The position numbers were made by a program, and so were the translations under genes. This document shows, piece by piece, positions 1 to 53,346 of a DNA stretch of 53,346 nt. The notes under the pieces were generated by a model, which had not been told where the DNA came from, did not search any database, and saw only the letters and a list, made by a program, of their open reading frames with translations. Every line of letters starts with the position of its first letter. Position 1 is the stretch's first letter. Origin of the DNA: a virus. Its lineage: Duplodnaviria > Caudoviricetes. Location of the stretch: positions 1 through 53,346 of IMG/VR virus record IMGVR_UViG_3300036982_000579, one strand, 5' to 3'.

Positions 1-26
1 CCCGCTACCACCAACAGGAAGAAAAT

Positions 27-365
27 ATGTCAACACCACAAGAGCAACCCATCGTCGGACTCAAAGAAATCGGCCCGCTATTAGAAGTAGACGGACGCAC
101 CCCACACGCATGGCACTACCGCCGCCTTCTCCCCGTCCCTGACTACGCGTCGATCAACGGCATCCGAGCATGGGACCGTCAGACGATTGTCGATTGGGCT
201 GCATCCACCGGACGACTCCCCGACAGTCTCCGAGGCGAAGCCAAGGCAGAAGTCAAAGTCCCCCGAGGCGGCAAGAAGATCAAAGCGGAAAACATTGCTG
301 TTCTTGTCGAAGCCGGAATCATCACGCCTGTCAACATGAATGACAACAGCCCGGTCGCACTATGA
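27..365 (+). CDS. small winged-HTH DNA-binding protein (AlpA/excisionase-like)
   Basis: IVGLKEIGPLLEV..RTPHAW....LLPVPD.....GIRAW pattern. Confidence 0.5.
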   Translation: MSTPQEQPIVGLKEIGPLLEVDGRTPHAWHYRRLLPVPDYASINGIRAWDRQTIVDWAASTGRLPDSLRGEAKAEVKVPRGGKKIKAENIAVLVEAGIITPVNMNDNSPVAL

Positions 366-703
366 GCGCCCTTGTCTACGCAGGGCTGATCCTCGCCGCG
401 TACCGGATCACACGTTTCTTTGTCCGTGACTCACTCATCGGTTTCAGCTTGGAATCCGAATCGAAGATGTCACAACGACTAGACACATTCTGTTACAACC
501 CCGACGGAAGCAACCGCAACTGGGCGACCGGCTTCATTGGCGACTTGTTGACTTGTGTGTGGTGTCTCGGTATGCACGTTTCTTGGATTCTGGTTTGTGT
601 TTGGTTTCGTGCGTGGCCGTGGGAACTTGGAGTTGACGGTTGGATCAGTGCGTTCGCTGTTGCCGGTGGTGCTGGTTTCATTTCGTCTCGGATGAACGCG
701 TGA
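362..703 (+). CDS. DUF1360-like membrane protein
   Basis: LAAYRITRFFVRDS...GDLLTCVWCLG motif plus hydrophobic helices. Confidence 0.6.
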   Translation: MSALVYAGLILAAYRITRFFVRDSLIGFSLESESKMSQRLDTFCYNPDGSNRNWATGFIGDLLTCVWCLGMHVSWILVCVWFRAWPWELGVDGWISAFAVAGGAGFISSRMNA

Positions 704-852
704 CTGAACCGATCCAGTTAGAACATTGTGCTGAGTGTGGTGCGGGTGTGTTGCCGGGTGTCGATCACGATACTTACAACACTAAAGATGGTGAGCAGTG
801 GTGGTGTGCTGCTCATTGTCCGCAGTGCGCTAAGGCAGAAGTTGTTGACTGA
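700..852 (+). CDS. small Cys/His Zn-binding protein
   Basis: GTG overlaps upstream stop; CAEC...WCAAHCPQC. Confidence 0.45.
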   Translation: MTEPIQLEHCAECGAGVLPGVDHDTYNTKDGEQWWCAAHCPQCAKAEVVD

Positions 853-1925
853 TGACCTTGAAGAATTTGTCGAAGGCACCTTTCCCGTGGTTCGGTGGGA
901 AGTCTAAGGCTGCTCCGCTTGTGTGGGAACTCCTTGGTGATGTCGCCCATTACGTCGAACCCTTTGCTGGTTCTCTGGCTGTGTTGTTGAATCGACCCCA
1001 CCGGGCCAACACAGGCTGGGCTGAAACTGTGAATGACCTTGATGGTCTGATTGTGAACGCATGGCGTGCTGTTCAGTGGCATCCGCAAGCAACGGCAGAA
1101 CACGCATCGTGGCCTGTTACTGAATTTGATAAGACGGCTCGTGAGGTTGCGTTGGTTCGTTGGCGTGAAGATGGACTTGCTGCGAAGTTGGCGGGGTCTG
1201 CTGATTGGTGTGATCCGAAGATGGCCGGTTGGTGGTTGTGGGGTGTGTGCGTAAGTATCGTGCCGTTCGCCGCCGGGTCTGGCCCGTGGTCTTCTGATGA
1301 GACAGGGCGCTTGCGGAAGATCGACCGGAAGGTTGAGGGTCGGGCAGAGTCGGGTGTCGGTGGTGGGATTCCTAACATGCCGAATGATCGTGGCCTGCTT
1401 GCTCCTTCAACTTGGGAAGCGGATGTGATGTCTGCTGATGGTGAGTTTCATTCGCAGACGATGCCGGAGTTGCTTCGATGGTTTGATTGGCTATGCGCCC
1501 GCCTTCGCCACGTTCGCATCCTGAATGGCGACTGGGCGCGCCTTGTGACCGACGGTGCTTCCAAGACTCTCGCTGTTCGTACTGGCGCTGGTCCGGTTGG
1601 GGTGTTTCTTGATCCACCGTATGCCGACACTGCTGACCGGATGGATGTTGTGTACGCGACTGATGACTTGTCGGTTGCGCATGATGTGAAGCGGTGGTGT
1701 GTTGAGAACGGTTCTGACCCTGAGCGCCGGATCGTGTTTGCATGTTACGAGTCTGAGCATGATGATGAGCTTGCTGATCTTGGCTGGACTGAGCATGAGT
1801 GGCACACGGGGGAGATGGGTGGGTACGGGGCGAGTGGTACGGGGCAACAGCATCGTGAGCGCTTGTGGGCTTCTCCGCATTGTCTTAGCCCTATGGTTGA
1901 ACCTGAACAGCCGTCGTTGTTCTGA
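852..1925 (+). CDS. Dam/D12-class DNA adenine methyltransferase
   Basis: PFPWFGGK, YVEPFAGS (motif I), NDLD, FLDPPY (motif IV). Confidence 0.85.
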   Translation: MTLKNLSKAPFPWFGGKSKAAPLVWELLGDVAHYVEPFAGSLAVLLNRPHRANTGWAETVNDLDGLIVNAWRAVQWHPQATAEHASWPVTEFDKTAREVALVRWREDGLAAKLAGSADWCDPKMAGWWLWGVCVSIVPFAAGSGPWSSDETGRLRKIDRKVEGRAESGVGGGIPNMPNDRGLLAPSTWEADVMSADGEFHSQTMPELLRWFDWLCARLRHVRILNGDWARLVTDGASKTLAVRTGAGPVGVFLDPPYADTADRMDVVYATDDLSVAHDVKRWCVENGSDPERRIVFACYESEHDDELADLGWTEHEWHTGEMGGYGASGTGQQHRERLWASPHCLSPMVEPEQPSLF

Positions 1926-2305
1926 TGGGCGTTGATCTTGGGGTGTGCAAGATCGCTCCAAGAGCGGTGTCTCAGTCTGGTTGTGATTGGTGTGGCGGCT
2001 GGTTGACCCCACGGCAAACTCGTTGGTGTAGCGGATTGTGCATGTCGAAGTTCAGACGGAATCATGTTTGGAAGTTCGCGCGCGCTGCCGCACTGGGTCG
2101 GGATGGGCGTTGTGTGCGGTGTGGTTCTGGTATTGGGTTGGAGGTGAATCATGTTGTGCCGTTGGCGGGGCGTGCGCGTACTGAGTCTTGCTTTCATCAT
2201 TTGGGGAATCTTGAGGTGTTGTGTCATCGGTGTCATGTGGTTGAGACTGCTGCTCAACGGGGGCGTGGGGAGTTGCCGTCTGGTTGGGGTCGGAAAAGAA
2301 TCTGA
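1925..2305 (+). CDS. HNH endonuclease
   Basis: RDGRCVRCG...EVNHVVP...NLEVLCHRCH. Confidence 0.8.
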   Translation: MGVDLGVCKIAPRAVSQSGCDWCGGWLTPRQTRWCSGLCMSKFRRNHVWKFARAAALGRDGRCVRCGSGIGLEVNHVVPLAGRARTESCFHHLGNLEVLCHRCHVVETAAQRGRGELPSGWGRKRI

Positions 2306-2361
2306 AGAATTGTTTGCTATTGACTTGCGCAACTTGTAGTAGATCGTGCTATGATAAGTCT
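2294..2361 (+). promoter_or_regulatory. family-1 phage promoter
   Basis: AAAAGAATCTGAAGAAT...TTGACTTGC...TGCTATGAT, ATG 6 nt later (leaderless). Confidence 0.75.
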
Positions 2362-2604
2362 ATGACAAGCACCGAGATAGAAGAAGAAGCAACACGAGTT
2401 GCGTTGTTTGAGGCAACTGCCGAACTGCGTGCCGCTGAGTCTCGTCACCACGAACTTGTGACAGCAGGAATGCGCTCCTCGCTGAACGACCCAACACGGG
2501 CCACACGCCACGCAGAACTTGCGGCAGTGTGTGACCGTATGGACGATGCGCTGGACATGGTGCTGCACCTGCGGGTAGTCCTTGACGGGTTCGACGAGGA
2601 GTAA
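2362..2604 (+). CDS. hypothetical protein (leaderless)
   Basis: ATG at predicted TSS; hairpin follows at about 2613-2639. Confidence 0.6.
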   Translation: MTSTEIEEEATRVALFEATAELRAAESRHHELVTAGMRSSLNDPTRATRHAELAAVCDRMDDALDMVLHLRVVLDGFDEE

Positions 2605-2663
2605 GCGATTCGACGCAGGGGGGTCAAACCCTCTGCGTCTACCCGTGATGCAATACTTGTCGC

Positions 2664-2906
2664 ATGGCAAACGAGATGATCGACGCACAGAAAGACATGT
2701 CCGCTCTCATGGCTGCAATACTCCAAAAGGATTGGGACGGATTCGTGATGATGGTCGAAGCGCTTACCGAGTCTGAAGCTAAAAACGTGACAGTCGCAAC
2801 AATGGGTTTCCTCGGCCAAGCCATCCGAGACTTCGCAAACCAAGCCAACATGGAACCCTTGCAATTCTGGATACAAGCTATGGAAGGCAACCACCCCGAG
2901 GCGTGA
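2664..2906 (+). CDS. hypothetical protein
   Basis: 80-aa ORF filling the gap. Confidence 0.6.
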   Translation: MANEMIDAQKDMSALMAAILQKDWDGFVMMVEALTESEAKNVTVATMGFLGQAIRDFANQANMEPLQFWIQAMEGNHPEA

Positions 2907-2930
2907 GCGTCCAGCGGGTACTCTTAGACC

Positions 2931-4058
2931 GTGGCCGCACCTCCTCCCCCGCCGTGTTCCGAGTGGACGACACCTGAGCAGGTTCGTTTGTGCTGCACCG
3001 GGTTAGACCCTGACTACGATCTGACTGAGGCAATTCAATTTGCGTCCGAGATTCTATTCAGACTCTCGGGCAGGCGGTGGCCCGGTCAATGCAACCGAAC
3101 TGTTTATCCATGCGCCGGAGATAACTGTGGTTGCAAAGGGGACACTTGGTCATGGTTCGCCGCATCCGGTTGGGGCTGGGCATATGCGGGCTACCCGTCG
3201 TTGCCGTACATGGTTGCCGGGGGTTGGGTCAACAAGTGGGCCGGGTGTCGTGGGATTTGCCACTTGGATTGTGTTGACTTACCGGGAACTGTTGACGAGG
3301 TAACACAGATTCTCATTGACGGCGTGCCGCTTGATCCGTCGGCGTACAAGGTTGAGGCTTACAAGCGTGTCTGCCGGGTTGATGGCGGTCACTGGCCTTG
3401 CTCTAATCATCTCGGCGCGGAACAGTGCGAAACAACCGATGAGATCGTTGAAGTTGAGATTGTTGCGACGGGCGGCGATTGGTCTATGACTATTGGCACG
3501 GTGACTGCCGTGTTTGATTCAACGCTTTCCGCTGTCGATCTTGCTGCTGCAATCGACTTGGCGTTCGGCGCTGGAACGGTTGAGATTGTGTCGGGTGGGC
3601 CGGGAACAGTGGCCCCTTACCTGATTGTGTTTGCTCATGCTGTTGCTGGTTTGCCGGTTGTGAGCGTGGCGGATGTGTCGCTTGCTGGTCCTGATCCGTC
3701 GGTGGCTGTGACTGTTATTGAGCCGGGGTGTATCGCTGGCGAGGGTACTTGGTCGATTAGTTACACGCAGGGTTCGTTGCCTCCTCCGGGCGGTCAATAC
3801 GCTGCGGCGATGTTTGCTTGTCAGATTGCGCTGAACAGGTGCGGTGGTGACGGGTGCGTCCTTCCGCAACGGCTGAAGCAGATCACGCGTGAGGGTGTGT
3901 CAATGGACTTTGGCGACCCGCTGGACTTCCTTGACAAGGGGCAGGTCGGGATTTATGAGGTTGACTTGTGGTTGAAGTCGGTCAACCCTGCTGGGCTGCA
4001 ACGGCGGGCGGCGGTGTATCGGGCTGACCATCGTAAACCGAACACGACTTGGACGTAA
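2931..4058 (+). CDS. head-to-tail adaptor
   Basis: ASEILFRLSGRRW, C.LPQRL..ITREGVS and G..EVDLWL..VNP motifs of actinophage adaptors; first gene of neck/tail block. Confidence 0.55.
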   Translation: MAAPPPPPCSEWTTPEQVRLCCTGLDPDYDLTEAIQFASEILFRLSGRRWPGQCNRTVYPCAGDNCGCKGDTWSWFAASGWGWAYAGYPSLPYMVAGGWVNKWAGCRGICHLDCVDLPGTVDEVTQILIDGVPLDPSAYKVEAYKRVCRVDGGHWPCSNHLGAEQCETTDEIVEVEIVATGGDWSMTIGTVTAVFDSTLSAVDLAAAIDLAFGAGTVEIVSGGPGTVAPYLIVFAHAVAGLPVVSVADVSLAGPDPSVAVTVIEPGCIAGEGTWSISYTQGSLPPPGGQYAAAMFACQIALNRCGGDGCVLPQRLKQITREGVSMDFGDPLDFLDKGQVGIYEVDLWLKSVNPAGLQRRAAVYRADHRKPNTTWT

Positions 4059-4061
4059 TCA

Positions 4062-4598
4062 GTGGCCTGTGATCTGCTTGACCCGGCGTATATCAACGAG
4101 GTGTTGCAACTTGTTGTTGACGATCTGTGTGTTGCGTTAGAGGAATGCACTGTTCCGGGCGCGCCTGAGTCGTGTTTCATTTCGTGGACTGCTCCGCCTG
4201 ATGACTGTTGCAACTTCCTTGCGGTGTGGATGGATGAGCTATTGCCGACAGCGGCGTTTCCTGCGGTGAATAACAGCGATCCGTTTCAGTGTGGGGTATT
4301 GCGCATGATGCGTGTGAAAGCCCGCCTAGTGCGCCCCTGTTGGCCTGTGGTGAGAGATAACGCTCAGTCACCGTTTCCGTCTGCGGGTGACATGCAGGCT
4401 GCGGCTGAGGAACTTCTGATTGACTCTAATGTGGTGTGGTGCCGTCTTGTCTCAGCATTCTCTAACAACTTCTATAATGTAAACGAAACAGATTGTTTGT
4501 TGTCGATGATCGGTGATCTGCGTCCAGACAAACCACGCGGCGGTTGCGCCGGGTTCACCGCTACATGGATGATGGAACTATCAAACTGCCGGTGTTGA
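4062..4598 (+). CDS. putative tail terminator/neck protein
   Basis: position; ends with PRGGCAG motif. Confidence 0.4.
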   Translation: MACDLLDPAYINEVLQLVVDDLCVALEECTVPGAPESCFISWTAPPDDCCNFLAVWMDELLPTAAFPAVNNSDPFQCGVLRMMRVKARLVRPCWPVVRDNAQSPFPSAGDMQAAAEELLIDSNVVWCRLVSAFSNNFYNVNETDCLLSMIGDLRPDKPRGGCAGFTATWMMELSNCRC

Positions 4599-4599
4599 C

Positions 4600-4992
4600 A
4601 TGCCAACAAAGTTCACGCTCAACGAACAAGCGATAGCAGGGCTGGTCGCCCCGACAGGGATGGTGACTGAGTACTTGCGGGGATTAGGAAATCAAGTTGC
4701 AGTGATTGCACGCTCAACTGCCCCGGTCGATACAGGCAAACTTCAATCCTCAATCCTTGTGACCGAGCGGTCTGCTGGTCGAAACGGAACAGCGATTGAG
4801 GTATCGGCTAACACGCTCTACGCAACATATGTCAACAAGGGAACACGACCCCATGTCATCATGCCTAAGAAAGCAAAAATGTTACGCTTCCCGAACAAGG
4901 CAGGCGAAATCGTGTTTGCAAACAAGGTGAATCATCCGGGTACGAAACCTCAACCTTTTATGCTCAACGCAATGCTCGCTGTTATCAGGTAA
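4600..4992 (+). CDS. HK97 gp10-like tail completion protein
   Basis: APVDTGKLQSSI, YATYVNKGTRPH, HPGTKPQPFM. Confidence 0.7.
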   Translation: MPTKFTLNEQAIAGLVAPTGMVTEYLRGLGNQVAVIARSTAPVDTGKLQSSILVTERSAGRNGTAIEVSANTLYATYVNKGTRPHVIMPKKAKMLRFPNKAGEIVFANKVNHPGTKPQPFMLNAMLAVIR

Positions 4993-5028
4993 CATCATTG
5001 CGTTACCACTAGCAAACATGGAGCAAAC

Positions 5029-5373
5029 ATGGCTGATGAAGTAGTTGCTACAAGTGATGTGTTGGATTCTCTTGCTGCTGAAGCTGAAGGTTCGACACTT
5101 GAGTTGAAAGTCCGTGACGAGGTGTTCGGGTTAGCACCTGAGATTCCCGCAATCGTGATGCTGCGGCTGTCTGCCGCGGGGGACGCAAGGACTCCTCCGG
5201 CCCGACAGATGACAGCTATCGCTAATTTCTTGGAACACGCTGTGATCCCTGATGACCGTGACAGGTTCAACGATTTTCTTGAGGACGCTGACCCGATCAT
5301 CGACTTTGAGGAACTGAATGCGATTCTGGAACGCGCCACTGAAGTTATCGCTGCGCGCCCTTCCGAGCCGTAA
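5029..5373 (+). CDS. tail assembly chaperone (gpG-like)
   Basis: acidic ORF upstream of tape measure, ends RPSEP. Confidence 0.7.
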   Translation: MADEVVATSDVLDSLAAEAEGSTLELKVRDEVFGLAPEIPAIVMLRLSAAGDARTPPARQMTAIANFLEHAVIPDDRDRFNDFLEDADPIIDFEELNAILERATEVIAARPSEP

Positions 5374-5708
5374 CCCTTCTTTCCTCTTGGTGTGCTGCTA
5401 ACGCTTTAGAAGTTGACGGCGTGTTGGTCGGCAAAGGTTTACGGCTTACCGATCTGTCGTTGATTCAGATGCTAAACTTTGCTTACTCGCATCTTGTTGC
5501 TGAAGCTGATGAGGAAGGCAGAAAGAAAGTGAACCTTGCTCTAGCTGGGCGGCTTGGCGAGCATGGCGGCGAGATCATTGACGATCCGATGTTGCCTGCG
5601 AGTATGCAGGGCAAAGAGGCTCCTTCATGGTGGAATAGTGACCATGATGCTTTCGCGGATCAGCACACGCTTGCTGATTCTGATACACAATTCCACGGGG
5701 TGCGCTAA
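5358..5708 (+). CDS. tail assembly chaperone extension (gpT-like, -1 frame)
   Basis: -1 frame open from CCCTTCC at 5358 to 5708. Confidence 0.6.
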   Translation, partial: PFRAVTLLSSWCAANALEVDGVLVGKGLRLTDLSLIQMLNFAYSHLVAEADEEGRKKVNLALAGRLGEHGGEIIDDPMLPASMQGKEAPSWWNSDHDAFADQHTLADSDTQFHGVR

Positions 5709-8700
5709 TGGCTGATGTGATCGGGCGCGCTGTCATTGAGATCGTTCCTGACTTTTCTTTGTTCCGCAAAGAGATGGCTCAGACAGTTCAGGCTTTGACT
5801 CGTGAGATGTCTCAGCAGTTAGCTAAGGCTGACGTTGCTGCACCGCTTGCTAAGACGTTTGGTGAGGCTGGCAAGAAAGCTAGTGACAATCTCTTAGCGG
5901 CCACGGGAAAGGCATTCTCTGACGTTGCTGCGGATGCGAGTAAGGCGGGGGAGAAGGTTTCCTCGTCGTTGCAGGACTCGGCGCGTAAGTCTTCTGCTGC
6001 GTTTGAGAGTGTTGATAAGGCAGTTGAGTTTCAGAAGTTGATGTCTAGTGCGTATGGGGCGGGCGAGAAGGTTACGTCAGCGTTCAAGGAGTCTGCACGG
6101 CAGTCGTCTGCGGCGCTTGACACGGTGTCTAGGACGGGTGCTTTTCAAGGTCTGTCTGCTACTGCGTCTGCTGTTGGTGAGAAGATCACAGGGGCATTCA
6201 AGGAGTCTGCTCGTCAAGCTTCAACCGCTTTGCGGAGTGTGGCTGATGGTTCAGCGTTCACTGGTTTAGCGGCGGCGGCTTCCGCCGCCGGGGAGAAAGT
6301 GACGGGTGCGTTCAAGGAAGCGGGCCGTCAAGGTCAAACAGCGTTGCGGGCTATTGGTGATAGTTCTACGTTTCAGGGTTTGTTGTCGGCTGCTAAGTCG
6401 GCGGGTGAGCGGATAACGGGGGAGTTCAAGGAATCGGCGCGTGAGTCTGAACGTGCGATGCAAAAGGTTGAGACTGCTGGCAAGACGGGGATGGGCGGGT
6501 TTGGTAAGGCGGCTATTGGTATTGGTGTTGCTACTGCCGGATTTTATGTTCTGAGCGGTGCGATCAAGGAATCGGTTGAGGCGGCTAACGAGTCTGCTCG
6601 TATCGGGCGGATCACTGAATCTGTTATTGCGGCCACTGGCGGGGCGGCGAACCTGTCAGCGAAACAGATTGACGATCTTGCTTTGTCATTGTCTAACAAG
6701 ACTGGTATCGACGATGAGGCAATCAAGCAATCATCGAACGTGTTGTTGACGTTCAAGAATATCAAAGACCAGATGGGCGAAGGCAACGACATTTTTGCTA
6801 GGACTCAGAAAGCTGTCCTTGACGTTTCAACTGTTCTTGGTAAGGACTTCGCCGGGTCGTCAGTGATGCTTGGTAAGGCGCTCAACGATCCTCTCAAGGG
6901 TATGACTGCTCTTGGCAAGGCTGGTATTCAGTTCACTGCGGAGCAGAAAGAAACGATCAAGGGGCTAGTCGAAGCAGGCGATTTGCTTGGCGCTCAGAAA
7001 ATGATTCTGGCTGAAGTTGAAGGTCAGGTTGGTGGTGCGGCTGCGGCTGCGGCTAACCCGATGGAACGGTTGAAAACCGTTGTTGACAACTTGAAGGAAT
7101 CGTTCGGGGCGGGGCTGCTGCCCATCGTGACGGTGTTCGCTGATGTGTTTTCTAAACTCGCTGAAACACTCGGGCCTATATTGCAAGAAGTTGGGGCCGC
7201 ACTGGGCGGGGCGCTCGGCCCGCTTATGGAGGCTGTTGGTCCGATCCTTACAACGCTTGGAAGTTCTTTCGCAGGGCTGTTAGAGGGGATCACACCGGGC
7301 TTAGAAATATTGGCAGGTGCGTTTGCTGAAACCTTCTCAACGCTTGGCCCGATTATAGCTGAAACATTTGGGAGTATCGGTTCAGTAATCGGGACGTTGC
7401 TGCCGATTTTCGCTCCGATAATTGGGATATTAGGAAACCTCGCAGAAGCGATTTTGCCGATTCTTGCTCAAGCTTTTTACACGTTTGGTTACGTTTTAGA
7501 AAGTGTTATTGCACCCGTACTGAATGTTCTTGGACCGCTGATTGCGACCTTAGTTACTCAACTCGGTGATGTGTTCTTACAAGTTGTGATTGCGTTGTCA
7601 GGGCCGCTACTGACTATCGCTGAGGTTATAGGCGGGGCGCTTGCTACGGCGCTGACTGTGATTGCCCCGTTTCTACAAACAATCATTTCAACTTTTGCTG
7701 AGATGATTACCGGGTTGCTGCCGGTGCTAGTCCCGTTGTTGATGGCGATGGCTGAAGCGTTCGGGACTTTGCTAACAGCGGTGCTTCCGTTGTTGCCGAT
7801 GATCGTTGATCTTGTTGCGAACGTAGGCGGCATATTTTTGGAAGCAATCCTTGCCGTCCTGCCTGTCATCATTGAACTTGTAACAGCGTTTGCTACAGGG
7901 TTGGCTCCTGTTATGGAAGGTATCAAACCGTTGATTGCTGCGGTCGGTGATGTGTTCCTTGCGATCACTCCATTCATACCTATTCTCGCTGATGCAATTC
8001 TTCAGGTTGCTCTAGCGGTTGTAGGTCTGCTGCCGTCGTTGCTGCCGCTCGTAAACGTCATGGTCACTTTGCTAACAGCAATCATTCCTATCATTCCGCA
8101 GTTAGCGGACATGGCAGTCCAAGCGATTCTGTTGCTGCCGCCGATTGTAGGATTGGTTGCTAAACTGTTGGAGTTCGAGCCTCTGCTTTATCTGATCGTC
8201 GGGGCGCTTGCCGCGTATTATGCCGCACAACTTTTGGGGAACATTGCTAATGGTGCTGCTGCCGCTTTGTTCGTCGCACAGAACGCGGCAATCACTATCT
8301 ATAGCGGGCTGATGAAAGCGGCGAAGGTAGCGACGGCTGTGTGGACGGGTGCGCAATGGTTGCTGAACGCCGCTCTCAACGCTAACCCGATTGGTCTAAT
8401 CGTTGTTGCGATTGCTGCTCTGGTCGCGGGTGTAGTCCTTGCCTATAAGAACTTCAAGCCGTTCCGAGACATCGTTGACAAGATAGGCGACTTCTTCCAG
8501 AACACTCTGTGGCCTGCTATCAAGAAAATTGCGGACATCATTGGCGGCGCGTTGATGACTGCCGTCGATGCGGTCTGGCCGATCTTCGAGAAGTTGTTTG
8601 ACATTATGAAAGGCTTGTATCTGCAACCGTTGATCGACGCTTTCAACACGTTGAAAAAGTTGTTCACAGGCGATTTCAAGGGTGCGCTAGAAGGGGTCAA

Positions 8701-11700
8701 GAACCTGTTTAGCAATCTCGGTGAGACATTCGGCAAGATAGGCGATTTGGCTGGGACGCTGATCGGCGCGCTGATGCCTGCTCTTGCCTCGGTCGGGTCG
8801 TGGTTGATGAACGAGGGTATCCCGATGCTTCTCGGGTTCATCATGGACGGGTTGAAGAAGTTGCCGGGTCTGCTTCTTTCGCTTGGCGGGTTCCTGTTTG
8901 ATGGTCTGAAGCTTGCGTTCAATTTCCTTGTTGAAAACGGGCCGATGATCCTTGCGACTCTGTACGGGTGGATTTCGGGTATTGGTAGCACGCTGATCGG
9001 GTTGCTCGGTGACCTTGGCGGGATGCTCTTAGGTTGGCTCACAACAGCGTTCAACTGGCTTGTCGAAAACGGTCCCGGTATCCTTGCGACTCTGTGGGGT
9101 TGGATTTCTGGTATCCCCGGAATGCTCCTCGGGTTGCTCGGGAATCTCGGTGGGATGCTGCTCGGCTGGTTGACGAGTGCGTTCAACTGGTTGGTCGAAA
9201 ACGGGCCGGGTATTCTGGCGACGTTGTTGGGTTGGGTTCTGACGATTCCGACTTTGATCGTGAATGGTTTGATAGCTCTTGGCGGGCTGCTGTTCGACGG
9301 GATCAAGATAGCGTTCGGGTTCATCGTGGAGAAGGGGCCGGACATTCTTCTAACGATGTTGAATTGGGTTCTTACGATTCCGGGCTTGATCCTCAAGGGT
9401 TTGATTGCGCTCGGCGGTTTGCTATTCGATGGTGTGAAAATTGCGTTCGGCTTCATTGTCGAAAAAGGCCCTGACATCCTTCTAACAATGTTGAATTGGG
9501 TTCTGACCATTCCAAGGTTGATCGTCAACGGGCTGCTCACTCTTGGTTCGTTGCTGTTCAACGGGGTGAAGATCGCGTTTGATTTCATCGTGACGAAAGG
9601 CCCGGAGGTTCTCGCTACTGTCGTCGGTTGGGTGACGGGTGTTCCTGCGACGCTTCTTGCTGGTCTTGGTGCTATCGGGGACAAGTTGTTCGGTTGGGCT
9701 AAAGCCGGGTTTGACATGATAAGGGATCGGGGCGGCGAACTTCTGACAGGGGCCGTAGATTTCTTCAGGGGTATTCCCGGCAAGTTGATCGGCGCTCTTG
9801 GCGATGCGGCGGGTGGTGCGAGTAACTTTGCTTCCAAGATTTTCAATTCGTTGCGCGGTTTCATAAACGACAAACTGATAAACAAGCTGCGTAACATCTC
9901 GGTGTTTGGCGCTAAACCGTTTGAGGGTATCCCTACGATCCCTGAGATCAAATTAGCTGAAGGCGGGATTATCACTAAGGCAACCAACGCGATTGTCGGT
10001 GAAGACGGCCCTGAAGTTGTTATCCCGTTGACAAAACCTGAGCGGGCGAAAGAGCTTCTCGTTCAGTCTGGTTTGATGGACATTATTTCTAGCGGTTCGC
10101 CGGGGATTGCGATGTCATCGCCGTCGTCCACGCCTGACACGGACGGGATTAGTTCTACGATCACAACGGCGCTGTCGTCTGTTGTTGACTCTGCAATAGT
10201 TGCTTTGCAACCGATCAAGGATTGGTTTGCAACACTTTCGACGGTTGCGATTGAATCGCTAAAAACATTTGGCGAAACCGTGTGGGCAGGGATACAGGTC
10301 ACGTTTCAATTCCTCGCTACGCAGATATTGACGTTACTCAAAAGCTTGACTGCGTACATTGCGTTGTGGCCGATGACGATTAGCGCGTTGCTGGCGAACA
10401 CGGGCGGGTTGATCTGGTTGAGTATGGCAGGCGGCATGGGGGCGTTTGCTGCGTCATTCAAGGCGGTGTTTGCCGATCTGAGCGTGTACGTCACGACTTG
10501 GAAAACGGGCCTAGAAACAAGCTTCAGTGCGTTGCCTGCGTACATGGGCGGTATTGCTTCGGGGATCACGGGTGCGGTTGCTGCACCGTTCCGAACTTTC
10601 GCATCGTCTATTTGGAATCCGTTTGCGAGGACTTTGACAGGCGCGTTGGATCAGATACCGGCCACGGCGAACATAAACATTCCGTCGTTGTCTTTCCCGA
10701 CAGCACACTCGGGTGGTGTGATTGGTGGCCGGTTGCCTGAAACAGGTGGACCGTTTGAGTCTTCTGAGATGCTTGTGAAGATGCAACGTGGTGAGGGTGT
10801 TATCCCTGCGAGTGTTATGAAAGCGATGACTCCTGCGGAGTTTGAGACTATCCGCCGGGGTGATTTTGGGGAGCGTGATCCTCGGGCTGATATGGCTATG
10901 ACTTCACGGTTCTTGCCGCAGATGGGTGCGCCCGCTGCGCCGATGCCACCACTGGGCGGCGAGTCGTTTGCTACGTTGCCTTCTTCGATTCTTGAAGGGT
11001 TGAAAGACGCTCTCAAGGTGACGTTCACTGAAGCAAAGAACTTGACCGAACAAGCATTTTATGCGCCTAAGTACTTGGGCGGTATTGCTTCTTCTGCTGC
11101 GATGGGTGGTCTTGGGTTTGTTGGTCAGAAGATAGAAGAAGCGAACAAAGCAACTGCTGAGGCTATGGGCGGTGTTGGCACTGCGTTCCCCGGTGGCGCA
11201 CCTATCGGTCTACCTGCTGCGATTGAAAGGTTGCGACAGGTTGCTGGCCGTCCGGGTAACTACCGTGCGCTGATCGACTACATGACTGCTACTCAGGTTC
11301 CGTTCCGTGCTGTTTCGATGGTGCGTGCGGGTGCTACAACTCGTGGTTCTGGCGGCGCTCGTGCATCACTTCACGCTTCCGGTCGGGCGGTTGACTTTGC
11401 GGGGTTGCGGGCTAGTAGGGATTCCCCTGAGTTGCTGAGGATTTATCGGGCGTTTGAGCCGGTGCGTGGCATTCTGCAAGAGCTTATTTATTCGGGTCCG
11501 GGCGGCGGGTTTGTTCGTAATCCGATTACTCGTGCAGATCATCACGATCATGTTCACGCTGGTCTAGCTAATGGCGCGTATGTTCGGAACCGGATGACTG
11601 CGCTGATAGGCGAATCAGGACCAGAGGTTGTTATCCCTCTGACACGCCCTATGCGTGCGTTACAGCTCGCAGAACAATCAGGGCTGCTAGGCGTGCTATC

Positions 11701-11908
11701 TCAAGCTGCCGGTCAGCGTGCGGCCACACAGAACGCCTCAGAGAGCGTCCCGCTGGGCGGCGCTGCGGCGGGTAGTGTTGAGGTTCAAGGTTTGTTCCCC
11801 GGTCAGGGCAACACTTACAACATTTACGGGATCAGTATGGCACAGGTGATTGCTGAAATTGAGGCTCGTGAACAGGCTTCCACACGCGTGAACTTTACGA
11901 GGCGCTAA
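5708..11908 (+). CDS. tape measure protein
   Basis: 2066 aa, Ala/Gly/Leu-rich; LGKALNDP..G.TAL and ANPIGL motifs; W/F-periodic repeats; C-terminal SLHASGRAVDF...HHDHVH. Confidence 0.95.
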   Translation: MADVIGRAVIEIVPDFSLFRKEMAQTVQALTREMSQQLAKADVAAPLAKTFGEAGKKASDNLLAATGKAFSDVAADASKAGEKVSSSLQDSARKSSAAFESVDKAVEFQKLMSSAYGAGEKVTSAFKESARQSSAALDTVSRTGAFQGLSATASAVGEKITGAFKESARQASTALRSVADGSAFTGLAAAASAAGEKVTGAFKEAGRQGQTALRAIGDSSTFQGLLSAAKSAGERITGEFKESARESERAMQKVETAGKTGMGGFGKAAIGIGVATAGFYVLSGAIKESVEAANESARIGRITESVIAATGGAANLSAKQIDDLALSLSNKTGIDDEAIKQSSNVLLTFKNIKDQMGEGNDIFARTQKAVLDVSTVLGKDFAGSSVMLGKALNDPLKGMTALGKAGIQFTAEQKETIKGLVEAGDLLGAQKMILAEVEGQVGGAAAAAANPMERLKTVVDNLKESFGAGLLPIVTVFADVFSKLAETLGPILQEVGAALGGALGPLMEAVGPILTTLGSSFAGLLEGITPGLEILAGAFAETFSTLGPIIAETFGSIGSVIGTLLPIFAPIIGILGNLAEAILPILAQAFYTFGYVLESVIAPVLNVLGPLIATLVTQLGDVFLQVVIALSGPLLTIAEVIGGALATALTVIAPFLQTIISTFAEMITGLLPVLVPLLMAMAEAFGTLLTAVLPLLPMIVDLVANVGGIFLEAILAVLPVIIELVTAFATGLAPVMEGIKPLIAAVGDVFLAITPFIPILADAILQVALAVVGLLPSLLPLVNVMVTLLTAIIPIIPQLADMAVQAILLLPPIVGLVAKLLEFEPLLYLIVGALAAYYAAQLLGNIANGAAAALFVAQNAAITIYSGLMKAAKVATAVWTGAQWLLNAALNANPIGLIVVAIAALVAGVVLAYKNFKPFRDIVDKIGDFFQNTLWPAIKKIADIIGGALMTAVDAVWPIFEKLFDIMKGLYLQPLIDAFNTLKKLFTGDFKGALEGVKNLFSNLGETFGKIGDLAGTLIGALMPALASVGSWLMNEGIPMLLGFIMDGLKKLPGLLLSLGGFLFDGLKLAFNFLVENGPMILATLYGWISGIGSTLIGLLGDLGGMLLGWLTTAFNWLVENGPGILATLWGWISGIPGMLLGLLGNLGGMLLGWLTSAFNWLVENGPGILATLLGWVLTIPTLIVNGLIALGGLLFDGIKIAFGFIVEKGPDILLTMLNWVLTIPGLILKGLIALGGLLFDGVKIAFGFIVEKGPDILLTMLNWVLTIPRLIVNGLLTLGSLLFNGVKIAFDFIVTKGPEVLATVVGWVTGVPATLLAGLGAIGDKLFGWAKAGFDMIRDRGGELLTGAVDFFRGIPGKLIGALGDAAGGASNFASKIFNSLRGFINDKLINKLRNISVFGAKPFEGIPTIPEIKLAEGGIITKATNAIVGEDGPEVVIPLTKPERAKELLVQSGLMDIISSGSPGIAMSSPSSTPDTDGISSTITTALSSVVDSAIVALQPIKDWFATLSTVAIESLKTFGETVWAGIQVTFQFLATQILTLLKSLTAYIALWPMTISALLANTGGLIWLSMAGGMGAFAASFKAVFADLSVYVTTWKTGLETSFSALPAYMGGIASGITGAVAAPFRTFASSIWNPFARTLTGALDQIPATANINIPSLSFPTAHSGGVIGGRLPETGGPFESSEMLVKMQRGEGVIPASVMKAMTPAEFETIRRGDFGERDPRADMAMTSRFLPQMGAPAAPMPPLGGESFATLPSSILEGLKDALKVTFTEAKNLTEQAFYAPKYLGGIASSAAMGGLGFVGQKIEEANKATAEAMGGVGTAFPGGAPIGLPAAIERLRQVAGRPGNYRALIDYMTATQVPFRAVSMVRAGATTRGSGGARASLHASGRAVDFAGLRASRDSPELLRIYRAFEPVRGILQELIYSGPGGGFVRNPITRADHHDHVHAGLANGAYVRNRMTALIGESGPEVVIPLTRPMRALQLAEQSGLLGVLSQAAGQRAATQNASESVPLGGAAAGSVEVQGLFPGQGNTYNIYGISMAQVIAEIEAREQASTRVNFTRR

Positions 11909-13818
11909 TGTATCAAGCCTACTGTTACGGCAACCAAGTTGAGTTGTGGAACAATCAACGCACCTTGGATTATCTACGCGGTAATCCGTATGGGGTTGAC
12001 GCTGCAACAGTTCTCGGCGGGTACGCAGCAGGGGTAGCGGGGAATCTTGGCCCGTATGCGGTGAACAAGGTTCCGTGTTCTCCTGCTTCAGCATTGTTTT
12101 GCGATCAACCTAACGGCACTGAAATTATTGAGCTTGAGGTTGCGCAGACGGATGACTTGATCGACTCAGCCGACTTTGGCGGTATTCCACTGCTGCCCGG
12201 TTCAAGCTTGGACCCTGCTGCACTCAATTTGTTGTTTGACAACTTTGCTGCTCCTCCGGCTTCAGGTGTCATGGGAGCGGGTGTTCTGATGCCGACTGTC
12301 CCGCCGGTGTTGGGAGCGGTTGTTATCGGTTGTAACATCACAGGAATCACGGTCGACGCGACAGGGTGGACCGCGTTGGATTCGGATGTGTACTTGTGGT
12401 CGCTTGACGATCTGAGTAATCCGCTGCCGGGTTCGACTTTGCTTACAGGTGCGGGGTCTGCGGGCTGGAACTTCTTTCCAACTGGAACAGCGGCGCAGTT
12501 GTTGTCTCAACCGGCAGGCGCGGTTGATGTTGAGTTCCGTTGGGACACACCTATCGTGGGGGCATCGTTCCCCGCTGTGAGTTTCGTTTGTGCTGATGCG
12601 GGCGGTGGTATCGCGCCTGTCAGTATTCAAGCAACAGGCTGGACTTGGGTTTGGGGTGTTCCTGTCGATACCGGCACTTACGTTCTTGACCTAACCGACG
12701 GCGCTGATTCTCCACCGTGGTTCGACCCCGATGTTCCTGACTCCGCAGACTTCTATGGTCTGTTCGTTGAAGACATAACTGGTTTCGACTCGGTTGTGCA
12801 ACGCGATCTGACTGCCGCGTCGATCTATGGCGGAAGTTTGGGGCCACTAAAGTTGGGGCCACGAACACTCACCGTCACGGGTTACTTGTTTGCAAAGACC
12901 TGTTGTGGTTCAGAGTACGGGCTGCATTGGTTGAACGAGGCGCTCATCGGTTCCACAGGGTGCGACGACTGCGCAATAGGCGACTTCTTCATGTTGAAGT
13001 GCTGCCCGCCAGAAGACGCAGACCCGATTGACTACGGCAGACTCCTGCACCGGACAGGGCTAGTTGACGGACCCAAGGTCGTCGACAAGTTCGGCACCTG
13101 CTGCGATCAGTGCGGGTATACGACGTTGAAGGTTCAGTTCACGATTGCATCCGAGTTGCCGTACATCTTCTCCGACCTGACGTTCCCGGTGTTTGAGGAA
13201 CCGTTCGGTGAAACAGAATACGAACGGTGTTTCTTCAACTGCACTGACTGCCCGCCCGTCATACCCTCCACCTTCATTCCCGACTGCGGCCCAGCGCGTA
13301 TCGCCCCGCCGCTTCCGTTTATCCCTGACGATGATTGCTTCTGTGAGCCGTGGGTAACGAAACAGATATGCGCGTCCTACACAAACATTGCTGACTGGAA
13401 TAGTGCAACTTCTTTCATCCAGATTTTTGCGGGCGCTACCGATCTGCGGAACCTGAAAATCTCGGCTTACGAAAACCCTCGCGCTGAACTTGGTGTGCCT
13501 TGCCCGTGCGGAATCATAACCGATGACCCTATTTGGAAATGTGTGGAGCCGTGCCAAGAGCTAACCGTTCCACAACTTCCATCCGGTTCGACGCTCACGA
13601 TTGACTCGCGCACGCGTATCGTTTCGCTGCAACTCGCAGGCGGCGGATACGTTTCGGGTCAAGGCATTGTTGGCTCGGCAGGGTACGCAGGGTTTCAATG
13701 GTTTGATCTTCCGCAGTGCGCCAGCCTGTGTTTCGTCATCTCTGTTGATGCACGCGTTTCTGATAGTGCGTGGGTGACGATTGGCGCGGCGGGCAAGTTC
13801 TTAGCATCGGGCGGCTGA
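11908..13818 (+). CDS. minor tail protein (distal-tail-like)
   Basis: immediately after tape measure; GPRTLTVTG and LTIDSRTR motifs; Cys-rich. Confidence 0.7.
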   Translation: MYQAYCYGNQVELWNNQRTLDYLRGNPYGVDAATVLGGYAAGVAGNLGPYAVNKVPCSPASALFCDQPNGTEIIELEVAQTDDLIDSADFGGIPLLPGSSLDPAALNLLFDNFAAPPASGVMGAGVLMPTVPPVLGAVVIGCNITGITVDATGWTALDSDVYLWSLDDLSNPLPGSTLLTGAGSAGWNFFPTGTAAQLLSQPAGAVDVEFRWDTPIVGASFPAVSFVCADAGGGIAPVSIQATGWTWVWGVPVDTGTYVLDLTDGADSPPWFDPDVPDSADFYGLFVEDITGFDSVVQRDLTAASIYGGSLGPLKLGPRTLTVTGYLFAKTCCGSEYGLHWLNEALIGSTGCDDCAIGDFFMLKCCPPEDADPIDYGRLLHRTGLVDGPKVVDKFGTCCDQCGYTTLKVQFTIASELPYIFSDLTFPVFEEPFGETEYERCFFNCTDCPPVIPSTFIPDCGPARIAPPLPFIPDDDCFCEPWVTKQICASYTNIADWNSATSFIQIFAGATDLRNLKISAYENPRAELGVPCPCGIITDDPIWKCVEPCQELTVPQLPSGSTLTIDSRTRIVSLQLAGGGYVSGQGIVGSAGYAGFQWFDLPQCASLCFVISVDARVSDSAWVTIGAAGKFLASGG

Positions 13819-13820
13819 CC

Positions 13821-15761
13821 GTGGCTATCTACGGGGAACTCCTTATCGGGTACGACCCCGGAGTCTGTGTGGCTTACCCGGCGCAAGTCTTAGATATTTC
13901 AGTTGTCAACATTGTTAGCACTAACCCAATCGTCAAATGGCTTTATTATTTCAGCAGTGGTTTGGTAACTAAGTTCGATGCGACACCCGCTCAAATTACG
14001 GGTTACGGCGGCGATGTATGTAATGCTTGTGAGTCCCTCTCTGTATACATAGAGGACTCGCTCGGAAACATATACGAATGCTTCGACGCTGACGGCTACT
14101 CGGTTATCCGATCACAGCCTCAAGATGTGTTCACGGGGTTAGTTCCATCTCCCGTTGCATCTTTCGGTGTTCCACTAAACGGCGTGATGCAGTCTGGTGT
14201 AGCGGCACAGTATGACGGTATAGGGTGCTACGGGCCTTGTTTCTCTTGTATCAACTATTTCCCACACGTATGGGAATCATCCATATGGACAGACGGTATT
14301 GTCTTTGAGACAACAGCTTCGGTTGTACCGGGCGGCATGTTTCTACAAACAACAGCAACTCTAGAGGTGCCGCTTGTAGAAGGATCAAGTTTTGCTGCAT
14401 TTGGAATATCAACTTCCGGTGACGCAGTACCACCTTGGACGCAAGCTTCTCAGATTTCTAGCCCGTCACTCGCGGTGACGATCTTCAGCACGGCTTCAAG
14501 TTTTACTTCACTTGGTCCGGTCCCCGAGGGGTTCGGATGGTCAAACGACAGCCCAATCGCCGCAGGAGAAACCATCGTTTTTTCTGGAACGATTCCAACT
14601 GTTTATCCGGTACACAGTCTTGTAGTTTTCTTTGGAAGCGAAAATGGTCCGGGGGTAGAATCAACCTCGATTTCGGGCGCGTTGATCCCACCGTTCCAAT
14701 CTGTTCTCACACCAACTTGTCTGCCCGGTGCAACTCTCGGCGTAGGCGACGACCTACAAGTCCTACTAATGACCCGCGGCGGGGGAAGTGTGATCGCAGA
14801 ACTCAACCCCGTATCCGGTTCCTTCACACGCGACGTTGACGCGACCTCAACCCTAGAAATGACCGGCGTGACTTCTGGTCTACTCGGAGAATCCTGCTGC
14901 GATAATTGGGATGAGGTGTACCCGTGGAACACCGAAATCATCGTTTACCGCGACGGCAGGGACGCTTGGTGCGGCCCAGTAACGGGCGTTCAGTTTGGCT
15001 ACGGGACTGTGAAAGTGACTGCTGCTGATCTTACTGCGTGGTGGGATCGGCGTGTGTTGCCGACGAATCTGAACTTTGTGAACGTGGACCTTGCGACGAT
15101 CTTTGAGTCTGTTGTTACTTCCGCAATGTCTACTGATCCGGTGGCGAACTTCAGTATCACGACGACCCCGACAGGCATTCTCGGTTCACGAACCTATTTA
15201 CAAACAGATTACAAGTACGCGTCTGATCTTTTATCTGAACTAGCTAAGACAGGAATCGACTACTCGGCATACGGGCGGAGCATTCTTTGCGGCGGCGAGC
15301 AAGTCCCTGCCGATCCATACGTTGTTCTGACGGACGAGTTTTGGGTCCAGCCACCCACGATCAGTGCTAGGGGCAACGATCAGGCCACACAGGTGATCGT
15401 TCTCGGTAAAGGCGTTACGGGCATCGCGACTGCTACCACGGCTTATACGGACTTCTACGGCCTTCTCGTGCGAACCTTCAGCGAGACAGAGATTGAAGAT
15501 GCTGCGTCTGCACAGTCGGCGGCAAACACACGACTCGCGTTGCTGCAAGATCAGCTTTATATCGAAGCGGGAACGGGCGGTGGCCTGAAACCAACAGCGC
15601 CGATCACGCTGCCGGAGTTGATACCGGGGATCAGGGTGCGAGTTGATAGCTCGGCTTCATGCCGTCAGGTCGTAGCGGACTTCAGATTGAAGTCTGTGAA
15701 AGTCGGGTTTGATGGTAGCGTTGCTATTGACTTGCAACCTCTTGGAACGGTTGGCACCTGA
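13821..15761 (+). CDS. minor tail/baseplate hub protein
   Basis: PWNTEIIVYRDGRDAWCGPV...VTAADLTAW; ELIPGIRV C-terminus; GTG start at 13821. Confidence 0.7.
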   Translation: MAIYGELLIGYDPGVCVAYPAQVLDISVVNIVSTNPIVKWLYYFSSGLVTKFDATPAQITGYGGDVCNACESLSVYIEDSLGNIYECFDADGYSVIRSQPQDVFTGLVPSPVASFGVPLNGVMQSGVAAQYDGIGCYGPCFSCINYFPHVWESSIWTDGIVFETTASVVPGGMFLQTTATLEVPLVEGSSFAAFGISTSGDAVPPWTQASQISSPSLAVTIFSTASSFTSLGPVPEGFGWSNDSPIAAGETIVFSGTIPTVYPVHSLVVFFGSENGPGVESTSISGALIPPFQSVLTPTCLPGATLGVGDDLQVLLMTRGGGSVIAELNPVSGSFTRDVDATSTLEMTGVTSGLLGESCCDNWDEVYPWNTEIIVYRDGRDAWCGPVTGVQFGYGTVKVTAADLTAWWDRRVLPTNLNFVNVDLATIFESVVTSAMSTDPVANFSITTTPTGILGSRTYLQTDYKYASDLLSELAKTGIDYSAYGRSILCGGEQVPADPYVVLTDEFWVQPPTISARGNDQATQVIVLGKGVTGIATATTAYTDFYGLLVRTFSETEIEDAASAQSAANTRLALLQDQLYIEAGTGGGLKPTAPITLPELIPGIRVRVDSSASCRQVVADFRLKSVKVGFDGSVAIDLQPLGTVGT

Positions 15762-15949
15762 TGTCTTTTCGTGATGATGAACGCAATCTAGGTCACCGGA
15801 TCGCAGACTTGGAAGCGCGTGTTCGTGCGTTGGAACAGCCCGGTGCGTTGCCTCCTGATCGTGGTTGGATTCTCGCTCAGGTCGGTGTCGACCTCAAATA
15901 CTTGTACGTTCCCACTGGGGTGTACGGACCGATTATTGGTAGTCAGTAG
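15761..15949 (+). CDS. small tail-associated protein
   Basis: RIADLEARVRALE coiled coil; coupled to upstream stop. Confidence 0.55.
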   Translation: MSFRDDERNLGHRIADLEARVRALEQPGALPPDRGWILAQVGVDLKYLYVPTGVYGPIIGSQ

Positions 15950-15963
15950 GTTAGGATTCTGTC

Positions 15964-16500
15964 ATGGCTCGTTGTGGATGTTCTTCTCAGTGTGTGTGTA
16001 GCGTTACGGGTGGTGACTGCGCTGTTGTCTCAGGCAATGGTTCTGTTGGTACGCCTTACACGGTTGATATTGTTGTTGATCCTTCAAGCGTAAATATGCT
16101 TGAATGTGGTGAAACTGGTTTGCTGGTTGAGTTGCAAACCGCTGACACGACTTGCATTGACTTGTCAGGTGCGGGCGTTGTGGGCTTTCCGCTTTTCGCA
16201 ACCCCGATCATTGACCCTGCTGCGGATAATATCTTGGAATGCGGTATTGCTGGCCTTCTAGCTAACATCTCTGTTGGCGAGACGAACTGCATTGAACTTT
16301 CCGGTACGGGAACCGTTGGCAATCCGCTTCTCGCTACTCCTGTGATTGCTGCCGTAGCTGGAAACATTTTGGAATGTGGCGCGTCTGGTCTGGTTGCTGG
16401 CGGTGCTGACTTCAAGACATGGGTGACAGGGATTTCTACGGCTCCAAGTCTTGCTGACCTGAAAGCGCACACCGTTACTTATCTTGCGACACTTCCTTGA
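15964..16500 (+). CDS. minor tail protein with internal repeats
   Basis: MARCGC start; three copies of G.G..G.P.......N.LECG..GL. Confidence 0.6.
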   Translation: MARCGCSSQCVCSVTGGDCAVVSGNGSVGTPYTVDIVVDPSSVNMLECGETGLLVELQTADTTCIDLSGAGVVGFPLFATPIIDPAADNILECGIAGLLANISVGETNCIELSGTGTVGNPLLATPVIAAVAGNILECGASGLVAGGADFKTWVTGISTAPSLADLKAHTVTYLATLP

Positions 16501-16511
16501 GAGGATTCTAA

Positions 16512-17348
16512 ATGGCACAGTGTGGTGTACCAACAGCGGCATGGCCGTATGCGACTTGTGATATTGACACAGAAAACGGTTTGCATTGGGATAACGCGAC
16601 CAACAAGTTTTGGGTTCAGCCGGAGTCCAACACAAATCATCAGGTTGGGGCGTTGTCTTCAATCTTTGCACCGAGTCTTGGTAACTATTGGCGAGACAAG
16701 AACGGACCGTTTGGCAATCAAAAAGTGGTTTGGTGGGCTGAATCTAATAGGGTTCTTGGTCAACGGGTTTTCTTTGAGATTATCCGGAAGCAGGATTCGA
16801 TTATGACGGTGACTAATACTTCATGCAAGAGTAGGTCGATTTCAGCTTGTGTAGACTTCCCGCAGATTTCGCATTATGTGACTATGCAGTCACCTTGGTG
16901 CGCTCTGATCGGACTACTTTGGTATGAAATATATCCGACATCTACGGGACCGACAGGTGCATGGGTTCAGGCATTCGGTATATCTCAGAATGTTGCGTTT
17001 GCACACGCGGCGGTTACCCCGTTCAACAACCCGCTTGCGGTCAATTATCCGTGGGAGCCGACTTATGGTGGCGACACATACGGTTCAGGCTGGATCACAT
17101 CCTCGAATCAAAACCCGCTGTACGATGGTGGTGGTAACGGCTTGGTAGCTAAACTCGAACAGATGGCTAGCCTCAACTGGATCGGCGGCGTGCTTCCCGT
17201 GGGGCATTCAATCAACATGAGTTACAACGTGAGTGCTATTTCCCCTTTCAATCCGCTATTCACCCCGTTTGGCGTTGCTGATGCCCCGTGGCTTGCGAGT
17301 TATACGTCGATCATTACAAGTGGAGTCTTGAACTCGGTGTTGATATGA
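16512..17348 (+). CDS. putative tail fibre/receptor-binding protein
   Basis: position; aromatic, beta-rich composition. Confidence 0.45.
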   Translation: MAQCGVPTAAWPYATCDIDTENGLHWDNATNKFWVQPESNTNHQVGALSSIFAPSLGNYWRDKNGPFGNQKVVWWAESNRVLGQRVFFEIIRKQDSIMTVTNTSCKSRSISACVDFPQISHYVTMQSPWCALIGLLWYEIYPTSTGPTGAWVQAFGISQNVAFAHAAVTPFNNPLAVNYPWEPTYGGDTYGSGWITSSNQNPLYDGGGNGLVAKLEQMASLNWIGGVLPVGHSINMSYNVSAISPFNPLFTPFGVADAPWLASYTSIITSGVLNSVLI

Positions 17349-17860
17349 CCAACCTTGAACCGCCTCAACCTCAACCGTGGCCTGAACTACCTATTATTGA
17401 ACCTCAAACGTGGGCTGAACTACCGAACACAATTCCCGGTGTTGTCGCGTTCTTCGCTGACGCAATCCAAACATCTCGTGAGCGCACTGTTGTTCCCTTT
17501 GATATGCCAACAGACTCGGCGGCAGCGTTAGAAAACGCTGTCAATAACCCTCCCCCTGAGTTGCTTCCTTCTCCTGAGTATCTTGCTCAAAGAGCGGCGA
17601 TAGAATCACTTGGGTTAGACCCTGACATTCTCGCCCCGATCACAACTGTAAACATTCCGATAGGTATGTTTCTGCATCTGTTGACGTATTCTGAGTCAAC
17701 AACCCGTGAGTGGATTCTTGGTAACGGCTGGTCACAAGCGGACTGCGACACGATCTGCTCGCAACTCGTCTTCGTCGACCCCGAGGCGGTAGCATATGTG
17801 GCTACGCTCACACCGGGCGTGCAGACGATCAACGGCAACCTCGTCAACATCATCCTCTAG
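17345..17860 (+). CDS. hypothetical protein
   Basis: ATGA overlap with upstream stop. Confidence 0.6.
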   Translation: MTNLEPPQPQPWPELPIIEPQTWAELPNTIPGVVAFFADAIQTSRERTVVPFDMPTDSAAALENAVNNPPPELLPSPEYLAQRAAIESLGLDPDILAPITTVNIPIGMFLHLLTYSESTTREWILGNGWSQADCDTICSQLVFVDPEAVAYVATLTPGVQTINGNLVNIIL

Positions 17861-17868
17861 GACCAAAC

Positions 17869-18240
17869 ATGACTCTTTATAAAGCACTGTTCAGTCTTCC
17901 CAAGCACCCGTTCGGGACAGTGCAGAACCTTGATCCTGCGGACCCGGTGGTCGTCCAGCGGGTGAAGTCGGGGATGCTTGTTCCTGTTGCCGTGCCGGGT
18001 GATACAACGCCTGTATGGGCCACTGAAGCACCTGTGGAAGCTGCTCCGGTTGAAGCTGCGCCTGCGCCTAAGAAACGTGCGGCCCGCAAGAAGCCTGAAC
18101 CAGAGGTTGAGACTCCTGACCCTAACCCTCAAGTAGAGGTTGAGGGTTCAGAAGAAACCGCCGCCACGCCTGCCCAGCCTGACACGATGACGGTTGAAGC
18201 GCCGTCGTCGGTGATGACTTCTTGGAATCTGTCTGACTGA
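17869..18240 (+). CDS. hypothetical protein, Pro/Ala/Glu-rich tail
   Basis: ORF; low-complexity C-terminus. Confidence 0.6.
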   Translation: MTLYKALFSLPKHPFGTVQNLDPADPVVVQRVKSGMLVPVAVPGDTTPVWATEAPVEAAPVEAAPAPKKRAARKKPEPEVETPDPNPQVEVEGSEETAATPAQPDTMTVEAPSSVMTSWNLSD

Positions 18241-18431
18241 TGGCCTGCTCATGCAACCAAGGCAAAGCCGCTACTGAAGCGAACCCGTCGATCCTTGGTG
18301 ATGACGTTGGCGACACACAGCACGTTAGGGCGACTGTTGCTGTACTGGGCGCTCGGGCGGGGGAACTTACTTGGGTGCGGGGTTCGCACGTTCCGGGCAT
18401 GATACAAGCGGGCTGGTTGCAACCTGTCTAA
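18240..18431 (+). CDS. small MxCxC protein
   Basis: MACSCNQGK; TGATG coupling. Confidence 0.55.
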   Translation: MACSCNQGKAATEANPSILGDDVGDTQHVRATVAVLGARAGELTWVRGSHVPGMIQAGWLQPV

Positions 18432-18856
18432 CCGGCGGCGTTGATCTGAGCGGTGGCCGCGTCGAAGTTGTCGGATGCTTGGTTGAGGTAGGTAGTGGCG
18501 CTATCGTAATCGCCTGCCATGCACGCTGCTGCGGAGTCAACGAGGTTTTGGAATGCGTCAAGCATCGGCTGAAGTGGTGCGTCACTGTACTTGGCGAGTG
18601 CTTCAGATGCGGACTCGCTGAGGTTCTCGCAAGCTATTTCAACGACTCCGACGTTGCCGGTCTTTGTTGCTGCGGTCACTCCGGTCATGTCTGCTTGGAC
18701 TCCGCTTAGGTCATCCATGAAGGATGGTTGAGCGTTGAAGTATTCCTTCATGCTTTGCGGTGCGGGCGCTGCGAATGGTTCTTCGCTTGCGATTGTCGAA
18801 CCGCATCCGGTTGCTGCGATCAGAACAGCAACAACTAAAACCATTTTCTTATTCAC
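18428..18856 (-). CDS. lipoprotein
   Basis: NKKMVLVVAVLIAATG-C lipobox; RBS GGGAG before GTG. Confidence 0.7.
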   Translation of the reverse strand: MNKKMVLVVAVLIAATGCGSTIASEEPFAAPAPQSMKEYFNAQPSFMDDLSGVQADMTGVTAATKTGNVGVVEIACENLSESASEALAKYSDAPLQPMLDAFQNLVDSAAACMAGDYDSATTYLNQASDNFDAATAQINAAG

Positions 18857-18909
18857 TATCTTCTCCCTTGGTAGATGTCTACATGCTGCCACACGGTGTG
18901 GACTTGAAA

Positions 18910-19058
18910 GATCAGGAGGTGGCCGGGCGTGTGGTGCGTGTTAGCTCGGCGTTGCTCCTGCGAAAGCCCGGAGGCGTGACACTGTGGTGCGGTGCGTTGC
19001 TGCGAGGGACCACTACTAACCCTTTGAGGAGGGACGGTGGCCCGGCTACCACCTGATC
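18910..19058 (+). ncRNA. candidate ~150-nt structured RNA
   Basis: closing helix GATCAGGaGGTGGCCGGGC / GCCCGGCTACCaCCTGATC with a G-U pair on + strand; intergenic. Confidence 0.4.
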
Positions 19059-19158
19059 GTTCAGTTAGAAAGATTGCCCCGGCACCACCGGAGAGGAGAA
19101 AAGGAAGGGTGTAGTGATGCCGAGGACTAGCTCCCGATCAGGTATGAGGATCGGGGCG

Positions 19159-19362
19159 TTATGGTTTGCTGATGTAGCGGACGAATCGGTTGATAGGTCC
19201 GGGGCTTGGATAGCTAACCAGCAAGACTAACTTTTCTGCTCCATCGTCGAACAGCATTTCCATGTTCTCCTCGTTTGCGAGAAAGCTGCGGTTAGTAAGA
19301 CCGTTTGCGGGGCTAGGGAATGGTTCGCTGATTGCGAGCGTGTAGGTGTGTGTGGTTGACAT
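19159..19362 (-). CDS. hypothetical protein
   Basis: TAATG coupling, GGAGG RBS. Confidence 0.55.
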   Translation of the reverse strand: MSTTHTYTLAISEPFPSPANGLTNRSFLANEENMEMLFDDGAEKLVLLVSYPSPGPINRFVRYISKP

Positions 19363-19661
19363 TATTTTACCTCCTCCCATTCTTCAACGAACGGCAAAGC
19401 TTGGATGTACTCAAAGCTCCCGTCAGCGTGATGGATGTAGTAGTCGTCCCACAAGTCAGTCCCACCTTGATTACTGTCCTGCCAAGCTGACGGCAGTCCC
19501 GGTATCGAACGTGTCCAGTGCGTCGCAGTCGGGTGATTCTTCACAGCCCGATCAAACCGTTTCGCTTGATCGTCGTGCCACTTGAGTTTCTCAAGAATCT
19601 CAAGGTTCGTCCTTGCTCCTCGGTGTTTCTTTGGACTCTTTTTCCACTCTGTATTAGCCAT
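19362..19661 (-). CDS. hypothetical protein
   Basis: ORF in coupled minus-strand operon. Confidence 0.6.
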   Translation of the reverse strand: MANTEWKKSPKKHRGARTNLEILEKLKWHDDQAKRFDRAVKNHPTATHWTRSIPGLPSAWQDSNQGGTDLWDDYYIHHADGSFEYIQALPFVEEWEEVK

Positions 19662-19884
19662 TTGCTTGTCCTTTCAAGACTGTTTCGTTTTCTTGGTTAG
19701 CTGCGGTCCGCTCATCACGTTCCTCAATCCACTCGTCTTCATCCCAACAGGATTGCCCGTTGGCTTGCTTGTACCGGCGCTCGTCTGGCGAACTTCCACA
19801 GACGGCACATCCACCAACGACATCGCTGACATTTGAGGATTCGTACCAATGGATTCCACGGGGCGGTTCTGTTTGTTCGGGCAT
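19654..19884 (-). CDS. hypothetical protein
   Basis: RBS plus ATG at 19884; CAVC motif. Confidence 0.5.
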   Translation of the reverse strand: MPEQTEPPRGIHWYESSNVSDVVGGCAVCGSSPDERRYKQANGQSCWDEDEWIEERDERTAANQENETVLKGQANG

Positions 19885-19944
19885 CTCTGTTCCTTCCGTT
19901 AGCTGTTTGATTATTTTACATCGCACGATAGACGACAACGCCTA

Positions 19945-20421
19945 TCAAGTAACTCCTCGGATGCCCTTGGCGACCGACATCAAAGCCGTAGCCCGTGTCT
20001 GGACGGCACGGATATGCCGGTCAATCGACTTCTCCCGTGCCTCAAAAATCTTGTAAAGCCGATACAAGTCATCGCCAACCGCAGAATCAGGATCAGAAGG
20101 ATCAACCCGCGCACGCTTCGCCCGCGCCTCACGAATGTCCGCAGCCTCCTTATCGCCCCGATCAGCGATAGCTACAAGTATCCGGTCACGATGGCTTTTC
20201 CAATCCGCTTCAGCTTCAGCGGCCTGCTCCGCTGCCGAGTAATGCTGCTCAACCAGATCAGACAACTCGTCATCCACCCGCATGATCCGCCGCTCCACCT
20301 CGCCCAGCGAAGGCAACTCGGGAAGCATCTGCCCCCCGTTGTCTCTCGTTCGCCCGTTTCGTGCGCGTTGGTCAACGTGCCTAGCAGGACGGGCTGTTCT
20401 CGGATCGTAGTGGTCTGACAT
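19945..20421 (-). CDS. helical coiled-coil protein
   Basis: 158-aa ORF. Confidence 0.6.
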   Translation of the reverse strand: MSDHYDPRTARPARHVDQRARNGRTRDNGGQMLPELPSLGEVERRIMRVDDELSDLVEQHYSAAEQAAEAEADWKSHRDRILVAIADRGDKEAADIREARAKRARVDPSDPDSAVGDDLYRLYKIFEAREKSIDRHIRAVQTRATALMSVAKGIRGVT

Positions 20422-20430
20422 GCGACCATT

Positions 20431-21996
20431 CTACGATTCGGGTTGGACGCTTTCCGTGGCCTCAGCCGTCAAGTCACCGGCCTGCACCGGCCCGCAAGCG
20501 CGTGTTGCTGCGCGAGCATCACCCTTCAAGAACACAAGCACATTCTGATGCGACTTGCCCATCTTGCGGGATACGTCGAACTGTTTACCGACACGCAGAA
20601 TCAGTGAAGCGAGATTCGTTACAAGGATCGCCTCGTTATACAAGGTAAGTCCTGCGTCTTGGAAAGCGCTGATCGTGTCTGAAACAAAGTTGCGGTAGTT
20701 CCCGTCAGGGCCACGGAAGTCTCCGACGACGACAACAGCGAACCGGTCGTCCTTCAACAGTTTTGTTGACTCATCAACAATCTGTCGGAATGACTCAATA
20801 AAAGTTGAGTAATCCATCGTTGAAAGATCACGAGGATCATCCGAGTACACTTCAAGATCACCGTATGGCGGACACGAAAACCACAAATCGGCTTCTAAAC
20901 CTTGACACAACTCGCCCACCTCAGCGGCATCTCCCTCAACCCACTGGGGCAGTGGTGCGGCGGCGAGTACAACTGACGGTCGGATAGCGCTAACCCATAA
21001 CAAGTCGCCCGGTTCCAACGTCGGAATGCACTTCGCCTCGTACCACGGGTCCAACTGCACCCCACGGAACACTGTCACCGCTGCCTCGTCATGGTAATCA
21101 GACGGGTGGTCAACAATCGTCACCATGTCTTGCCATCCGGGTGGTGCGTGCCTCTCAAGGCGTTCTAAGGGCGGGTGACCGACACACACACCAACTACCG
21201 GAATGTTTCTCCCCGCCTCAACTAGACCCCATAGGATGCCTGCAAGGGTCATTCCTGAGCCAACACTGTTCACAATCCGCTCAACACCGTCAGGGATATT
21301 CGCAACCTGAGGTTTCGTAAACTCAACCGCCTCCGGTGCTTCCATCCCATACGGAATCTCAACCCAACCAGACTGCAACGCATCCTCACGCGCACGCGCA
21401 ACGATCACCGTGTTGTACCCCGCCTGATGTTGAATCAACTCGCAACCAGCACCACGAGCCGCAAGAAGCTCCGGTGTCAGATCACCAGAAGGGACATGCG
21501 CGCGACACTTCACACCCAACGCCGCTGCGATCTGAGCCACAAAGTTCACTTGCGGCGACTGTCGTGACCCGGCGGTGATAACCCCTACGCCTTGTTCACG
21601 CGCACGCTCAACCAGAAGCATACAAGTCCGAACTTTCGCGCCCCTCACCCCACCAAAAACGTAATGATCTTCACGTTTCATCCAAATATCGCCATGAGTT
21701 TCAACCGGAGTTAGCTCAGGCATGTGATCCGCGGGGACATCCGGCACAAACGACAGTCCCCGGCACAACTTTTCACCTTGCAACTTGTTTGCTTCAACCT
21801 GTTCCGGGCGAACGTCAATACCCGTGTACTCCCGACCCAACTTCGACGCAACAATTCCCCGGACGGAACCCCCAGCGAACGGATCAAGCACTTGACCGCC
21901 GGGTGGACTGAACCATCTGTAGATCAGTTCACACAAAACAGGGTCGAACAGCGAAGTTGAACCTTCGCCGTAACCCTCAACTTCAGGTTCACCCAT
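20431..21996 (-). CDS. DNA amino-methyltransferase with an inserted fold-type-II PLP-dependent enzyme domain
   Basis: FDPVLCE, VLDPFAGGSVRG (motif I) and FSCPPY (motif IV) separated by TPVE..GDIWMKRED...GAKVR, VGSGMTLAG, LDPWYEAK. Confidence 0.8.
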   Translation of the reverse strand: MGEPEVEGYGEGSTSLFDPVLCELIYRWFSPPGGQVLDPFAGGSVRGIVASKLGREYTGIDVRPEQVEANKLQGEKLCRGLSFVPDVPADHMPELTPVETHGDIWMKREDHYVFGGVRGAKVRTCMLLVERAREQGVGVITAGSRQSPQVNFVAQIAAALGVKCRAHVPSGDLTPELLAARGAGCELIQHQAGYNTVIVARAREDALQSGWVEIPYGMEAPEAVEFTKPQVANIPDGVERIVNSVGSGMTLAGILWGLVEAGRNIPVVGVCVGHPPLERLERHAPPGWQDMVTIVDHPSDYHDEAAVTVFRGVQLDPWYEAKCIPTLEPGDLLWVSAIRPSVVLAAAPLPQWVEGDAAEVGELCQGLEADLWFSCPPYGDLEVYSDDPRDLSTMDYSTFIESFRQIVDESTKLLKDDRFAVVVVGDFRGPDGNYRNFVSDTISAFQDAGLTLYNEAILVTNLASLILRVGKQFDVSRKMGKSHQNVLVFLKGDARAATRACGPVQAGDLTAEATESVQPES

Positions 21997-22660
21997 TTTG
22001 CACCATGTCCGTCGCTTGATGGCCGTGACCCTGTGGCACGGCAACATTCCAAGTCAACGGTTTACCATCACGACCCAACTCAGACTCAATTCCAAGATCA
22101 GTCCACGCCCGTTTCCGATCTTGCCACCACCCTTCACGACTGTTCAGCACGCTGACAGGTAGACCAACGAATCGTTCCGCTAGTTTCACTGGCGCTTTGC
22201 GTGTCTCAGGAATCGGCAGGGGGTCGCCCAGTAGTTCTTCGGCTCGGGTTGCTGAAAGCAGAGAAGCAAGGTCTTCTTCGGTGTAGGACGCTGCAAGAAG
22301 CAAGCTTGTATCTTCATCCATTACTTCTTGGATCATCTTTGCCAGCAACTCGCTGTCGTAGCTGCCTAGATCGGATGTCCGGTTGTCGGCTAACGCAAAC
22401 GCTTTAGCTGTTGTGTTGTCATCTTCAACCCAAACAACAGCGATCTCAGTCCAACCTAATCTTCGGGCTGCTGCAAACGTGTGGTTACCTGCGATGATCT
22501 CGTTGGAACCTATCTGAGCAACAATCGGTTTGCGTTGACCGAACCTGTCAAGCGACCGCATCACAGACTCAACGTCACCTTGTCGGGCGTTGCCTGTCAG
22601 TGTTCGCAATCCGTCAATCGGCACACACAACGGTTGTAATTGCTCAACAATATTTGACAC
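21989..22660 (-). CDS. ParB/Srx-like domain protein (with methylase-associated C-terminal segment)
   Basis: FGQRKPIV..IIAGNHT.AAA..LGW, AFALADNRTS; GGAGG RBS before GTG. Confidence 0.8.
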   Translation of the reverse strand: MSNIVEQLQPLCVPIDGLRTLTGNARQGDVESVMRSLDRFGQRKPIVAQIGSNEIIAGNHTFAAARRLGWTEIAVVWVEDDNTTAKAFALADNRTSDLGSYDSELLAKMIQEVMDEDTSLLLAASYTEEDLASLLSATRAEELLGDPLPIPETRKAPVKLAERFVGLPVSVLNSREGWWQDRKRAWTDLGIESELGRDGKPLTWNVAVPQGHGHQATDMVQNG

Positions 22661-22728
22661 AAAATCCTCCAAGATAAAGACCCACAATACCTCAAAAATG
22701 ATCGCCGGATGTGGTAGAATCACCGACA

Positions 22729-23220
22729 ATGATTGCTGACGATCTTCAAGAATTACTTGTACCTATTGAGACGCTCACACCGTTAGATCACAACCCGCGC
22801 CGGGGTAACGTCAACGCGATCAAAGCAAGCTTGACAAAGTTTGGGCAACTCAAACCGCTAGTCGTGAACCAAGACGGTCAGATCATCGCGGGGAACCATA
22901 CTCACGCTGCTGCTGTCCAACTCGGTTGGGAGCAGATCGCTGCGATCAGGGTTGATCTCAGTACTGCGGAAGCTCAAGCGTTTGCACTTGCCGACAACCA
23001 CACTTCTGATCTTTCGCGGTGGGATAACAAAGAACTTGTAGCGATGCTTAGTCAGATCAAACAAGCTGATTCAACTTTGTTAGAAGCAACGAGTTTCACT
23101 TCCGACGATTTGGATGCCCTACTGGGCGCTTCGGAATCTCCGGCTGGTATGAATGAACCCGGCGAGGAAGATAACAGCGTGTCGGGTCCGACTTGCCCGA
23201 ACTGCGGAGTGAGTCTATAA
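22729..23220 (+). CDS. ParB/Srx-like domain protein
   Basis: NPRRG, FGQLKPLVV, IAGNHT, AFALADN; C-terminal CPNCG. Confidence 0.8.
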   Translation: MIADDLQELLVPIETLTPLDHNPRRGNVNAIKASLTKFGQLKPLVVNQDGQIIAGNHTHAAAVQLGWEQIAAIRVDLSTAEAQAFALADNHTSDLSRWDNKELVAMLSQIKQADSTLLEATSFTSDDLDALLGASESPAGMNEPGEEDNSVSGPTCPNCGVSL

Positions 23221-23251
23221 AGCGTCTACACTGTTTGATAATTTGGGGGTT

Positions 23252-23608
23252 GTGAAACTCAAAGCTATAACTGTGCATCAACCGTGGGCCGGGGCGATTG
23301 TTCGGGGCGAGAAACGTGTGGAGAACAGAACGTGGCCTATTCAGTTTCGTGGCCGGTTGTTGATTCATGCAGGGGCATCGGGAGAGGGAGAACCGAAACG
23401 GGCGATTCTCGGTTCGGTTCAGGTTGTTGATTGTGTGCGTCTTGATCCGAAGTCGTCTGAGTGGGCTGATTACGAGCCGTGGATTTTGCCGAACCATTGG
23501 CATTGGTTGTTAGCGGATGCGAAACAGTTTCAACAACCAGTGAAATGTTCTGGTCGGCAGGGTTTGTGGTCGCCTTCTGAGGACATAAAACTCTCCATTC
23601 CGTACTGA
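23252..23608 (+). CDS. ASCH domain protein
   Basis: AITVHQPWA.AIVRGEKRVENRTW...RGRLLIHAG; GRQGLW. Confidence 0.85.
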   Translation: MKLKAITVHQPWAGAIVRGEKRVENRTWPIQFRGRLLIHAGASGEGEPKRAILGSVQVVDCVRLDPKSSEWADYEPWILPNHWHWLLADAKQFQQPVKCSGRQGLWSPSEDIKLSIPY

Positions 23609-23625
23609 AATAAAGGTAGAATGAT

Positions 23626-24213
23626 GTGATGAACAATCCGATTATTAGCGCTCAGTTGGAACCTTTGCTTGTCCCTGTCGGCCAGCTTGAGGCTTTGGAT
23701 AAGAACCCGCGTAAAGGTGACGTTGCTGCTGTCGCGAAGTCGTATGAGAAGTTCGGGCAGCGTAAGCCGATTGTGGCCCGGATCACTGGGGGTACGCCGG
23801 AGGAGCCGTCGGGGGTTGTGATCGCGGGTAATCACCAGTTTCGTGCAGCCAAAAAGTTGGGGTGGACTCATATCGCAGTTGTTTGGACTGACGACGATGA
23901 GACAACAGCTAAGGCGTTTGCTCTTGCTGACAACAGGACAAGTGAACTTGGAACGATTGACGAGGACTTGTTGGCGCAAAACATTCGGGAGATTCTCGAA
24001 GTTGATGAATCGCTAATAGCGTCCGCCGGGTACTCGCAAGATGATCTTGAAAAACTGTTGAAAGACACGAGTGACATCATTGAAGATACTTCACCGAAGT
24101 TGGGTGATCTTGCGTACCGGCTAGTGATCGACTGCGAAGATGAACAGGATCAAACGCTACTGATGGAACTTTTGGATGGTCATAACGTCAATTATCAAGT
24201 TCAGGTGGTTTGA
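23626..24213 (+). CDS. ParB/Srx-like domain protein
   Basis: NPRKG, FGQRKPIV, IAGNHQ, AFALADNRTS. Confidence 0.8.
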   Translation: MMNNPIISAQLEPLLVPVGQLEALDKNPRKGDVAAVAKSYEKFGQRKPIVARITGGTPEEPSGVVIAGNHQFRAAKKLGWTHIAVVWTDDDETTAKAFALADNRTSELGTIDEDLLAQNIREILEVDESLIASAGYSQDDLEKLLKDTSDIIEDTSPKLGDLAYRLVIDCEDEQDQTLLMELLDGHNVNYQVQVV

Positions 24214-25340
24214 TGAAAGTTGATCTGAATGTGAGCGTGCCGGTTTCAAGGTCGTCTCGCGCCCGTCAGTTGGAAGGAATGTTTGATGTTCCGATTTCTG
24301 AGAAAGCTGAACGGCATTGGTCGGGGAATGTTCCTATCGAAGACAAAAATTGGAATGTTGGTCTGATTGTCGGCCCGTCAGGATGCGGGAAAACTTCAAT
24401 CGCAAAGGACATTTGGGGGCTTGATTCGGAACTTGAATGGCCGCACGATCAAGCAGTCATTGACGGGTTTGACGAAAAGTTTTCAATGAATGATATTTCG
24501 CAGGTTTGTTCGTCTGTCGGGTTCAACACAATCCCGGCGTGGCTGCGTCCTTTCCGTGTGCTGTCAAACGGTGAACAGTTCAGGGCTACGTTAGCTAGAA
24601 GGCTTCTGGAGTCATCTGCTGAACAGCCTCTTGTGTTTGACGAGTTCACTTCTGTTGTTGACAGGCAAGTCGCGCAGATCGGTTCTCACGCCGTTCAGAA
24701 ATGGGTGCGGAAAAACAAACACCAGTTCGTTGCAGTTACATGCCATTACGACGTAGAAGAATGGTTGCAACCCGATTGGATACTTGAACCGTCAACAATG
24801 GCGTTCAGTTGGAGGTCGGTTCAACCCCGACCCCGACTCAACATCACTATCGAACCGTGCGAACATTCAGTCTGGAAAACTTTCGCTCCATTTCACTATC
24901 TGACAAACCAGCTACACAAAGCGGCCCGCTGCTACGTTCTGAAAGTCGAAGGGCAACCCGCTGCGTTCGCTGGGGTAATCCACCGCCCGCACGCCGCTAA
25001 CCGAAGAATCAAAAACGTGACACGGCTAGTAACGCTTCCTGATTGGCAAGGTCTAGGACTTGCGTTTGTTCTCATGGATCATCTTGGCGCTATGTACGCT
25101 GCAAGGAAGTACACGTTCACTATCAACCCTGCTCACCCGGCTCTAGTTCGTGCTTTCGATAAGTCGCCTTTATGGAAGATGACTGTCAAGCCGGGCATGA
25201 TAAAATCCAATAGTCAAACGTCAACTCTGAACGGTGGCGCAAAAGTGTGGATCACTGGTGGGAGAACAACCGCAGGGTTCAAGTATGCGGGGCCTGCTAG
25301 TGACGATGTGGTGTTCGCATCCCAATTCATCAAAGCGTAG
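24213..25340 (+). CDS. ABC-type ATPase fused to GNAT acetyltransferase
   Basis: GPSGCGKT, LSNGEQ signature, LVFDE, TCH; RLVTLPDWQGLGLA acetyl-CoA motif. Confidence 0.8.
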   Translation: MKVDLNVSVPVSRSSRARQLEGMFDVPISEKAERHWSGNVPIEDKNWNVGLIVGPSGCGKTSIAKDIWGLDSELEWPHDQAVIDGFDEKFSMNDISQVCSSVGFNTIPAWLRPFRVLSNGEQFRATLARRLLESSAEQPLVFDEFTSVVDRQVAQIGSHAVQKWVRKNKHQFVAVTCHYDVEEWLQPDWILEPSTMAFSWRSVQPRPRLNITIEPCEHSVWKTFAPFHYLTNQLHKAARCYVLKVEGQPAAFAGVIHRPHAANRRIKNVTRLVTLPDWQGLGLAFVLMDHLGAMYAARKYTFTINPAHPALVRAFDKSPLWKMTVKPGMIKSNSQTSTLNGGAKVWITGGRTTAGFKYAGPASDDVVFASQFIKA

Positions 25341-25356
25341 ACAAGGAAACTACACC

Positions 25357-25842
25357 ATGCCCGGAGGAAGACCAACAAAATTCAACGAAGAAACAACCAC
25401 AAGACTCATCACAGCCCTACGATCAGGCAACTACCGACGAGTCTCCTGCAAGTACGCAGGCATCCACTACAACACTCTCCTCGCATGGCTAGCTAAAGCC
25501 GAGGAAGAAGATGCACCCCCCGAGTTCGTGGAGTTTTCGGACGCAGTAGAAAAGGCTGAGGCTGAGGCGGAGATTCACGACATCGCTTTGATCCGGCAGG
25601 CGGCTACTGGCGGGCAGTGGCAGGCGGCTGCTTGGATTCGGGAGCGGAAGAACCCTGAACGCTGGGGGCGGCGTGATGCGTCGAAGATTGAGTTGACTGG
25701 GGCTGATGGTGGGCCGGTTGATATGCGTGTTTCGTTGGGGGTGGATGCGTCTGCGATTGAGAGTTTGGTTGCGAAGTTGGAGTCTCGGTCTAGGGTGATT
25801 GAGGCTGCTTCTGTTGAACTTGAGCAGGGGTTTCCTATTTGA
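25357..25842 (+). CDS. terS: putative terminase small subunit
   Basis: GRPTKF, HTH, WQAAAWIRERKNPERWGRRD, ELTGADGGP. Confidence 0.65.
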   Translation: MPGGRPTKFNEETTTRLITALRSGNYRRVSCKYAGIHYNTLLAWLAKAEEEDAPPEFVEFSDAVEKAEAEAEIHDIALIRQAATGGQWQAAAWIRERKNPERWGRRDASKIELTGADGGPVDMRVSLGVDASAIESLVAKLESRSRVIEAASVELEQGFPI

Positions 25843-25990
25843 TTGGGTTGTCTTTTGGGTGGTTTTGGGGGTTGCTGGTTTTGGAAACCTGCGCCGTTAC
25901 TGGGCGAAGTGCGGGTTGTCCACCGGCGGGTAAGCCAGTTTTCTGGTTGTGGTGGCCGGTTCTAAGTGTTTCAGCCGGGGCCGGTCACCG

Positions 25991-26242
25991 CTATACGCCT
26001 GCGATCCGCAATGCGGTGTGGATGTCGCAGGCTTCAAGATAGGCGGATTCAAGAGTTGGGTATATGCCGTATGACTCGCCTGCTGCGGGTCCGTACTTGA
26101 CAACGATCCGATAGCCGGTTGGCCTTGGGAGGAGGATGATGCGTGCGCCGTTTTCGATGTTGGCGTTCCACCATGTGTGGGGTTCGGTGGTGGCGTGGCG
26201 TTGCCCGGTTGCTTTGATGGGGGTGAACTCGGGTGGGGTCAT
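25991..26242 (-). CDS. hypothetical protein
   Basis: ATGA coupling; GIYPTLESA motif. Confidence 0.55.
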   Translation of the reverse strand: MTPPEFTPIKATGQRHATTEPHTWWNANIENGARIILLPRPTGYRIVVKYGPAAGESYGIYPTLESAYLEACDIHTALRIAGV

Positions 26243-26361
26243 GCTGCTTCTCCTTCTTCTTGAGCTTCTTGTGTTGCGGCTTCGATGATTGCAAGGCATC
26301 GGGCTGCGCCGTGAATCTCGAATTGTTCTTGTAAGAACTGGATGATCTGTGCTTCCGTCAT
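26239..26361 (-). CDS. small hypothetical protein (40 aa, not in ORF track)
   Basis: AAGGAG RBS; MTEAQIIQFLQEQF... Confidence 0.5.
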   Translation of the reverse strand: MTEAQIIQFLQEQFEIHGAARCLAIIEAATQEAQEEGEAA

Positions 26362-26405
26362 TGCTGCTCCTTGTCGTTGTTTACTAATTTGATGTTGGTT
26401 AGTAG

Positions 26406-26567
26406 TTAGTTAGTAGTTGTGAAGATTGCGTTGTGTTCTTCTTCTGCTGCGATTTCGCAGTCCACGCAACGTCCGGTGGTTGGGACTACATGGCGTTCCC
26501 ACCCGCAGTCTTCGCATGTTGCGATTTCGTTGGCGGTGGCTGCTTCTAACAGTGCTTCGATATTCAT
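26406..26567 (-). CDS. small Zn-finger protein
   Basis: CEDC...CVDC. Confidence 0.5.
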   Translation of the reverse strand: MNIEALLEAATANEIATCEDCGWERHVVPTTGRCVDCEIAAEEEHNAIFTTTN

Positions 26568-26713
26568 ACTTCTTCTCCCTCGGTTACGGTGGCGCTGTGG
26601 TCGCCCTCGGTGCTTGTCCACTCGAATGCTCCACTCTGTTCAACCATGATGGCTGAGTGTGTGGCGAGTCCTTCGCAAGTTTCGCAGTTGGTGTGTGTCG
26701 TGGTCGATGTCAT
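26564..26713 (-). CDS. small hypothetical protein (leaderless)
   Basis: TTATCTAC-ATG after promoter. Confidence 0.5.
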   Translation of the reverse strand: MTSTTTHTNCETCEGLATHSAIMVEQSGAFEWTSTEGDHSATVTEGEEV

Positions 26714-26791
26714 GTAGATAACACTACTATAGCGGTGTGACATTATCAAGTCGATAATGCCTTATGGGGAAGATTTCTTCAGATTCTTTTT
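26714..26791 (-). promoter_or_regulatory. family-1 phage promoter
   Basis: AAAAAGAATCTGAAGAAAT...GACTTGATAATGTCACACC...TAGTGT. Confidence 0.7.
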
Positions 26792-26875
26792 AGACCCCCC
26801 CGACACGCACCCCGGCCCAGCCGTAACAGTCGCAAGAGCCGCTCCGACACTGGGCGGTCCGGCTGGCGGGGAGTC

Positions 26876-27031
26876 CTAACCCTCAACCTCAACATCAACA
26901 TCAGGTTTAGGGTTTTCGATCTCACCCCACGCTGCCTGCGTAATCCACCACGCTTCACGCATAGCCTCAGCCCACGACACCTTGCCGCCTGAGCCTTCAA
27001 CGATCTCACGGGCCAACCGCTCAACACTCAC
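26876..27031 (-). CDS. small hypothetical protein (51 aa, not in ORF track)
   Basis: GTGA overlap; VSVERLAREIVEG... Confidence 0.45.
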   Translation of the reverse strand: MSVERLAREIVEGSGGKVSWAEAMREAWWITQAAWGEIENPKPDVDVEVEG

Positions 27032-27207
27032 TTGCGGCTCTCCTGCATCTTGACAATGAGCCGGTCGATCTGATCTTCAAGAACGTCTAGCTGTGCCATT
27101 GCGATGATTTCCATTTCAAGGTTCTCGTCGCGCATTGCTTGAAGGCGTTGATCGTCAACCTTGTTCCACTCCTCGCGAAGTGTGTCGATCTGATAATCGT
27201 GTTCCAT
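27028..27207 (-). CDS. small coiled-coil protein (59 aa, not in ORF track)
   Basis: TGATG coupling; MEHDYQIDTLREEW... Confidence 0.55.
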   Translation of the reverse strand: MEHDYQIDTLREEWNKVDDQRLQAMRDENLEMEIIAMAQLDVLEDQIDRLIVKMQESRK

Positions 27208-27413
27208 CAGCCTGCTCCTGCTGTGAGGAACACGAACTCAAGTGTTCCGACATTGTAGCCGTCGGCGTTTCCTCGTCCGAGGAACTGATCTGCGAATAGC
27301 TGTGCTTCTTGGGCGTTGGAGAAGAAACCGAGCGGCATGTCTGCTCCGCTGACTCTCGCTGTGAAGTGTGCGGCTGCTGGTTCAGATGGGAAGATTCCGT
27401 ATGAGGAGTCCAT
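27207..27413 (-). CDS. hypothetical protein
   Basis: coupled ORF; G.F....A motif twice. Confidence 0.55.
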   Translation of the reverse strand: MDSSYGIFPSEPAAAHFTARVSGADMPLGFFSNAQEAQLFADQFLGRGNADGYNVGTLEFVFLTAGAG

Positions 27414-27652
27414 TAGAAGATCACCTCTGTCACGGGGATCAACAGCGAAGTGTTGCCGTTTACGGTGATGTCGATTGCTCGTTCCACTTGCGCTCGGGCG
27501 GGTGCGTTGCGTTCCGCTGCTGCACGGTTGTCGAACACACCGAACTCGCAGTTGCTAAACCACACGGTGATGTCGTTCGATTCAATGTTGAACGAACCGC
27601 TGACCTCTGTGGTTACTGAGAACCTCGGGGTGTTGATCTTGATTTCGGTCAT
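27413..27652 (-). CDS. hypothetical protein (DITVW family)
   Basis: AAGGAG RBS and family-2 leader. Confidence 0.6.
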   Translation of the reverse strand: MTEIKINTPRFSVTTEVSGSFNIESNDITVWFSNCEFGVFDNRAAAERNAPARAQVERAIDITVNGNTSLLIPVTEVIF

Positions 27653-27709
27653 CTGCTTGCTCCTTAGTTGTGATTGCTTATTTGATAACTCTATCGGAAG
27701 GGTGTGACA
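27653..27709 (-). promoter_or_regulatory. family-2 promoter/leader
   Basis: TGTCACACCC...TTATCAAATAAGCAATCACAAC.AAGGAGCAA. Confidence 0.65.
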
Positions 27710-27710
27710 G

Positions 27711-27932
27711 TTAGCCGTTCACAACGTGGCGAACGTGCTTGGCGAATCCGGTTTCAGGGTGGATCGGGATGCGACCGTATGACGGGGTGCCATCGGGGTG
27801 ACGGCCACCGAAGTCTGCGACGACGGTTTCGATTCCGTCCTCACGCTCAACACGAATCACATATCCGTGGTTGCCATCGGCAGGGCTTACGTCTGTCAGG
27901 TAGATCGAATCTCCGGGGGCTACGTTTAGCAT
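27711..27932 (-). CDS. hypothetical protein
   Basis: AAGGAG RBS. Confidence 0.55.
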   Translation of the reverse strand: MLNVAPGDSIYLTDVSPADGNHGYVIRVEREDGIETVVADFGGRHPDGTPSYGRIPIHPETGFAKHVRHVVNG

Positions 27933-28054
27933 GACTTGTTCTCCTTGGTAGTTGTGACTTGCGTTGGTACGATCTTCCTGATGACCATGCCTGCGGCGTG
28001 ACGGCTGATCGCTGCTCGGAACTCTGCGTCCTTTTGTGCTTCGCTTTTCAACAT
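27926..28054 (-). CDS. small hypothetical protein (42 aa)
   Basis: GGGAG RBS; MLKSEAQKDAEF... Confidence 0.45.
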   Translation of the reverse strand: MLKSEAQKDAEFRAAISRHAAGMVIRKIVPTQVTTTKENKSC

Positions 28055-28189
28055 GTTCTGTTCTCCCTAGATCGTTGTGTTGGGTGGGAGCCTCGGTGTC
28101 TCCCGTGGGGGGTGTCTCATCCTTCCCCTGCGATGGCCTCGGATTTGTTACAAGCTTTGACTCCGGTGCCGATCAACTGCTCGCTTGTG

Positions 28190-28255
28190 TAGATAACTAT
28201 ACAGCATGGGTGTGACAGGGACGAATCCAAATCAAACATTTCTTCAGATTCTTTT
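28190..28255 (-). promoter_or_regulatory. family-1 phage promoter
   Basis: AAAAGAATCTGAAGAAAT...TGTCACACCCATGCTGTATAGTTATCTAC. Confidence 0.75.
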
Positions 28256-28337
28256 CCGACCCAAACCCGGCCCACTCCCAGTGATGCGGCCCGCCGGTTC
28301 CCCGTCACGAGTCTACTCGGCAAGGTAGACTCCACCG

Positions 28338-29177
28338 ATGAGCAAACTTGCCGGGCTATCCCCATCCAGCGTTCAGCTATGGGAGCAATGTCCCCGGAAG
28401 TTCTGCGAGGAAAAGATGATGGGCAGATCAGGTGGCACGGGAGAAGCCGCGCTACTCGGCACGTTCGTCCACCTCGCACTCGAACACTTGATGCAACTGC
28501 CATCTGAGAAGCGTGTCATTGAGACTGCACGCAAGGTCGCGCGTTCGTCGTGGGCTGAGTTTGCTGCGACAAAGGAATGGATCGAGTGGGTTGCCGAAAC
28601 CGGGTTCGCTGATGAGCAAGCGTTTCGCCGTCGTGGTTGGGCAAGCGTCTGCGGCTATTTCCAAATGGAGAAGCCGAGTGATGTTGAGGTTGTAGCGACT
28701 GAGCGTTTCATCTCGGCCACGATTGAAGGCGTTCCGGTCCGAGGAATTGTCGACCGGCTTGATCGTGATGTGTTCGGCAATATCGTGATCGTCGATTACA
28801 AGACAGGCAAAGTTCCGTCGCCGTGGTTCCGTGGGCCGAAGATGCAACAACTCAACATCTATGCGGCGCTCGTCGAAGAAGTTGACGGTGTGCGACCTGA
28901 TGAAGGCCGGTTGTTGTTCACTACTTTCTCTGAGACTGTTGCTACTGATGTCACTGCTGAGTCGGTGTGGTCTGCGGTTGAAGTGTTGAAGAATACTTGG
29001 GAGGACATTCATCGTGCGATAGAAGATGACTTGTTTCCTGCGAAGGTTGGACCTTTGTGTGGTTGGTGTCCGTTTGTGGGTGACTGCCCTGATGGGTTGG
29101 CTGAGGTGAAGTCTCGTCGATCTGCGGGCAAATTGAAGAAGACTGCTCCGGCTTGGGAGTTAGCGGCGGGCGAGTGA
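28338..29177 (+). CDS. RecB-family/Cas4-like PD-(D/E)xK exonuclease
   Basis: LSPSS...CP, GTFVH, RGIVDRLD, IVDYKTG, QL.IY, CGWCPF...C. Confidence 0.85.
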   Translation: MSKLAGLSPSSVQLWEQCPRKFCEEKMMGRSGGTGEAALLGTFVHLALEHLMQLPSEKRVIETARKVARSSWAEFAATKEWIEWVAETGFADEQAFRRRGWASVCGYFQMEKPSDVEVVATERFISATIEGVPVRGIVDRLDRDVFGNIVIVDYKTGKVPSPWFRGPKMQQLNIYAALVEEVDGVRPDEGRLLFTTFSETVATDVTAESVWSAVEVLKNTWEDIHRAIEDDLFPAKVGPLCGWCPFVGDCPDGLAEVKSRRSAGKLKKTAPAWELAAGE

Positions 29178-29537
29178 TCGTTCCGCCAGTCCCGCCAGCG
29201 GCGGAATATGGCGGGAACCGGCGGGAATCGACCACTGGGCGGCGGGGACCGAGCGGCGGAAGGCGGGGAATACCGGCGGGGAGTGGCGGGCCGACGGCGG
29301 TTGAGCGGCGGAATATGGCGGCTGATCCGCCGAATCGACGGCGGAAGGCGGCGGCCTAGTGGTGGCCTAGTGGCCTGCTGGCGGCGGGTGGCGGGCGATG
29401 CAACGGCTGACGGCGGGCCGACGGCGGCTCAAGGCGGCGGATCAACGGCGGGCGGCGGGGAGCGCTGTGGCGGGCGGCGGCGGAATGGCGGGAATCGAAC
29501 GGCGGAACCCGGCGGTTGAGCGGCGGCGGCGGGCGGC
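29162..29537 (+). repeat. GGCGG-rich degenerate repeat tract
   Basis: dense GGCGG units; recurring GGCGGAATATGGCGG, GGCGGGCCGACGGCGG, GGCGGTTGAGCGGCGG. Confidence 0.85.
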
Positions 29538-29558
29538 ATCACTGGGTCGTTTACGCCC

Positions 29559-29625
29559 AAAAAGAAATATCAGATTTCTTTGTTATTGACTTGCATTCCT
29601 GTAGTGACTTGAACTACATTTACAT
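29559..29625 (+). promoter_or_regulatory. family-1 phage promoter
   Basis: AAAAGAAATATCAG...TTGACTTGCAT..TGTAG...TACATT. Confidence 0.7.
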
Positions 29626-29660
29626 GTATCGAAGTAGTCACAACACGAGGAGAACAGCAC

Positions 29661-29807
29661 ATGTCGGATAATCGAAACAACCAAAACAACCGAGATCAGA
29701 GCCGCCGAGACCGTCACGGTTTCGATCAGTCAGACAATGATCGTGATGCACAGCGTGATCGTCGTCGGGACTCGGACCGAGACTCGTGGGGCAATAGTTG
29801 GGACTGA
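29661..29807 (+). CDS. 48-aa Arg/Asp/Asn-rich peptide (not in ORF track)
   Basis: GAGGAG RBS, directly after promoter. Confidence 0.5.
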   Translation: MSDNRNNQNNRDQSRRDRHGFDQSDNDRDAQRDRRRDSDRDSWGNSWD

Positions 29808-29817
29808 CAGTCTCAAC

Positions 29818-29898
29818 GGGGTGTGGCACCAAATAGTGTCACACCCCCCCGATACACTTATCAAACAAGAAGCAATCACAACACAAGGAGCAAGGCAC
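29818..29898 (+). promoter_or_regulatory. family-2 promoter with inverted-repeat operator
   Basis: GGGTGTGGCAC-N6-GTGTCACACCC, TACACT, AAGCAATCACAAC..AAGGAGCAA. Confidence 0.7.
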
Positions 29899-30126
29899 AT
29901 GGCAGAACTACAGGTAGCAAATGGAATGTGGATCACGGAAGACTTTGACATCGACCTGACTTCAGACGACATCACCGTATGGGTGTTGGAAGTCGAAGTG
30001 TTCGATGCAGAAGCATCACCGTGTTTCTCAGTCGAAATCGAAATGGGAATCTTTGAGTCTTACGCTGAGGCTGAGGCCGACGCACCCGAGGACGCACGAC
30101 TTTACTCGGCGGAGGTGGCAGCGTAA
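29899..30126 (+). CDS. acidic hypothetical protein (DITVW family)
   Basis: RBS; motif shared with 27413 and 39769 ORFs. Confidence 0.6.
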   Translation: MAELQVANGMWITEDFDIDLTSDDITVWVLEVEVFDAEASPCFSVEIEMGIFESYAEAEADAPEDARLYSAEVAA

Positions 30127-30431
30127 TGGCAAAGCACGCATCGCTTCCAATGAAGCCACTGTGGGACATCGCTCGTAGCATGAGCGATAACCCGCAGTTC
30201 AACCAGCGGGACTTTGCCGGAATGGTCAACATGTCCAGCCGGGCCGTGACCCGTTGGATCACCGCAGGCGAAACTCTCTCGTGGGTATCGGCAGACGAGG
30301 CGGCTATCGCACTCGGGTTGCATCCGATCCTTGTATGGGGTGACGCATGGTTGAACGTGCGTGGCGACCTGACGGCCCTTGAGGTCGAAGTGATTAGCGA
30401 TCTTGAAGCTGAAGCTTTCGCTGATCTGTAA
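30126..30431 (+). CDS. XRE-like HTH transcriptional regulator
   Basis: QRDFAGMVNMSSRAVTRW...ADEAAIALGLHP..VWG. Confidence 0.65.
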   Translation: MAKHASLPMKPLWDIARSMSDNPQFNQRDFAGMVNMSSRAVTRWITAGETLSWVSADEAAIALGLHPILVWGDAWLNVRGDLTALEVEVISDLEAEAFADL

Positions 30432-30440
30432 ACAAGTTGG

Positions 30441-30510
30441 AGGGTGTGGCACTTACTGTCACACCCTTCGACTATAATCAAACAAGTAATCACAACGAAT
30501 AAGGAGCAAG
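30441..30510 (+). promoter_or_regulatory. family-2 promoter with inverted-repeat operator
   Basis: AGGGTGTGGCA-N5-TGTCACACCCT, TATAAT at 30473, conserved leader. Confidence 0.75.
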
Positions 30511-30738
30511 ATGTCGAACAAGAAAAACTACCCGCCGATTACCAAAGAGCAGAGAATTGAACTGCTCTCGGTATACCTGCCGAAAATTGAGTCAGGTCTT
30601 TCCGATCTGATCGCCAAGCGTGACAAGCTTCGCAACACTCCCGAGTGGGAATGGGCGAAACAGAATGTGCGAGGCGCAACAGCACACGTTGAAGTAACTC
30701 GTAACGAGCTTCACGCTCTACAGGCAGAGGTGGCGTAA
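30511..30738 (+). CDS. hypothetical protein
   Basis: AAGGAG RBS. Confidence 0.6.
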   Translation: MSNKKNYPPITKEQRIELLSVYLPKIESGLSDLIAKRDKLRNTPEWEWAKQNVRGATAHVEVTRNELHALQAEVA

Positions 30739-31172
30739 TGGGAGCGGCAAACTTTCGCACGATCAACACAGGCGACACCGCAGCAGACGCATTCAATCAA
30801 GCCGTAGCTGAAGCACAGAACGAATACGGCTGCGAGGGCTACACCGGCACTATCGCTGAGAAGGACGGTTTCGTACTCGTTCCCCTTCCGCTCAACGTCG
30901 AAGCAGAGTTAGTTGTAGGCGCTCTTGACCTTTCACAATTCGACGACTCCTACTACCAGACAGACCAAGAAGAAGCCGCTACCGCCAAGGCGTTACTCAA
31001 CGAATACTTTGGCGACAGTGATGCCAAGCGGCTGATAGAGCTTTATCTAAACAAGTGGGGTCCAGCACTTTGCTTCAAGCTTCGCCCGCCAGAGATTGTC
31101 CAATGGGGCCAATACAACACCTTGCCCACACATCAAGATGTGTTCTTGTTCGCAGGGTACGCATCCGAATAA
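30738..31172 (+). CDS. conserved-looking phage hypothetical protein
   Basis: MGA..F...AF..AV.EA..EYG..GYTGTIAEK...KWGPA...FLFAGYAS. Confidence 0.65.
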   Translation: MGAANFRTINTGDTAADAFNQAVAEAQNEYGCEGYTGTIAEKDGFVLVPLPLNVEAELVVGALDLSQFDDSYYQTDQEEAATAKALLNEYFGDSDAKRLIELYLNKWGPALCFKLRPPEIVQWGQYNTLPTHQDVFLFAGYASE

Positions 31173-31198
31173 CAGACTTGTTCAAGTATGATCTGATC

Positions 31199-31435
31199 GT
31201 GGCTTGTAACTGCGGAAAAAACAAACGCCTCCCCCCGGTCAGCGGGCCGAGATCCGCGCCCAGCGCTACTGGGACACCGAGCCATGTTTGGTTCTACGCT
31301 GTTCCACCTGAGAAGTCCGGTCTGGAGCCTGTCAGGTTTTACTTGTTGCGTGAAGCAAGATGGTATGCGCAACGACAGAAGGGTCCGGGGTGGATCATCG
31401 AAGGGCGTTCTGAACCGGATGAAGTCCCGGTCTGA
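31199..31435 (+). CDS. small MxCxC protein
   Basis: GTG start, ACNCGK. Confidence 0.55.
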   Translation: MACNCGKNKRLPPVSGPRSAPSATGTPSHVWFYAVPPEKSGLEPVRFYLLREARWYAQRQKGPGWIIEGRSEPDEVPV

Positions 31436-31641
31436 TGGGGTGCGGCTGCGGTAAGGCGAAACGGCAGGCGGTGACCACTGGGCCGGGTCCGGCGGCGTTT
31501 GAGCGAGGCGTTCAGCGGTCAAAGATCATGTTCGTTGTTGCTGGCGCTGACGGCGAGTCGGTGTTCTACACGTTGCGTGAAGCGCGTGTGTTCGCTGAGG
31601 AGCAGGGCGTGCAGGTTGAGTCCCGTCGGATAGCGGTGTAA
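31435..31641 (+). CDS. small MxCxC protein (paralog of upstream gene)
   Basis: MGCGCGK; FY.LREAR shared. Confidence 0.6.
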   Translation: MGCGCGKAKRQAVTTGPGPAAFERGVQRSKIMFVVAGADGESVFYTLREARVFAEEQGVQVESRRIAV

Positions 31642-32001
31642 AAACCGAAAAGGCGGGGGGACCGTAATCCGGTTCCGACAAGTTTGATTCACCAAGGCCC
31701 TTACTGCGCTTTTGCTACTAGATGCGCAATCCACGAACTCAGGCACGCCTCACATTCAGAACTACTTTCGGTAGCTCTTACGTCACGATTGCTCGTGCGT
31801 TGCTTCTGCCATCAAGTGTCGTGTTCCCGCTAGTGCGTGCTGGCTTGCGTTGGAGATGCGTTGCCGTATCCCTGCTGAGTGTCTGGTGTCCACTAGAAGG
31901 CCGTTGACCTTGTTGCTTGTCGGAACCCTTTTGCTACGGTTGTCCCCCCGCCTTGACCCCCGGTTGCGCCGGTTCGTTTCGGTTGTTTGTATTTCCTTAC
32001 A
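31641..32001 (-). ncRNA. candidate large structured ncRNA A (~360 nt)
   Basis: own promoter; end-to-end helices 31650-31662/31942-31954 and 31671-31682/31916-31927; GCAA loops on minus strand. Confidence 0.7.
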
Positions 32002-32002
32002 A

Positions 32003-32067
32003 CACTGAATGTATCACGATGAGCTACAGCTTGCAAGTCAATAACACAGATTGTTCAGATTTCTTTT
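32003..32067 (-). promoter_or_regulatory. family-1 phage promoter (ncRNA A)
   Basis: AAAAGAAATCTGAA...TTGACTTGCAA-17-TACATT. Confidence 0.75.
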
Positions 32068-32118
32068 GACAGAACAACCGTTCGATGGCCCAGCGCCCAG
32101 TAAGGCGAGCCGCCCGGA

Positions 32119-32586
32119 TCAGAACGGCGACTCATCCGAGTACGACTCCTCACGCTGTGGCGCACGCTTACGAGGAGCAGAACTACGACCACGATCATCG
32201 TCACGACCACGCTCAGGCCGACCAGCCTGCTCAACACGAGTCATCTCAACCGTTGACCAACGAGTAGTACCCGCAACCTCATCAGCCACGACACCAACCT
32301 TGGAACGCTTCTCACCTGTCTTCTTGTCTTCCCAACGGGAATGCTCAAGACGACCAGAGACAAGAACACGATCACCCTTACGGAATGACTCAACGACATT
32401 CTCCGCTGTTTCCTTCCAGCAAGTGATGTCGAAGAAATGTGGTTCCTCTTGCCACTCGCCGTCTTTCTGAAAGCGCCTGTTCCAAGCCAATCCGAACCGG
32501 GCGACAGAAACACCCGATGGGGTGATCTGCAACTCCGGGTCAGAGGTGACATTTCCTACCAGTGTGATTTCATTACCTGCTGCCAT
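32119..32586 (-). CDS. ssb: single-stranded DNA-binding protein
   Basis: ITLVGNVTSDPEL..TPSG, KGDRVLVSGRL, acidic DESPF tail. Confidence 0.95.
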   Translation of the reverse strand: MAAGNEITLVGNVTSDPELQITPSGVSVARFGLAWNRRFQKDGEWQEEPHFFDITCWKETAENVVESFRKGDRVLVSGRLEHSRWEDKKTGEKRSKVGVVADEVAGTTRWSTVEMTRVEQAGRPERGRDDDRGRSSAPRKRAPQREESYSDESPF

Positions 32587-32601
32587 GATCTCTCTCTCTT
32601 G

Positions 32602-32994
32602 TTACGCGGCGACTTGTGTCGCACGCTCAATCACAATTTGGATTCCCGGTTGATCCGGGTTCTCCGCTGAAACCAACACGGTTTCAACTTCGCATTTCCA
32701 CACATCGCCACGGTCAAGTGACGGGGCGAGTTTCGCTGCGAGGTCACGAGGAACATGTCCAATCATGGACCGTCTCCCCAACATAGGAATGTGAACCTCA
32801 ACAGCGTTCTCGTCAAACTGATTTCCGGGGTTACGAATCAACACAACCTCAACAGGTTCATCAACCACTTCGCCGTTCCATCCAAGCTGTTTCGTTTGAG
32901 ATTCAACAACGAACGCTTCAATCGTCTGCAAGTTTTGTGGGTAGCGTTCCATGAACGTCAACCCGACAACCTTGAACTCAACTCGTTTGCTCAT
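32602..32994 (-). CDS. HIRAN domain protein
   Basis: KVVGLTF, LIRNPGNQFDENAVEV, IGHVPRDLA..LAP. Confidence 0.8.
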   Translation of the reverse strand: MSKRVEFKVVGLTFMERYPQNLQTIEAFVVESQTKQLGWNGEVVDEPVEVVLIRNPGNQFDENAVEVHIPMLGRRSMIGHVPRDLAAKLAPSLDRGDVWKCEVETVLVSAENPDQPGIQIVIERATQVAA

Positions 32995-33656
32995 GCGTCG
33001 AACCATCCGAGGATCGCTTCAGCATCCGTTGCTGTCGCATGAATCAAGTTCGTCACACCGAGCTTCTTGAGGAAAGCCACAAACACTTTCTCCTCGGTAG
33101 CGTTCAACCCGTCCATCAACTCAGTGATCTGGTCAAGTGTTTCATCGTCGGCCAATTCAGCGAAAGCGTCAGCTTCCTCATCGCCACCTATCGCTTCATC
33201 AGAAGCTACCCCTGCTTCTTCTAAAGCAGCTTGCATCGGATCACCTGACGGCAACGCAGCAATCGTGTTCGCTGACTGCACAGTAAGTTCAGCGCCACCA
33301 CGGATCGCCGCAATCTCAGCGTCACGCTGCCGCCACAACACAAGCGCCTTCAAGTCCTTCAGATCGTCAGGATACCCGGCACGCTTCAGCGCCCGACCTA
33401 GCGTCTTGGTGCAAAGGATGTTCCACTCGTCAGGCGAACCGGAAGCAGGCACAGGTTTCCAAGCAGTGACATCAGATCGGCCCGCAGGGAACCGGATCGT
33501 TGCAAGACAAAACTGTTTGTCTCCACCGAACTTGTCCGGCACTCCTACATCAGAACCAGCTACAAGCTGGAAGTCGTAGGTGGCTTCAGGGTGATCTTCG
33601 AGTAGAAGACCTAACCTCAATCCGGGGGATGCGTAAAACTCGCTTATTGCTGCCAT
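32991..33656 (-). CDS. putative ssDNA-annealing recombinase
   Basis: CTKTLGRALKRAG resembles the ETxAxGRAL helix of Rad52/ERF-like SSAPs; operon with ssb. Confidence 0.4.
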   Translation of the reverse strand: MAAISEFYASPGLRLGLLLEDHPEATYDFQLVAGSDVGVPDKFGGDKQFCLATIRFPAGRSDVTAWKPVPASGSPDEWNILCTKTLGRALKRAGYPDDLKDLKALVLWRQRDAEIAAIRGGAELTVQSANTIAALPSGDPMQAALEEAGVASDEAIGGDEEADAFAELADDETLDQITELMDGLNATEEKVFVAFLKKLGVTNLIHATATDAEAILGWFDA

Positions 33657-33771
33657 GCGTTTCAACCTCGCTCTAGTCCTTCTATGTACGAGGATCATTG
33701 TAGGTGAAGGGGCAGACGCAAACACAGAAGCGCCGTCGCCGCTGCTGGGCGTGCTGGGCGGTTTGGGCTGG

Positions 33772-33849
33772 AAAAGAAATATAAAAGAATCTGAAGAAAT
33801 ACTACTTATTGACTTGTGAATGTCAGACCCATGCTGTATAGTTATCTAC
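33772..33849 (+). promoter_or_regulatory. family-1 phage promoter
   Basis: AAAAGAATCTGAAGAAAT...TTGACTTGTGA-17-TATAGT TATCTAC-ATG. Confidence 0.8.
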
Positions 33850-34020
33850 ATGAGAACAACAACTTTCTACACCATCTTCCACGGGCCGACCAACTGCAAC
33901 GTGCGCTTGACCCACGAGGTCACCGAGCAGGAATGGCAAGCAGCTATGGACTGGATGGTCGGTCAGGCCAACCCGGTTCTACGAACAGGTGGCTTCAGCC
34001 CGCTGGTCTTTGAGCGATAG
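33850..34020 (+). CDS. small hypothetical protein (leaderless)
   Basis: ATG at predicted TSS. Confidence 0.55.
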   Translation: MRTTTFYTIFHGPTNCNVRLTHEVTEQEWQAAMDWMVGQANPVLRTGGFSPLVFER

Positions 34021-34060
34021 GGCCAACGCCTAACGGGTGGGACAAAGCGTCCCACCCCCC

Positions 34061-34125
34061 AAATAAATATCAAGAAACATCACAGTGTGGCTTGATCCTC
34101 TACAGATACAGGGTAAGATAAAGAC
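34061..34125 (+). promoter_or_regulatory. degenerate family-1 promoter
   Basis: AAATATCAAGAAA...CTTGATC...TAAGAT AAAGAC-ATG. Confidence 0.5.
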
Positions 34126-34296
34126 ATGGAAAACACCGCAGCAACCGAACTCAACAACCACGCAATCCAAATCGCAACATGGTTGCTAGAAGACGCACTA
34201 CGCGACATCGAAAGCTTCCCCGGTGGCAGCAGCCAAGACTTCAACGAGGCACGCGCCGCAGACGCACGCACCCTTCTTGCAGCCCTGCAAGCATAA
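34126..34296 (+). CDS. small hypothetical protein (56 aa, not in ORF track)
   Basis: MENTAATELNNHAI...; leaderless. Confidence 0.5.
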   Translation: MENTAATELNNHAIQIATWLLEDALRDIESFPGGSSQDFNEARAADARTLLAALQA

Positions 34297-34325
34297 CAAC
34301 CCAAATCACAACCCAAGGAGAACAC

Positions 34326-34550
34326 ATGCAAGTCCATCCAGAACACCTCAAGAACCGGATCGCCCTAGCAATCCGAATCGCAGACTCCGCCGCCAAGTGG
34401 GAGATCCCGAACCGTTACCTGTTCGACTTCCCGCTAGACGGGCTGATCTGGACCCGCATCGCAGAAGGAGCAGGCTGCACCACCCGCCCCTCGGTCGATA
34501 CCATCGCCGCTGCTGTCGCAATCGTCGCCGCCCGGCAGGTGGCAGCATGA
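34326..34550 (+). CDS. hypothetical protein
   Basis: AAGGAG RBS; N-terminus similar to 45259..45507. Confidence 0.6.
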   Translation: MQVHPEHLKNRIALAIRIADSAAKWEIPNRYLFDFPLDGLIWTRIAEGAGCTTRPSVDTIAAAVAIVAARQVAA

Positions 34551-34885
34551 CACTCACAATCACAAGCCTCACATCCTCCGCACCGCTTCCATTCATGGTG
34601 CGAACAGAAGACGATACACTCGTCGGCACGTTCGCCACTGAACAAGAAGCGGAACAGTTCGTTGCGAGATATACGGTTCCGATGTTCCCTGAAATCGAAA
34701 TTGAAATCGACTTGAACGGACCAGACGGCAACGCCTTCTACATCCTCGGTGCTGTGACACAAGCGTTGCGTTCAGCAGGTGCAACCAAGGAACAAACAAT
34801 CACTTTCAACAATGACGCGACAAGCAGTGACTACGAAAACTTGTTAGAAGTTGTTGCTCGGTGGGTCAACTTAGATGCCTACTGA
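34547..34885 (+). CDS. hypothetical protein
   Basis: DLNGPDGNAFYILG...DYENLL motif common in phage/plasmid proteins. Confidence 0.65.
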   Translation: MTLTITSLTSSAPLPFMVRTEDDTLVGTFATEQEAEQFVARYTVPMFPEIEIEIDLNGPDGNAFYILGAVTQALRSAGATKEQTITFNNDATSSDYENLLEVVARWVNLDAY

Positions 34886-34927
34886 TCCACGAGGCTCTGC
34901 GTCTAACAGGGGTGCTACGGTAATCCT

Positions 34928-35209
34928 ATGAGGAAACTACTTGCACTTTCTGTACTGCTCGTCGCCGTTGGCTGCGGATCATCTGAGTACGACAGCTACG
35001 ACGGCAGCAGCTTTGACAGCGGCATAACCGATTCCGACTTGAGCGAGTACGCCGGGTTGCAAGACTCATGGGATGAGGAAGACATCGAAAGCCAAGCAAA
35101 CATCTGCATGGCTATCGACATCGACCCTTCAATCGCACGAACAACCGCTATCGAAAACAACGTGGACCCTGATGTGGCTGAAGCTTTCTTTGAGGAAGTT
35201 TGCCCGTAA
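34928..35209 (+). CDS. acidic lipoprotein
   Basis: MRKLLALSVLLVAVG-C lipobox. Confidence 0.7.
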   Translation: MRKLLALSVLLVAVGCGSSEYDSYDGSSFDSGITDSDLSEYAGLQDSWDEEDIESQANICMAIDIDPSIARTTAIENNVDPDVAEAFFEEVCP

Positions 35210-35248
35210 CCTCCCGACATTTCTGAGAGTCTGGTTTACAATTAGGGC

Positions 35249-36175
35249 ATGGCTACACCTAACGCGATTGAGCGGTTGGTTTGGGGGCAGAACGTCAACA
35301 CTTGGTCACGCCTCGCACACAGGGCGACCCAGTGGAAGTATTTCACGCTGCCTTCTTGTAGCAGGCTTGAACTTCCTAAAGCACGCACAGTAGCGATCCC
35401 TGTTGCTGAAGTTGAATGGCCTGAAATGTTTGTTGGGTTGACGACCCGCCCGTTCTCCCCCGATGTTGTCGGCCCAAGCGGGATCTCAACTGGGACGTTT
35501 ATGCAGCAGGGGACGGATAAGAATCGGACGCTGACTTACGGCGGGGGTTACGGTAAGTGGGAACAAGCACGGACTTTGATCCCGTTACCTGCTTCAGGCG
35601 AGTACTACACGCGAGGTTGGCCTACACCAAGTTGGGATCGACACGAGATAATCACTTCGCCTGACGGAACGGTCCATGAGCTAATCCAGTTCGACCCGCT
35701 TGCTGCGCCTGCGTTACCTCCTATCCCTAATCAGGCGCTCATGTGGGGCCGCTGGTTGGACGGTGTGTGCGTTGAGGGTAAACCATGCACTGCTACCGGC
35801 TACGCCCACCATATGCACGTTTGGACCCCTTGGTCGCAGACTGACCCGCATGACTTAGCGATTGTTCTACCTGATTACGTCGGTTGCGACGGCACTTTGA
35901 CCACTGGGCCACGCGCCGGAGGGAAGTTGGTGTTGGCACGAGCGTCTGGTTCGTATCAGCGGATGGTTGCTCTTGGCGGCGAATGTCGTTCGCTTGCTGA
36001 GGCTGCTGCGTTGTACGGATTGCGAATCATCGACCGCTCAGGCTTTACAAATAATGATCCTGCGAAACCGTTGCAACCTCATATCCAAATCCAAACAGGT
36101 AATACTTGGGTTGGGTCGAACGTAGGAAAGTTCACTCTCACGATGACTGATCTGCTGGAGGCTGAGGACGTATGA
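35249..36175 (+). CDS. hypothetical protein
   Basis: 308-aa ORF heading the lysis-associated operon. Confidence 0.7.
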   Translation: MATPNAIERLVWGQNVNTWSRLAHRATQWKYFTLPSCSRLELPKARTVAIPVAEVEWPEMFVGLTTRPFSPDVVGPSGISTGTFMQQGTDKNRTLTYGGGYGKWEQARTLIPLPASGEYYTRGWPTPSWDRHEIITSPDGTVHELIQFDPLAAPALPPIPNQALMWGRWLDGVCVEGKPCTATGYAHHMHVWTPWSQTDPHDLAIVLPDYVGCDGTLTTGPRAGGKLVLARASGSYQRMVALGGECRSLAEAAALYGLRIIDRSGFTNNDPAKPLQPHIQIQTGNTWVGSNVGKFTLTMTDLLEAEDV

Positions 36176-36522
36176 CCGGGGCGTGGCTTCTAGCGGCAGC
36201 AGTGTTCTTCACATGGGGGACTGTTGCGTTTACCGTTTCGGCGGTGATCCTTCAGGCGTACTTGACGCATCTTGCACGTTTCGGTTTCACGATGATCGCT
36301 TTGACATCATTCGGAATTGCTGCTTCAGCGATAGTCTTTGCCGCAGGGTTTGTTTCAGAAGACAGCCGGGATCAACTGCGAGTTGTGTACGGGGCGTGTA
36401 TCGCTATCGGCATCATCTGCGTGGCACTGTCTTCAATGGTTGAGACTTCGCTCATGCGCAAACACTGTGAGCTAATGGAACGGATAGAACGGGGCGATGA
36501 GTGGCTGAACAATTCGGAGTAA
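36172..36522 (+). CDS. membrane protein (3 TM)
   Basis: hydrophobic segments. Confidence 0.65.
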   Translation: MTGAWLLAAAVFFTWGTVAFTVSAVILQAYLTHLARFGFTMIALTSFGIAASAIVFAAGFVSEDSRDQLRVVYGACIAIGIICVALSSMVETSLMRKHCELMERIERGDEWLNNSE

Positions 36523-36878
36523 CGACGATAGTGGCGATTGGTATAGGCGCGCTAACGACGGTACTCACTTACATTTCAGGCCGCAGGCCGTCACAAGCTG
36601 ATTACGCTGAGAGACTGTTGAACGCAACTGTCCCCGCAGCGGAGATGTTGGGTAAGCGGCTAGAGGTGTTGGAAGCTGATCTCGCTAAGAGCAGAAAGCG
36701 TTATGACCGACTTGAAGCACGAGCATCGTCTGAGGCTTTTCGTTGCAACGAACTTGAACGCAAGTTCGCAGCACTTGTCGAACATCTCAAACAGGTAAAC
36801 GTACCGATGCCTGACAATCTGATTGAACCTACCCGAACCGCCCGTACTCGGAAGACTGACTTGGAAGAAGAAGAATGA
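36501..36878 (+). CDS. TM plus coiled-coil lysis-cassette protein
   Basis: N-terminal TM, coiled coil. Confidence 0.6.
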   Translation: MAEQFGVTTIVAIGIGALTTVLTYISGRRPSQADYAERLLNATVPAAEMLGKRLEVLEADLAKSRKRYDRLEARASSEAFRCNELERKFAALVEHLKQVNVPMPDNLIEPTRTARTRKTDLEEEE

Positions 36879-37312
36879 AACAACTTATTGTTCCCATCGT
36901 TGAGAAGGTGTTATCTCAATTCGTCCAAGCGTTCGTCGTGGCGTTGTTCGGCGGAATGGCATTCGGCTGGACGGCGGTTCAGTGCGCCGCCTTGGCGGGA
37001 GTGTCGGCGGTTATCACGCTTGCGCTCAACTCAGTCAACTCCGCCGTGATCCCCGTGGGGATGCCGTTCTACACTGACCTGACGTTGCGTGTGTTGCGTT
37101 CTGGTGCATCTGCGTTCCTTGCGTTCATGGTGATGGCACCCGTGCTTGACGTTCAATCAGGTGACTTCTGGAAGGCCGCATTGGGCGCTGGGGCCGTTGG
37201 CGCTGTGTCGGCGTTGAAAGCGCAAGGCGCTCGGCAGGTAGGCGACCCGGAATCGGCGGCGCTGCTCCCAGTAGCCTTGGAGCCTGTGATTCCTGAACCG
37301 ATGGCTGACTAA
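36875..37312 (+). CDS. holin, r1t-like (tandem-duplicated)
   Basis: EKVLSQFVQAF..W and RVLRSGASAF..W..A...SALK...GDPESAAL halves. Confidence 0.65.
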   Translation: MKQLIVPIVEKVLSQFVQAFVVALFGGMAFGWTAVQCAALAGVSAVITLALNSVNSAVIPVGMPFYTDLTLRVLRSGASAFLAFMVMAPVLDVQSGDFWKAALGAGAVGAVSALKAQGARQVGDPESAALLPVALEPVIPEPMAD

Positions 37313-37356
37313 AAACAAATAACCCCCCCCGCCCGAAAGCGAGAGGGTTATTTGTT
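37312..37356. terminator. intrinsic terminator (ncRNA B; probably bidirectional)
   Basis: AACAAATAACCCCCCCGC/GCGAGAGGGTTATTTGTT hairpin, T-tract on minus strand. Confidence 0.8.
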
Positions 37357-38049
37357 CGGCCTTCACAGGATATGCCGGTCACATTTCTGCACCGGACTGT
37401 CCCCTTGGTTTTCTAGCTGGCTGGCCCCTGATCTGACGGCAAGTCATCGGGTACTTCAGTTTCAGCATCCAAGGTTACGTCCCCCCCTTCATCTGCCTCC
37501 CCGCAGTCAGTACATCCGGCGCAGTCGCCTGTGTGGTCCTCAATGCCTTGAGTGAACTCTTGCCGAGTCCGTGACCTGTCACAGGTTTACAACCCTGCAA
37601 GGGGTTGCCCTGATGTCTCTACGGTTCTTTCTTCAAGGTTTCAAGGCTTGACCAGAATGTGTAGGCTCCCACTGCGTAGCACCGATGTACCTTGCTCACG
37701 TTGATGCCTCCACCAACGCTTTGATCGACTGTTCTTGCGTCTTTCCCCGCCGGGGAGTTGCACCCCGCCACACTCTGCTCAAGACTTGAAGCCTTGAAGT
37801 TGTTTGCCTGTTGTCTCTCAGGCTTTGCCGTTACTTTCTGTTCCTCGGCTGGAACCGTCACCGTGATTAGTAGTGGTGCGCTACTTGTCCCCCTGCCCCT
37901 CTGCAAGCTCATGCTCGGGTTCGGTTAGGACTTGAGTTGCCACCTCGCCCTTTTGTGAGTCTTGGGTCTGACTCTGGCGGCGGCTTTCTCTATTTGGTTT
38001 GGCTGTTTCCTTGGTTGTTCTCCTTTGTTCGTTTTGCTGTTTCGTTATG
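37312..38049 (-). ncRNA. candidate large structured ncRNA B (~740 nt)
   Basis: promoter plus terminator, no credible ORF, 30-bp interrupted helix 37631-37660/37770-37799, many hairpins. Confidence 0.72.
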
Positions 38050-38116
38050 TAGATAACAATACAGCAGTTCTATTAGGAAAGCAAGGCCATATGGAACATT
38101 TCTTCAGATTTCTTTT
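38046..38116 (-). promoter_or_regulatory. family-1 phage promoter (ncRNA B)
   Basis: AAAAGAAATCTGAAGAAAT...TTGCTT...TGCTGTATTGTTATCTACATAA. Confidence 0.75.
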
Positions 38117-38162
38117 CCAGCACCACATCGACCCCCAACAAGACCGCGCTACCATCAACCAC

Positions 38163-38315
38163 ATGGACTCAAACCTGTCGGCTGAAGACCTAGACCGCTA
38201 CGTCGAACTTGTAGACCACGAGATGTACGCCCGCCAAGGAATCGTCATCCACGCAGGGGCATTCCCCGACGACAACGCTCCGCACGGAATGAACGACGAG
38301 GAGGAAATGATATGA
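38163..38315 (+). CDS. small acidic protein
   Basis: ATG 38163; coupled to endolysin. Confidence 0.5.
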   Translation: MDSNLSAEDLDRYVELVDHEMYARQGIVIHAGAFPDDNAPHGMNDEEEMI

Positions 38316-39076
38316 GTCGCACGACTGCACAACTCCGAGTCCTCTGGTCGCCCGCCTGCACTGGGCCATTTGCATCCGTACCCCTGTTCGGCGGAGCGTC
38401 CATCAGTGTTCGTGCTTCAACCGTTGACGCATGGCAAGCGCTCAACGCTGTCCTCGTCAAATGGAACTACAAGGCAACCCCACCTGATTGCGGTGCGTAC
38501 AACTGCCGGGCAATCACAGGCGGAACCCAGTACTCGCTCCACGCTTACGGCATAGCCGCCGATATAAACTGGCAACAGAATCCATACGGGCCTGTCCTGA
38601 TTACTGACATGCCTCGTGGGATGGTCGATGAGATCAAAGCGATCAGAACAAACAACGGTGTCAACGTGTTTCGTTGGGGCGGCGACTACTCTGGCAACAA
38701 AGATGCGATGCACTATGAGATTGTGGCTTCGCCCGCTGAGATAGCAACAGGAATAGCAACTGGGTCACAACCGATCCCAACACCGGAGGATGAAATGGCA
38801 AGCAGTTACCTGAGAGTGAATCAGCCCGGCGATCCGAACCACGGGCGTGTCGAAGTGATTGACGATTTCAACCGTCGTTGGATTTCACCGGAGGAGCTAC
38901 AACTGCTGGTGTTCTTTGGGGCGAAGGTTCAGGACGTTACGCTTGCAACTTTCAATACGTTGACGGCGAACAAGACGGTGAACCCGATTGTTGTTAGCGG
39001 CGGGGCTGCTGCACCAACGTCGGCAGAAAACGCGACAGCAACAGCGAATCTTCTGTCTCAGCGTTTGCAGTCGTAA
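38312..39076 (+). CDS. endolysin, M15-family Zn peptidase
   Basis: GAYNCR...SLHAYGIAAD, RWGGDY...DAMHYE. Confidence 0.85.
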   Translation: MSRTTAQLRVLWSPACTGPFASVPLFGGASISVRASTVDAWQALNAVLVKWNYKATPPDCGAYNCRAITGGTQYSLHAYGIAADINWQQNPYGPVLITDMPRGMVDEIKAIRTNNGVNVFRWGGDYSGNKDAMHYEIVASPAEIATGIATGSQPIPTPEDEMASSYLRVNQPGDPNHGRVEVIDDFNRRWISPEELQLLVFFGAKVQDVTLATFNTLTANKTVNPIVVSGGAAAPTSAENATATANLLSQRLQS

Positions 39077-39264
39077 TGGCAAAAGGCAACCGGGTTGTGA
39101 TCTACAAAGATGACACTGGGATGTGGCGCTGGCGGGGAGTCGCCGGGAACAACCGGGTGATCGGTGCTGCGGAGCAGGGGTTCAGGTTCAAGTGGTATGC
39201 GGTCCGTAAAGCGCGCAATGCGTTTCCTGATGCCCGTGTTGAATACGCTAATCACGACATTTAG
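39076..39264 (+). CDS. DUF1508/YegP-like protein
   Basis: IYKD..G.WRWR..A.N.RVI...EQGF. Confidence 0.7.
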   Translation: MAKGNRVVIYKDDTGMWRWRGVAGNNRVIGAAEQGFRFKWYAVRKARNAFPDARVEYANHDI

Positions 39265-39455
39265 AGCATGAGTGTTCCGCGTATCAGCATGAGCGCGTAG
39301 TCCCGTTCGGGCATCTCAAAATCTTCCCATGCCATACCGACACTGTTTGCCATTGCCCGGCAGATTGTCTGCTCAGGCCATCCGGCTTTGCTCATTTCAA
39401 GAGCCGTGGCTTTGAGGCGTTCTATGTCTGATGCGATGAACCGGAGTTGTGTCAT
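39261..39455 (-). CDS. hypothetical protein
   Basis: coupled ORF. Confidence 0.5.
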   Translation of the reverse strand: MTQLRFIASDIERLKATALEMSKAGWPEQTICRAMANSVGMAWEDFEMPERDYALMLIRGTLML

Positions 39456-39772
39456 TCTGAGAAGTAGCTTCCCACGGAAATGCGACAGTCAGCGATAACC
39501 GGGCCGGGGAGAATAGAACCAAACACGCTGCAATCGTTTGTGCAAAGCCGAACGGACCACGAGTTGTTTTCACCCCATTCCGATTCGGCGTTGATACCGA
39601 GTGATTCCAACTTGTGTCGCAGATCGTTGGCGCGGAGGAAGCATTCGTAGTTCATTGTCTCTGATTCGTCCTCGTCGAATCCGCAGGCGGCGAGTTCTTT
39701 CACGCCTGCTTCGAGCAAGGCAACCTCGGGAAGTTTCCTGAGAAACGTGAGAAGGGTTTGTAGATCGTTCAT
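39452..39772 (-). CDS. hypothetical protein
   Basis: coupled ORF. Confidence 0.55.
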   Translation of the reverse strand: MNDLQTLLTFLRKLPEVALLEAGVKELAACGFDEDESETMNYECFLRANDLRHKLESLGINAESEWGENNSWSVRLCTNDCSVFGSILPGPVIADCRISVGSYFSE

Positions 39773-40008
39773 GCTGTCACCTCTACTGAGAGAATGTCGG
39801 CACCTTCGGGTGCGTCTGCGATTGCTTCATCCTCGTTATCGAACAAGCGCCATGAGGCGACGTACTCGCCTGAGTAGGGTGCGCCTGTTGGCTCGCTGTG
39901 AAACCAGCAGGTCATGTCTTCAGACTCGGTGTCGAAGTCGTCGTTGACTTCGACGTTCTCCAACCAGCCTGCTCCACCTTCAACGAAAATCTCTTTGAGT
40001 ATCTTCAC
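39769..40008 (-). CDS. acidic hypothetical protein (DITVW family)
   Basis: AAGGAG RBS, GTG start; DMTCW...FDNEDEAIADAP. Confidence 0.6.
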   Translation of the reverse strand: MKILKEIFVEGGAGWLENVEVNDDFDTESEDMTCWFHSEPTGAPYSGEYVASWRLFDNEDEAIADAPEGADILSVEVTA

Positions 40009-40066
40009 TACGTTCTCCTTGCGTTGTGTGTTTGATAAGTCTAGGTGTTGGGTTAGACAGAAAGCT

Positions 40067-40225
40067 TTACCCGCGGCACGCCCGACGGGAAGCTTCCTTC
40101 TTACGATCCAAAAACTTGTGGCTCGTCTGAATGCGACGATCACGCATGGCATCAAGGCGTGCGTTGCGATCAGCAATTCGAGTTGCCTTGGCGATCATGG
40201 AAATGTTGCTCTCGTTCTTCTTCAT
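40067..40225 (-). CDS. small basic protein
   Basis: AAGGAG RBS; MKKNESN... Confidence 0.55.
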   Translation of the reverse strand: MKKNESNISMIAKATRIADRNARLDAMRDRRIQTSHKFLDRKKEASRRACRG

Positions 40226-40291
40226 TGCTGTTCTCCTTTGTTGTGACTTCAGTGTAGATAGAGGGTGTGACACTATTCGTGCCACACCCTT
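40226..40291 (-). promoter_or_regulatory. family-2 promoter with inverted-repeat operator
   Basis: GGGTGTGGCAC-N5-GTGTCACACCC...TACACT...TCACAACAAAGGAG. Confidence 0.7.
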
Positions 40292-40298
40292 CAGTGGT

Positions 40299-40532
40299 TC
40301 AGACGACGCAACCGTGACCGTCAGACACCCGGCTACGGGTTGAGTCTGTTCTGCCGCTTGTGTGCGTGCGTGGAACAAAGTGCATATCGAACACTGGCCG
40401 AGGCACGTTGCTCATCATGCAGAACATGTTGAGCAGGTATGGACACATTTGCTGTGGGTGCCAGTTGGTGCTTCCGTCTAGTTCTGGAAGAACTACCGGG
40501 CTAATTGAGTTGATGTACTGCGTCTCGTTCAT
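40299..40532 (-). CDS. hypothetical protein (leaderless)
   Basis: ATG at predicted TSS. Confidence 0.45.
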   Translation of the reverse strand: MNETQYINSISPVVLPELDGSTNWHPQQMCPYLLNMFCMMSNVPRPVFDMHFVPRTHTSGRTDSTRSRVSDGHGCVV

Positions 40533-40608
40533 GTCTTTATTATAGCACGACGTTCTACACTTGCAAGTCAATATCAAACAAATAACAAGATTTCTTTAGA
40601 TTTCTTTT
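40533..40608 (-). promoter_or_regulatory. family-1 phage promoter
   Basis: AAAAGAAATCTAAAGAAAT...TTGACTTGCAA...TGCTATAAT. Confidence 0.8.
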
Positions 40609-40771
40609 GACCCCAAACCATGACCGTCTAACCCACATGCAATACTCAACCCGTCGGGCGTGGTCCCGTTGAAGCTTGAATCTCCTCTTAGTCGATGTCT
40701 GACCAAGCCGAGGGCGACTCTCCTTGTCGTGTTGTGAGCCACGCCCGACAAACAAGGAGTAGAATCAAACC

Positions 40772-42343
40772 GTGGACCCGCTAGTCGTCATACCACCCGA
40801 ACTCCTAGCACTAGCAACCGAACACGAACGCGAGCAATACCGGCTGTACCTAATCGACCGAGCCGTCGCCGCCGACGACTGGGAAACATGGCTGCTGTCA
40901 ATGGCACCCGGCTACGCTTCAGCACCCTTCGGAGATCATCACATCAAGTTTTGGGAATGGGCATGGGACATACATCCAACAGAACGCCCGAGACCATTCG
41001 TTGCTATCTGGCCGCGAGGCGGAGCAAAGAGTACAAGCGCTGAGATGTGTGTCGTCGCGTTAGCCGCACGACAGAAACGCAACTACTGCCTCTACGTTTC
41101 GGAGACACAAGATCAGGCAGACGACCACGTTGCCAACATCGCTGCACTATTCGAGGATGAAGAAGTCGGATTCGCTTACCCCGAACTTGGTTCCCGGCTG
41201 ATGGGCAAGTTCGGATCAGCGAAAGGCTGGCGGCGCAACCGAGTCCGCACTGGGACCGGATTCACCGTTGACGCTGTTGGGCTTGACTCTGCTGCACGAG
41301 GAATCAAGCTGGAAAGTATGCGACCCGATCTGATGGTCTTTGACGACATCGACAGCGAAGCCGATTCCCAACTCGCAACAGATAAGAAGATCAGGACGAT
41401 CACCCGGAAGCTTCTCCCTGCCGGGTCGAACACCTGTGCTGTGATCGCAATTCAGAACAAGGTCCACGACGATTCGATTTTCGCCCAGCTTGCTGACGGG
41501 CGCGCTGACTTTCTTCGGGATCGGATTGTGTCAGGCCCGATACCGGCAGTTTGGAATCTTGGTTGGGTTGAAGAAGATGGTTTGTTCAAGATCGTTGACG
41601 GGCAAGAATCGTGGGAAGGTCAACCTGTCAATTCATCGCAAGCGTTGATGAATGATATTGGGCTGACAGCGTTCCTTGCTGAGTGTCAACACGCTACGGT
41701 CACGATGACGGGCGGGATGTTTGACCATATCAACTGGCCTCATTTGCATGTGACTGAAGCGGAGCTTCCTGTTATGCGAAGGGTGGTTGTCTGGTTGGAC
41801 CCTGCTGTGACTTCTACCGATTCGTCTGACTGTCAGGGTATGCAGTGCGACGGGCTAGGTGTTGATGGTCTGATCTATAGGCTGTGGTCGTGGGAAGGAC
41901 GGACGACACCGTTGGACGCTGTGAAGCGGGGTATCCGTGCGGCGATTCAGTGGAACGCAACGACATTGGGTATTGAATCGGATCAGGGTGGCGATACTTG
42001 GAAGGCTGTGTATCACCAAGCGTGTGAAGATTTGCGGGCCGCCGGGGAACTAACTGGGTCGGCTCCTCGGTTTGCTGCGGCGAAAGCGGGTGCTGGTCAC
42101 GGGTCGAAGATGACTCGCGCTCAAAGAATGCTTGTCGATTATGAGCGCAACAAAATCAGGCATCTGATCGGAACCCACCAGCAACTTGAACTGGGGCTGA
42201 TGCGGTTTCCGAAAGCGAAGCCTTACGATCTGGTTGACGCTGCGTATTGGTCGTGGGCTGATCTGGCGGGCAAGTCGAATCGTGGGCGTTCTCGTGTTGG
42301 GTCTGCTTCGGGGCAGACGGTCGGTGCGTTCAGTTTCAACTAA
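40772..42343 (+). CDS. terL: terminase large subunit
   Basis: WPRGGAKST Walker A, RG....RPDLMVFDD Walker B, WLDPA, GIESDQGG, FP....DLVDA nuclease motifs. Confidence 0.9.
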   Translation: MDPLVVIPPELLALATEHEREQYRLYLIDRAVAADDWETWLLSMAPGYASAPFGDHHIKFWEWAWDIHPTERPRPFVAIWPRGGAKSTSAEMCVVALAARQKRNYCLYVSETQDQADDHVANIAALFEDEEVGFAYPELGSRLMGKFGSAKGWRRNRVRTGTGFTVDAVGLDSAARGIKLESMRPDLMVFDDIDSEADSQLATDKKIRTITRKLLPAGSNTCAVIAIQNKVHDDSIFAQLADGRADFLRDRIVSGPIPAVWNLGWVEEDGLFKIVDGQESWEGQPVNSSQALMNDIGLTAFLAECQHATVTMTGGMFDHINWPHLHVTEAELPVMRRVVVWLDPAVTSTDSSDCQGMQCDGLGVDGLIYRLWSWEGRTTPLDAVKRGIRAAIQWNATTLGIESDQGGDTWKAVYHQACEDLRAAGELTGSAPRFAAAKAGAGHGSKMTRAQRMLVDYERNKIRHLIGTHQQLELGLMRFPKAKPYDLVDAAYWSWADLAGKSNRGRSRVGSASGQTVGAFSFN

Positions 42344-42381
42344 AAATGCAAGAAGCCCCTCCTTTGTGGAGGGGCTGAAGC
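42343..42381. terminator. intrinsic terminator between terL and ncRNA C
   Basis: AGCCCCTCC-TTTGT-GGAGGGGCT hairpin; T-rich tail on minus strand. Confidence 0.75.
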
Positions 42382-43185
42382 CATCTTGCTGACTAACCGA
42401 AAAGGCAATACGTCCTTTTGTCGGCATCGGTTGATACCGCCAAATTTTTGCACCATTGGGGGTGCCTGCAACCTCCCTTGCAGGTGGGGCCTATCTTCTG
42501 TCACCCGAAATCTACAACTTTCGGAACACCAGAGGATTCGTTCAGCGGTGGGACTTTGTTTCAGGCGATATTCCCTGTGCTGCTTTTTGCCTGTTGTTTG
42601 ATTGAGTTGAACTTCTTATAAGAGAAGCTGAAAGTAATTTCATGCACCTCATAACACATAGGTTTCCGGCTCAGCGAACTTGCGTCCCATACTGGCAGCT
42701 TAGTGAGCGGCGCTTGTACTAGCGTCCACTCCTTCAGCTTGTCGGTTTGCCCCGTCAGACACCACACTTGAGAAGTTTGCAACCCTCCGTTACTCACTCT
42801 CAACTCCTCTAACAAGAAGTTCAACACAATCAAGTTCTTAGAAGATGCCCTTGGACCGGCTACTTGCTTTCGTTCTTACTACTCCACGGATTGTGCGCAC
42901 GCACCGCTTCACCTCAGAACTAATTGCTTTCACCGTTCTCTACCTTCGCTCACCTACTTGCCCCATCCATCCACATCCCTTCGTTCAGGGATCGCTCGTT
43001 ATCCGTCAGGCGAGTCGTGGTCGTTAGCCGTCAGGGGATGCTTCATTTGGCGGGGTATGATGGCACCTCAGAAGTTCCAAGTTCATCATCTAAGAACTTG
43101 ATTGTTGTACTTGAGAGTCTTTGGTGTGCGGACCCTAACCGCCATGTTCCCCGGTGCTTCCGGTTCTTTCAGTTGCTTGCTTGTG
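42343..43185 (-). ncRNA. candidate large structured ncRNA C (~845 nt)
   Basis: promoter plus terminator; adjacent 22-bp and ~32-bp helices, the latter with five G-U pairs on minus strand; module shared with ncRNA F. Confidence 0.78.
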
Positions 43186-43252
43186 TAGATCAGTATACAG
43201 CATAGCGGGGACATTGCAAGTCAATATCAAACATTTCTTTAGATTTCTTTTT
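43183..43252 (-). promoter_or_regulatory. family-1 phage promoter (ncRNA C)
   Basis: AAAAGAAATCTAAAGAAAT...TTGACTTGCAATGTC...TGCTGTATACTGATCTAC. Confidence 0.8.
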
Positions 43253-43334
43253 CGACTCCAAACCGCCCGCCCGCCCAGCAGTAACGGCCCGCCCGTCTCC
43301 TTTACTGTCACACCCTGTCTGTAGTATCTGTTAC

Positions 43335-43565
43335 ATGATCTCAATACAGGAACTTGTAGGCGACAACACCGCAACCGGCTCTCTATGGGAATGCTTCACA
43401 CCCACACCTCACGCTTGCACCGGAATAGCAACAGTGGCAGTTACACAAACGCCTTGCTGCACCGCAGGAGCGGTCACAGAACAGTCATGGCAAGAAGCAC
43501 AAGCTGCTGCTGAACACGCTGAGGCATTGCGAGACGCAGCCGCTCAGAACGAGCTAGAGCTTTAG
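43335..43565 (+). CDS. hypothetical protein
   Basis: ORF after TGTCACACCC...TATCT element. Confidence 0.45.
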   Translation: MISIQELVGDNTATGSLWECFTPTPHACTGIATVAVTQTPCCTAGAVTEQSWQEAQAAAEHAEALRDAAAQNELEL

Positions 43566-43733
43566 AAAGCAATCAGGGCAGATGTCGTCCACGCCGGGCC
43601 GCTGACGTTCCCACCCGTATTGGGCTGCTGCTTCTTTGATTGCTTCAGCCGCGGCAGAAGCGGCGACAGGAGCATTGCGTTTACATCTATCGCATCTCAC
43701 GGTCCACCCCTTCTTTCTCAGTGCTGTAGTCAT
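43554..43733 (-). CDS. small Zn-finger protein (59 aa, not in ORF track)
   Basis: VRCDRC...GW...DICPDC. Confidence 0.6.
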   Translation of the reverse strand: MTTALRKKGWTVRCDRCKRNAPVAASAAAEAIKEAAAQYGWERQRPGVDDICPDCFLKL

Positions 43734-43742
43734 GCGAACAGG

Positions 43743-43892
43743 TTACTCAGGTTCAGGCCATTCGGTCGCATCGAACCGAGATGCCGCTTCTTGAGCGCAC
43801 TGACCGCAGATACCGCCGTACTGATTCCATTCAGACGGCCAGTACACCGGGTTGATATGACGGCAAGGCCATCCGCACCGAGGGCATGTCAT
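43743..43892 (-). CDS. small Zn-finger protein
   Basis: CPRC...CGQC. Confidence 0.5.
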   Translation of the reverse strand: MTCPRCGWPCRHINPVYWPSEWNQYGGICGQCAQEAASRFDATEWPEPE

Positions 43893-43984
43893 CTTGAACG
43901 AGTCTTTGCCTACACTTGGTGAGGTGATTTCGTGTCTAGGTAGTCTGTTAGAACGTGTACGAACTTGAACCAATGGAGAGTCCT

Positions 43985-44170
43985 ATGAGCGATATGGAAG
44001 CAGAAGTGTACTCGGGTGATATGCGTGGCTGTGATGAATGCGGAGTTGGGCCAGAAGATGAGTGTGTCCCTGATTGTCCGTGGGTAGCGGCGGCTGAAGA
44101 CGCAGCCACTACTGGGCCGCCGCCCGGCCCGGTTGCGTTGATCGACGTTCTAGCAAATGTTACGGAATGA
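43985..44170 (+). CDS. small Cys-rich protein
   Basis: GGAG RBS; CDECG....EC..DCP. Confidence 0.45.
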   Translation: MSDMEAEVYSGDMRGCDECGVGPEDECVPDCPWVAAAEDAATTGPPPGPVALIDVLANVTE

Positions 44171-44269
44171 TTGCATTACGTCTACATGTGCGCGTAGCCT
44201 TGAAACTCAACAGCCACCCGCTCATCCAAAACGGGTGGCTGTCGCGTATCTAACCGACAACTGAAAGAG

Positions 44270-44701
44270 GTGACCATGAGGCTGAATCTCAGGTCTGTAT
44301 CTATTGCGGCAATCGTCATGTTATCTGCCGTGTCAAGTATTGGCTGTACCCCGGAAGAAATAGCGTCCTACGCGACGATGAACCCGGCTGAACAAGCTGC
44401 TGTCAAAGCACATCTACAAGCACAAGCGGAACCTGTCGTGCAAGCGCACACGCCTCCGGGTGGTTTCCTCGCCTGTGTCCGGCGGCACGAGTCTGGCGGA
44501 AGCTACACCGCCAAGAATCCGAACAGCACCGCTTCAGGCGCATACCAGTTTCTTGATTCGACTTGGCGGACAATGAGCGCCCGAGCGGGTCACGCTGGGT
44601 GGGGGTCCGCACGCCACGCTCCGCCACACGTTCAGGACGCGGTTGCGGTTTACACCGTGAACAGCGGTTGGCGTTCAGCTTGGAACGGCACAGGTTGCTA
44701 A
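44270..44701 (+). CDS. exported Rpf/transglycosylase-like lysozyme-fold protein
   Basis: signal/lipobox-like SSIG-C; CVRRHESGG.Y, ASGAYQF..STW, A..AP..VQD..A, W...GC. Confidence 0.8.
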   Translation: MTMRLNLRSVSIAAIVMLSAVSSIGCTPEEIASYATMNPAEQAAVKAHLQAQAEPVVQAHTPPGGFLACVRRHESGGSYTAKNPNSTASGAYQFLDSTWRTMSARAGHAGWGSARHAPPHVQDAVAVYTVNSGWRSAWNGTGC

Positions 44702-44744
44702 CTGGGCCGCCGCCCGGCGGTTTCCCTCACGGGGTATCGCCGGG

Positions 44745-44960
44745 CTAACCCAACTTGAACATGTTGGCTAGGCGTTCAGGGCCGGGGGTGCCGTCAGCGG
44801 ACCGAGGGTTGTGGAGAAGGTCATGCAACTCGTTCAGCTTGCGCATCCGTTCAGTTATTGTTTGACCCTCGTAGATCCATCCGTCAGCGAGAAAGTCCAC
44901 GTTACTGTGTTCCGTTTTCAAGTGAATCATTGCTTCGCTGATACTGAAAAAGTCGTTCAT
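44745..44960 (-). CDS. hypothetical protein
   Basis: ATGA coupling. Confidence 0.5.
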   Translation of the reverse strand: MNDFFSISEAMIHLKTEHSNVDFLADGWIYEGQTITERMRKLNELHDLLHNPRSADGTPGPERLANMFKLG

Positions 44961-45262
44961 GGTTCCATCCGTCGAACGTCGAAGCCTGCCAGCGAAACAC
45001 GCCACGGCTCACAAAGCTGCATCCCGTTTTCACGGAACATCCACACGGTCATTTGACCTTTGTCGGTGTCTTCTTGGAACCGATCAAAGACCCGGATGCC
45101 TGCTTCCTTGAGTTGGATTCTGAGAATCTCATCCGCTCGGAACATTTCCGCTTTGCGTTCTTCGCCGCCGTTGCGGTCGTAATCTTGGACCGCCCGGTTG
45201 AACGCTTGCGCAACGTCGGTTTCCCGAATCGCTTTGATGACGCTGTAGGAGATTTCGTTCAT
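44957..45262 (-). CDS. hypothetical protein
   Basis: ATGA coupling. Confidence 0.6.
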   Translation of the reverse strand: MNEISYSVIKAIRETDVAQAFNRAVQDYDRNGGEERKAEMFRADEILRIQLKEAGIRVFDRFQEDTDKGQMTVWMFRENGMQLCEPWRVSLAGFDVRRMEP

Positions 45263-45507
45263 GCTGCCACCCGCTCAAAGACAAGGGCGAGTGTTGCTGA
45301 CACGGTTGCCTCGGAAGGCTCGCTGCTGGAACCGACACCCTCGTAGATGTAGCGCCAGAACTGAACGTCGCTTGCTGCATCTCGCAAGCACTCAAGATCG
45401 GCGGCGTTTGGAACTGCTTTGCCTTCTGCGATCCATCGGATCGTTTCGTCGGCCAACTTGCTGGCTAGTGCCATCCGGTTGGCTAGGTGTGCTGCGTGCA
45501 TCTTCAT
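45259..45507 (-). CDS. hypothetical protein
   Basis: family-2 leader, AAGGAG. Confidence 0.6.
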   Translation of the reverse strand: MKMHAAHLANRMALASKLADETIRWIAEGKAVPNAADLECLRDAASDVQFWRYIYEGVGSSSEPSEATVSATLALVFERVAA

Positions 45508-45567
45508 TTGGTTTGCTCCTTGTTGTTGTGATTACTTGTTAGTGATTATAGCTAGAGGGTGTGACAC
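45508..45567 (-). promoter_or_regulatory. family-2 promoter/leader
   Basis: GTGTCACACCC-N6-TATAAT...AAGTAATCACAAC..AAGGAGCAA. Confidence 0.7.
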
Positions 45568-45831
45568 TCAGTCGTCTTCGAGCATGTACTCGGAGAAGGG
45601 CGGTGTTGCGATGCGGACATTTACAATGCCCGTGATTGTGGTGACTGCGACGAACTCGTGAATGCAAGCGATGGCTTCTGCCTCGGTTGCGAACCAACCG
45701 ATGTTCATGTCATCCCACGCACCCGTGTCGGTGATGACAACTGCCTTGAACAACTTGTCGTCACCGTGATTGACTGCGACGAACTCGGCTAGGGCTTCTG
45801 CTTGTACTTGGGTGAGTGTTTGTGTTTCCAT
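45568..45831 (-). CDS. hypothetical protein
   Basis: family-2 leader; GWFATEAEA motif. Confidence 0.6.
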   Translation of the reverse strand: METQTLTQVQAEALAEFVAVNHGDDKLFKAVVITDTGAWDDMNIGWFATEAEAIACIHEFVAVTTITGIVNVRIATPPFSEYMLEDD

Positions 45832-45908
45832 CTTGGCTCCCTGTTGTTGTGATTGCTTATTTGATAAGTGTACTTGAAGGGTGTGACACTTTGTCGTGCC
45901 ACACCCTT
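45832..45908 (-). promoter_or_regulatory. family-2 promoter with inverted-repeat operator
   Basis: AAGGGTGTGGCAC-N6-GTGTCACACCCTT..TACACT TATCAAATAAGCAATCACAAC. Confidence 0.75.
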
Positions 45909-45915
45909 TCAGGTT

Positions 45916-46209
45916 TTAGTTGACGCACTCGGCGTTTGCCCGGCGAGCGAAGTCGATCTCCGCTGCGGTGAACCCTGCGGAAGCTGCGATCCGGCGGTCG
46001 ATGCGATCCGAGTGAATCGCTTGGGTGCAGGTTCCGCCGCTCATTGCGGTGAACAGTGCGAACACTGTTGCTTGAGCGTTTTCACGGCGTGTTGCAATCG
46101 CTCGGATGGCGAACGACTCGTCAGTGTTGTTCGCTGCCGCATCCGCTGCGATGTTGAAGTTGTTGACGTAGTTGTCGTTGATTGTCTGGATGATCTGTGT
46201 CGATGTCAT
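45916..46209 (-). CDS. hypothetical protein (leaderless)
   Basis: ATCTAC-ATG after promoter. Confidence 0.6.
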   Translation of the reverse strand: MTSTQIIQTINDNYVNNFNIAADAAANNTDESFAIRAIATRRENAQATVFALFTAMSGGTCTQAIHSDRIDRRIAASAGFTAAEIDFARRANAECVN

Positions 46210-46277
46210 GTAGATTATTATACTGCACTGCCATGACATTGCAAGTCAATAATCAAGATTTCTTCAGATTTCTTTTA
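46210..46277 (-). promoter_or_regulatory. family-1 phage promoter
   Basis: AAAAGAAATCTGAAGAAAT...TTGACTTGCAATGTCA...TATAAT. Confidence 0.8.
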
Positions 46278-46509
46278 GACGCTCCGCTTTCCAGAAGTCG
46301 CCTGATCGAACATCACAACCATCAGTCAACCGTTGAGCAATCCGAATCACCCGGTCAATCTCACGAACCATCTCCGGCCCACACTCAATCGCCGCCAACG
46401 GATACTCCGCATGATTGGTAGCAAGTTCCTCAGTCGCCTTGACCATCAGGTCCAACGCTTCAAGCCACTGCTGTGCAGGCTTGTAGTTGCTGCTCAGTAC
46501 ATCACTCAT
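46264..46509 (-). CDS. hypothetical protein
   Basis: GGAGGAG RBS, TAATG coupling. Confidence 0.55.
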   Translation of the reverse strand: MSDVLSSNYKPAQQWLEALDLMVKATEELATNHAEYPLAAIECGPEMVREIDRVIRIAQRLTDGCDVRSGDFWKAERLKEI

Positions 46510-46652
46510 TACTTCTCCTCCTGTTTAGGTGTCGGCTGCACGTTCTTCCACGCAGTCAGCTTCCGACTAATACTCATTAGCCGATCCACTTCTTTCTCGG
46601 GTGCTTCTTCTTCTGGATGCTCGGCATCACTCGCCGCTTCTTCAGTAGTCAT
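46509..46652 (-). CDS. small hypothetical protein (47 aa)
   Basis: MTTEEAASDAEH... Confidence 0.4.
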   Translation of the reverse strand: MTTEEAASDAEHPEEEAPEKEVDRLMSISRKLTAWKNVQPTPKQEEK

Positions 46653-46912
46653 ATGTTCAACAGTATAAGGAATGGACTAGACGCAAAACGGCCCAGTCGT
46701 ACTGGGCCGCCCGCCGACTTGTCTAACTGTAAACGTCTAGTTGAGGTTGAGGGTTTGGCCCAGTGGTCAGCCCGCCGGGGCCAAGTCTGGACTAGGGGTT
46801 GAGAGTTTGGGTTTGTAAATGAATCCAAAGAAAAGTTTAGTGGAAAGTCGTTTAGCGTCTAACGCTGTCTATATAGTGAGTCCTACAACACCAAACACGG
46901 AGGCAATAACAC

Positions 46913-47899
46913 ATGGCGAAGAACACAGACATCACAATCCTCGGCAACGGGGGAAGCGTTCACGCAAACGAAAAGCACGACGGCCCGGTTCCTTTCGACC
47001 GGGTGCGTTCACTGTTCGACTTCAAGGTCGAATACACCCCGCTCTATACGCATGACGCTTTCGGTGACTCAGAGAAACTTCCGAACCGTCAGGCGATCCG
47101 TCGTACTGACACCGGGCTGATCCTCAACACGGTGTCCAAGTCTCACGGACTTCACCAGTTCAGCGACGTACTCGTGGACAACCTGTTCACTCTGCTTGAT
47201 GCGTCTGACAATGATCTTCAAGTTTCGGGTGCGGGTCTCCTGAAGAACGGTGCAGTTGGTTGGGTTCAGGTTCAGGCACCTTGCTTGGAAGCTGGCGAAG
47301 GCGATGTCGCCCCAACTCTCACGCTTGCATCTTCGCACGATGGGTCACTCGCCACTTCATATCGGATGGGCATGTTTCGCTTCATCTGTTCCAACCAGAT
47401 CGGCGCTCTCCGCAGGAAAAGCGACAACGTGTTCAAGTTGCGTCACACCCTCAACTCGTCGATGAACTTCACGACGGCTCGCAACACTCTCGGTCTGATG
47501 TGGAAGCAGGCTGAGTCCTTCAACGAGGAAGTCAACACGCTAATCAACCTTTCGGTGACCGACACTGAGTTCTACCGAATTGTGAACCGCTTGGCTCCGA
47601 TGCCACCGGAGTCCGCAACTGAGGCTGCTCGTACCCGGTGGGAGAATCGTGTTGAGTCGGTGTCCAACATCTATCGCAACGATGAGCGTGTTGGTGACTT
47701 CCGTGGAACCGGGTGGGGAGTTGTTCAGGCGTTCAATACTTATCGCCAGCATGAGCGCCCGTTCCGTGCGAATGGAACCGCTGGAACTACGTCACGACTT
47801 GGTCGCACGATGGGCGACTTCTTGTCGGGTGCGATTGACCTTGATGACCAGAAGGTGACGGCGGCGGTGTTCGCTGAGTCTGCTCGTAAGGGCTTGTGA
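46913..47899 (+). CDS. DUF932 family protein
   Basis: LASSHDGS, RFICSNQ, LRHT, GTGWGVVQA motifs. Confidence 0.85.
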   Translation: MAKNTDITILGNGGSVHANEKHDGPVPFDRVRSLFDFKVEYTPLYTHDAFGDSEKLPNRQAIRRTDTGLILNTVSKSHGLHQFSDVLVDNLFTLLDASDNDLQVSGAGLLKNGAVGWVQVQAPCLEAGEGDVAPTLTLASSHDGSLATSYRMGMFRFICSNQIGALRRKSDNVFKLRHTLNSSMNFTTARNTLGLMWKQAESFNEEVNTLINLSVTDTEFYRIVNRLAPMPPESATEAARTRWENRVESVSNIYRNDERVGDFRGTGWGVVQAFNTYRQHERPFRANGTAGTTSRLGRTMGDFLSGAIDLDDQKVTAAVFAESARKGL

Positions 47900-47915
47900 G
47901 TTGTTGTTGGTGATG

Positions 47916-47945
47916 GGGGGACCGGGTAGCGCCGGTCCCTTTGTC
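47916..47945 (+). terminator. intrinsic terminator
   Basis: GGGACCGG-TAGCG-CCGGTCCC-TTTGT. Confidence 0.65.
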
Positions 47946-48000
47946 GCGTGTTGGGTTCAACCCGGCGGGCCGTGTCACTGGGAGAGGCGGCGGGTCGTCG

Positions 48001-48082
48001 AAAAAGAATCCAAAAGAAATCCAAGAAATATCTCATTTGGAGTTGCAAACTGTCAGACACATGTAGTACTGTTATCTACATA
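48001..48082 (+). promoter_or_regulatory. family-1 phage promoter (ncRNA D)
   Basis: AAAAGAAATCCAAGAAAT...TTGCAA-18-TACTGT TATCTACATAA. Confidence 0.75.
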
Positions 48083-48619
48083 AGCAGTGAGCAACAAGAA
48101 CCGGACACACAACCGGGGGCGAATCGCAGCAAGACGCACAAAGCGTGTAGCGGGTTCCGGGTGACACACCACCTAAAAGGAAATGTGACGGTTGCACACT
48201 CAGCAACAGAAAGAGCGAGTGCTAGTTAGATTCTGTTTGATACCAGAAGACGATTGAAGTGCATGAAGTAGCCTCCGGGTGTAAGCCTTCCTCTCCTAAG
48301 ACATCCTCAGTACGGCTTCCTCAACAGTAACTAGAATGACTCAAGTTGAAACTTGCGGTATCGGACCCAAGACGATTGAGGTGACCAAGTAGTCGAAAGA
48401 CGTAAGCCTTGCTCTCCCAACACATCCCTAGTACGGCACCTCCGCAGCAACTTGAGTGGTTGGTCAGTGGAATCGTCTGGAGACAGACAGGCACACAGAG
48501 TCAAGTGAAAGCGTCGTCAAGAGCGTAATCACCGAAGCGTATTCGGTCGGGGAGCAAGGCAGCCCGATGTTGCGTCACAGGGATAGAAACTTGCAGCTCT
48601 TATTCAGAACATCGGTTCC
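48079..48619 (+). ncRNA. candidate large structured ncRNA D (~540 nt) with internal duplicated module
   Basis: own promoter; nested helices GAACCGG/TCGGTTC, TGTGACG/CGTCACA, CTGTTTG/CAGACAG; ~90-nt covarying repeat. Confidence 0.72.
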
Positions 48620-48630
48620 ACTGACCAACC

Positions 48631-48697
48631 AAAAGAAATATCAAACAATCTTCTGTTTCGACTTGCGGACTGTAGTCGCATCGACTACTATCTTGTG
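48631..48697 (+). promoter_or_regulatory. family-1 phage promoter (ncRNA E)
   Basis: AAAAGAAATATCAAA...GACTTGCGG-17-TACTAT. Confidence 0.7.
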
Positions 48698-49774
48698 TGT
48701 GGGGGGGCAACAACCTCACAACAGCAACTTGAAAACAGAGACAAGCTTGAGCGGCTAAGAGATCAGCAAGGCCCCCACGCAAAGAACGGGACATTCCAAA
48801 CCGGCAACAACGTGACAAACCTTCAACAGACTCTTAGCCCTCAAGAAAGCAATGAGCGCCTTGTAGGTTGCTCACGCAATTAGCAGCACCAACCAAAGTT
48901 CAGCAGATGTCCGCACGTCGGAAACTGTCGGCAGCGGAGGTTGACAGTAGGAACCTGAGTTAGGTACTTGAGCAGCAATCGCAACAGCATGGAAACTGAG
49001 TAGGGTTCCGGGGCTGGAGGATCGTATCCTTCACGCTGCGGGTCAAAACCTCAAAGGTGATAAACGCTGAAGCCTTTAGCTGACACCGATCCATACCGCC
49101 CTACGCTAATCAAACGGACTAATTACCCGGAGCGTGAACAACCTATAAGGCATTCAATGCCCCGAAGTCCGGCAAGGCTGGAATCAACTTCATATAACCA
49201 CCGCGAAGTTAGCGGCGAGCCGGTGAAAAGCCGACCCCCATAGCGGCGGGCAGACTGCTTAGGCTTCTTCTAGTCCTAAAGGGCCAACATCAACACAGTT
49301 GGAATTAGAACCCATAGATTTCCCCACGGGGTGAGAAATACCGTGTGCGTAGTCAGCGTTGAGTTGGACTAAGCGGGTGGGATACCCGCACACATCGCTA
49401 TCACGCAAGTGATACAGGATTGAATCTTGATGAGATAGGCGGAGTTCGTCGGGTCACTCCCGAAACGATCCAAGCGTCAACTCAAGATTCAGGGGAGGGT
49501 TCGGCAAGGCCGGTATTCCGCAGACAAGCACCTTAGCCCGAGCTTAGTGAGCGAAGGAGAGACCGCCGCTGGACTGTAGCCCGGAATGCTGAACCCCCCC
49601 ACCTTCTAGTACTTCAGCGGGTAGCACCGTAGGAGCCGACCAGCAGACAGATGCGGAAAGGAAGTCTGATACAGGCTGAACAGATGCGGCGTGCCGCTCA
49701 AACTCAGTGCAACGACGACTATTCCAAACGCCGCTGCTATAGGGGAGCCGGTGCTGCCCACTGAAGTACTAGAA
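48698..49774 (+). ncRNA. candidate large structured ncRNA E (~1075 nt)
   Basis: no ORF of 60 aa or more in any frame 48884-49605; many long-range helices; 26-bp terminal helix. Confidence 0.78.
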
Positions 49775-49840
49775 AAGAATCTCAAAGATATTTGCAAATG
49801 GCCTTGACTCTTGTAGCCACATCAACTACATTAGTTCTTG
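49773..49840 (+). promoter_or_regulatory. family-1 phage promoter (ncRNA F)
   Basis: AAAAGAATCTCAAAGATAT...TTGACT-17-TACATT. Confidence 0.75.
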
Positions 49841-50558
49841 TAAGGGAGAAACAAGCCCTAGCACGCAACTTGAAAACAGAGACAAAGCATCACGACAAGA
49901 AATACAAAGTCGCTTCCTCGAAAGAGGACACAACGGAGGATGGACCTTGCCCACTCAATAAGCCACGCCAATGGCTTGAGAGGAGCAACACGAAAGTGCA
50001 AGGTGTGGAAGTAGTAGTAGCTGTTTCTGCCAATCGAAAGGTTGAACTATCCAAAGACGCACCCTGAGAAATCAGGGGCATGAGGTTGAGAGCAGCACCC
50101 GCTTCGGCGGGGCCGATACCGAGGCACGGTATCGGGGAGAAAATGGATAACCGCTGCCGCAAGCTAACGCTTGCCACCGCTACTACGGTGAACTCAGGGC
50201 AATCGCAGGCTCGCCCCGCAAGGGACGCAGAGCCGCAAAGGAATACTGGAAGGCTAGACACGGCAACCCACGGTTCGGGGTTGGCGTGTGCCTCAACTGA
50301 ACCAAGCACCGCACCATCTCCGGTCTATGAGATGGGAGGCACCATGCAGCATCGGGAATATCGCCTCAACCAAGTCCCAACGCTGAACGAAACCGCAGAT
50401 TGTGGCTGCGGATAGGAGTAGCTGAACTTGTCAGCGGGGTCTAGCCTGCCCGCCTAACGAACAAGGTAGACGGGGCTTGCAAGTACATAGGAACTGCTTG
50501 CAAGCCTCGCAACAAACAAGCCCTGACGATTCGTTCGTGCAGGGCTGTTTGCGTTTTT
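49840..50558 (+). ncRNA. candidate large structured ncRNA F (~720 nt)
   Basis: four GAAA, one GCAA and one cUUCGg capped hairpins; terminator; module shared with ncRNA C. Confidence 0.78.
50514..50558 (+). terminator. intrinsic terminator after D-E-F block
   Basis: CAAACaAGCCCTG...CAGGGCTGTTTG then CGTTTTT. Confidence 0.65.
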
Positions 50559-50562
50559 GGAC

Positions 50563-50690
50563 CCGCCGCTATTCCGCCGCTATTCCGCCGCTATTCCGCC
50601 GTTGATCCGCCGTTGATCCGCCGTTGATCCGCCGTTGAAATGGCGGTCTTCCGCCGCCAATCCGCCACACCGCCCGCCGCCGCCGGACGG
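50563..50690 (+). repeat. 11-bp tandem repeat
   Basis: (CCGCCGCTATT)x3 then (CCGCCGTTGAT)x~4, then degenerate CCGCC units. Confidence 0.9.
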
Positions 50691-50914
50691 CCCAGCGCCC
50701 AGTAGCGTCAAGCCGATCTGGTACACTTGCTCATATCGGGTCCAAAACACTCACGGGGCCGGTGACCCAATACGCGAAGAAGCCGGACGATTAGTACTCG
50801 CCCGGCCCTTCTAAGACACCTCCGCCATACCCATTGGCGTGTCAGTTCCTGAGTCCAAGCATACAGTACTTGGTCGGGGTTGCACACTTCAGGGTCCGGC
50901 AGGGAAGGACTGAA

Positions 50915-51808
50915 GTGACGATCAGAGTTGAACACAGAACACAGTTCACAGTTGTTGACTCAAGAACTATCAACGATGAAGCCTTGTCGTTGCGCGCCAC
51001 TGGGCTGCTTGTGTGGCTTCTTGATAAACCGGATGGTTGGCGGATCAACTCAATAGAGATCAGTAAGCGGTGCAAGGAAGGTCGTGATGCTATCCGTGCT
51101 GCGATAGCGGAGCTTGAAGAAGCGGGCTATTTGACGCGTGAAAAGTATCGTGGCCCGGATGGTCGTTGGGTGAATGAGTCGGTTGTTCGTGAACGTCCGC
51201 TTGTTGAACCAGATGTGCAAATCATTGAACCAGACACAGACTTTGTTGATAGTCATATTGACCGGGGACTGGAAACCCGTCGCCGGATAACCGGAGCCGG
51301 AGAAACGGGTTCCGGTTTTTCAGGCCCTATTATCAGTACTAAGAGTCAAGACTATAAAAAGACTATAAAGACTTATGTCAACGAAACAGAAAAAGCGGAA
51401 ACGGAAGCTGCTTCTTTACCGCCTCGTTCTGAACTTCAACTCGTTGACGCAGGGCAGATAACAAAAAACGTGGGGACAGCGGAGCGGGTGATGGAAGCGT
51501 GGGTCGCCGCCACCGGGCGCGCACCGGGGAAAGTGAAGTTGAACGCTAAACGTAGGGCTGCTGTTGCTGCCCGGTTGCGGGAGGGGTATACCGAGGAGGA
51601 CTTGATTGCTGCGGCACGGGGGATTGCGTTATCTGCTTGGCATACCGGGGATAACCCTGATGGGAAGAAGTTTGATGATCTGCTTGTTGCGATCAGGGAC
51701 GGTGAGCGGGTTGAGCGGTTCAGGGACATCTACGAGGCTGGCGGTGAACGTGGCCGTATGTCGTCTACGGATCAGGTCATGGCTTTGTACGCTCAGGAGC
51801 AAGCATGA
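50915..51808 (+). CDS. replication initiator (N-terminal wHTH)
   Basis: FTVV....I.D..LSLRA.GLL.WLL..PDGW...EGRDAI.AAI.ELE.AGYL; upstream of loader and helicase. Confidence 0.75.
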   Translation: MTIRVEHRTQFTVVDSRTINDEALSLRATGLLVWLLDKPDGWRINSIEISKRCKEGRDAIRAAIAELEEAGYLTREKYRGPDGRWVNESVVRERPLVEPDVQIIEPDTDFVDSHIDRGLETRRRITGAGETGSGFSGPIISTKSQDYKKTIKTYVNETEKAETEAASLPPRSELQLVDAGQITKNVGTAERVMEAWVAATGRAPGKVKLNAKRRAAVAARLREGYTEEDLIAAARGIALSAWHTGDNPDGKKFDDLLVAIRDGERVERFRDIYEAGGERGRMSSTDQVMALYAQEQA

Positions 51809-52242
51809 ATCTTGGTGAAGCAGGGCTTGTTGTGAGGTTGCTTGAGTTCGGGTGGTCGCAGAAGTTTCCTCCTGAGATGGCGTTGATCTATGTGGAGTGT
51901 TTGCGTGGTTTGCCGTATAAGGCTGCGAAGTCTGGCATTGAGGAAATGTTGCGGACTGAGGAGTTTCGTCCGTCGGTTGCTGCTGTGTGCAGGGCTGCTA
52001 CTGGAGCGCCTGAAGAAGCGGAGGCTTTGGCTGGGGCAGAGCGCTGGTTGGCTTATCAGGAGCAGATGCGGTTTGTGAATGGGTCGGGGCATGTTCCCGT
52101 CCGTCCTGAGGTTCATAATCTTGTTATTGAGTCGTGTGCTGGTTTGTCTGCGGGGATGTTCGGTTGGCAATCACGGTTCAAGGGTTCGTATGAAGCGCGG
52201 GTTCAGGGTGTGTTGTCTGGTTGGAAGGAGTTAGGAGCATGA
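51805..52242 (+). CDS. putative helicase loader/inhibitor
   Basis: L..LPY..A...I......EEFRPSVA motif; position between initiator and helicase. Confidence 0.55.
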   Translation: MNLGEAGLVVRLLEFGWSQKFPPEMALIYVECLRGLPYKAAKSGIEEMLRTEEFRPSVAAVCRAATGAPEEAEALAGAERWLAYQEQMRFVNGSGHVPVRPEVHNLVIESCAGLSAGMFGWQSRFKGSYEARVQGVLSGWKELGA

Positions 52243-53346
52243 AGGATCAGTTGCCGCCTTACGATCTGCAAGCTGAGGAAGCGCTTGTCGGTGCGATGAT
52301 CTTGAATAACGAGGCTATTGGCGAGGTATTGCCGCTGTGTTCCGCTGAAGACCTCTACACACCACGCCTAAGGGTGCTGTATTCGACGATTGCGGGTATG
52401 CACGGGCGTGGGGAACCTGTAGACGCAACAACGCTCTCAGGGGCGCTCACGCTGTCTGAAGGGGAAGCCGCTGGGACGGCTGCTGCGGACATTATGGGTT
52501 TGATAGCGAACGCAGGGTTCGTGTCTAACGTGGCCGCTTACGCAACTCGGGTCGTGAAGTGCGCTGCTTACAGGAAGCTGATTAGTGCTTGTCACGAAAT
52601 CGGTGACAGGGCGTTCGGTCAAGATGGCGACCCGTCCGAGCTGGGCGACATGCTCAACGCTGCGGTACTGGACATCCATAAGTCGGATGTTGTTGAGGTT
52701 CCGGGGGATGTCTGGACGATTGACGGGTTCTTGGATCGGCCTATCTCGGAGCGTCCTGCTTGGGTGATTCCGGGGTTGATGCGTGTCGGGTGGAGAGTCA
52801 TGGTTGTGGCTCAGGAGGGGATTGGAAAGACGGTTCTGTTGCGACAGTTGGGTATTGCTGCCGCTCAAGGGGTTCATCCGCTGCGGTTTACTCCTATTCC
52901 GCCTTGCCGGACGTTGATTGTGGACCTTGAGAACCCTGATGATTCGATTATCGACGTTTGTAATCCGATCAGAACACAAGTTGGTTCGGTTGTTGATGAA
53001 TATGACGCTGACCGGGCGTGGTTGTGGCACCGACCCGGCGGGGTAAACCTGCGTTCTAGGCGTGACAGGTCTGAACTGGAAGCTGTGATCGCCCATGTGC
53101 GTCCCACACTGGTCTGCTTAGGACCGATCTACAAGGCGTACAGGGTTGAGGCACGGGAATCTGATGAGCAGGCATCTTCTGAAGTGATGTCTGTGTTTGA
53201 TGATCTTCGAGTTCGGTATGGATTCGGGTTGATCCTTGAGCATCACGCTCCGAAAGGCTCGGGTGGGACCAGAGACTTGATGCCTTACGGTTCGAGCTTG
53301 TGGTTGCGGTGGCCTGAGATCGGCTTGAAACTTGAATCAACGGGCG
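52239..53346 (+). CDS. replicative helicase (DnaB N-terminal domain plus RecA-fold ATPase), truncated by window end
   Basis: PPYDLQAEEALVGAMIL; AQEGIGKT Walker A; IVDLEN; ILEHHAPK. Confidence 0.8.
   Translation, partial: MKDQLPPYDLQAEEALVGAMILNNEAIGEVLPLCSAEDLYTPRLRVLYSTIAGMHGRGEPVDATTLSGALTLSEGEAAGTAAADIMGLIANAGFVSNVAAYATRVVKCAAYRKLISACHEIGDRAFGQDGDPSELGDMLNAAVLDIHKSDVVEVPGDVWTIDGFLDRPISERPAWVIPGLMRVGWRVMVVAQEGIGKTVLLRQLGIAAAQGVHPLRFTPIPPCRTLIVDLENPDDSIIDVCNPIRTQVGSVVDEYDADRAWLWHRPGGVNLRSRRDRSELEAVIAHVRPTLVCLGPIYKAYRVEARESDEQASSEVMSVFDDLRVRYGFGLILEHHAPKGSGGTRDLMPYGSSLWLRWPEIGLKLESTG

What the first reader, a model, noticed from the sequence alone, without database searches (positions are those of the whole stretch)
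20431..21996. DNA methyltransferase with a whole PLP-dependent enzyme inserted between motif I and motif IV
A ~245-aa fold-type-II PLP domain (ACC deaminase/D-cysteine desulfhydrase-like: KRED...GAKVR, VGSGMT, LDPWYEAK; about 20980-21720) sits in-frame inside an amino-MTase (DPFAGGS ... SCPPY). PLP enzymes act in phage thymidine hypermodification (e.g. phages ViI and M6), but I do not know this nested fusion. It suggests coupled SAM- and PLP-dependent chemistry making an unusual base (inference).
Basis: partly seen in the sequence, partly recalled or inferred. Interest (0 to 1): 0.75.

Follow-up and report, generated by a model that had tools for sequence, protein, structure and literature searches.

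The report
PLP enzyme nested in phage methylase
A phage gene really does carry a complete vitamin-B6 (PLP) enzyme domain spliced into the middle of a DNA-methyltransferase-like domain, and this pairing recurs in many phages and prophages, where it probably builds a still-unidentified amine-bearing DNA base.

Summary
Confirmed. Window 20431-21996 (-) encodes a 521-aa protein. A 267-aa fold-type-II PLP domain (20959-21759) sits between strand 2/helix B and strand 3 of a PF01555-type Rossmann DNA methyltransferase fold. An AlphaFold2 model is confident (pLDDT 89). The SAM motif, an unusual invariant CPPY motif and the PLP lysine are all conserved.

It is not a chimera. The same nesting occurs in independent contigs, in phages Pam4, ZS04 and R6L, and in 84 of the 150 closest PLP-domain clusters. 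The same PLP domain is also fused to the tail or head of this methylase, or encoded next to it. About 40-50% of the methylase loci examined have a PLP partner.

The insert is a distant relative (25-29% identity) of ViI gp226 and M6 gp52, PLP decarboxylases that trim amino acids attached to DNA bases. The enzymes that attach those amino acids are absent here.

Best reading (inference, about 0.4): the Rossmann domain, completed by the upstream ParB-like protein, transfers SAM's aminocarboxypropyl group to a base, and the PLP domain decarboxylates it to an aminopropyl group. The main rival is ordinary methylation plus an auxiliary PLP activity.

No searched or read paper describes it. Nucleoside LC-MS can test it directly.

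The parts
20431..21996 (-). Gene for the 521-aa methyltransferase-fold protein with nested PLP domain (stop TAG at 20431-20433)
21760..21996 (-). N-terminal part of the Rossmann fold (residues 1-79): helix 17-29, strand 1 with SAM motif DPFAGGS, strand 2, helix B
   Evidence: Pfam PF01555 profile 173-219; 2zie alignment; DSSP of the model
21865..21885 (-). SAM-binding motif I, DPFAGGS (residues 38-44). D38, G42, G43 and S44 are invariant in 50 sequences
20959..21759 (-). Inserted fold-type-II PLP domain (residues 80-346), type A, ViI gp226-like
21634..21636 (-). Codon of K121, the predicted PLP Schiff-base lysine (GAKVR). Invariant; aligns with the GGNK lysine of D-cysteine desulfhydrase and with ViI gp226 K92
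   Evidence: PMC8989533 passages
20434..20958 (-). C-terminal part of the Rossmann fold (residues 347-521): strand 3 (GD), strand 4 and onward
20863..20874 (-). Motif IV as CPPY (residues 375-378), with Cys where amino-methyltransferases have D/N/S. Invariant
21989..22729 (-). Upstream ParB/Srx-like ORF (246 aa), the predicted partner subunit. It is fused to the methylase in many relatives. Its stop overlaps the methylase start (ATGGGTGA, 21989-21996)
22055..22177 (-). C-terminal tail of the ParB-like protein (residues 185-225, ...PVSVLNSREGWWQDRKRAWTDLGIESELGR...). It is predicted to dock on the methylase core next to motif I and the residues after CPPY
   Evidence: interface list; conserved in Pam4 gp70 and ZS04 gp7 and in L026/L027 ORFs
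19945..20421 (-). Next gene in the same operon (158 aa, no family hit), 9 nt after the methylase stop. Role unknown
   Evidence: homologues in L009, L010, L011
22711..25340 (+). Divergently transcribed neighbours, possibly a related DNA-modification cluster: ParB-like (22711-23220), ASCH (23243-23608), ParB-like (23626-24213), P-loop+GNAT protein (24210-25340). Not conserved with the module elsewhere

Best explanation
The locus is a two-gene phage DNA-modification enzyme. The 521-aa protein is an unpermuted PF01555-type Rossmann ('methyltransferase') fold. A complete fold-type-II PLP domain is inserted in the loop between strand 2/helix B and strand 3. The upstream ParB/Srx-like protein supplies a tail that completes or docks on the Rossmann core, and probably brings the enzyme to DNA.

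Proposed mechanism:
1. The Rossmann domain binds SAM and a flipped-out base.
2. It transfers SAM's 3-amino-3-carboxypropyl (acp) group, not the methyl group, to the base and releases methylthioadenosine.
3. The PLP domain forms an aldimine with the alpha-amino group of the tethered amino acid and decarboxylates it. This leaves a positively charged 3-aminopropyl side chain on the DNA.
4. In relatives, further fused domains (GNAT, 2OG hydroxylase, a Cys-rich domain) would tailor that chain.

Shown by the calls: the architecture; conservation of both catalytic centres; homology of the insert to on-DNA PLP decarboxylases; obligate pairing of this PLP clade with this methylase clade; absence of the known amino-acid:DNA transferase route.

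Inferred: that SAM's acp group is the amino acid, that the PLP step is a decarboxylation, and which base and atom are modified. By homology the default target is an exocyclic N of A or C. The Cys in motif IV leaves C5 of cytosine open.

Confidence in the general statement (one pathway, both domains catalytic, product more than a methyl group) is about 0.55. Confidence in the specific acp-then-decarboxylate route is about 0.4.
For: Architecture.

Both centres conserved. In a 50-sequence alignment (52-79% identity to the query) these residues are invariant: K121, K107, R108, D110, G246, S247, D316, Y319, E320, K322, D38, G42-S44 and C375-Y378.

Homology to on-DNA decarboxylases.
- ViI gp226: 25% identity over 206 aa, pairwise E 6e-10, K121 on K92.
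- M6 gp52: 25% over 251 aa.
- Montesquieu gp41: 29% over 270 aa. It lies beside an aGPT-Pplase2 gene.
- tblastn of the insert alone hits 329 phage records: Salmonella 159, Vibrio 61, Klebsiella 42, Escherichia 29, Dickeya 18.
- ViI gp226 and M6 gp52 were shown to decarboxylate amino-acid:nucleobase conjugates in polymeric DNA (PMC8989533, passages read).
- The insert and gp226 share an S-P-Q loop where E. coli DcyD has S-N-H.

Obligate pairing. Among the 150 best 50%-identity clusters matching the insert, 84 are nested, 21 are tail fusions, 5 are head fusions, 9 are fragments that still include a methylase part, 2 are ParB-PLP, and 29 have no methylase part in the same chain. In loci, 40 of 80 IMG/VR loci and 30 of 79 genome loci have a PLP domain in or next to the methylase. 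A second PLP type (B, M6 gp52-like YDxK motif) is also found, nested or adjacent.

No other source of a tethered amino acid.
- tblastn with 9 thymidine-hypermodification proteins found nothing in the window better than E 0.10.
- Pfam ADDT (PF18724) and HMUDK (PF18748) matched 0 of 5 records: the window, Pam4, ZS04, Vincenzo and Mae-JY30.
- The positive control for PF18724 matched 2 of 3 records (M6 and ViI).

Tailoring domains are fused to the same PLP clade.
- GNAT: P0175, P0183.
- Asp/Asn beta-hydroxylase-type dioxygenase: P0135, P0240.
- Extra class-I methylase: P0139.
- A roughly 190-aa Cys-rich domain in 14 of the 29 extra segments compared. It matches DUF3109 weakly in 7 of 8 proteins scanned.

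ParB partner. A ParB hit lies upstream or is fused in 13 of 17 nested, 8 of 8 adjacent and 48 of 55 other loci, under the classification. The complex prediction supports binding: score 0.73, best of 3 controls 0.00. That mark was reached by 58 of 80 solved complexes and 2 of 110 mismatched pairs. The runs agree in at least 40% of contacts and the partner's pLDDT is at least 55. This pair is two halves of a gene that is fused in relatives, and solved PF01555 methylases hold a similar segment in one chain, so the pass may reflect that likeness.
Against: The methylase core is the same with and without a PLP partner. [ST]CPPY occurs in 45 of 45 PLP-associated and 33 of 33 PLP-free loci. DPFAGGS, GD, NEA, RK and HQN are equally conserved. 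No position discriminates the two classes (largest frequency difference 0.45, at variable sites). About half of the family has no PLP gene within the flanks fetched. The Rossmann enzyme therefore works without PLP, and the simplest chemistry for a PF01555 member is methyl transfer.

A prophage ParB-methyltransferase, BCE_0392, gave m6dA by LC-MS when expressed in E. coli (PMC3459991, passages). Whether it belongs to the CPPY clade could not be tested here.

To my knowledge (recalled) no PF01555 enzyme transfers acp. Two searches found no paper reporting an acp- or aminopropyl-DNA base.

Identity to the characterised decarboxylases is only 25-29%. The nearest solved structures are deaminases and desulfhydrases. 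The reaction type of fold-type-II enzymes cannot be read from sequence.

I could not obtain model coordinates, so the distance between the SAM and PLP sites is unknown. By topology, the inserted loop lies on the side of the sheet away from the SAM site.

The contig is estimated 66% complete, so genes outside it are unseen.
Confidence: 0.4

Rival explanations
1. This is an ordinary N6-adenine or N4-cytosine DNA methyltransferase that protects or marks phage DNA. The PLP domain does a separate auxiliary job that gains from proximity. Examples are acting on SAM, SAH or a free amino acid, or trimming a base-amino-acid conjugate made by enzymes not recognised here.
For: The protein is a PF01555 member with an intact SAM motif. 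The methylase core is indistinguishable between PLP-associated and PLP-free loci, and about half of the loci lack PLP. ParB-methylase BCE_0392 yields m6dA in E. coli (PMC3459991). ParB-terminase-locus methylases are read in the literature as adenine methylases acting at packaging (PMC4738411).
Against: A methylated base offers no amine for PLP chemistry. This PLP clade is nonetheless found almost only with this methylase, in every fusion topology (119 of 150 clusters share a chain with a methylase part). Its relatives act on DNA-tethered amino acids. GNAT and hydroxylase domains fused to it suggest a side chain to tailor. Motif IV is CPPY, not D/N/S-PPY. No amino-acid:DNA transferase or 5-hmdU kinase was found in 5 of 5 records.
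Confidence: 0.3
2. The order is reversed. The PLP domain decarboxylates free SAM to decarboxylated SAM. The Rossmann domain then acts like a spermidine-synthase-type aminopropyltransferase on a DNA base. The end product is the same aminopropyl base.
For: Aminopropyltransferases share the class-I Rossmann fold (recalled, not tested here). Nesting puts the PLP site in the same polypeptide as the SAM site. SAM is an alpha-amino acid that can form a PLP aldimine (established chemistry).
Against: Known SAM decarboxylases are pyruvoyl enzymes, not PLP enzymes (recalled). The insert's characterised relatives act on DNA-bound substrates. The pairing works equally as separate genes or as head/tail fusions, so no channel is needed. 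PLP-free family members would lack their cofactor supply.
Confidence: 0.1
3. The PLP domain carries out beta-replacement, as cysteine-synthase-like enzymes do. It makes an aminoacrylate from serine, O-acetylserine or O-phosphoserine and adds an alanyl group to a base. The methylase-like domain flips that base out, and SAM methylates it or is only bound.
For: Fold-type-II enzymes include beta-replacement enzymes, and O-phosphoserine sulfhydrylase and CysM appear lower in the Foldseek list. ParB/Srx-fold proteins include a serine kinase-like group (PMC12704722 passages).
Against: The closest sequence and structure relatives are the ACC-deaminase/DcyD group and the phage decarboxylases, not CysK/CysM. 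The fully conserved SAM motifs have no role in this reading.
Confidence: 0.05
4. The nesting is an artefact (assembly chimera), or the PLP domain is a dead structural or target-recognition insert.
For: The window is a metagenomic viral contig. The insert occupies a loop where extra elements can be tolerated: inteins and a 59-aa insert occur in or near the same place.
Against: The same nesting is seen in independent contigs at 97% and 92% identity. It is seen in the isolated phages Pam4, ZS04 and R6L and in 84 of 150 clusters. The PLP lysine, the phosphate loop and the YExK motif are invariant. The model is confident (pLDDT 89).
Confidence: 0.03

Closest known systems
ViI gp226 and M6 gp52, PLP-dependent decarboxylases of thymidine hypermodification (Lee et al. 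2021, PMC8989533)
   Same: Fold-type-II PLP fold. The lysine aligns (K121 with gp226 K92). The S-P-Q loop and Y-E-x-K motif are shared with gp226, and type-B partners share a YDxK motif with gp52. All are phage-encoded. The known members act on amino acids tethered to bases in polymeric DNA.
   Different: Identity is only 25%. Here the domain is nested in, or paired with, a SAM-dependent Rossmann enzyme. It does not sit with a 5-hmdU DNA kinase and an amino-acid:DNA transferase, which are absent. The domain is shorter (267 aa against 424 aa for gp226). Its activity is untested.
ParB-methyltransferases of phage 'ParB-terminase large subunit' loci (Iyer, Zhang and Aravind, PMC4738411); B. cereus prophage BCE_0392
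   Same: A ParB/Srx domain fused to, or encoded just upstream of, an unpermuted group-1 amino-methyltransferase fold. The context is phage or prophage. In ZS04, Vincenzo and Mae-JY30 the gene lies next to the terminase genes.
   Different: Motif IV is CPPY. A PLP domain is nested or adjacent, which none of the passages I read mentions. In this window the terminase gene is 19 kb away. Whether BCE_0392 belongs to the CPPY clade is unknown.
D-cysteine desulfhydrase / ACC deaminase (PDB 4d8u, 7ysk, 1j0a)
   Same: These are the best structural matches (Foldseek E 6e-13 to 1e-12, target TM 0.58-0.65). The K-R-(E/D)-D, G-x-K, G-S-G and D-P-x-Y-x-x-K motifs are shared.
   Different: About 20-22% identity. 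The substrate loop reads S-P-Q instead of S-N-H. The domain is about 60 residues shorter, is not a free enzyme, and has a phage DNA context.
SAM-dependent aminocarboxypropyl transferases of RNA (Tyw2, Tsr3, TapT) and aminopropyltransferases (recalled, not tested here)
   Same: They are a chemical precedent. A SAM-binding enzyme, of Rossmann fold in Tyw2 and spermidine synthase, transfers the acp or aminopropyl part of SAM instead of the methyl group.
   Different: No sequence relationship was shown. Those enzymes act on RNA or polyamines. No DNA example is known to me.
ParB-dependent thymine dioxygenases of phages (O'Toole et al. 2026, PMC13229309)
   Same: A phage ParB-like protein without a chromosome-segregation role acts as cognate activator of a post-replicative DNA-modifying enzyme on double-stranded DNA (abstract and section 12 read).
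   Different: The partner enzyme is a Fe/2OG dioxygenase. Here the ParB-like protein also contributes a tail predicted to pack into the methylase core.

Membership tests
PF01555 N6/N4 DNA amino-methyltransferases | Match to the family model above its curated cut-off | tested here: met
   44.6 bits against a cut-off of 26.7, but only profile positions 173-219 of 221. The other half aligns to 2zie residues 27-100. The order is unpermuted relative to the model.
PF01555 N6/N4 DNA amino-methyltransferases | SAM-binding motif I (FxGxG type) | tested here: met
   DPFAGGS is present; D38, G42, G43 and S44 are invariant in 50 sequences. The exact DPFAGGS string occurs in 37 of the 40 associated rows listed and 28 of 32 free rows.
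PF01555 N6/N4 DNA amino-methyltransferases | Catalytic motif IV (D/N/S)-P-P-(Y/F) | tested here: not met
   The first position is Cys. CPPY is invariant, and [ST]CPPY occurs in 78 of 78 loci.
PF01555 N6/N4 DNA amino-methyltransferases | Transfers a methyl group to N6-A or N4-C | not testable with these tools
   Needs nucleoside LC-MS or a labelled-SAM assay.
Fold-type-II PLP enzymes (PF00291), ACC deaminase/DcyD group | Family model match and fold | tested here: met
   PALP 60.6 bits against a cut-off of 35. Foldseek top hits are 4d8u, 7ysk and 1j0a at E about 1e-12.
Fold-type-II PLP enzymes (PF00291), ACC deaminase/DcyD group | Schiff-base lysine and phosphate-binding glycine loop | tested here: met
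   K121 aligns with the GGNK lysine. G246 and S247 are invariant.
Fold-type-II PLP enzymes (PF00291), ACC deaminase/DcyD group | Q-S-N-(H/Q) substrate loop of DcyD/ACC deaminase | tested here: not met
   The loop reads R-Q-S-P-Q; P148 and Q149 are invariant. The role of this loop in DcyD is recalled, not tested.
Phage on-DNA PLP decarboxylases (ViI gp226 / M6 gp52 type) | Sequence homology with aligned catalytic lysine | tested here: met
   gp226: 25% over 206 aa, E 6e-10, K121 on K92. gp52: 25% over 251 aa. 329 phage records matched. The relationship is distant.
Phage on-DNA PLP decarboxylases (ViI gp226 / M6 gp52 type) | Encoded with a 5-hmdU DNA kinase and an amino-acid:DNA transferase | tested here: not met
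   Nothing better than E 0.10 in the window. PF18724 and PF18748 matched 0 of 5 records. The PF18724 control matched 2 of 3 records.
Phage on-DNA PLP decarboxylases (ViI gp226 / M6 gp52 type) | Decarboxylates an amino acid tethered to a DNA base | not testable with these tools
   Needs biochemistry.
ParB-terminase-locus methylases (Iyer/Aravind) | ParB/Srx domain fused or directly upstream | tested here: met
   ParB_N/PHROG hits for 21989-22729, with overlapping stop and start. It is fused in Pam4 gp70, ZS04 gp7 and 50 of 150 clusters.
ParB-terminase-locus methylases (Iyer/Aravind) | Adjacent to the terminase genes | tested here: not met
   In the window TerL is at 40772-42343. The feature is met in ZS04, Vincenzo and Mae-JY30.

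The most novel reading that the evidence does not exclude
The whole 'CPPY' clade of ParB-associated phage and prophage 'methylases' may not be methyltransferases. It may be made of SAM:DNA aminocarboxypropyl transferases. This would be the first use of SAM's amino-acid arm to modify DNA. Where a PLP partner is present (nested, fused or adjacent), the tethered amino acid would be decarboxylated to a cationic 3-aminopropyl base. Some lineages would then acetylate, hydroxylate or methylate it. That would make it a second route to amine-bearing hypermodified DNA, independent of 5-hmdU. The conserved Cys in motif IV leaves open attack at C6 and alkylation at C5 of cytosine rather than at an exocyclic nitrogen.
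Probability: 0.3. Interest if true: 0.9.

Novelty: new variant of a known kind. Interest (0 to 1): 0.7.

Why it matters
Post-replicative DNA hypermodification in phages is so far known mainly for thymidine (through 5-hmdU) and for 5hmC/5mC-derived routes. In the thymidine route a dedicated transferase attaches an amino acid and enzymes such as PLP decarboxylases sculpt it.

This module couples a relative of those decarboxylases to a SAM-dependent Rossmann enzyme instead. It is abundant:
- 368 clusters at 50% identity match the insert at E <= 1e-30.
- Prophages in many bacterial phyla carry it, including cultured Sinorhizobium, Acidovorax, Comamonas, Rhodobacter and Gemmobacter strains.
- Isolated phages carry it: Pam4, ZS04, R6L, Vincenzo, AlanGrant and Mae-JY30.

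If the product is an acp- or aminopropyl-base, it is a new kind of DNA modification and a new reaction for the methyltransferase fold. That would bear on restriction evasion, DNA packaging, sequencing artefacts and enzymatic DNA labelling.

If the product is only a methyl group, the constant pairing with a conserved PLP enzyme still needs an explanation.

Either way, current annotations are wrong or incomplete ('DNA modification methylase' placed on a PLP gene, 'carboxylate/nucleoside deaminase', 'single-domain CcrM-like methylase'). Standard nucleoside LC-MS on available phages can settle the question.

Tried and rejected
1. Tree of the methylase C-half (85 rows, 169 columns, quick method). 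It was meant to count the origins of nesting but is poorly resolved: 8 of 79 inner branches are starred. Nested against not-nested needs 14 changes (one search's row for the type-A 'nest' label, also 14, had a shuffled mean of 16.5). The starred branches allow a single origin. Some labels in that run were later found wrong. No conclusion was drawn.

2. First classifications used only the type-A PLP query. They mislabelled Mae-JY30 and several IMG/VR loci as PLP-free, and Vincenzo as nested. correct them. Vincenzo is gp1 ParB-methylase plus gp2 PLP. Mae-JY30 has a type-B PLP gene directly downstream.

3. Search for residues that separate PLP-associated from PLP-free methylases. None was found.

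4. Co-conservation of the window's neighbours. The ASCH gene was found in 1 of 17 nested loci. The P-loop+GNAT gene was found in 0 of 80 loci, and it is a separately widespread phage family (61 records). Neither was taken as part of the core module.

The only hint is that ParB-tail contacts include PLP-domain residues 178 and 181 as well as motif I and residues 383-385.

6. Literature.
- Searches found no paper on a methylase-PLP fusion, a CPPY motif (0 papers), or an acp/aminopropyl DNA base.
- Passages read in PMC4738411, PMC12704722, PMC5512222, PMC5463345 and PMC9382816 do not mention it.
- Iyer et al. 2013 (NAR) and Xu et al. 2012 (J Bacteriol) are not held and may bear on it.
- Supplements, such as Dataset S10 of PMC13229309 and the supplementary figures of PMC8989533, were not seen.

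7. Whether BCE_0392 belongs to the CPPY clade could not be tested.

Full report
**What is there**

The window is an IMG/VR viral contig of 53,346 bases, with CheckV completeness 66%. It carries siphovirus-like genes: a tape measure at 5708-11908 and a large terminase at 40772-42343. Its terminase is at most about 31% identical to any deposited phage, so the host is unknown.

On the minus strand an operon runs in this order:
- a ParB/Srx-like ORF (21989-22729);
- the gene in question (20431-21996);
- a 158-aa ORF of unknown family (19945-20421).

The ParB stop and the start of the gene overlap as ATGGGTGA. The next gene starts 9 nt after the TAG stop. The start at 21996 gives 521 aa, in line with the 519-533 aa of the closest relatives. 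The longer 538-aa reading from 22047 would overlap the ParB ORF by 59 nt.

- Pfam finds PALP (2.1e-16) in the middle of the protein. It finds PF01555 (2.1e-11) only for the motif-I stretch.
- A search of solved structures aligns residues near the N-terminus to the C-terminal motif-I region of the beta-class methylase 2zie. It aligns residues after the insert to 2zie's N-terminal GD...SPPY region. The middle aligns to D-cysteine desulfhydrases, with the GAK lysine on their GGNK lysine.
- An AlphaFold2 model built on 50 relatives is confident (mean pLDDT 89.0, pTM 0.80). It shows strand 1, helix, strand 2 and helix 64-78. About 267 residues of alternating strands and helices follow. Then come strand 351-354 (GD), a helix, and strand 369-374 leading into CPPY.
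- Foldseek ranks D-cysteine desulfhydrases and an ACC-deaminase homologue first (E 6e-13 to 1e-12).

The insertion is therefore between strand 2/helix B and strand 3. That is the seam at which the beta-class enzymes are circularly permuted (passage in PMC4738411).

**It is not a chimera and not rare**

- Of the 120 best hits among 5.8 billion proteins, 119 carry both PF00291 and PF01555, and 23 also carry ParB_N.
- Two independent IMG/VR contigs have the same nested gene at 97% and 92% identity.
- Among deposited phages, Pseudanabaena phage Pam4 gp70 is a single ParB-methylase[PLP] protein of 829 aa. Erythrobacter phage ZS04 gp7 is one of 812 aa. Erythrobacter phage R6L matches over the same 93% of the query; its paper lists ORF1 as 830 aa.
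- The R6L paper calls its ORF1 a single-domain CcrM-like methylase (PMC5463345, passages). The Pam4 paper does not mention the gene.

**The pairing matters more than the nesting**

A whole-library HMMER search with the insert alone found 919 clusters at E <= 1e-3 and 368 at E <= 1e-30. I classified the best 150 by where the methylase halves lie:

| Arrangement | Clusters (of 150) |
|---|---|
| Nested (42 with a detectable ParB domain) | 84 |
| PLP at the tail of an uninterrupted methylase | 21 |
| PLP at the head | 5 |
| Fragments that still include a methylase part | 9 |
| ParB-PLP | 2 |
| No methylase part in the same chain | 29 |

At the locus level:
- 40 of the 80 best IMG/VR loci have a PLP domain in or beside the methylase, 33 have none despite at least 900 nt of downstream sequence, and 7 are cut or other.
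- 30 of 79 loci from species-representative bacterial and archaeal genomes have one within 3 kb: 3 nested, 25 downstream, 2 upstream.

There are two PLP types.
- Type A (this window, Pam4) has GxK...S-P-Q...Y-E-A-K.
- Type B (ZS04, L022 nested; many prophages downstream) has GGTK...Y-D-A-K.

Two corrections to public annotation follow. The Mae-JY30 gene labelled 'DNA modification methylase', just after its methylase, is a type-B PLP enzyme. Mycobacteriophage Vincenzo is gp1 ParB-methylase plus gp2 PLP, labelled 'carboxylate deaminase'.

**What the insert is related to**

tblastn with the insert alone hits 329 phage records. Most are ViI-like phages of Salmonella, Klebsiella, Escherichia, Dickeya and Vibrio.
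- The ViI hit is gp226. BLASTP gives 25% identity over 206 residues, and K121 aligns with gp226 K92.
- Glutamicibacter phage Montesquieu gp41 is 29% identical. It lies beside a gene annotated aGPT-Pplase clade 2, P-loop kinase genes and a pyrimidine hydroxymethylase.
- M6 gp52 is 25% identical.

Lee et al. 2021 (PMC8989533, passages read) showed that gp226 and gp52 are PLP-dependent decarboxylases. They act on O-serinyl- and C-alpha-glycinyl-thymidine in polymeric DNA. Lee et al. named K92 as the likely aldimine lysine.

The nearest functionally characterised relatives are on-DNA decarboxylases, at a distance that does not prove the same reaction.

**Where would the amino acid come from?**

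In the known pathways a 5-hmdU DNA kinase and an amino-acid:DNA transferase install it.
- tblastn with nine such proteins from Montesquieu, M6 and ViI finds nothing in the window better than E 0.10.
- Pfam ADDT (PF18724) and HMUDK (PF18748) match none of five records: the window, Pam4, ZS04, Vincenzo and Mae-JY30.
- The PF18724 search does find M6 and ViI, though not the Montesquieu gene.
- 34 of the window's 92 ORFs of at least 60 aa were scanned with Pfam and/or PHROGs, with no such family.

The only transferase consistently present is the SAM-binding Rossmann enzyme. The only alpha-amino acid it holds is SAM's own 3-amino-3-carboxypropyl arm. That is the basis of the proposed mechanism. It is an inference.

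**Features that fit a side chain larger than methyl**

Motif IV is CPPY, not D/N/S-PPY. It is invariant in 50 sequences and in 78 of 78 loci. A search for 'CPPY' together with 'methyltransferase' found no paper.

The same PLP clade is also fused to further domains:
- GNAT acetyltransferases (P0175, P0183);
- Asp/Asn beta-hydroxylase-type dioxygenases (P0135, P0240);
- an extra class-I methyltransferase (P0139);
- a roughly 190-aa Cys-rich domain, found in 14 of the 29 extra segments compared. It matches DUF3109 weakly in 7 of 8 proteins scanned (E 0.006-0.56). The atlas gives a lead to the CxxCxxCC family (score 0.85, a lead only).

This combinatorial pattern resembles the tailoring enzymes of thymidine hypermodification.

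**Evidence on the other side**

- The methylase cores of PLP-associated and PLP-free loci are indistinguishable. All key motifs are equally conserved, and no position has a frequency difference above 0.45.
- About half of the loci have no PLP gene nearby. The Rossmann enzyme clearly functions alone, and methyl transfer is the default for its family.
- A prophage ParB-methyltransferase of B. cereus, BCE_0392, gave m6dA by LC-MS in E. coli. An earlier in vitro assay with tritiated AdoMet had detected no activity (PMC3459991 passages). I could not test whether it is a CPPY enzyme.
- Identity to the decarboxylases is low, and the nearest solved structures are deaminases and desulfhydrases.
- I could not measure how the two active sites face each other.

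**The ParB-like partner**

ParB is fused to the methylase, or encoded just upstream, throughout the family. In the window it is a separate, translationally coupled gene. Mae-JY30 has the same arrangement.

A complex prediction with SAM and PLP riding along supports binding.
- The score was 0.73 and the best of 3 controls was 0.00.
- That mark was reached by 58 of 80 solved complexes and 2 of 110 mismatched pairs.
- The runs agree in at least 40% of contacts, and the partner's pLDDT is at least 55.

The contacts come from the tail of the ParB-like protein (residues 185-225, window 22055-22177). They touch helix 15-28, motif I (42-52), helix B, residues 383-385 just after CPPY, strand 454-461, and PLP-domain residues 178 and 181. 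These are two halves of a gene that is fused in relatives, and solved PF01555 enzymes contain a comparable segment in one chain. The pass may therefore reflect that likeness.

A phage ParB-like protein acting as cognate activator of a DNA-modifying enzyme on double-stranded DNA has a recent precedent (PMC13229309, abstract and section 12).

**Verdict**

This is a real, abundant ParB/methylase-fold/PLP module that no paper I searched or read describes. The window's nested fusion is its most common architecture among the 150 closest PLP clusters.

It is a new variant of phage post-replicative DNA hypermodification. There is a fair chance (about 0.3) that it is chemically new: transfer of SAM's aminocarboxypropyl arm to DNA, followed by decarboxylation. 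No paper describing it was found, or in the passages read. Iyer et al. 2013 and all supplementary files could not be consulted.

Noticed in passing
window 21989-25340: There are three ParB_N-like paralogues, each directly upstream of an enzyme gene. ParB1 (21989-22729, -) precedes the methylase[PLP] gene. ParB2 (22711-23220, +) precedes an ASCH-domain gene (23243-23608). ParB3 (23626-24213, +) precedes a P-loop+GNAT gene (24210-25340), with overlapping ends. This suggests several ParB-partnered nucleic-acid-modifying enzymes in one divergent cluster.
   Followed up: partly
window 24210-25340: This 376-aa protein has an N-terminal P-loop (weak ABC_tran/SMC hits) and a C-terminal GNAT domain (phrog_11143, 9e-101). 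It is a widespread phage family of unknown function: 61 phage records, including Gordonia phage Jace gp86, Streptococcus prophages and Burkholderia phiE255. It is often annotated as an ABC transporter.
   Followed up: partly
L004:6741-7451 (Microcystis phage Mae-JY30): The gene annotated 'DNA modification methylase' is a type-B PLP-enzyme homologue (53% identity to the L034 PLP gene). The actual methylase is the upstream gene, annotated 'ParB/sulfiredoxin'.
   Followed up: yes
L003:1-2275 (Mycobacterium phage Vincenzo; also AlanGrant): gp1, annotated 'ParB-like partition protein', contains the whole CPPY methylase. gp2, annotated 'carboxylate deaminase' or 'nucleoside deaminase', is the PLP partner. 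It is closer to Montesquieu gp41 (34% identity) than to the window's insert.
   Followed up: yes
proteins P0130, P0142, P0151, P0153, P0156, P0158, P0180, P0200, P0204, P0207, P0218, P0246, P0248, P0254: A recurrent Cys-rich domain of roughly 190 aa follows the PLP domain, either inside the same insertion site or in tail/free forms. It gives weak but repeated DUF3109 hits. The atlas gives a lead to the CxxCxxCC family.
   Followed up: partly
proteins P0034, P0122; P0141; locus L073: Inteins (LAGLIDADG plus splicing domain) sit between the PLP domain and the C-half of the methylase in two clusters. One cluster fuses the PLP domain to a family-A DNA polymerase. L073 has an unrelated 59-aa insert at the same seam.
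   Followed up: no
window 852-1925: This 357-aa ORF has only its first roughly 75 residues matching D12-class (Dam-like) adenine methyltransferase (Pfam 5.9e-8; phrog_56). The rest is unassigned.
   Followed up: no
window 32602-33006 and 46913-47899: A HIRAN-domain ORF lies next to an SSB gene (32119-32586). A DUF932 protein lies at 46913-47899. A PD-(D/E)XK exonuclease lies at 28338-29177.
   Followed up: no
L002:1-939 (Erythrobacter phage ZS04): A feature annotated as similar to phosphoadenosine-phosphosulfate reductase lies about 1.4 kb upstream of the nested methylase[PLP] gene. The terminase genes lie just downstream of it.
   Followed up: no

What the first reader, a model, noticed from the sequence alone, without database searches (positions are those of the whole stretch)
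31641..50558. Suite of six large, highly structured, independently promoted non-coding RNAs in one phage
Seen: six loci (A 31641-32001 minus, B 37312-38049 minus, C 42343-43185 minus, D 48079-48619, E 48698-49774, F 49840-50558; about 4.3 kb) in an otherwise densely coding genome. Each starts right after a copy of the repeated phage promoter. None has an RBS-led credible ORF, and each contains long helices. Where G-U pairs or GNRA/UUCG loops are present they read correctly only on the promoter's strand. B, C and F end in intrinsic terminators. They share modules pairwise: A/C/D a 5' hairpin, E/F a 21-nt element, C/F a 47-nt core. Known: phages and prophages carry large ornate ncRNAs such as GOLLD and ROOL, usually as single loci. 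Inference: this is a dedicated multi-RNA system (scaffold, decoy, ribozyme or trans-assembling complex) that I cannot match to any class.
Basis: partly seen in the sequence, partly recalled or inferred. Interest (0 to 1): 0.92.

Follow-up and report, generated by a model that had tools for sequence, protein, structure and literature searches.

The report
Six structured noncoding RNAs, one phage
An uncultivated sediment phage gives about 8% of this stretch to six promoter-driven RNAs that encode no protein; five fold into conserved structures unlike any catalogued RNA family, and their job is still unknown.

Summary
All six loci (4,279 nt, 8.0% of the window) start right after a copy of a 13-copy sigma-70-like promoter with an A-tract UP element. 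None has an ORF with the phage's codon usage, a Pfam hit, or conservation in relatives. In relatives their indels are mostly not multiples of three, and substitutions show no codon periodicity. A, B, C, E and F fold better than shuffles, and their consensus structures keep pairing through compensatory changes (F: 10 double changes vs 4.0±1.4; E 5' part: 13 vs 6.0±1.6). D shows no thermodynamic signal, yet it is the most conserved (96–98% identity vs 85–87% for the neighbouring gene). No Rfam family matches. Homologs occur only in about 17 related uncultivated phage contigs, as shuffled modules. Contigs from sediment metatranscriptome libraries cover parts of all six. These are real non-coding RNA genes of uncatalogued families. 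A fixed six-part "system" is not shown: units are gained, lost, fused and swapped one at a time, and D and E lack terminators. Function is inferred only. Most likely they are abundant trans-acting scaffold or decoy RNAs made by host polymerase, like GOLLD/ROOL or the Pleft RNA of mycobacteriophages.

The parts
31998..32068 (-). Promoter copy of locus A (UP element, -35, -10)
   Evidence: nhmmer promoter profile, E=4e-11; aligned copies
31641..32001 (-). RNA A, 361 nt. Its 5' and 3' ends pair into a long closing helix, and it ends in a U-run.
   Evidence: MFE z -4.3; fold; one homolog at 96-98% identity in G001
38045..38117 (-). Promoter copy of locus B
   Evidence: E=8.7e-15
37312..38049 (-). 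RNA B, 738 nt, lying between the holin and endolysin genes on the opposite strand. Intrinsic terminator at 37324-37347.
   Evidence: MFE z -5.4; terminator; consensus-fold z -9.7 (5' part) and -5.5 (3' part); relatives carry a ~187-nt insert at position 420
43182..43251 (-). Promoter copy of locus C
   Evidence: E=9.4e-15
42343..43185 (-). RNA C, 843 nt, convergent on the 3' end of the large terminase gene. It consists of a 5' domain (42828-43185), a swap-in long hairpin (42600-42830), the core shared with F (42534-42592), further hairpins, and a terminator at 42354-42376.
   Evidence: MFE z -4.9; terminator; three non-homologous variants, or none, of the internal hairpin in relatives; compensatory AA/UU to GG/CC change in the hairpin after the core
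48011..48082 (+). Promoter copy of locus D
   Evidence: E=4.7e-13
48079..48619 (+). RNA D, 541 nt, with no terminator. It holds two tandem copies of a ~100-nt module (48240-48345 and 48362-48462).
   Evidence: MFE z +0.34; consensus-fold z -0.5; 96.3-98.3% identity to 3 homologs; module copies also sit inside a B homolog and a C homolog
48630..48701 (+). Promoter copy of locus E, with the palindrome GTAGTCGCATCGACTAC in its spacer
   Evidence: E=1.9e-11; one search lists the palindrome at 48672-48688
48698..49774 (+). RNA E, 1077 nt, with no terminator. The 21-nt element shared with F is at 48724-48744. The 3' long hairpin has arms at 49604-49629 and 49749-49774.
   Evidence: Fold; inverted repeat; 5' part has 131 consensus pairs, 95.9% of cells paired, 13 double changes vs 6.0+-1.6 in shuffles; second part consensus-fold z -9.9
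49772..49842 (+). Promoter copy of locus F
   Evidence: E=1.8e-9; also found by the consensus scan, TTGACT-17-TACATT
49840..50558 (+). RNA F, 719 nt. The 21-nt element is at 49865-49885, the core shared with C at 50337-50395, and the terminator hairpin at 50518-50546 followed by a U-rich tail.
   Evidence: MFE z -5.3; 188 consensus pairs, 98.4% of cells paired, 10 double changes vs 4.0+-1.4 (0 of 500 shuffles), slid controls 1-2

Best explanation
SHOWN. The six loci are genuine non-coding RNA genes of an uncultivated tailed phage. The host is probably an actinobacterium, perhaps Acidimicrobiia. Each sits behind a strong host-type (sigma-70-like, UP-element) promoter. The same promoter elsewhere in the genome drives small protein genes, several of them leaderless. 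In the RNA units the ATG that sits at that position in the leaderless units is absent: C and D read ACA or ATA there. A, B, C, E and F are large RNAs (361-1077 nt) rich in helices and tetraloops, and their pairing is kept in relatives through compensatory changes. They are built from exchangeable modules: a pseudoknot-capable core shared by C and F, a ~100-nt D-module reused in D, B-type and C-type RNAs, and swap-in long hairpins.

INFERRED. Host RNA polymerase makes them as abundant, stable transcripts. Paired 5'/3' ends in A (and in E's MFE fold) and terminator hairpins in B, C and F would protect them. They act in trans as scaffolds or decoys that bind and sequester a host or phage macromolecule during infection. 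This is how GOLLD, ROOL, OLE, 6S/Ms1 and the Pleft RNA of cluster A mycobacteriophages are thought to act. D has near-invariant sequence but no thermodynamic fold signal. It most likely works through sequence-specific contacts or a pseudoknotted fold that nearest-neighbour folding cannot see.
For: Promoters: 13 copies, six of them abutting the loci. The UP word occurs 11 times vs 0.08 expected.

Non-coding:
- No ORF in the loci passes the codon score.
- 0 of the 10 largest ORFs hit Pfam.
- 9 of those 10 ORFs show a stop in a homolog or fragment into partial matches. The tenth (48456-48758) is open in its three >=95% homologs but runs through the E promoter and is absent from the L011 type. Six control small genes had no stops in any match; one of the six found no match at all.
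- Indel runs that are not multiples of 3: F 13 of 14, E1 5 of 8, E2 10 of 10, D 2 of 2, C5 5 of 7, Chp 2 of 2, C3 2 of 3, B5 5 of 6, B3 4 of 4.
- Variable sites are flat over the three phases (F 46/43/36, E1 47/33/46, C5 43/37/39). Coding neighbours of like divergence pile up at position 3 (rep 99 of 154, endolysin 127 of 165, gene 35249 77 of 106).

Structure:
- MFE z is -4.3 to -5.4 for A, B, C and F.
- Consensus-fold z against 25 column shuffles: F -13.5, E1 -10.0, E2 -9.9, B5 -9.7, Chp -7.2, C5 -6.7, C3 -6.0, B3 -5.5.
- Compensatory pairs exceed every shuffle in F, E1, E2, C5, Chp and B3.
- Tool controls: 0 of 500 shuffles reach the observed double changes, and slid partners give 1-2 (F) and 0-7 (E1).
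- Tetraloops are enriched on the promoter strand.
- Whole hairpins are swapped with the parent stem kept.
- The D-module hairpin carries UCCG, CUCG, GAAA or UUCG loops, with a U-A to C-G exchange in the stem.

Selection: D+E are 97% identical to G001 where the flanking DUF932 region is 86% and TerL 90%. In L069, D is 94% and E 92% vs DUF932 79% and TerL 82%.

RNA libraries: contigs from two sediment metatranscriptome runs of one study lie on parts of all six loci. Single contigs run D-E-F. The tool's caveat applies: contigs cannot prove transcription or give levels.

Analogy: the passages read in PMC5712189 describe a ~500-nt very abundant, stable, ORF-free RNA from the early promoter of L5, D29 and StarStuff. 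It is toxic to the host and its role is unknown.
Against: - Only 1-5 distinct homologs per module, all close relatives. Compensatory counts are therefore few events, the sequences are not independent, and the structures were derived from the same alignments that were scored.
- Column shuffling breaks dinucleotide stacking and so inflates consensus z-scores.
- D shows no fold signal at all.
- Folding energy does not settle the strand: antisense is equal or better for E1, E2, B5, A, D and C3.
- No transcript ends, strand or abundance could be read from contigs.
- No binding partner, RNA-related protein or host RNA homolog was found in the window or in the genomes searched.
- The trans-acting decoy or scaffold role rests on analogy alone.
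Confidence: 0.5

Rival explanations
1. Cis-acting transcription units. What matters is the strong promoters and terminators themselves. Convergent firing and shared two-way terminators would insulate or time neighbouring operons: B between holin and endolysin, C against the terminase gene, A against the operon ending at 31641. The long duplexes would serve as RNase III processing sites.
For: A, B and C all converge on the 3' end of a + strand gene and stop within a few bases of its stop codon. C-type RNA converges on TerL in the window and in every relative that has it. Near-perfect duplexes of up to ~45 bp are present.
Against: A cis role does not need 360-1077 nt of conserved, compensated structure. 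It also does not need sequence conservation above that of neighbouring genes. D-E-F run the same way as their neighbours. The RNAs do not overlap the convergent genes.
Confidence: 0.15
2. RNA-only higher-order assemblies. One or several of the RNAs would multimerise, with themselves or each other, into cages or rings as ROOL and GOLLD do.
For: Similar size, tetraloop-rich ornate folds, phage origin and variable peripheral stems. The passages read describe such features for GOLLD and ROOL. Shared modules between loci could give common interfaces.
Against: No conserved loop-loop complementarity was found. The one 13-nt C/E match is about what chance would give, and it is not co-conserved. The loci are gained and lost singly. 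No Rfam match to GOLLD or ROOL.
Confidence: 0.12
3. Tolerated filler. These would be mosaic recombination scars and selfish hairpin or module insertions in moron-like slots, transcribed but with no function for the phage.
For: Extreme mosaicism, module insertion into other RNAs, and presence or absence varying between close relatives.
Against: Conservation is higher than in flanking coding genes. Pairing is kept by compensatory change. An invariant ~48-nt core is shared by otherwise diverged C and F types in 11 of 11 copies. 8% of a size-limited phage genome is spent on them.
Confidence: 0.1
4. Replication-linked RNA. D-E-F transcription would activate or prime the adjacent origin, which consists of iterons at 50552-50661 upstream of the initiator gene.
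For: F ends ~10 nt before seven 11-nt iterons, followed by a replication initiator and a DnaB-like helicase.
Against: F ends in a terminator. In several relatives, D-E is followed by C and an inverted TerL rather than by the origin. A, B and C lie elsewhere.
Confidence: 0.06
5. Hidden protein-coding genes: small, leaderless, recoded or frameshifted.
For: This phage does use leaderless and very small genes (40-100 aa) with similar A-rich, T-poor composition. ORFs of up to 139 aa exist in the loci.
Against: See the non-coding evidence listed under the best explanation. The 5' ends of C and D read ACA or ATA where the leaderless genes have ATG, and the other four show no ATG there.
Confidence: 0.03

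Closest known systems
GOLLD and ROOL (large ornate RNAs of phages and prophages)
   Same: Both are phage-encoded and several hundred to about a thousand nucleotides long. Both have dense helices, tetraloops, pseudoknot potential and variable peripheral or linker regions, and no known function (passages read; features here).
   Different: No Rfam match at gathering score or at E<=10. No tRNA genes lie nearby. There are six loci per genome instead of one. Modules are shared and shuffled between loci. Distribution is restricted to one small clade of uncultivated phages. Multimerisation is untested.
Abundant stable non-coding RNA from the Pleft early promoter of cluster A mycobacteriophages (L5, D29, StarStuff)
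   Same: An actinobacteriophage ORF-free region of ~500 nt directly behind a strong early promoter. Function is unknown and it varies between relatives by indels (passages read in PMC5712189).
   Different: No sequence similarity to any GenBank phage, including mycobacteriophages. Here there are six units spread through the genome, with demonstrable conserved structure. Abundance, stability and toxicity are not measured here.
6S RNA / Ms1 (RNA polymerase-sequestering RNAs; Ms1 is the actinobacterial one; their roles are recalled, not from a call)
   Same: Long irregular hairpins of 170-240 nt (the C internal hairpin, the E 3' hairpin, the B central hairpin). The likely host phylum uses Ms1.
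   Different: The only Rfam trace is an 18-bit Ms1 match (gathering score 162, E=0.07). It is on the wrong strand and lies over F's terminator and the iterons, so it is treated as noise. No 6S match. A central-bubble architecture was not established.
Phage morons (independent promoter-gene-terminator cassettes)
   Same: Each unit is self-contained, with its own promoter and mostly its own terminator. Units sit between operons and are present or absent among close relatives.
   Different: The cargo is structured RNA, not a protein gene.

Membership tests
Any Rfam 15 family (4227 models; the paper read took its GOLLD, ROOL and OLE profiles from Rfam) | Covariance-model score at or above the family's gathering threshold | tested here: not met
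   0 matches on the whole window. At E<=5 over 31-51 kb there were 4 weak hits, none inside the loci. At E<=10 on D-F, C and B separately, there were only sub-threshold hits of 10-20 bits. Locus A was covered only.
tRNA / tmRNA | Cloverleaf, or tmRNA with tag, detected by ARAGORN | tested here: not met
   0 genes in the window
Protein-coding gene | An open frame with the genome's codon usage, kept open in relatives, with third-position substitution bias and in-frame indels | tested here: not met
Structured non-coding RNA gene (generic) | Own promoter and terminator | tested here: met
   Promoter copies at all six. Terminators at B, C and F, and a U-run after A's closing helix. D and E lack terminators.
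Structured non-coding RNA gene (generic) | Folding beyond chance, and pairing conserved through compensatory change | tested here: met
   Met for B, C, E and F, with the caveat of few, close sequences. For A only the folding half is met (MFE z -4.3): its single 96%-identical homolog gave 0 compensatory pairs. Not met for D.
Structured non-coding RNA gene (generic) | Detected as a discrete transcript | tested here: inconclusive
   RNA-library contigs cover parts of all six. Contigs cannot show ends, strand or level, and DNA carry-over cannot be excluded.
GOLLD/ROOL-type RNA nanocage | Homo-oligomeric quaternary assembly through conserved kissing loops and A-minor contacts | not testable with these tools
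   Needs native gels or cryo-EM. No conserved inter-RNA complementarity was seen.
Self-cleaving ribozyme or riboswitch (for the C/F core) | Match to a known class, or a ligand- or cleavage-dependent activity | tested here: not met
   No Rfam class matches. Activity is not testable here. The core is invariant in 11 of 11 copies, with one outer pair exchanged C-G to G-C between the C and F types.
CRISPR array / tandem antitoxin RNA | Regular short direct repeats with spacers | tested here: not met
   The repeat search finds only the 11-nt iterons outside the loci, plus pairwise shared modules. D has just two ~100-nt module copies.

The most novel reading that the evidence does not exclude
The clade carries a combinatorial RNA toolkit. 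This would be a pool of interchangeable structured domains: the invariant C/F pseudoknot core, the D-module and swap-in hairpins. Phages would recombine them into several large RNAs per genome, which then work together. They could form a heteromeric RNA-only or RNA-protein machine, or act as a multi-target decoy arsenal against host defence or host gene expression. That would be an RNA counterpart of protein accessory-gene mosaicism, taking 8% of the genome.
Probability: 0.15. Interest if true: 0.92.

Novelty: new variant of a known kind. Interest (0 to 1): 0.75.

Why it matters
Large structured phage RNAs of unknown function (GOLLD, ROOL) are known mostly as single loci. Here one small phage clade carries at least six such RNAs per genome, from uncatalogued families. 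They have a clear modular grammar, and one of them (D) is more conserved than the surrounding proteins. That gives a compact, experimentally tractable set for in vitro transcription, probing and cryo-EM. It lets one ask what large phage RNAs do and how RNA domains are exchanged between genes. It also adds an environmental actinobacteriophage parallel to the unexplained, host-toxic Pleft RNA of mycobacteriophages.

Tried and rejected
- Alternative genetic codes: reading any one stop codon as sense does not open the loci. Open runs arise on the A-poor antisense strand by composition.
- Base composition as a marker: the loci are 29-31% A and 15-20% T on the promoter strand. Real small genes at 25990-26710(-) and 34126-34900(+) look the same, so composition is not diagnostic.
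- Extra RNA loci: the unit after promoter 28257(-) is a ~130-nt leader plus small RBS-led genes. Units after 2292(+), 26792(-), 29559(+), 33783(+), 40609(-) and 46277(-) are coding.
- Anti-Shine-Dalgarno mimic in D: CACCUCC occurs once. Across module copies that strand covaries with the 5' GARGUG strand (GAAG/CUUC vs GAGG/CCUC), so it is a helix strand, not a conserved free motif.
- Shared short words among loci: nothing notable.
- Ms1 hit (18 bits, wrong strand) judged to be noise.
- Inter-RNA and RNA-mRNA complementarity: the 13-nt C/E match is near chance. The 17-nt E/tape-measure match (about 0.03 expected) was not followed up.
- Strand from consensus energies: ambiguous.
- Wider homologs: no match in 50,697 GenBank phage records by megablast or blastn. 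The core pattern gave only 11 viral and 3 metagenome stretches, and 0 in 185,579 species genomes. No match in the 4 genomes holding TerL relatives, nor in 401 genomes sampled from the class of one of them.
- Crude scan for ORF-free gaps in 28 loci of more distant relatives: nothing found beyond one 510-nt gap (L084). The method also misses most of the window's own loci, so it says little.
- Read laying: some bins (for example 34336-35002 and 41006-41672) had no RNA-library contig. The tool states that this carries no weight.
- First Python z-score run hit the time limit after A and B. C-F were done with strand folding.
- Literature: searches found no description of these RNAs. Only listings were seen, except for passages of PMC5712189 and of the GOLLD/ROOL preprint. 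Supplements were not consulted.

Full report
CONTEXT
The window is a 53,346-nt IMG/VR virus record, linear and estimated 66% complete. It is a tailed phage. It carries a head-tail adaptor, a 2,066-aa tape-measure-size ORF, a small terminase (25234-25842) and a large terminase (40772-42343). It also has a holin and an M15 endolysin, an SSB, an exonuclease, several ParB-like/methylase proteins, a DUF932 protein, a replication initiator and a DnaB-like helicase. No GenBank phage is close at the DNA level. The nearest large-terminase relatives in cellular genomes are in Acidimicrobiales MAGs (58% and 51%), a Dehalococcoidia MAG (52%) and Deinococcus (39%). Together with the leaderless starts described below, this makes an actinobacterial host a reasonable guess and no more.

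THE PROMOTER
A ~70-nt element recurs 13 times. It consists of the phased A-tract word AAAAGAAATCTGAAGAAAT, then TTGACTTGCAA, then a TATAGT/TATAAT/TACTAT-like -10. The word alone occurs 11 times against 0.08 expected. Six copies end exactly where loci A-F begin. The other seven drive small protein genes. In four of these (26792-, 33783+, 40609-, 46277-) an ATG lies 7-9 nt after the -10, which suggests leaderless mRNAs. C and D read ACA or ATA where those genes have ATG, and A, B, E and F show no ATG there either. One subtype of the promoter (A, E, F, 40609-) has a palindrome, GTAG-N9-CTAC, in its spacer. This is a candidate operator.

NOT CODING
- No ORF of 40 aa or more inside the loci passes a codon-usage log-odds score trained on the window's 15 longest ORFs. 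The flanking genes do pass.
- None of the 10 largest ORFs hits Pfam at E<=0.1.
- In tblastn against relatives, 9 of the 10 largest ORFs show a stop in a homolog or fragment into partial matches. The tenth (48456-48758) is open in its three >=95% homologs but runs through the E promoter and is absent from the L011 type. Six control small genes had no stops in any match, and one of the six found no match at all.
- Indel runs in module alignments are mostly not multiples of three: F 13 of 14, E1 5 of 8, E2 10 of 10, D 2 of 2, C5 5 of 7, Chp 2 of 2, C3 2 of 3, B5 5 of 6, B3 4 of 4.
- Variable columns are spread evenly over the three phases. Three coding neighbours of similar divergence have 64-77% of their variable sites at codon position 3.
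- No single stop-codon reassignment opens the loci.

STRUCTURE
Single-sequence MFE z-scores are -4.3 (A), -5.4 (B), -4.9 (C) and -5.3 (F). E is too long for the shuffle test. D scores +0.34.

Homologs were collected from neighbours' relatives and by a core-motif scan. Only 1-5 distinct homologs per module exist, at 67-99% identity. RNAalifold consensus energies are 5.5-13.5 sd better than 25 column shuffles for every module except D, which is at -0.5. The number of compensated pairs exceeds all shuffles for F, E1, E2, C5, Chp and B3, but not for C3, B5 or D.

With the tool's own controls:
- F: 188 pairs, 98.4% of cells paired, 10 pairs changed on both sides vs 4.0±1.4 (0 of 500 shuffles). Slid partners give 1-2.
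- The 5' 468 nt of E: 131 pairs, 95.9% paired, 13 vs 6.0±1.6 (0 of 500). Slid partners give 0-7.

These numbers rest on 4-5 related sequences, and the structures were derived from the same alignments. They support the structures but do not prove them.

Qualitative signs point the same way:
- The hairpin after the C core changes CCGAAA/UUUCGG to CCGAGG/CCUCGG.
- An E hairpin is replaced as a whole by a different hairpin.
- Between C's 5' domain and its core, relatives carry three unrelated long hairpins or none, on the same parent stem.
- GNRA/UNCG loops cap 10 of 36 tetraloop hairpins on the promoter strand. The figures are 4 of 49 on the other strand and 57 of 958 in the rest of the window.
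- Consensus energies alone do not fix the strand. Promoter, terminator and tetraloops do.

MODULES
- The 21-nt element GCAACUUGAAAACAGAGACAA follows the 5' hairpin of both E and F.
- A ~48-nt core is shared by C and F and is invariant in 11 of 11 copies, while the flanks diverge. Its strands can form a pseudoknot: (C/G)AGGC with GCCU(G/C), crossing GGGA with UCCC, plus CAGC with GCUG. The outermost pair is exchanged between the C and F types. This is my reading of the alignment and was not tested further.
- D contains two copies of a ~100-nt module. The module also sits inside a B homolog (L015/L067) and in the 5' domain of a C homolog (L008). It has a small hairpin whose loop is UCCG, CUCG, GAAA or UUCG and whose stem changes U-A to C-G. 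Its closing helix covaries (GAAG/CUUC, GAGG/CCUC). It also has an invariant pyrimidine-rich stretch.
- A's two ends pair in a long closing helix.

COMPARATIVE PICTURE
Pieces of the six loci occur in 18 of 19 representative related loci. These represent at most 17 contigs, because L069 and L097 look like one record in two collections. The 67.5-kb relative G001 has all six, but E runs directly into F there: E's 3' hairpin, the F promoter and F's first 70 nt are missing. Several contigs have DUF932-D-E-C followed by an inverted TerL. L013 strings a B piece, E pieces, F and the C hairpin together.

D and E are better conserved than their coding neighbours. Against G001 they are 97% identical, versus 86% for the DUF932 region and 90% for TerL. 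In L069 they are 94% and 92%, versus 79% and 82%. So the units are under selection but are individually mobile. That argues against a fixed six-part machine. It fits a pool of RNA cassettes.

EXPRESSION
Twenty runs hold part of 47900-50700, mostly sediment and lake metagenomes. Two are rRNA-depleted sediment metatranscriptomes from one study. Contigs from those two runs, at least 85% alike, lie on 28 and 25 of 30 bins of 31001-51000. They include parts of all six loci, and single contigs run from D through a variant E into F. Coding genes are covered too. Contigs cannot give ends, strand or level, and DNA carry-over cannot be excluded. This is compatible with transcription but does not demonstrate it.

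WHAT IT IS AND HOW IT LIKELY WORKS
Shown: these are six promoter-led non-coding loci. Four have conserved, compensated secondary structure, and A folds beyond chance but has too little variation to test. They are modular and under purifying selection.

Inferred, from analogy with GOLLD/ROOL/OLE (passages) and with the abundant, stable, host-toxic Pleft RNA of L5, D29 and StarStuff (passages): host polymerase makes them as stable RNAs that act in trans as scaffolds or decoys.

Rivals, each with some support:
- Cis insulation or antisense timing. A, B and C converge on operon ends, and B splits the lysis genes.
- RNA-only assemblies.
- Origin activation by D-E-F, which lies next to the iterons.
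- Tolerated mosaic filler.
- Hidden coding, which is largely excluded.

COMPARISON WITH KNOWN FAMILIES
No Rfam family matches at any useful score, and there is no tRNA or tmRNA. The literature searches turned up no description of these RNAs. They belong to the loosely defined kind "large structured phage RNAs of unknown function". They differ in number per genome, in modular exchange between loci and in their narrow distribution. I rate them a new variant of a known kind. Interest is 0.75.

Noticed in passing
window 50552-50661: Seven 11-nt direct repeats (CCGCCGCTATT x3, then CCGCCGTTGAT x3, then a variant). They lie between F's terminator and the replication-initiator gene at 50834, and are probably origin iterons.
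   Followed up: partly
window 26710, 33850, 40539, 46239 (starts) and 2353: Copies of the same promoter place an ATG 7-9 nt after the -10 element. This implies leaderless mRNAs for several small early genes, a trait common in Actinobacteria (recalled).
   Followed up: partly
window 48672-48688, 49812-49829, 32018-32035(-), 40545-40562(-): One promoter subtype carries a palindrome, GTAG-N9-CTAC, in the spacer between -35 and -10. It may be an operator for a phage regulator. In G001 this subtype drives the A, B and C homologs.
   Followed up: no
window 48970-48986 vs 8404-8420: E positions 273-289 are perfectly complementary over 17 nt to the sense strand of the tape-measure gene. About 0.03 such matches are expected by chance. 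The E site has one mismatch in G001.
   Followed up: no
window 36875-39076: The holin (36875-37312) and endolysin (38312-39076) genes are separated by RNA B, which is transcribed towards the holin. Read-through from holin to endolysin would meet B's strong convergent promoter.
   Followed up: no
window 20431-24213, 32119-32586, 46913-47899: A cluster of ParB-like/methyltransferase proteins, together with an SSB and a DUF932 protein. I recall this gene set from the early-entering 'leading regions' of conjugative plasmids. D directly follows the DUF932 gene in the window and in most relatives.
   Followed up: no
window 34928-35209: A 93-aa ORF with a lipoprotein-type signal (…LVAVGC…), possibly for superinfection exclusion. 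An RNA-library contig shows sequencing-adapter letters flush at 35013 and about 35230, which suggests fragments with discrete ends there.
   Followed up: no
window 28055-28185 (-): A ~130-nt 5' leader upstream of small RBS-led genes begins with the same ACACAAGC.AGCA start as RNAs C and D. In relatives L097 and L099 this unit has moved next to F.
   Followed up: partly
L068, L073, L074, L022, L023 vs window 40772-42343: In several relatives the large terminase gene alone is inverted and sits between a C-type RNA and the replication genes. Genome order in this clade is highly mosaic.
   Followed up: partly
L012 6984-8923, L069 1958-3906: About 1.9 kb lies between the DUF932 gene and D in these relatives and has no counterpart in the window. 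I did not examine whether it is coding or further RNA.
   Followed up: no

Follow-up and report, generated by a model that had tools for sequence, protein, structure and literature searches.

Two long RNA helices lie directly one after the other beside the terminase gene of the phage record IMGVR_UViG_3300036982_000579. Both are real and far beyond what chance would produce, and each closes one self-contained RNA module. We put forward the noncoding RNA (ncRNA) that would contain them as a candidate new modular phage RNA. Judged by its sequence relatives, module 1 is a member of a widespread, covarying family of phage RNAs that Rfam does not match, and in related phages the modules behave as cassettes with boundaries exactly at the stem base. 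We hold this structural and modular part of the explanation to be very probably right. The explanation as a whole, in which a modular minus-strand RNA carries stalks that RNase III would cut, falls in our estimate a little short of an even chance.

The window, by which we mean the whole 53,346-nt stretch of DNA analysed, is linear and estimated to be 66% complete. It has the look of a tailed phage, with a frame of tape-measure size (2,066 aa), an M15 peptidase and an Rpf-like transglycosylase, and it encodes a DnaB helicase. The plus strand carries the terminase large subunit gene at 40772-42343 (phrog_38, E = 6.6e-49). The closest terminase in cellular genome bins has 58% identity and belongs to an Acidimicrobiales bin, and the sequence comparison suggests that the host is likely to be actinobacterial. 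About 3.4 kb of the window (6%) is given to RNAs of this kind when a plus-strand cluster at 48076-50560 is counted.

Helix geometry and the transcription unit

The features of the region are listed in Table 1. As minus-strand RNA, helix 1 comprises 22 positions, of which 21 are Watson-Crick and one is U-U, with no G-U pairs; a 2-nt internal loop is followed by six further pairs (43081-43076 with 42855-42850). Helix 2 comprises 32 positions (26 Watson-Crick, five G-U, one U-U and no A-C), and its five G-U pairs become A-C mismatches when the plus strand is read. There is no spacer between the helices, which enclose 236 and 156 nt, respectively. The sequence-only reading had described a 22-bp helix with one mismatch and, abutting it, a helix of about 32 bp with five G-U pairs and one U-U, enclosing subdomains of 150-240 nt; scripted pairing reproduces the positions and the composition of both helices exactly.

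Table 1. Coordinates of the features of the region, in order along the minus strand.
Feature	Position	Strand	Evidence or description
Promoter box	43192..43249	minus	A-rich upstream box 43249-43232; -35-like TTGCAA 43219-43214; 16-nt spacer; -10-like TATACT 43197-43192
Conserved 5' leader	43106..43190	minus	84-99% identity in 7 related contigs
Helix 1, 5' arm	43084..43105	minus	Scripted pairing, minimum-free-energy fold, family alignment
Module 1 interior, 236 nt, two branches	42848..43083	minus	Conserved motifs of the family; profile match
Module 1 motif CCCTGACGGCTAACGACCACGACTC	43036-43012	minus	Conserved in family
Module 1 second motif copy CCTGACGGATAACGA	43010-42996	minus	Conserved in family
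Module 1 motif CCCTGAACGAA	42990-42980	minus	Conserved in family
Helix 1, 3' arm	42826..42847	minus	Scripted pairing, minimum-free-energy fold
Helix 2, 5' arm, directly after helix 1	42794..42825	minus	Pairing, fold, comparison with L015
Module 2 interior, 156 nt	42638..42793	minus	Highly conserved compared with L015 save one swapped sub-hairpin
Helix 2, 3' arm	42606..42637	minus	Pairing, fold, comparison with L015
3' tail	42377..42605	minus	Conserved motif 42593-42537; an RNA-library contig covers 42420-42575
Intrinsic terminator	42345..42376	minus	9-bp G+C-rich stem, loop of 5, U tract; ends beside terminase stop codon 42343

Both helices are present in the minimum-free-energy fold of an 851-nt minus-strand stretch (-297.5 kcal/mol, z = -4.81), and none of 20 shuffles folded as well. 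The plus-strand fold (-275.0 kcal/mol) is worse by 22.5 kcal/mol, and in it helix 2 is no longer a long stem. Among the 29 inverted repeats within 500 nt in the whole window, the two helices rank as the top two in length. For a comparison with dinucleotide shuffles we counted pairs in stems with at most one mismatch, a looser metric having been discarded as too permissive to discriminate. This count gives 31 and 21 pairs for the real stems, and the best stems of the shuffles have a mean of 14.1 (sd 1.5, maximum 21); one of 300 shuffles reached at least 21 pairs and none reached 31.

The promoter is sigma-70-like, matching the consensus at nine of 12 positions, and the start of transcription is predicted to lie near 43185. 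It sits inside a conserved box of about 70 nt (five copies aligned), the A-rich upstream part of which occurs eight times in the window compared with 0.04 expected. At 28244 and 26790 the same box heads series of small genes that have clear ribosome-binding sites and whose stop and start codons overlap, an organization that is absent from the stretch 43190-42345. The terminator hairpin (42376-42354) is in the minus orientation. In three relatives (L010, L011 and L015) a different terminator hairpin takes its place without a change of orientation, so that two unrelated hairpins are found among the relatives. Likewise, the promoter of the relatives is either of the type found in the window or of a second type, also present at window 48624-48690, with its place and orientation constant. 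No other indirect evidence for a minus-strand RNA is, in our view, as strong as this swapping of promoter and terminator for equivalent signals. In all nine transcripts compared (seven distinct), the sense strand gave a better fold than the antisense strand.

A protein-coding reading was considered and rejected, since no open reading frame is conserved. The sole long frame, of 90 aa (42561-42833, inside module 2), carries a stop in L015, and L010 no longer has the short ATG frame of the leader, its ATG having become ACG. Other relatives (L012-L014) have instead open frames of about 100 aa on the strand of the ncRNA. In the 3' tail, the conserved motif forms a candidate pseudoknot (CAGGC..GGGA..GCCUG..UCCC) followed by GCUGAACGAA, and it has a second occurrence at 50337-50394 on the plus strand. 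Taken together, the sequence evidence supports a noncoding minus-strand transcription unit of roughly 840 nt. The structured minus-strand ncRNA that had been proposed from the sequence alone is thus sustained by a promoter and a terminator that are rightly oriented, by the lack of a conserved open reading frame and by the agreement of the swapped signals in the relatives.

The module 1 family and the question of strand

The module 1 family is defined by the motif CCUGACGGYUAACGAYCAC, a variable hairpin and CCCUGAACGAA; in the window the first and last of these are found at 43035-43017 and 42990-42980. Among close relatives, helix 1 shows one compensatory pair (C-G to G-C), a C-A mismatch in two of six sequences and a G-G in one of six. 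This variation is small and counts against the processing-stalk explanation that is set out below.

A distant homologue was found in an Acidimicrobiales bin as a 57-nt match to the module 1 interior, located 30 kb from a terminase gene with 58% terminase identity; two IMG/VR records contain the same sequence. This module is 272 nt long (z = -6.49) and has a closing stem of 7 + 22 bp whose sequence differs from that of helix 1. When anchored on the inner CUUGG/CCAAG, the distant stem is in register with helix 1, with 11 of 27 positions identical and 12 of 27 still paired although both partners differ. The two phages share a 25-nt block without any difference, and a check for antisense targets of this block gave no other match in the Acidimicrobiales bins G001 and G002. 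In the distant phage, two further long-stem modules come after the module 1 homologue, each 4 nt from its neighbour, making three in a row.

A degenerate 19-nt motif drawn from the 25-nt block identified 31 loci in IMG/VR, on contigs of 5 to 160 kb, which reduce to 26 non-identical modules with 24 distinct closing helices; the second motif follows within 260 nt in 18 of the 31 (exact pattern). Scanning with a 14-base motif gave mostly chance matches, with 119 rows, of which 12 passed a filter for the second motif, and one of these (L240) is apparently false. Of the 24 distinct members, 17 have a closing helix with 20 or more Watson-Crick pairs (counted as an ungapped stem starting 59-72 nt upstream of the motif). 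The ungapped scan gave shorter stems in the other seven, six having 9-14 pairs and L170 having 15 strictly and 25 in the fold; the stem of L276 is only about 10-12 bp. These shorter stems count against a long stalk being indispensable.

The family alignment contains 12 sequences: the window, L010, L019 and nine of the ten distinct relatives then known (L218 and later members were left out). RNAalifold assigns 37 pairs to it, 28 of which are changed on both sides. The pairing cells amount to 87.7%, compared with 64.9% in shuffles, and the covariation score is 0.605 compared with 0.209; neither value was reached by any of 500 shuffles. When the partners were shifted by 1-3 columns as a control, pairing was 34-43%. 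Of the 15 pairs in the outer helix, 14 show changes in both partners. The window has the two-branch interior and the covarying outer helix, whose 5' arm starts some 60-70 nt upstream of the motif. A profile built from the 12 sequences, the window among them, matches the window at 43102-42829 as a single copy (E = 1.6e-56). The interior helices of the family are short (2-7 bp), and its purine-rich internal loops are highly conserved.

Rfam gave no match in the window at the gathering threshold and, with E values up to 10 admitted, no relevant one in 42000-43700. A comparison of Rfam 15, which includes GOLLD, ROOL, HEARO, OLE, 6S and Y RNAs, introns, ribozymes and retron RNA, with 20 family loci also gave no match. 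The proteins flanking other family members belong to no informative Pfam or PHROG family. Nothing resembling the module 1 family or the ncRNA was found in literature abstracts or in sections of 10.64898/2026.09.15.751765.

Helix 2 can be compared in two distinct sequences, the window and L015; no relatives of module 2 or of the tail were found beyond this close set. The arms differ at 11 of 64 positions and the interior at six of 132 columns outside the swapped sub-hairpin. Three differences in the stem are double compensatory changes (U-A to C-G, U-U to C-G and A-U to G-C); of the single changes, four keep the pair through G-U and one is disruptive. Covariation, which had been suggested as a check, is strong in module 1. 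The window and L015 each have five G-U pairs and no A-C in helix 2, and over the distinct positions of the two sequences the ratio of G-U to A-C is 7:0 (two-sided binomial about 0.016). Other stems beside the terminase gene give ratios of 2:0 (the extra module of L009) and 3:0 (the replacement module described below). The replacement module shows one compensatory pair and one break between L019 and L020. From these comparisons, helix 2 looks to have been selected as RNA.

It had also been claimed that the G-U pairs fix the minus strand. This holds for helix 2 (5:0, or 7:0 with L015), but it does not extend to helix 1, which has no G-U pairs, or to the closing stems of the module 1 family. In the 17 long closing stems the ratio of G-U to A-C is 14:15 (7:6 in an earlier subset), so that wobbles do not fix the strand of these stems. 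The interior helices of the 12-sequence alignment have 20 G-U cells and three A-C cells. On the sequence evidence, the strand of module 1 is set by its interior helices and by the promoter and terminator, not by the closing stem. The outer stems behave as if every departure from Watson-Crick pairing counted equally. Such a lack of bias would be consistent with a perfect duplex being selected for, with each pair in so long a stem being under weak selection, or with upkeep of a palindrome at the DNA level.

Modules as exchangeable cassettes

A terminase search of IMG/VR gave 53 loci, nine of which hold parts of the ncRNA beside the terminase gene. In L009, which has 97% terminase identity, an additional module with its own closing stem stands between the leader and module 1, after which come module 2 (218 of its 220 nt identical) and the tail. 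L010 and L011 have the leader and module 1 with the tail directly after, without module 2, and exactly 227 nt are missing. In L016, L017 and L019, which are mutually identical, and in L020, the leader and module 1 are followed by a non-homologous module with a closing stem of 26-29 bp and then by the tail. L015 has module 2 behind a different RNA, which matches window 49901-50511 with 85% identity over 629 nt, and its homology to the window at module 2 starts and stops exactly at the base of helix 2. The remaining contig, L018, ends within the locus. Neighbouring closing stems are separated by 0-4 nt overall (window, L009, L019, L020 and the distant phage) and by 0-1 nt beside the terminase gene. 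Module content is hypervariable among phages with 85-97% identical terminases: module 2 is absent from two relatives and replaced in four, and L009 has a module more. We conclude that the modules behave as cassettes whose boundaries lie exactly at the stem base.

Metagenome contigs (60 terminase loci) contained no further homologue of the ncRNA. Genome contigs gave four terminase loci. Loci L131-L135 lay outside these local comparisons; in their stead the whole genomes behind L131 and L133 (L132 and L134 being left out) were searched, and this search gave the distant homologue described above. Exact-pattern scans of IMG/VR for module 1, module 2, the tail and the leader returned only contigs already known through the terminase, and blastn against the phage GenBank collection gave no match.

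Polymorphism bounded so exactly at the stem base, with an empty site (L010, L011 and one contig from the RNA library X20) that is short by exactly 227 nt, would also suit a reading in which the inverted repeats act in the DNA. The modules would then be palindrome-bounded mobile or recombining cassettes (MITE-like, or arising through hairpin-templated repair), and the RNA helices would be a by-product. The lack of strand bias in the family closing stems and the almost wholly Watson-Crick make-up of helix 1 are consistent with this reading. Nevertheless, we consider it improbable. The sequences flanking module 2 in the window (GATTGT and TCAATC) and in L015 (GCAAA and TAATAAG) are not direct repeats and thus show no target-site duplication. 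No module has a second copy in the window. The arms have no sequence in common between modules or between family members, which leaves no common terminal repeat on which a transposase could act, and neither a transposase nor a reverse transcriptase (RVT_1) was found in the window. Furthermore, the arms of module 2 evolve faster than its interior, and terminal inverted repeats do the opposite. The covariation and the excess of G-U over A-C in the interior helices, the seven G-U positions of helix 2 and the promoter and terminator that bracket the region also argue against it.

A related comparison is with the Correia elements and other MITEs, which are transcribed and are cut by RNase III. The likeness lies in a size of 100-300 bp, inverted repeats of 20-30 bp, insertion polymorphism and hairpins that form in RNA. 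The modules differ from these elements in having no target duplications, no additional copies and no common termini, and in having an interior that covaries and is more conserved than the arms.

Of the 21 sequencing runs listed, two are RNA libraries (X19 and X20), each with about 5% of the sampled words. Within the 3.5 kb compared, X19 gave a single 171-nt contig (depth 21.9) on 42420-42575, in the tail only, and this contig carries neither strand nor ends. X20 covers the terminase 3' end, the ncRNA and the upstream region at similar depth, in contigs that carry no strand, ends or level; given this even depth, DNA carry-over or general transcription may explain its coverage. One 256-nt contig from X20 joins 42828 to 42600, skipping 227 nt that correspond to the empty site of L010 and L011. 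This junction contig has the variant 42860 C-to-T, as does an X3 DNA contig that contains module 2. Such a pairing of sequences might be produced if module 2 were removed from the RNA, by intron-like excision or by cutting and rejoining at the base of helix 2. We regard this as very improbable: the empty site is also found in DNA contigs (L010 and L011), so that a phage variant is the simpler reading, no ribozyme or intron family was matched and no RtcB ligase was found in the phage. The reverse transcriptase used to make a library is also able to jump over a 40-bp stem.

Possible processing of the stems and its meaning

The explanation that we propose begins with a minus-strand transcript of about 840 nt, which would start at a promoter type that also drives small, probably early, gene clusters and would stop beside the terminase gene. 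It would carry two modules head to tail, each closed by its own long stem. We infer that these long, near-perfect stems would serve as double-stranded RNA stalks for host RNase III. Cutting would yield three stable RNAs, namely the two modules (about 240-280 and 160-220 nt) and the 3' tail, in the way that 16S and 23S rRNA are freed at their stalks, and the freed modules would act as accessory RNAs early in infection. An accessory early function is suggested by the promoter type held in common with the small-gene clusters and by the hypervariability of the modules.

Two observations favour processing stalks. The stems, with 20-34 near-perfect pairs, are far longer than closing a module would need when interior helices of 2-7 bp are the comparison, and they are located exactly where cuts would part the modules. 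The stem lengths cluster above the length of duplex, about two helical turns, that bacterial RNase III requires. Since a search of the window gave no RNase III gene, cutting would fall to the host enzyme. Release of the modules by RNase III is possible, though in our estimate somewhat less likely than not.

The nearest analogy is with the RNase III stalks of 16S and 23S rRNA, in which the flanks of a structured RNA pair over at least 20 bp and several units lie on one transcript. A near-continuous duplex of about 20 bp, as is typical of such stalks, is found in helix 1 (22 bp, one mismatch), in helix 2 (32 bp, one mismatch and five G-U pairs) and in 17 of 24 family stems, and the stem lengths here (22 and 32 bp; 20-34 bp in the family) would fit a double-strand-specific nuclease. 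However, the transcript here would be encoded by a phage, and the enclosed RNAs are of 156-236 nt, are accessory and are swapped between near-identical phages. The RNase III sites in the early region of phage T7 are simple irregular hairpins between protein genes. The region resembles them as a probable early phage transcript with double-stranded elements that the host enzyme may process, but its stems enclose large, conserved and structured domains and its transcript is without genes.

The same stems may alternatively remain uncut and act as rigid struts or insulators that allow each module to fold independently, perhaps stacking end to end into a large architecture or a multimer, in the manner of the long helical arms of GOLLD and ROOL, which are ornate RNAs associated with phages. 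The spacing of 0-4 nt between neighbouring helices favours coaxial stacking, and the conserved purine-rich internal loops are of a kind typical of tertiary contacts. Moreover, the leader and tail are predicted to pair in the minimum-free-energy fold, which would form a junction from which the modules protrude. Large ornate bacterial RNAs are reported to form RNA-only complexes (bioRxiv 10.1101/2024.12.08.627333). Against uncut struts, the loss, gain and replacement of modules among near-identical phages is a poor fit to one integrated architecture, and Rfam gave no match to GOLLD, ROOL or any other family. On balance, we think that uncut struts are rather unlikely. The GOLLD and ROOL RNAs are themselves similar to the ncRNA in being noncoding RNAs of phages and prophages, 600-800 nt in length, with many conserved helices and loops. 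They differ from it in that the ncRNA has no covariance-model match, no tRNA genes nearby and exchangeable cassettes instead of one fixed architecture.

Two further comparisons were made and set aside. The Y RNAs (YrlA) are bound by Ro/Rsr and some are phage-encoded. Their 5' and 3' ends form a long stem that closes a structured head, as in the modules, and in the distant phage the module that comes after the module 1 homologue has a T-arm-like GGGGUUCGAACCCCC. A Y RNA reading was rejected, since TROVE/Ro is encoded neither by the window nor by the complete record of the distant phage, Rfam gave no match and ARAGORN found no tRNA or tRNA-like gene. A retron ncRNA was likewise rejected, there being no adjacent reverse transcriptase and no match to RVT_1 in the 53-kb record, which is estimated to be 66% complete.

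To our knowledge, few large structured ncRNAs of phages are known and almost none has a known function. The ncRNA described here is useful in this respect, having a clear promoter and terminator, exchangeable stem-closed modules and, for module 1, a family of at least 24 distinct members that is found in phage contigs of up to 160 kb, is strongly covarying and goes undetected by Rfam models. The family provides an easily made substrate for asking whether accessory RNAs of phages are made in sets with the help of host RNase III. It also bears on the partners of the conserved CUGACGG / CUGAACGAA loops and on how RNA domains travel as cassettes. More speculatively, and with the proposal in its full form being unlikely in our estimate, these phages may carry a pool of plug-in RNA cassettes of 170-380 nt with stalks of 20-34 bp, each folding independently, which would be shuffled as units between ncRNA loci and between phages, transcribed early and released by a double-strand-specific nuclease. 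Once free, they would serve as accessory RNAs, for example as decoys or sponges that work against host factors or defences, or would assemble themselves into particles. If this is true, such a pool would be to RNA what the 'moron' and anti-defence gene cassettes of phages are to protein.

Junction of helices 1 and 2

The predicted minus-strand noncoding RNA carries two copies of CAATCAA, one at the base of the 5' arm of helix 1, which closes module 1, and the other just 3' of helix 2, which closes module 2. The TTGATTG at the base of the 3' arm of that helix is a possible partner for either copy of CAATCAA; therefore, helix 2 could reach 40 positions at a cost to helix 1 of 7–8 pairs, and the junction between the two helices could branch-migrate through this alternative pairing.

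One contig assembled from the RNA library X20, a metatranscriptome run, lacks window 42601-42827, which is exactly module 2 (227 nt). This contig shares a C to T variant at 42860 with a module-2-bearing DNA contig from another sample. The gap could reflect a genome variant, a skip during reverse transcription or removal of the module at the RNA level.

The terminase gene beside this RNA is the lone plus-strand gene between two minus-strand units, which run from 40580 to 39452 and from 46264 to 42345. The hairpin past its stop codon is not followed by a T run on the plus strand, and terminase transcripts may therefore continue into the noncoding RNA locus in the antisense direction.

Coordinates of the features discussed (window positions unless a record is named)
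Feature	Position	Strand	Details
CAATCAA/TTGATTG sites	43104-43098, 42833-42827, 42604-42598
Terminase large-subunit gene	40772-42343	+
Promoter boxes, plus-strand noncoding region	about 48000-48075, 48624-48690, 49775-49830	+	n = 3
Long-stem modules, same region	48458-48630, 48853-49156, 49604-49774	+
Terminator, same region	near 50520-50560	+
Conserved motif	42593-42537, 50337-50394		about 55 nt; two RNA loci, also in relatives
Inverted repeat	37631-37799		31-nt arms, 107 nt between
Inverted repeat	18904-19064		23-bp stem, span 161 nt
Module after module-1 homologue, distant phage	L136 1700-1885 (= L151 4052-4224, same sequence)		22+8 bp stem
Tandem short repeats	50560-50640		three of CCGCTATTCCG, four of CCGTTGATCCG
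A-rich box AAGAAATCTGAAGAAATG	2295, 26772, 28237, 33784, 38097, 40589, 43232, 46257		8 copies

Related noncoding elements

We note a second noncoding region, larger than the minus-strand locus, on the plus strand at 48000-50560. The leader of its first transcript is similar to that of the minus-strand RNA, and positions 49901-50511 share 85% identity with the RNA that adjoins the terminase gene in L015, a related contig. Its long-stem modules give no strand signal, as the ratio of G-U to A-C is 3:4. The motif common to the two RNA loci has 48 invariant columns among seven sequences. It is a candidate for a pseudoknot in which CAGGC pairs with GCCUG and GGGA with UCCC; a single compensatory exchange, CAGGC/GCCUG versus GAGGC/GCCUC, was observed.

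Long inverted repeats resembling helices 1 and 2 are also present in two gene-poor gaps of the window. The distant-phage module contains GGGGUUCGAACCCCC, which is similar to a tRNA T arm; no tRNA was called in this module by ARAGORN.

Candidate origin and promoter boxes

The tandem repeats lie immediately upstream of two genes, one encoding an HTH_36 protein (50834-51808) and the other a DnaB helicase (52221-53345), and are candidate iterons of the replication origin. Copies of the A-rich box, counted with up to three mismatches, fall on the minus strand in six cases and on the plus strand in two, all upstream of sigma-70-like hexamers; they probably represent the early promoter or operator family of the phage.

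Follow-up and report, generated by a model that had tools for sequence, protein, structure and literature searches.

A tandem duplication accompanied by compensatory base changes is present in RNA D, an apparent non-coding RNA of about 550 nt (about 48080-48631) that seems to be headed by its own promoter and holds both copies of the duplicated element. It is well supported that the element is an independently folding domain of RNA type, read from the + strand, and also well supported that this domain is under strong constraint and is reused in other RNAs of the same phage group. The window, by which we mean the whole stretch of DNA analysed, is a linear record of 53,346 bases from an uncultured virus, with an estimated completeness of 66%.

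The two copies start at 48247 and 48369, both with AAGACGATTGA, and lie 122 nt apart, exactly as a preliminary description of this DNA had read them. Aligned globally, the 92-nt cores are identical in 69 of 94 columns and score 41, a value that was reached by none of 3000 window pairs at equal spacing elsewhere (mean -10.7) and by none of 1000 dinucleotide shuffles. A general repeat search lists the pair (entries D3 and D17), and Tandem Repeats Finder did not report it. The repeated unit was at first taken to be about 90 nt long; the unit is in fact larger, about 113-119 nt, and forms a closed domain, the parts of which are as follows.

48222-48334, + strand: copy 1, closed domain
48222-48228:48328-48334 and 48233-48237:48323-48327, + strand: closing helix of copy 1 in the full-length fold
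48247-48255, + strand: conserved strand AAGACGAUU of copy 1
48256-48259:48319-48322, + strand: short helix of copy 1, with one mismatch
48265-48268:48287-48290, + strand: P1 of copy 1, GAAG:CUUC
48271-48273:48278-48280, + strand: hairpin of copy 1, loop UCCG
48291-48315, + strand: invariant strand J of copy 1
48339-48457, + strand: copy 2, closed domain
48339-48348:48448-48457 and 48353-48358:48442-48447, + strand: closing helix of copy 2 in the full-length fold
48369-48377, + strand: conserved strand AAGACGAUU of copy 2
48378-48383:48437-48442, + strand: short helix of copy 2, GAGGUG:CACCUC
48386-48389:48408-48411, + strand: P1 of copy 2, CAAG:CUUG
48392-48394:48399-48401, + strand: hairpin of copy 2, loop GAAA
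48412-48436, + strand: strand J of copy 2

Each copy is predicted to form an irregular rod, in which a closing helix is followed by a helix of 4-6 bp and then by P1 topped by a tetraloop hairpin. The closing helix comprises 12-16 bp in the full-length fold of RNA D and is formed between the sequence just upstream of a copy and the copy's own tail. When its 13 homologous pairs are compared between the copies (offset 120), seven are unchanged, four are changed on both sides, one shows a one-sided change (C-G to U-G) and one is paired in copy 2 only; 25 of the 26 cells pair, a count that falls to 7-14 once the partner is displaced by 1-3 nt. The closing duplex of copy 2 has an energy of -22.1 kcal/mol (7 of 1000 shuffles were as good) and that of copy 2 in the relative L007 has -22.9 kcal/mol (3 of 1000), while copy 1, at -13.7 kcal/mol and with 69 of 1000 shuffled upstream strands as good, is marginal. 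The inner helices (short helix, P1 and hairpin) pair in 89.7% of cells over nine distinct rows, with three pairs changed on both sides and a covariation score of 0.247 compared with 0.117 in shuffles (none of 500 reached it) and at most 0.051 when slid, figures taken from a model-guided alignment in which the structure was derived from the very sequences counted and four independent module types are represented. The variable pair of P1 is G-C in six distinct rows and C-G in three, and the mismatch in the short helix at 48256-48259:48319-48322 is found in every copy 1 row.

The hairpins are those originally described, GCC-TCCG-GGT at 48271-48280 and GTC-GAAA-GAC at 48392-48401, with the pairing kept and the sequence changed. 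Relatives carry GCC-TTCG-GGC, ACC-TTCG-GGT and GCC-CTCG-GGT, and the 3-bp stem is kept in all six variants, although the hairpin tested alone was not significant (76 of 500 shuffles). Five of the six variants have, on the + strand only, loops of the UNCG or GNRA classes (UCCG, GAAA, UUCG twice and the UCCG of the M4 copy described below), which together account for 12 of the 256 possible tetramers, CUCG being the sole variant outside them. G-U pairs in the domain are also restricted to the + strand. Folding energy of the single sequence of whole RNA D was not better than that of shuffles (z -1.31 and -0.71 for the two strands), and all 200 shuffles of the copy 1 unit fold better than the unit itself (z +2.2). 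One further helix, GCC/GGC at 48286-48288:48314-48316, was dropped because it is invariant everywhere and clashes with P1.

On the 3' side of the domain lies strand J, a G-poor stretch of 25 nt (CUCUCC-y-AA-s-ACAUCC-yy-AGUACGG) that is almost identical in all four module types; G content in the two copies is 15% and 12%. Averaged over its length, the probability of being unpaired reaches 0.53 and 0.61 for the two copies of the strand, compared with 0.41 over all of RNA D, and the inner helices are predicted to frame the strand and hold it open. The strand AAGACGAUU on the 5' side is conserved as well and has no pairing partner in the model of the domain. Among the records that carry RNA D, strand J varies solely at a two-pyrimidine spot, which reads CCTCAG in copy 1, CCCTAG in copy 2 and CCTTAG in both copies of L005 and L140, the copies of these last two records (L005:2635-2846 and L140:90-301) being alike there because of two different C-to-T changes.

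The remainder of RNA D consists of a promoter-like element and two domains flanking the copies, within which two stretches can be paired with the domain.

48002-48072, + strand: promoter-like element of RNA D, with an A-rich stretch, TTGCAA at 48043-48048, an 18-nt spacer and TACTGT at 48067-48072
48080-48221, + strand: 5' domain of RNA D, its start placed from the promoter
48458-48631, + strand: 3' domain of RNA D, with an 18-bp closing helix 48458-48475:48613-48630
48470-48481, + strand: GGAAUCGUCUGG / GGAATCGTCTGG, forming inverted repeat I3 with the AAGACGAUU strand
48549-48560, + strand: GGGGAGCAAGGC, proposed cis partner of the pyrimidine tract of copy 2

The A-rich stretch, TTG and TAnnnT align in register in all eight regions upstream of units that were compared (D, E and F of the window, D' and G of L144, and those of L002, L006 and L007), and a consensus promoter scanner did not call the RNA D site. 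The 5' domain is 93-97% identical in five relatives, and RNA D' of L144 has its first approximately 45 nt in common with it. The 3' domain ends without a U tail, and after it comes the A-rich stretch belonging to the next promoter; with -74.2 kcal/mol (z -6.66) the domain is more stable than any of 200 shuffles. In L002 a C-to-T change in this domain gives G-U in place of a G-C pair, as read on the + strand, and in L007 and L008 a different hairpin-closed domain stands in its place, the mosaic breakpoint lying directly after the closing helix of copy 2, at 48457. The stretch 48470-48481 is complementary to AAGACGATT in either copy (48247-48257 and 48369-48379), and the duplex of the 5' strand of copy 2 with its 3' flank has -19.0 kcal/mol, not equalled by any of 500 shuffles; copy 2 of L007 gave no significant pairing of this kind (101 of 500 shuffles), and the partner at 48470-48481 is absent from L007 and L008. 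This stretch overlaps the 5' arm of the closing helix of the 3' domain, and an alternative pairing or conformational switch is therefore possible.

Part of the array to which RNA D belongs was found in 20 of the 23 runs listed, mostly sediment and lake metagenomes, two of them metatranscriptomes from one study. It is the contigs from these metatranscriptomes that suggest transcription of RNA D: they cover 48066-48744 and 48051-48744 with word depths of 703 and 640, values that, like the gaps in the cover, permit no ranking of expression and leave strand and ends unreadable. Contigs of the RNA libraries cover the flanking genes too, and one continues across the promoter. The copies are not spanned by any ORF, and no ORF is conserved; minus-strand frames of 57 aa are reduced to 34 and 45 aa in L007.

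A search with the DUF932 protein encoded beside the array led to nine viral loci, and a 26-nt pattern of the module matched twice, at a distance of 121 nt, in each of six viral contigs. A metagenome scan gave eight stretches, of which one was a new short contig (L140) and two were already known; the five others were single matches and were judged unrelated on reading the sequences. RNA D is thus present in eight records (the window, L002, L003, L005, L006, L007, L008 and L140), and homologs keep the duplication, both copies lying 122 nt apart in eight of eight. In five relatives the module region is 96-100% identical, compared with 82-87% for the flanking DUF932 DNA and 86-91%, where alignable, for the DNA of the replication-initiator-like gene (rep) on the other side. 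L009, a relative with 66% identity, has no RNA D, yet has other units in common with the window.

The covariance model search that had been proposed was carried out with a model of the core of the module (R1), which recovered all 14 copies in these records and also found two diverged single copies in L144, with 33.7 and 36.2 bits (E about 1e-6 to 1e-7). These are situated, one each, in two promoter-headed RNAs on the strand opposite to the DUF932 gene of that contig.

L144:4704-5020 and L144:9832-10246, opposite strand to the DUF932 gene: promoter-headed RNAs with one diverged copy each

RNA D' of L144 has the promoter type and the first approximately 45 nt of RNA D and is otherwise different, and the M4 copy is placed in a third promoter-headed RNA. 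M4 possesses its own closing helix of the 24-bp class (-31.7 kcal/mol, 0 of 1000 shuffles), and its hairpin is situated 3' of GUAAGUC, not 5' of it. In D' no upstream closure was found (462 of 1000 shuffles), and the 5' strand pairs with its own tail instead (25 of 500). The occurrence of diverged single copies in other RNAs indicates that the domain is reusable and that its duplication is specific to the D lineage.

The family of the domain is narrow and comprises nine contigs. No extra copies were found in the whole records of five relatives. The pattern AAGTAG-N(8-14)-GTAAGCCTT matched at least 120 stretches, and nhmmer on 119 such loci gave a best E of 0.12; the pattern CTCCNAANACATNCNNAGTANG matched 52 stretches, and none of the 45 not previously known fell below E 0.99 with R1. 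L144 was the only addition from a search with the pattern of the promoter start. Cultured phages gave no DNA match to 47900-50900, and no relative of the DUF932 protein was found in prokaryote genomes. A degenerate pattern of strand J, searched on both strands of 185,579 genomes, one per species, had no match, and E. coli genomes gave none either. Matches of the terminase among cultured phages were all below 60% identity and came from 29 records of mixed hosts, and therefore no host can be inferred. Candidates for a third, degenerate copy within the window, at 48125-48165 (D10) and upstream of rep at 50755-50833 (D8, D15), were rejected, R1 finding neither of them with filters off; the window upstream of rep is in the top 1% for shared 7-mers only, and other windows score above it.

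RNA D lies in an ORF-poor block of about 2.9 kb (47900-50833, with no long ORF) between the DUF932 and the initiator-like genes, the elements of which are listed here.

46913-47899: DUF932 gene (Pfam E 2e-37), one flank of the block
50834-51808: replication-initiator-like gene (rep; PHROG matches), the other flank
50549-50677: nine 11-nt iterons of the CCGCCGCTATT and CCGCCGTTGAT types, directly upstream of the initiator-like gene
48671-48744 and 49812-49885: repeat AACTTGAAAACAGAGACAA
48554, 48766, 49172 and 49504, + strand: GCAAGGC
48447, 48724 and 49865, + strand: GCAACTTGA

The block appears to be an array of three or more promoter-headed RNA units, whose starts lie near 48080, 48700 and 49840, and the iteron stretch is probably a replication origin. 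All units are oriented towards rep and end in hairpin domains without U tails, and their content (present, absent or swapped) varies between relatives along the whole array, which for this reason can be considered a mosaic. The block is A-rich: AT skew of the + strand is +0.23 to +0.25 over 48001-50000 and mostly negative elsewhere. Tetraloop hairpins are mildly more dense in the array (2.7 against 1.6 per kb), and GCAAGGC occurs on the + strand four times in its 2.9 kb compared with seven times in the other 50 kb.

Several other features of the sequence can be recorded. GCAAGGC at 49172 and 49504 forms hairpins of the GGC-AAG-GCC type. One of the three GCAACTTGA occurrences is the 3' closing strand of copy 2, and the remaining two are found in the two units that follow, about 35-45 nt from the unit starts and inside repeat AACTTGAAAACAGAGACAA. 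A 26-nt inverted repeat, 92% complementary, closes a 170-nt domain at 49604-49774, before the next A-rich promoter stretch, and this domain resembles, by eye, the replacement 3' domain of L007 and L008. Copy 1 carries CTAGAATG at 48331-48338. Outside the block, Shine-Dalgarno-like sites were seen upstream of a minority of candidate starts only; TAGAAT stands 4-7 nt before three candidate start codons (20421 on the minus strand, 23626 and 40772), and AGGATTCT precedes the starts at 15964 and 16512. An ORF of 538 aa on the minus strand (20431-22047) joins a DNA methylase motif (N6_N4_Mtase, residues 41-87) to a domain of pyridoxal-phosphate-dependent enzymes (PALP, residues 116-298), which is an unusual pairing.

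We tentatively read the pair of domains in RNA D as a two-site, trans-acting binding platform, and give this reading a little less than an even chance. The helices would serve as a scaffold and the invariant strands would be the part read by a trans partner, possibly a purine-rich RNA or a single-stranded-RNA-binding protein, which would probably be encoded by the host. Duplication would make RNA D a bivalent (two-site) decoy or sponge, and the very stable 3' domain may protect or end the transcript. The reading is weakened because no partner was found, because there are only four module types and because the closure of copy 1 is marginal. In the window, neither tract and not strand J has a target above chance, an ungapped complementarity scan of both strands giving no above-chance complement of strand J and the words of 11-12 nt that it shares with the window being of chance length. 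No RNA-binding protein was recognized among the 28 ORFs compared with Pfam and/or PHROGs, and the neighbouring small ORFs have no PHROG function.

It is possible, though unlikely, that the domain serves instead as an architectural unit in a large ornate RNA, with its invariant strands making tertiary or inter-RNA contacts within RNA D or the array. The array does contain many hairpins and A-rich joints, and motifs recur in it (GCAAGGC four times, GCAACTTGA three times); GCAAGGC is complementary to GCCUUGC of copy 2, and large phage-associated RNAs have been reported to assemble into homo-oligomers (PMC12286853). However, the domain is found in three RNAs with differing remainders, which makes a fixed cis partner outside the domain unlikely, L007 and L008 have lost the sole strong cis complement with the domain unchanged, and the array holds no complement to the 25-nt strand.

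The preliminary description proposed that the tract of copy 2, GCCTTGCTCTCCC, pairs in cis with 48549-48560 and that the tract of copy 1 is free to act as an anti-Shine-Dalgarno seed, which we regard as decidedly doubtful. The complementarity itself is real: the stretch 48548-48560 differs by two mismatches from the exact complement of the copy 2 tract, the duplex of 48406-48418 with 48549-48560 has -25.3 kcal/mol (3 of 200 shuffled tracts were as good), and both bases that set this tract apart from that of copy 1 improve the pairing. As the reason for the tract, however, cis pairing does not hold up well, because the tracts' C/G difference is matched by a covarying G/C difference lying 25 nt further upstream, so that P1 compensates for it within each copy, because the partner is buried in a hairpin of its own (48546-48551:48563-48568, with an inner GC/GC stack) within the stable 3' domain (z -6.7), and because L007 and L008 are without the partner and have the tract unchanged. 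The two stretches may still form an alternative contact. In the model of the domain, half of the tract (CCUU + C/G) is predicted to be paired, with CUCUCC and the next 19 bases free. That the copy 1 tract has no comparable cis partner was confirmed, its best duplex (-19.4 kcal/mol, 29 of 200 shuffles as good) being at chance and its only + strand site within two mismatches being at 38075. CUCUCC and CCUC are complementary to GGAG-type sites, for example those upstream of 38312, 40772 and 46913, but only about 8 of 27 candidate starts, the choice of which is uncertain, are preceded by GGAG, GAGG or AGGA.

A cis-acting transcription element, whose C-rich, G-poor and unstructured stretches would affect Rho or the polymerase during transcription, appears improbable to us. 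It could resemble a rut site, for loading or as a decoy, or a put antiterminator, and would in either case control read-through along the array into the replication genes. It would fit units that all point at rep and end in hairpin domains without U tails, and it would also fit the composition of the copies, since 78-nt windows over them have C/G ratios of 1.25-1.57 and 10-15 YC dinucleotides, higher than the 0.64-1.0 and 4-9 of the 5' and 3' domains by the same measure. Nevertheless, this excess of C is modest, most units of the array are without the domain, and no Rho loading site is known to require 25 invariant bases or a covarying scaffold.

Very improbable is a signal acting in single-stranded DNA near the origin, such as a primosome-assembly or priming site, and not in RNA. 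Covarying hairpins would fold in DNA too, and the element shares its intergenic block with the iterons at 50549-50677 and the initiator gene; yet these iterons are 2.1 kb away, the L144 copies lie at two separate places with a promoter-like element before each, the loop classes are those stable in RNA, and contigs of RNA libraries cover the element. Finally, a spacer duplication that is neutral and has no function, or a gene for a small protein, is hardly credible in spite of there being two copies only in a small family of nine contigs, given conservation of 96-100% beside genes that are 82-91% identical, compensatory changes in four helices and the lack of a conserved ORF.

Comparison with known RNA families gave no assignment. 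None of the 4227 models of Rfam 15 matched the window at the gathering score, and at E of 10 or less the region 47850-50900 gave only a chance-level hit to asX2 (50457-50547, 17.4 bits against a threshold of 70). ARAGORN found no tRNA or tmRNA gene in the window. For retrons and DRT systems, the reverse transcriptase family PF00078 had no match in the window, and the same was true of PF07282 for omega RNA (TnpB/IscB) and, over six frames, of the Ro (TROVE) family PF05731 for Y RNA, the record being 66% complete. We did not find the domain described in the literature searched; the supplementary motif lists of one study (PMC10690425) may contain it.

Four systems deserve closer comparison, as far as structure and setting are concerned. 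The domain matched none of the GOLLD, ROOL and OLE covariance models. GOLLD and ROOL are phage-carried RNAs of hundreds of nt, with many stable-tetraloop hairpins and A-rich joints, whose function is not known. The RNAs described here are likewise phage-borne, long and rich in hairpins with stable tetraloops and A-rich joints, but differ in being several shorter RNAs, each with a promoter of its own and with domains exchanged between relatives. In sRNAs of the RsaE/RoxS type and in RNAIII, C/U-rich unpaired seeds pair with ribosome-binding sites. RNA D resembles them by several CUCC/UCC motifs that fall in predicted unpaired stretches and are repeated within it; unlike such C-rich seeds, its 25-nt strand is invariant, far longer and set in a 115-nt covarying scaffold. 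6S RNA, for which no model match was obtained at E of 10 or less, is a rod of about 180 nt with one central bubble and mimics an open promoter. The domain is similar in being predicted as a rod with a long closing helix, large asymmetric unpaired regions and an apical hairpin, and dissimilar in its length of 113-119 nt and in having two unpaired regions at different levels of the rod; the likeness may be a lead towards a protein-decoy mechanism. Type III antitoxins (ToxI) consist of several copies of repeats of about 34-40 nt next to the gene of a ToxN-type endoribonuclease. In both cases RNA repeats follow one another head to tail, are carried or used by phages and may be cut into units, while the domain has a period of 120-122 nt, two copies and no conserved ORF of at least 30 aa beside or across it.

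From these results we conclude that the domain is a new, narrowly distributed structured RNA domain of a known kind, phage-borne structured RNAs of unknown function. A compact phage genome spends about 2.9 kb on promoter-headed structured RNAs that are better conserved than the adjoining genes. A bolder proposal, which we consider rather unlikely, is that the domain is a molecular decoy made by the phage, whose scaffold would display the 25-nt strand together with AAGACGAUU and capture a specific host factor, such as a defence sensor, an RNA-binding regulator or RNA polymerase. The phages could vary the dose of such a decoy through duplication of the domain and its transfer into different promoter-driven RNAs of the 2.9-kb "RNA island", which would then correspond, at the level of RNA, to the variable accessory regions that code for proteins in phage genomes. 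If the domain does bind a host factor, it would represent a new RNA family and a compact, experimentally tractable case of RNA-based host manipulation.
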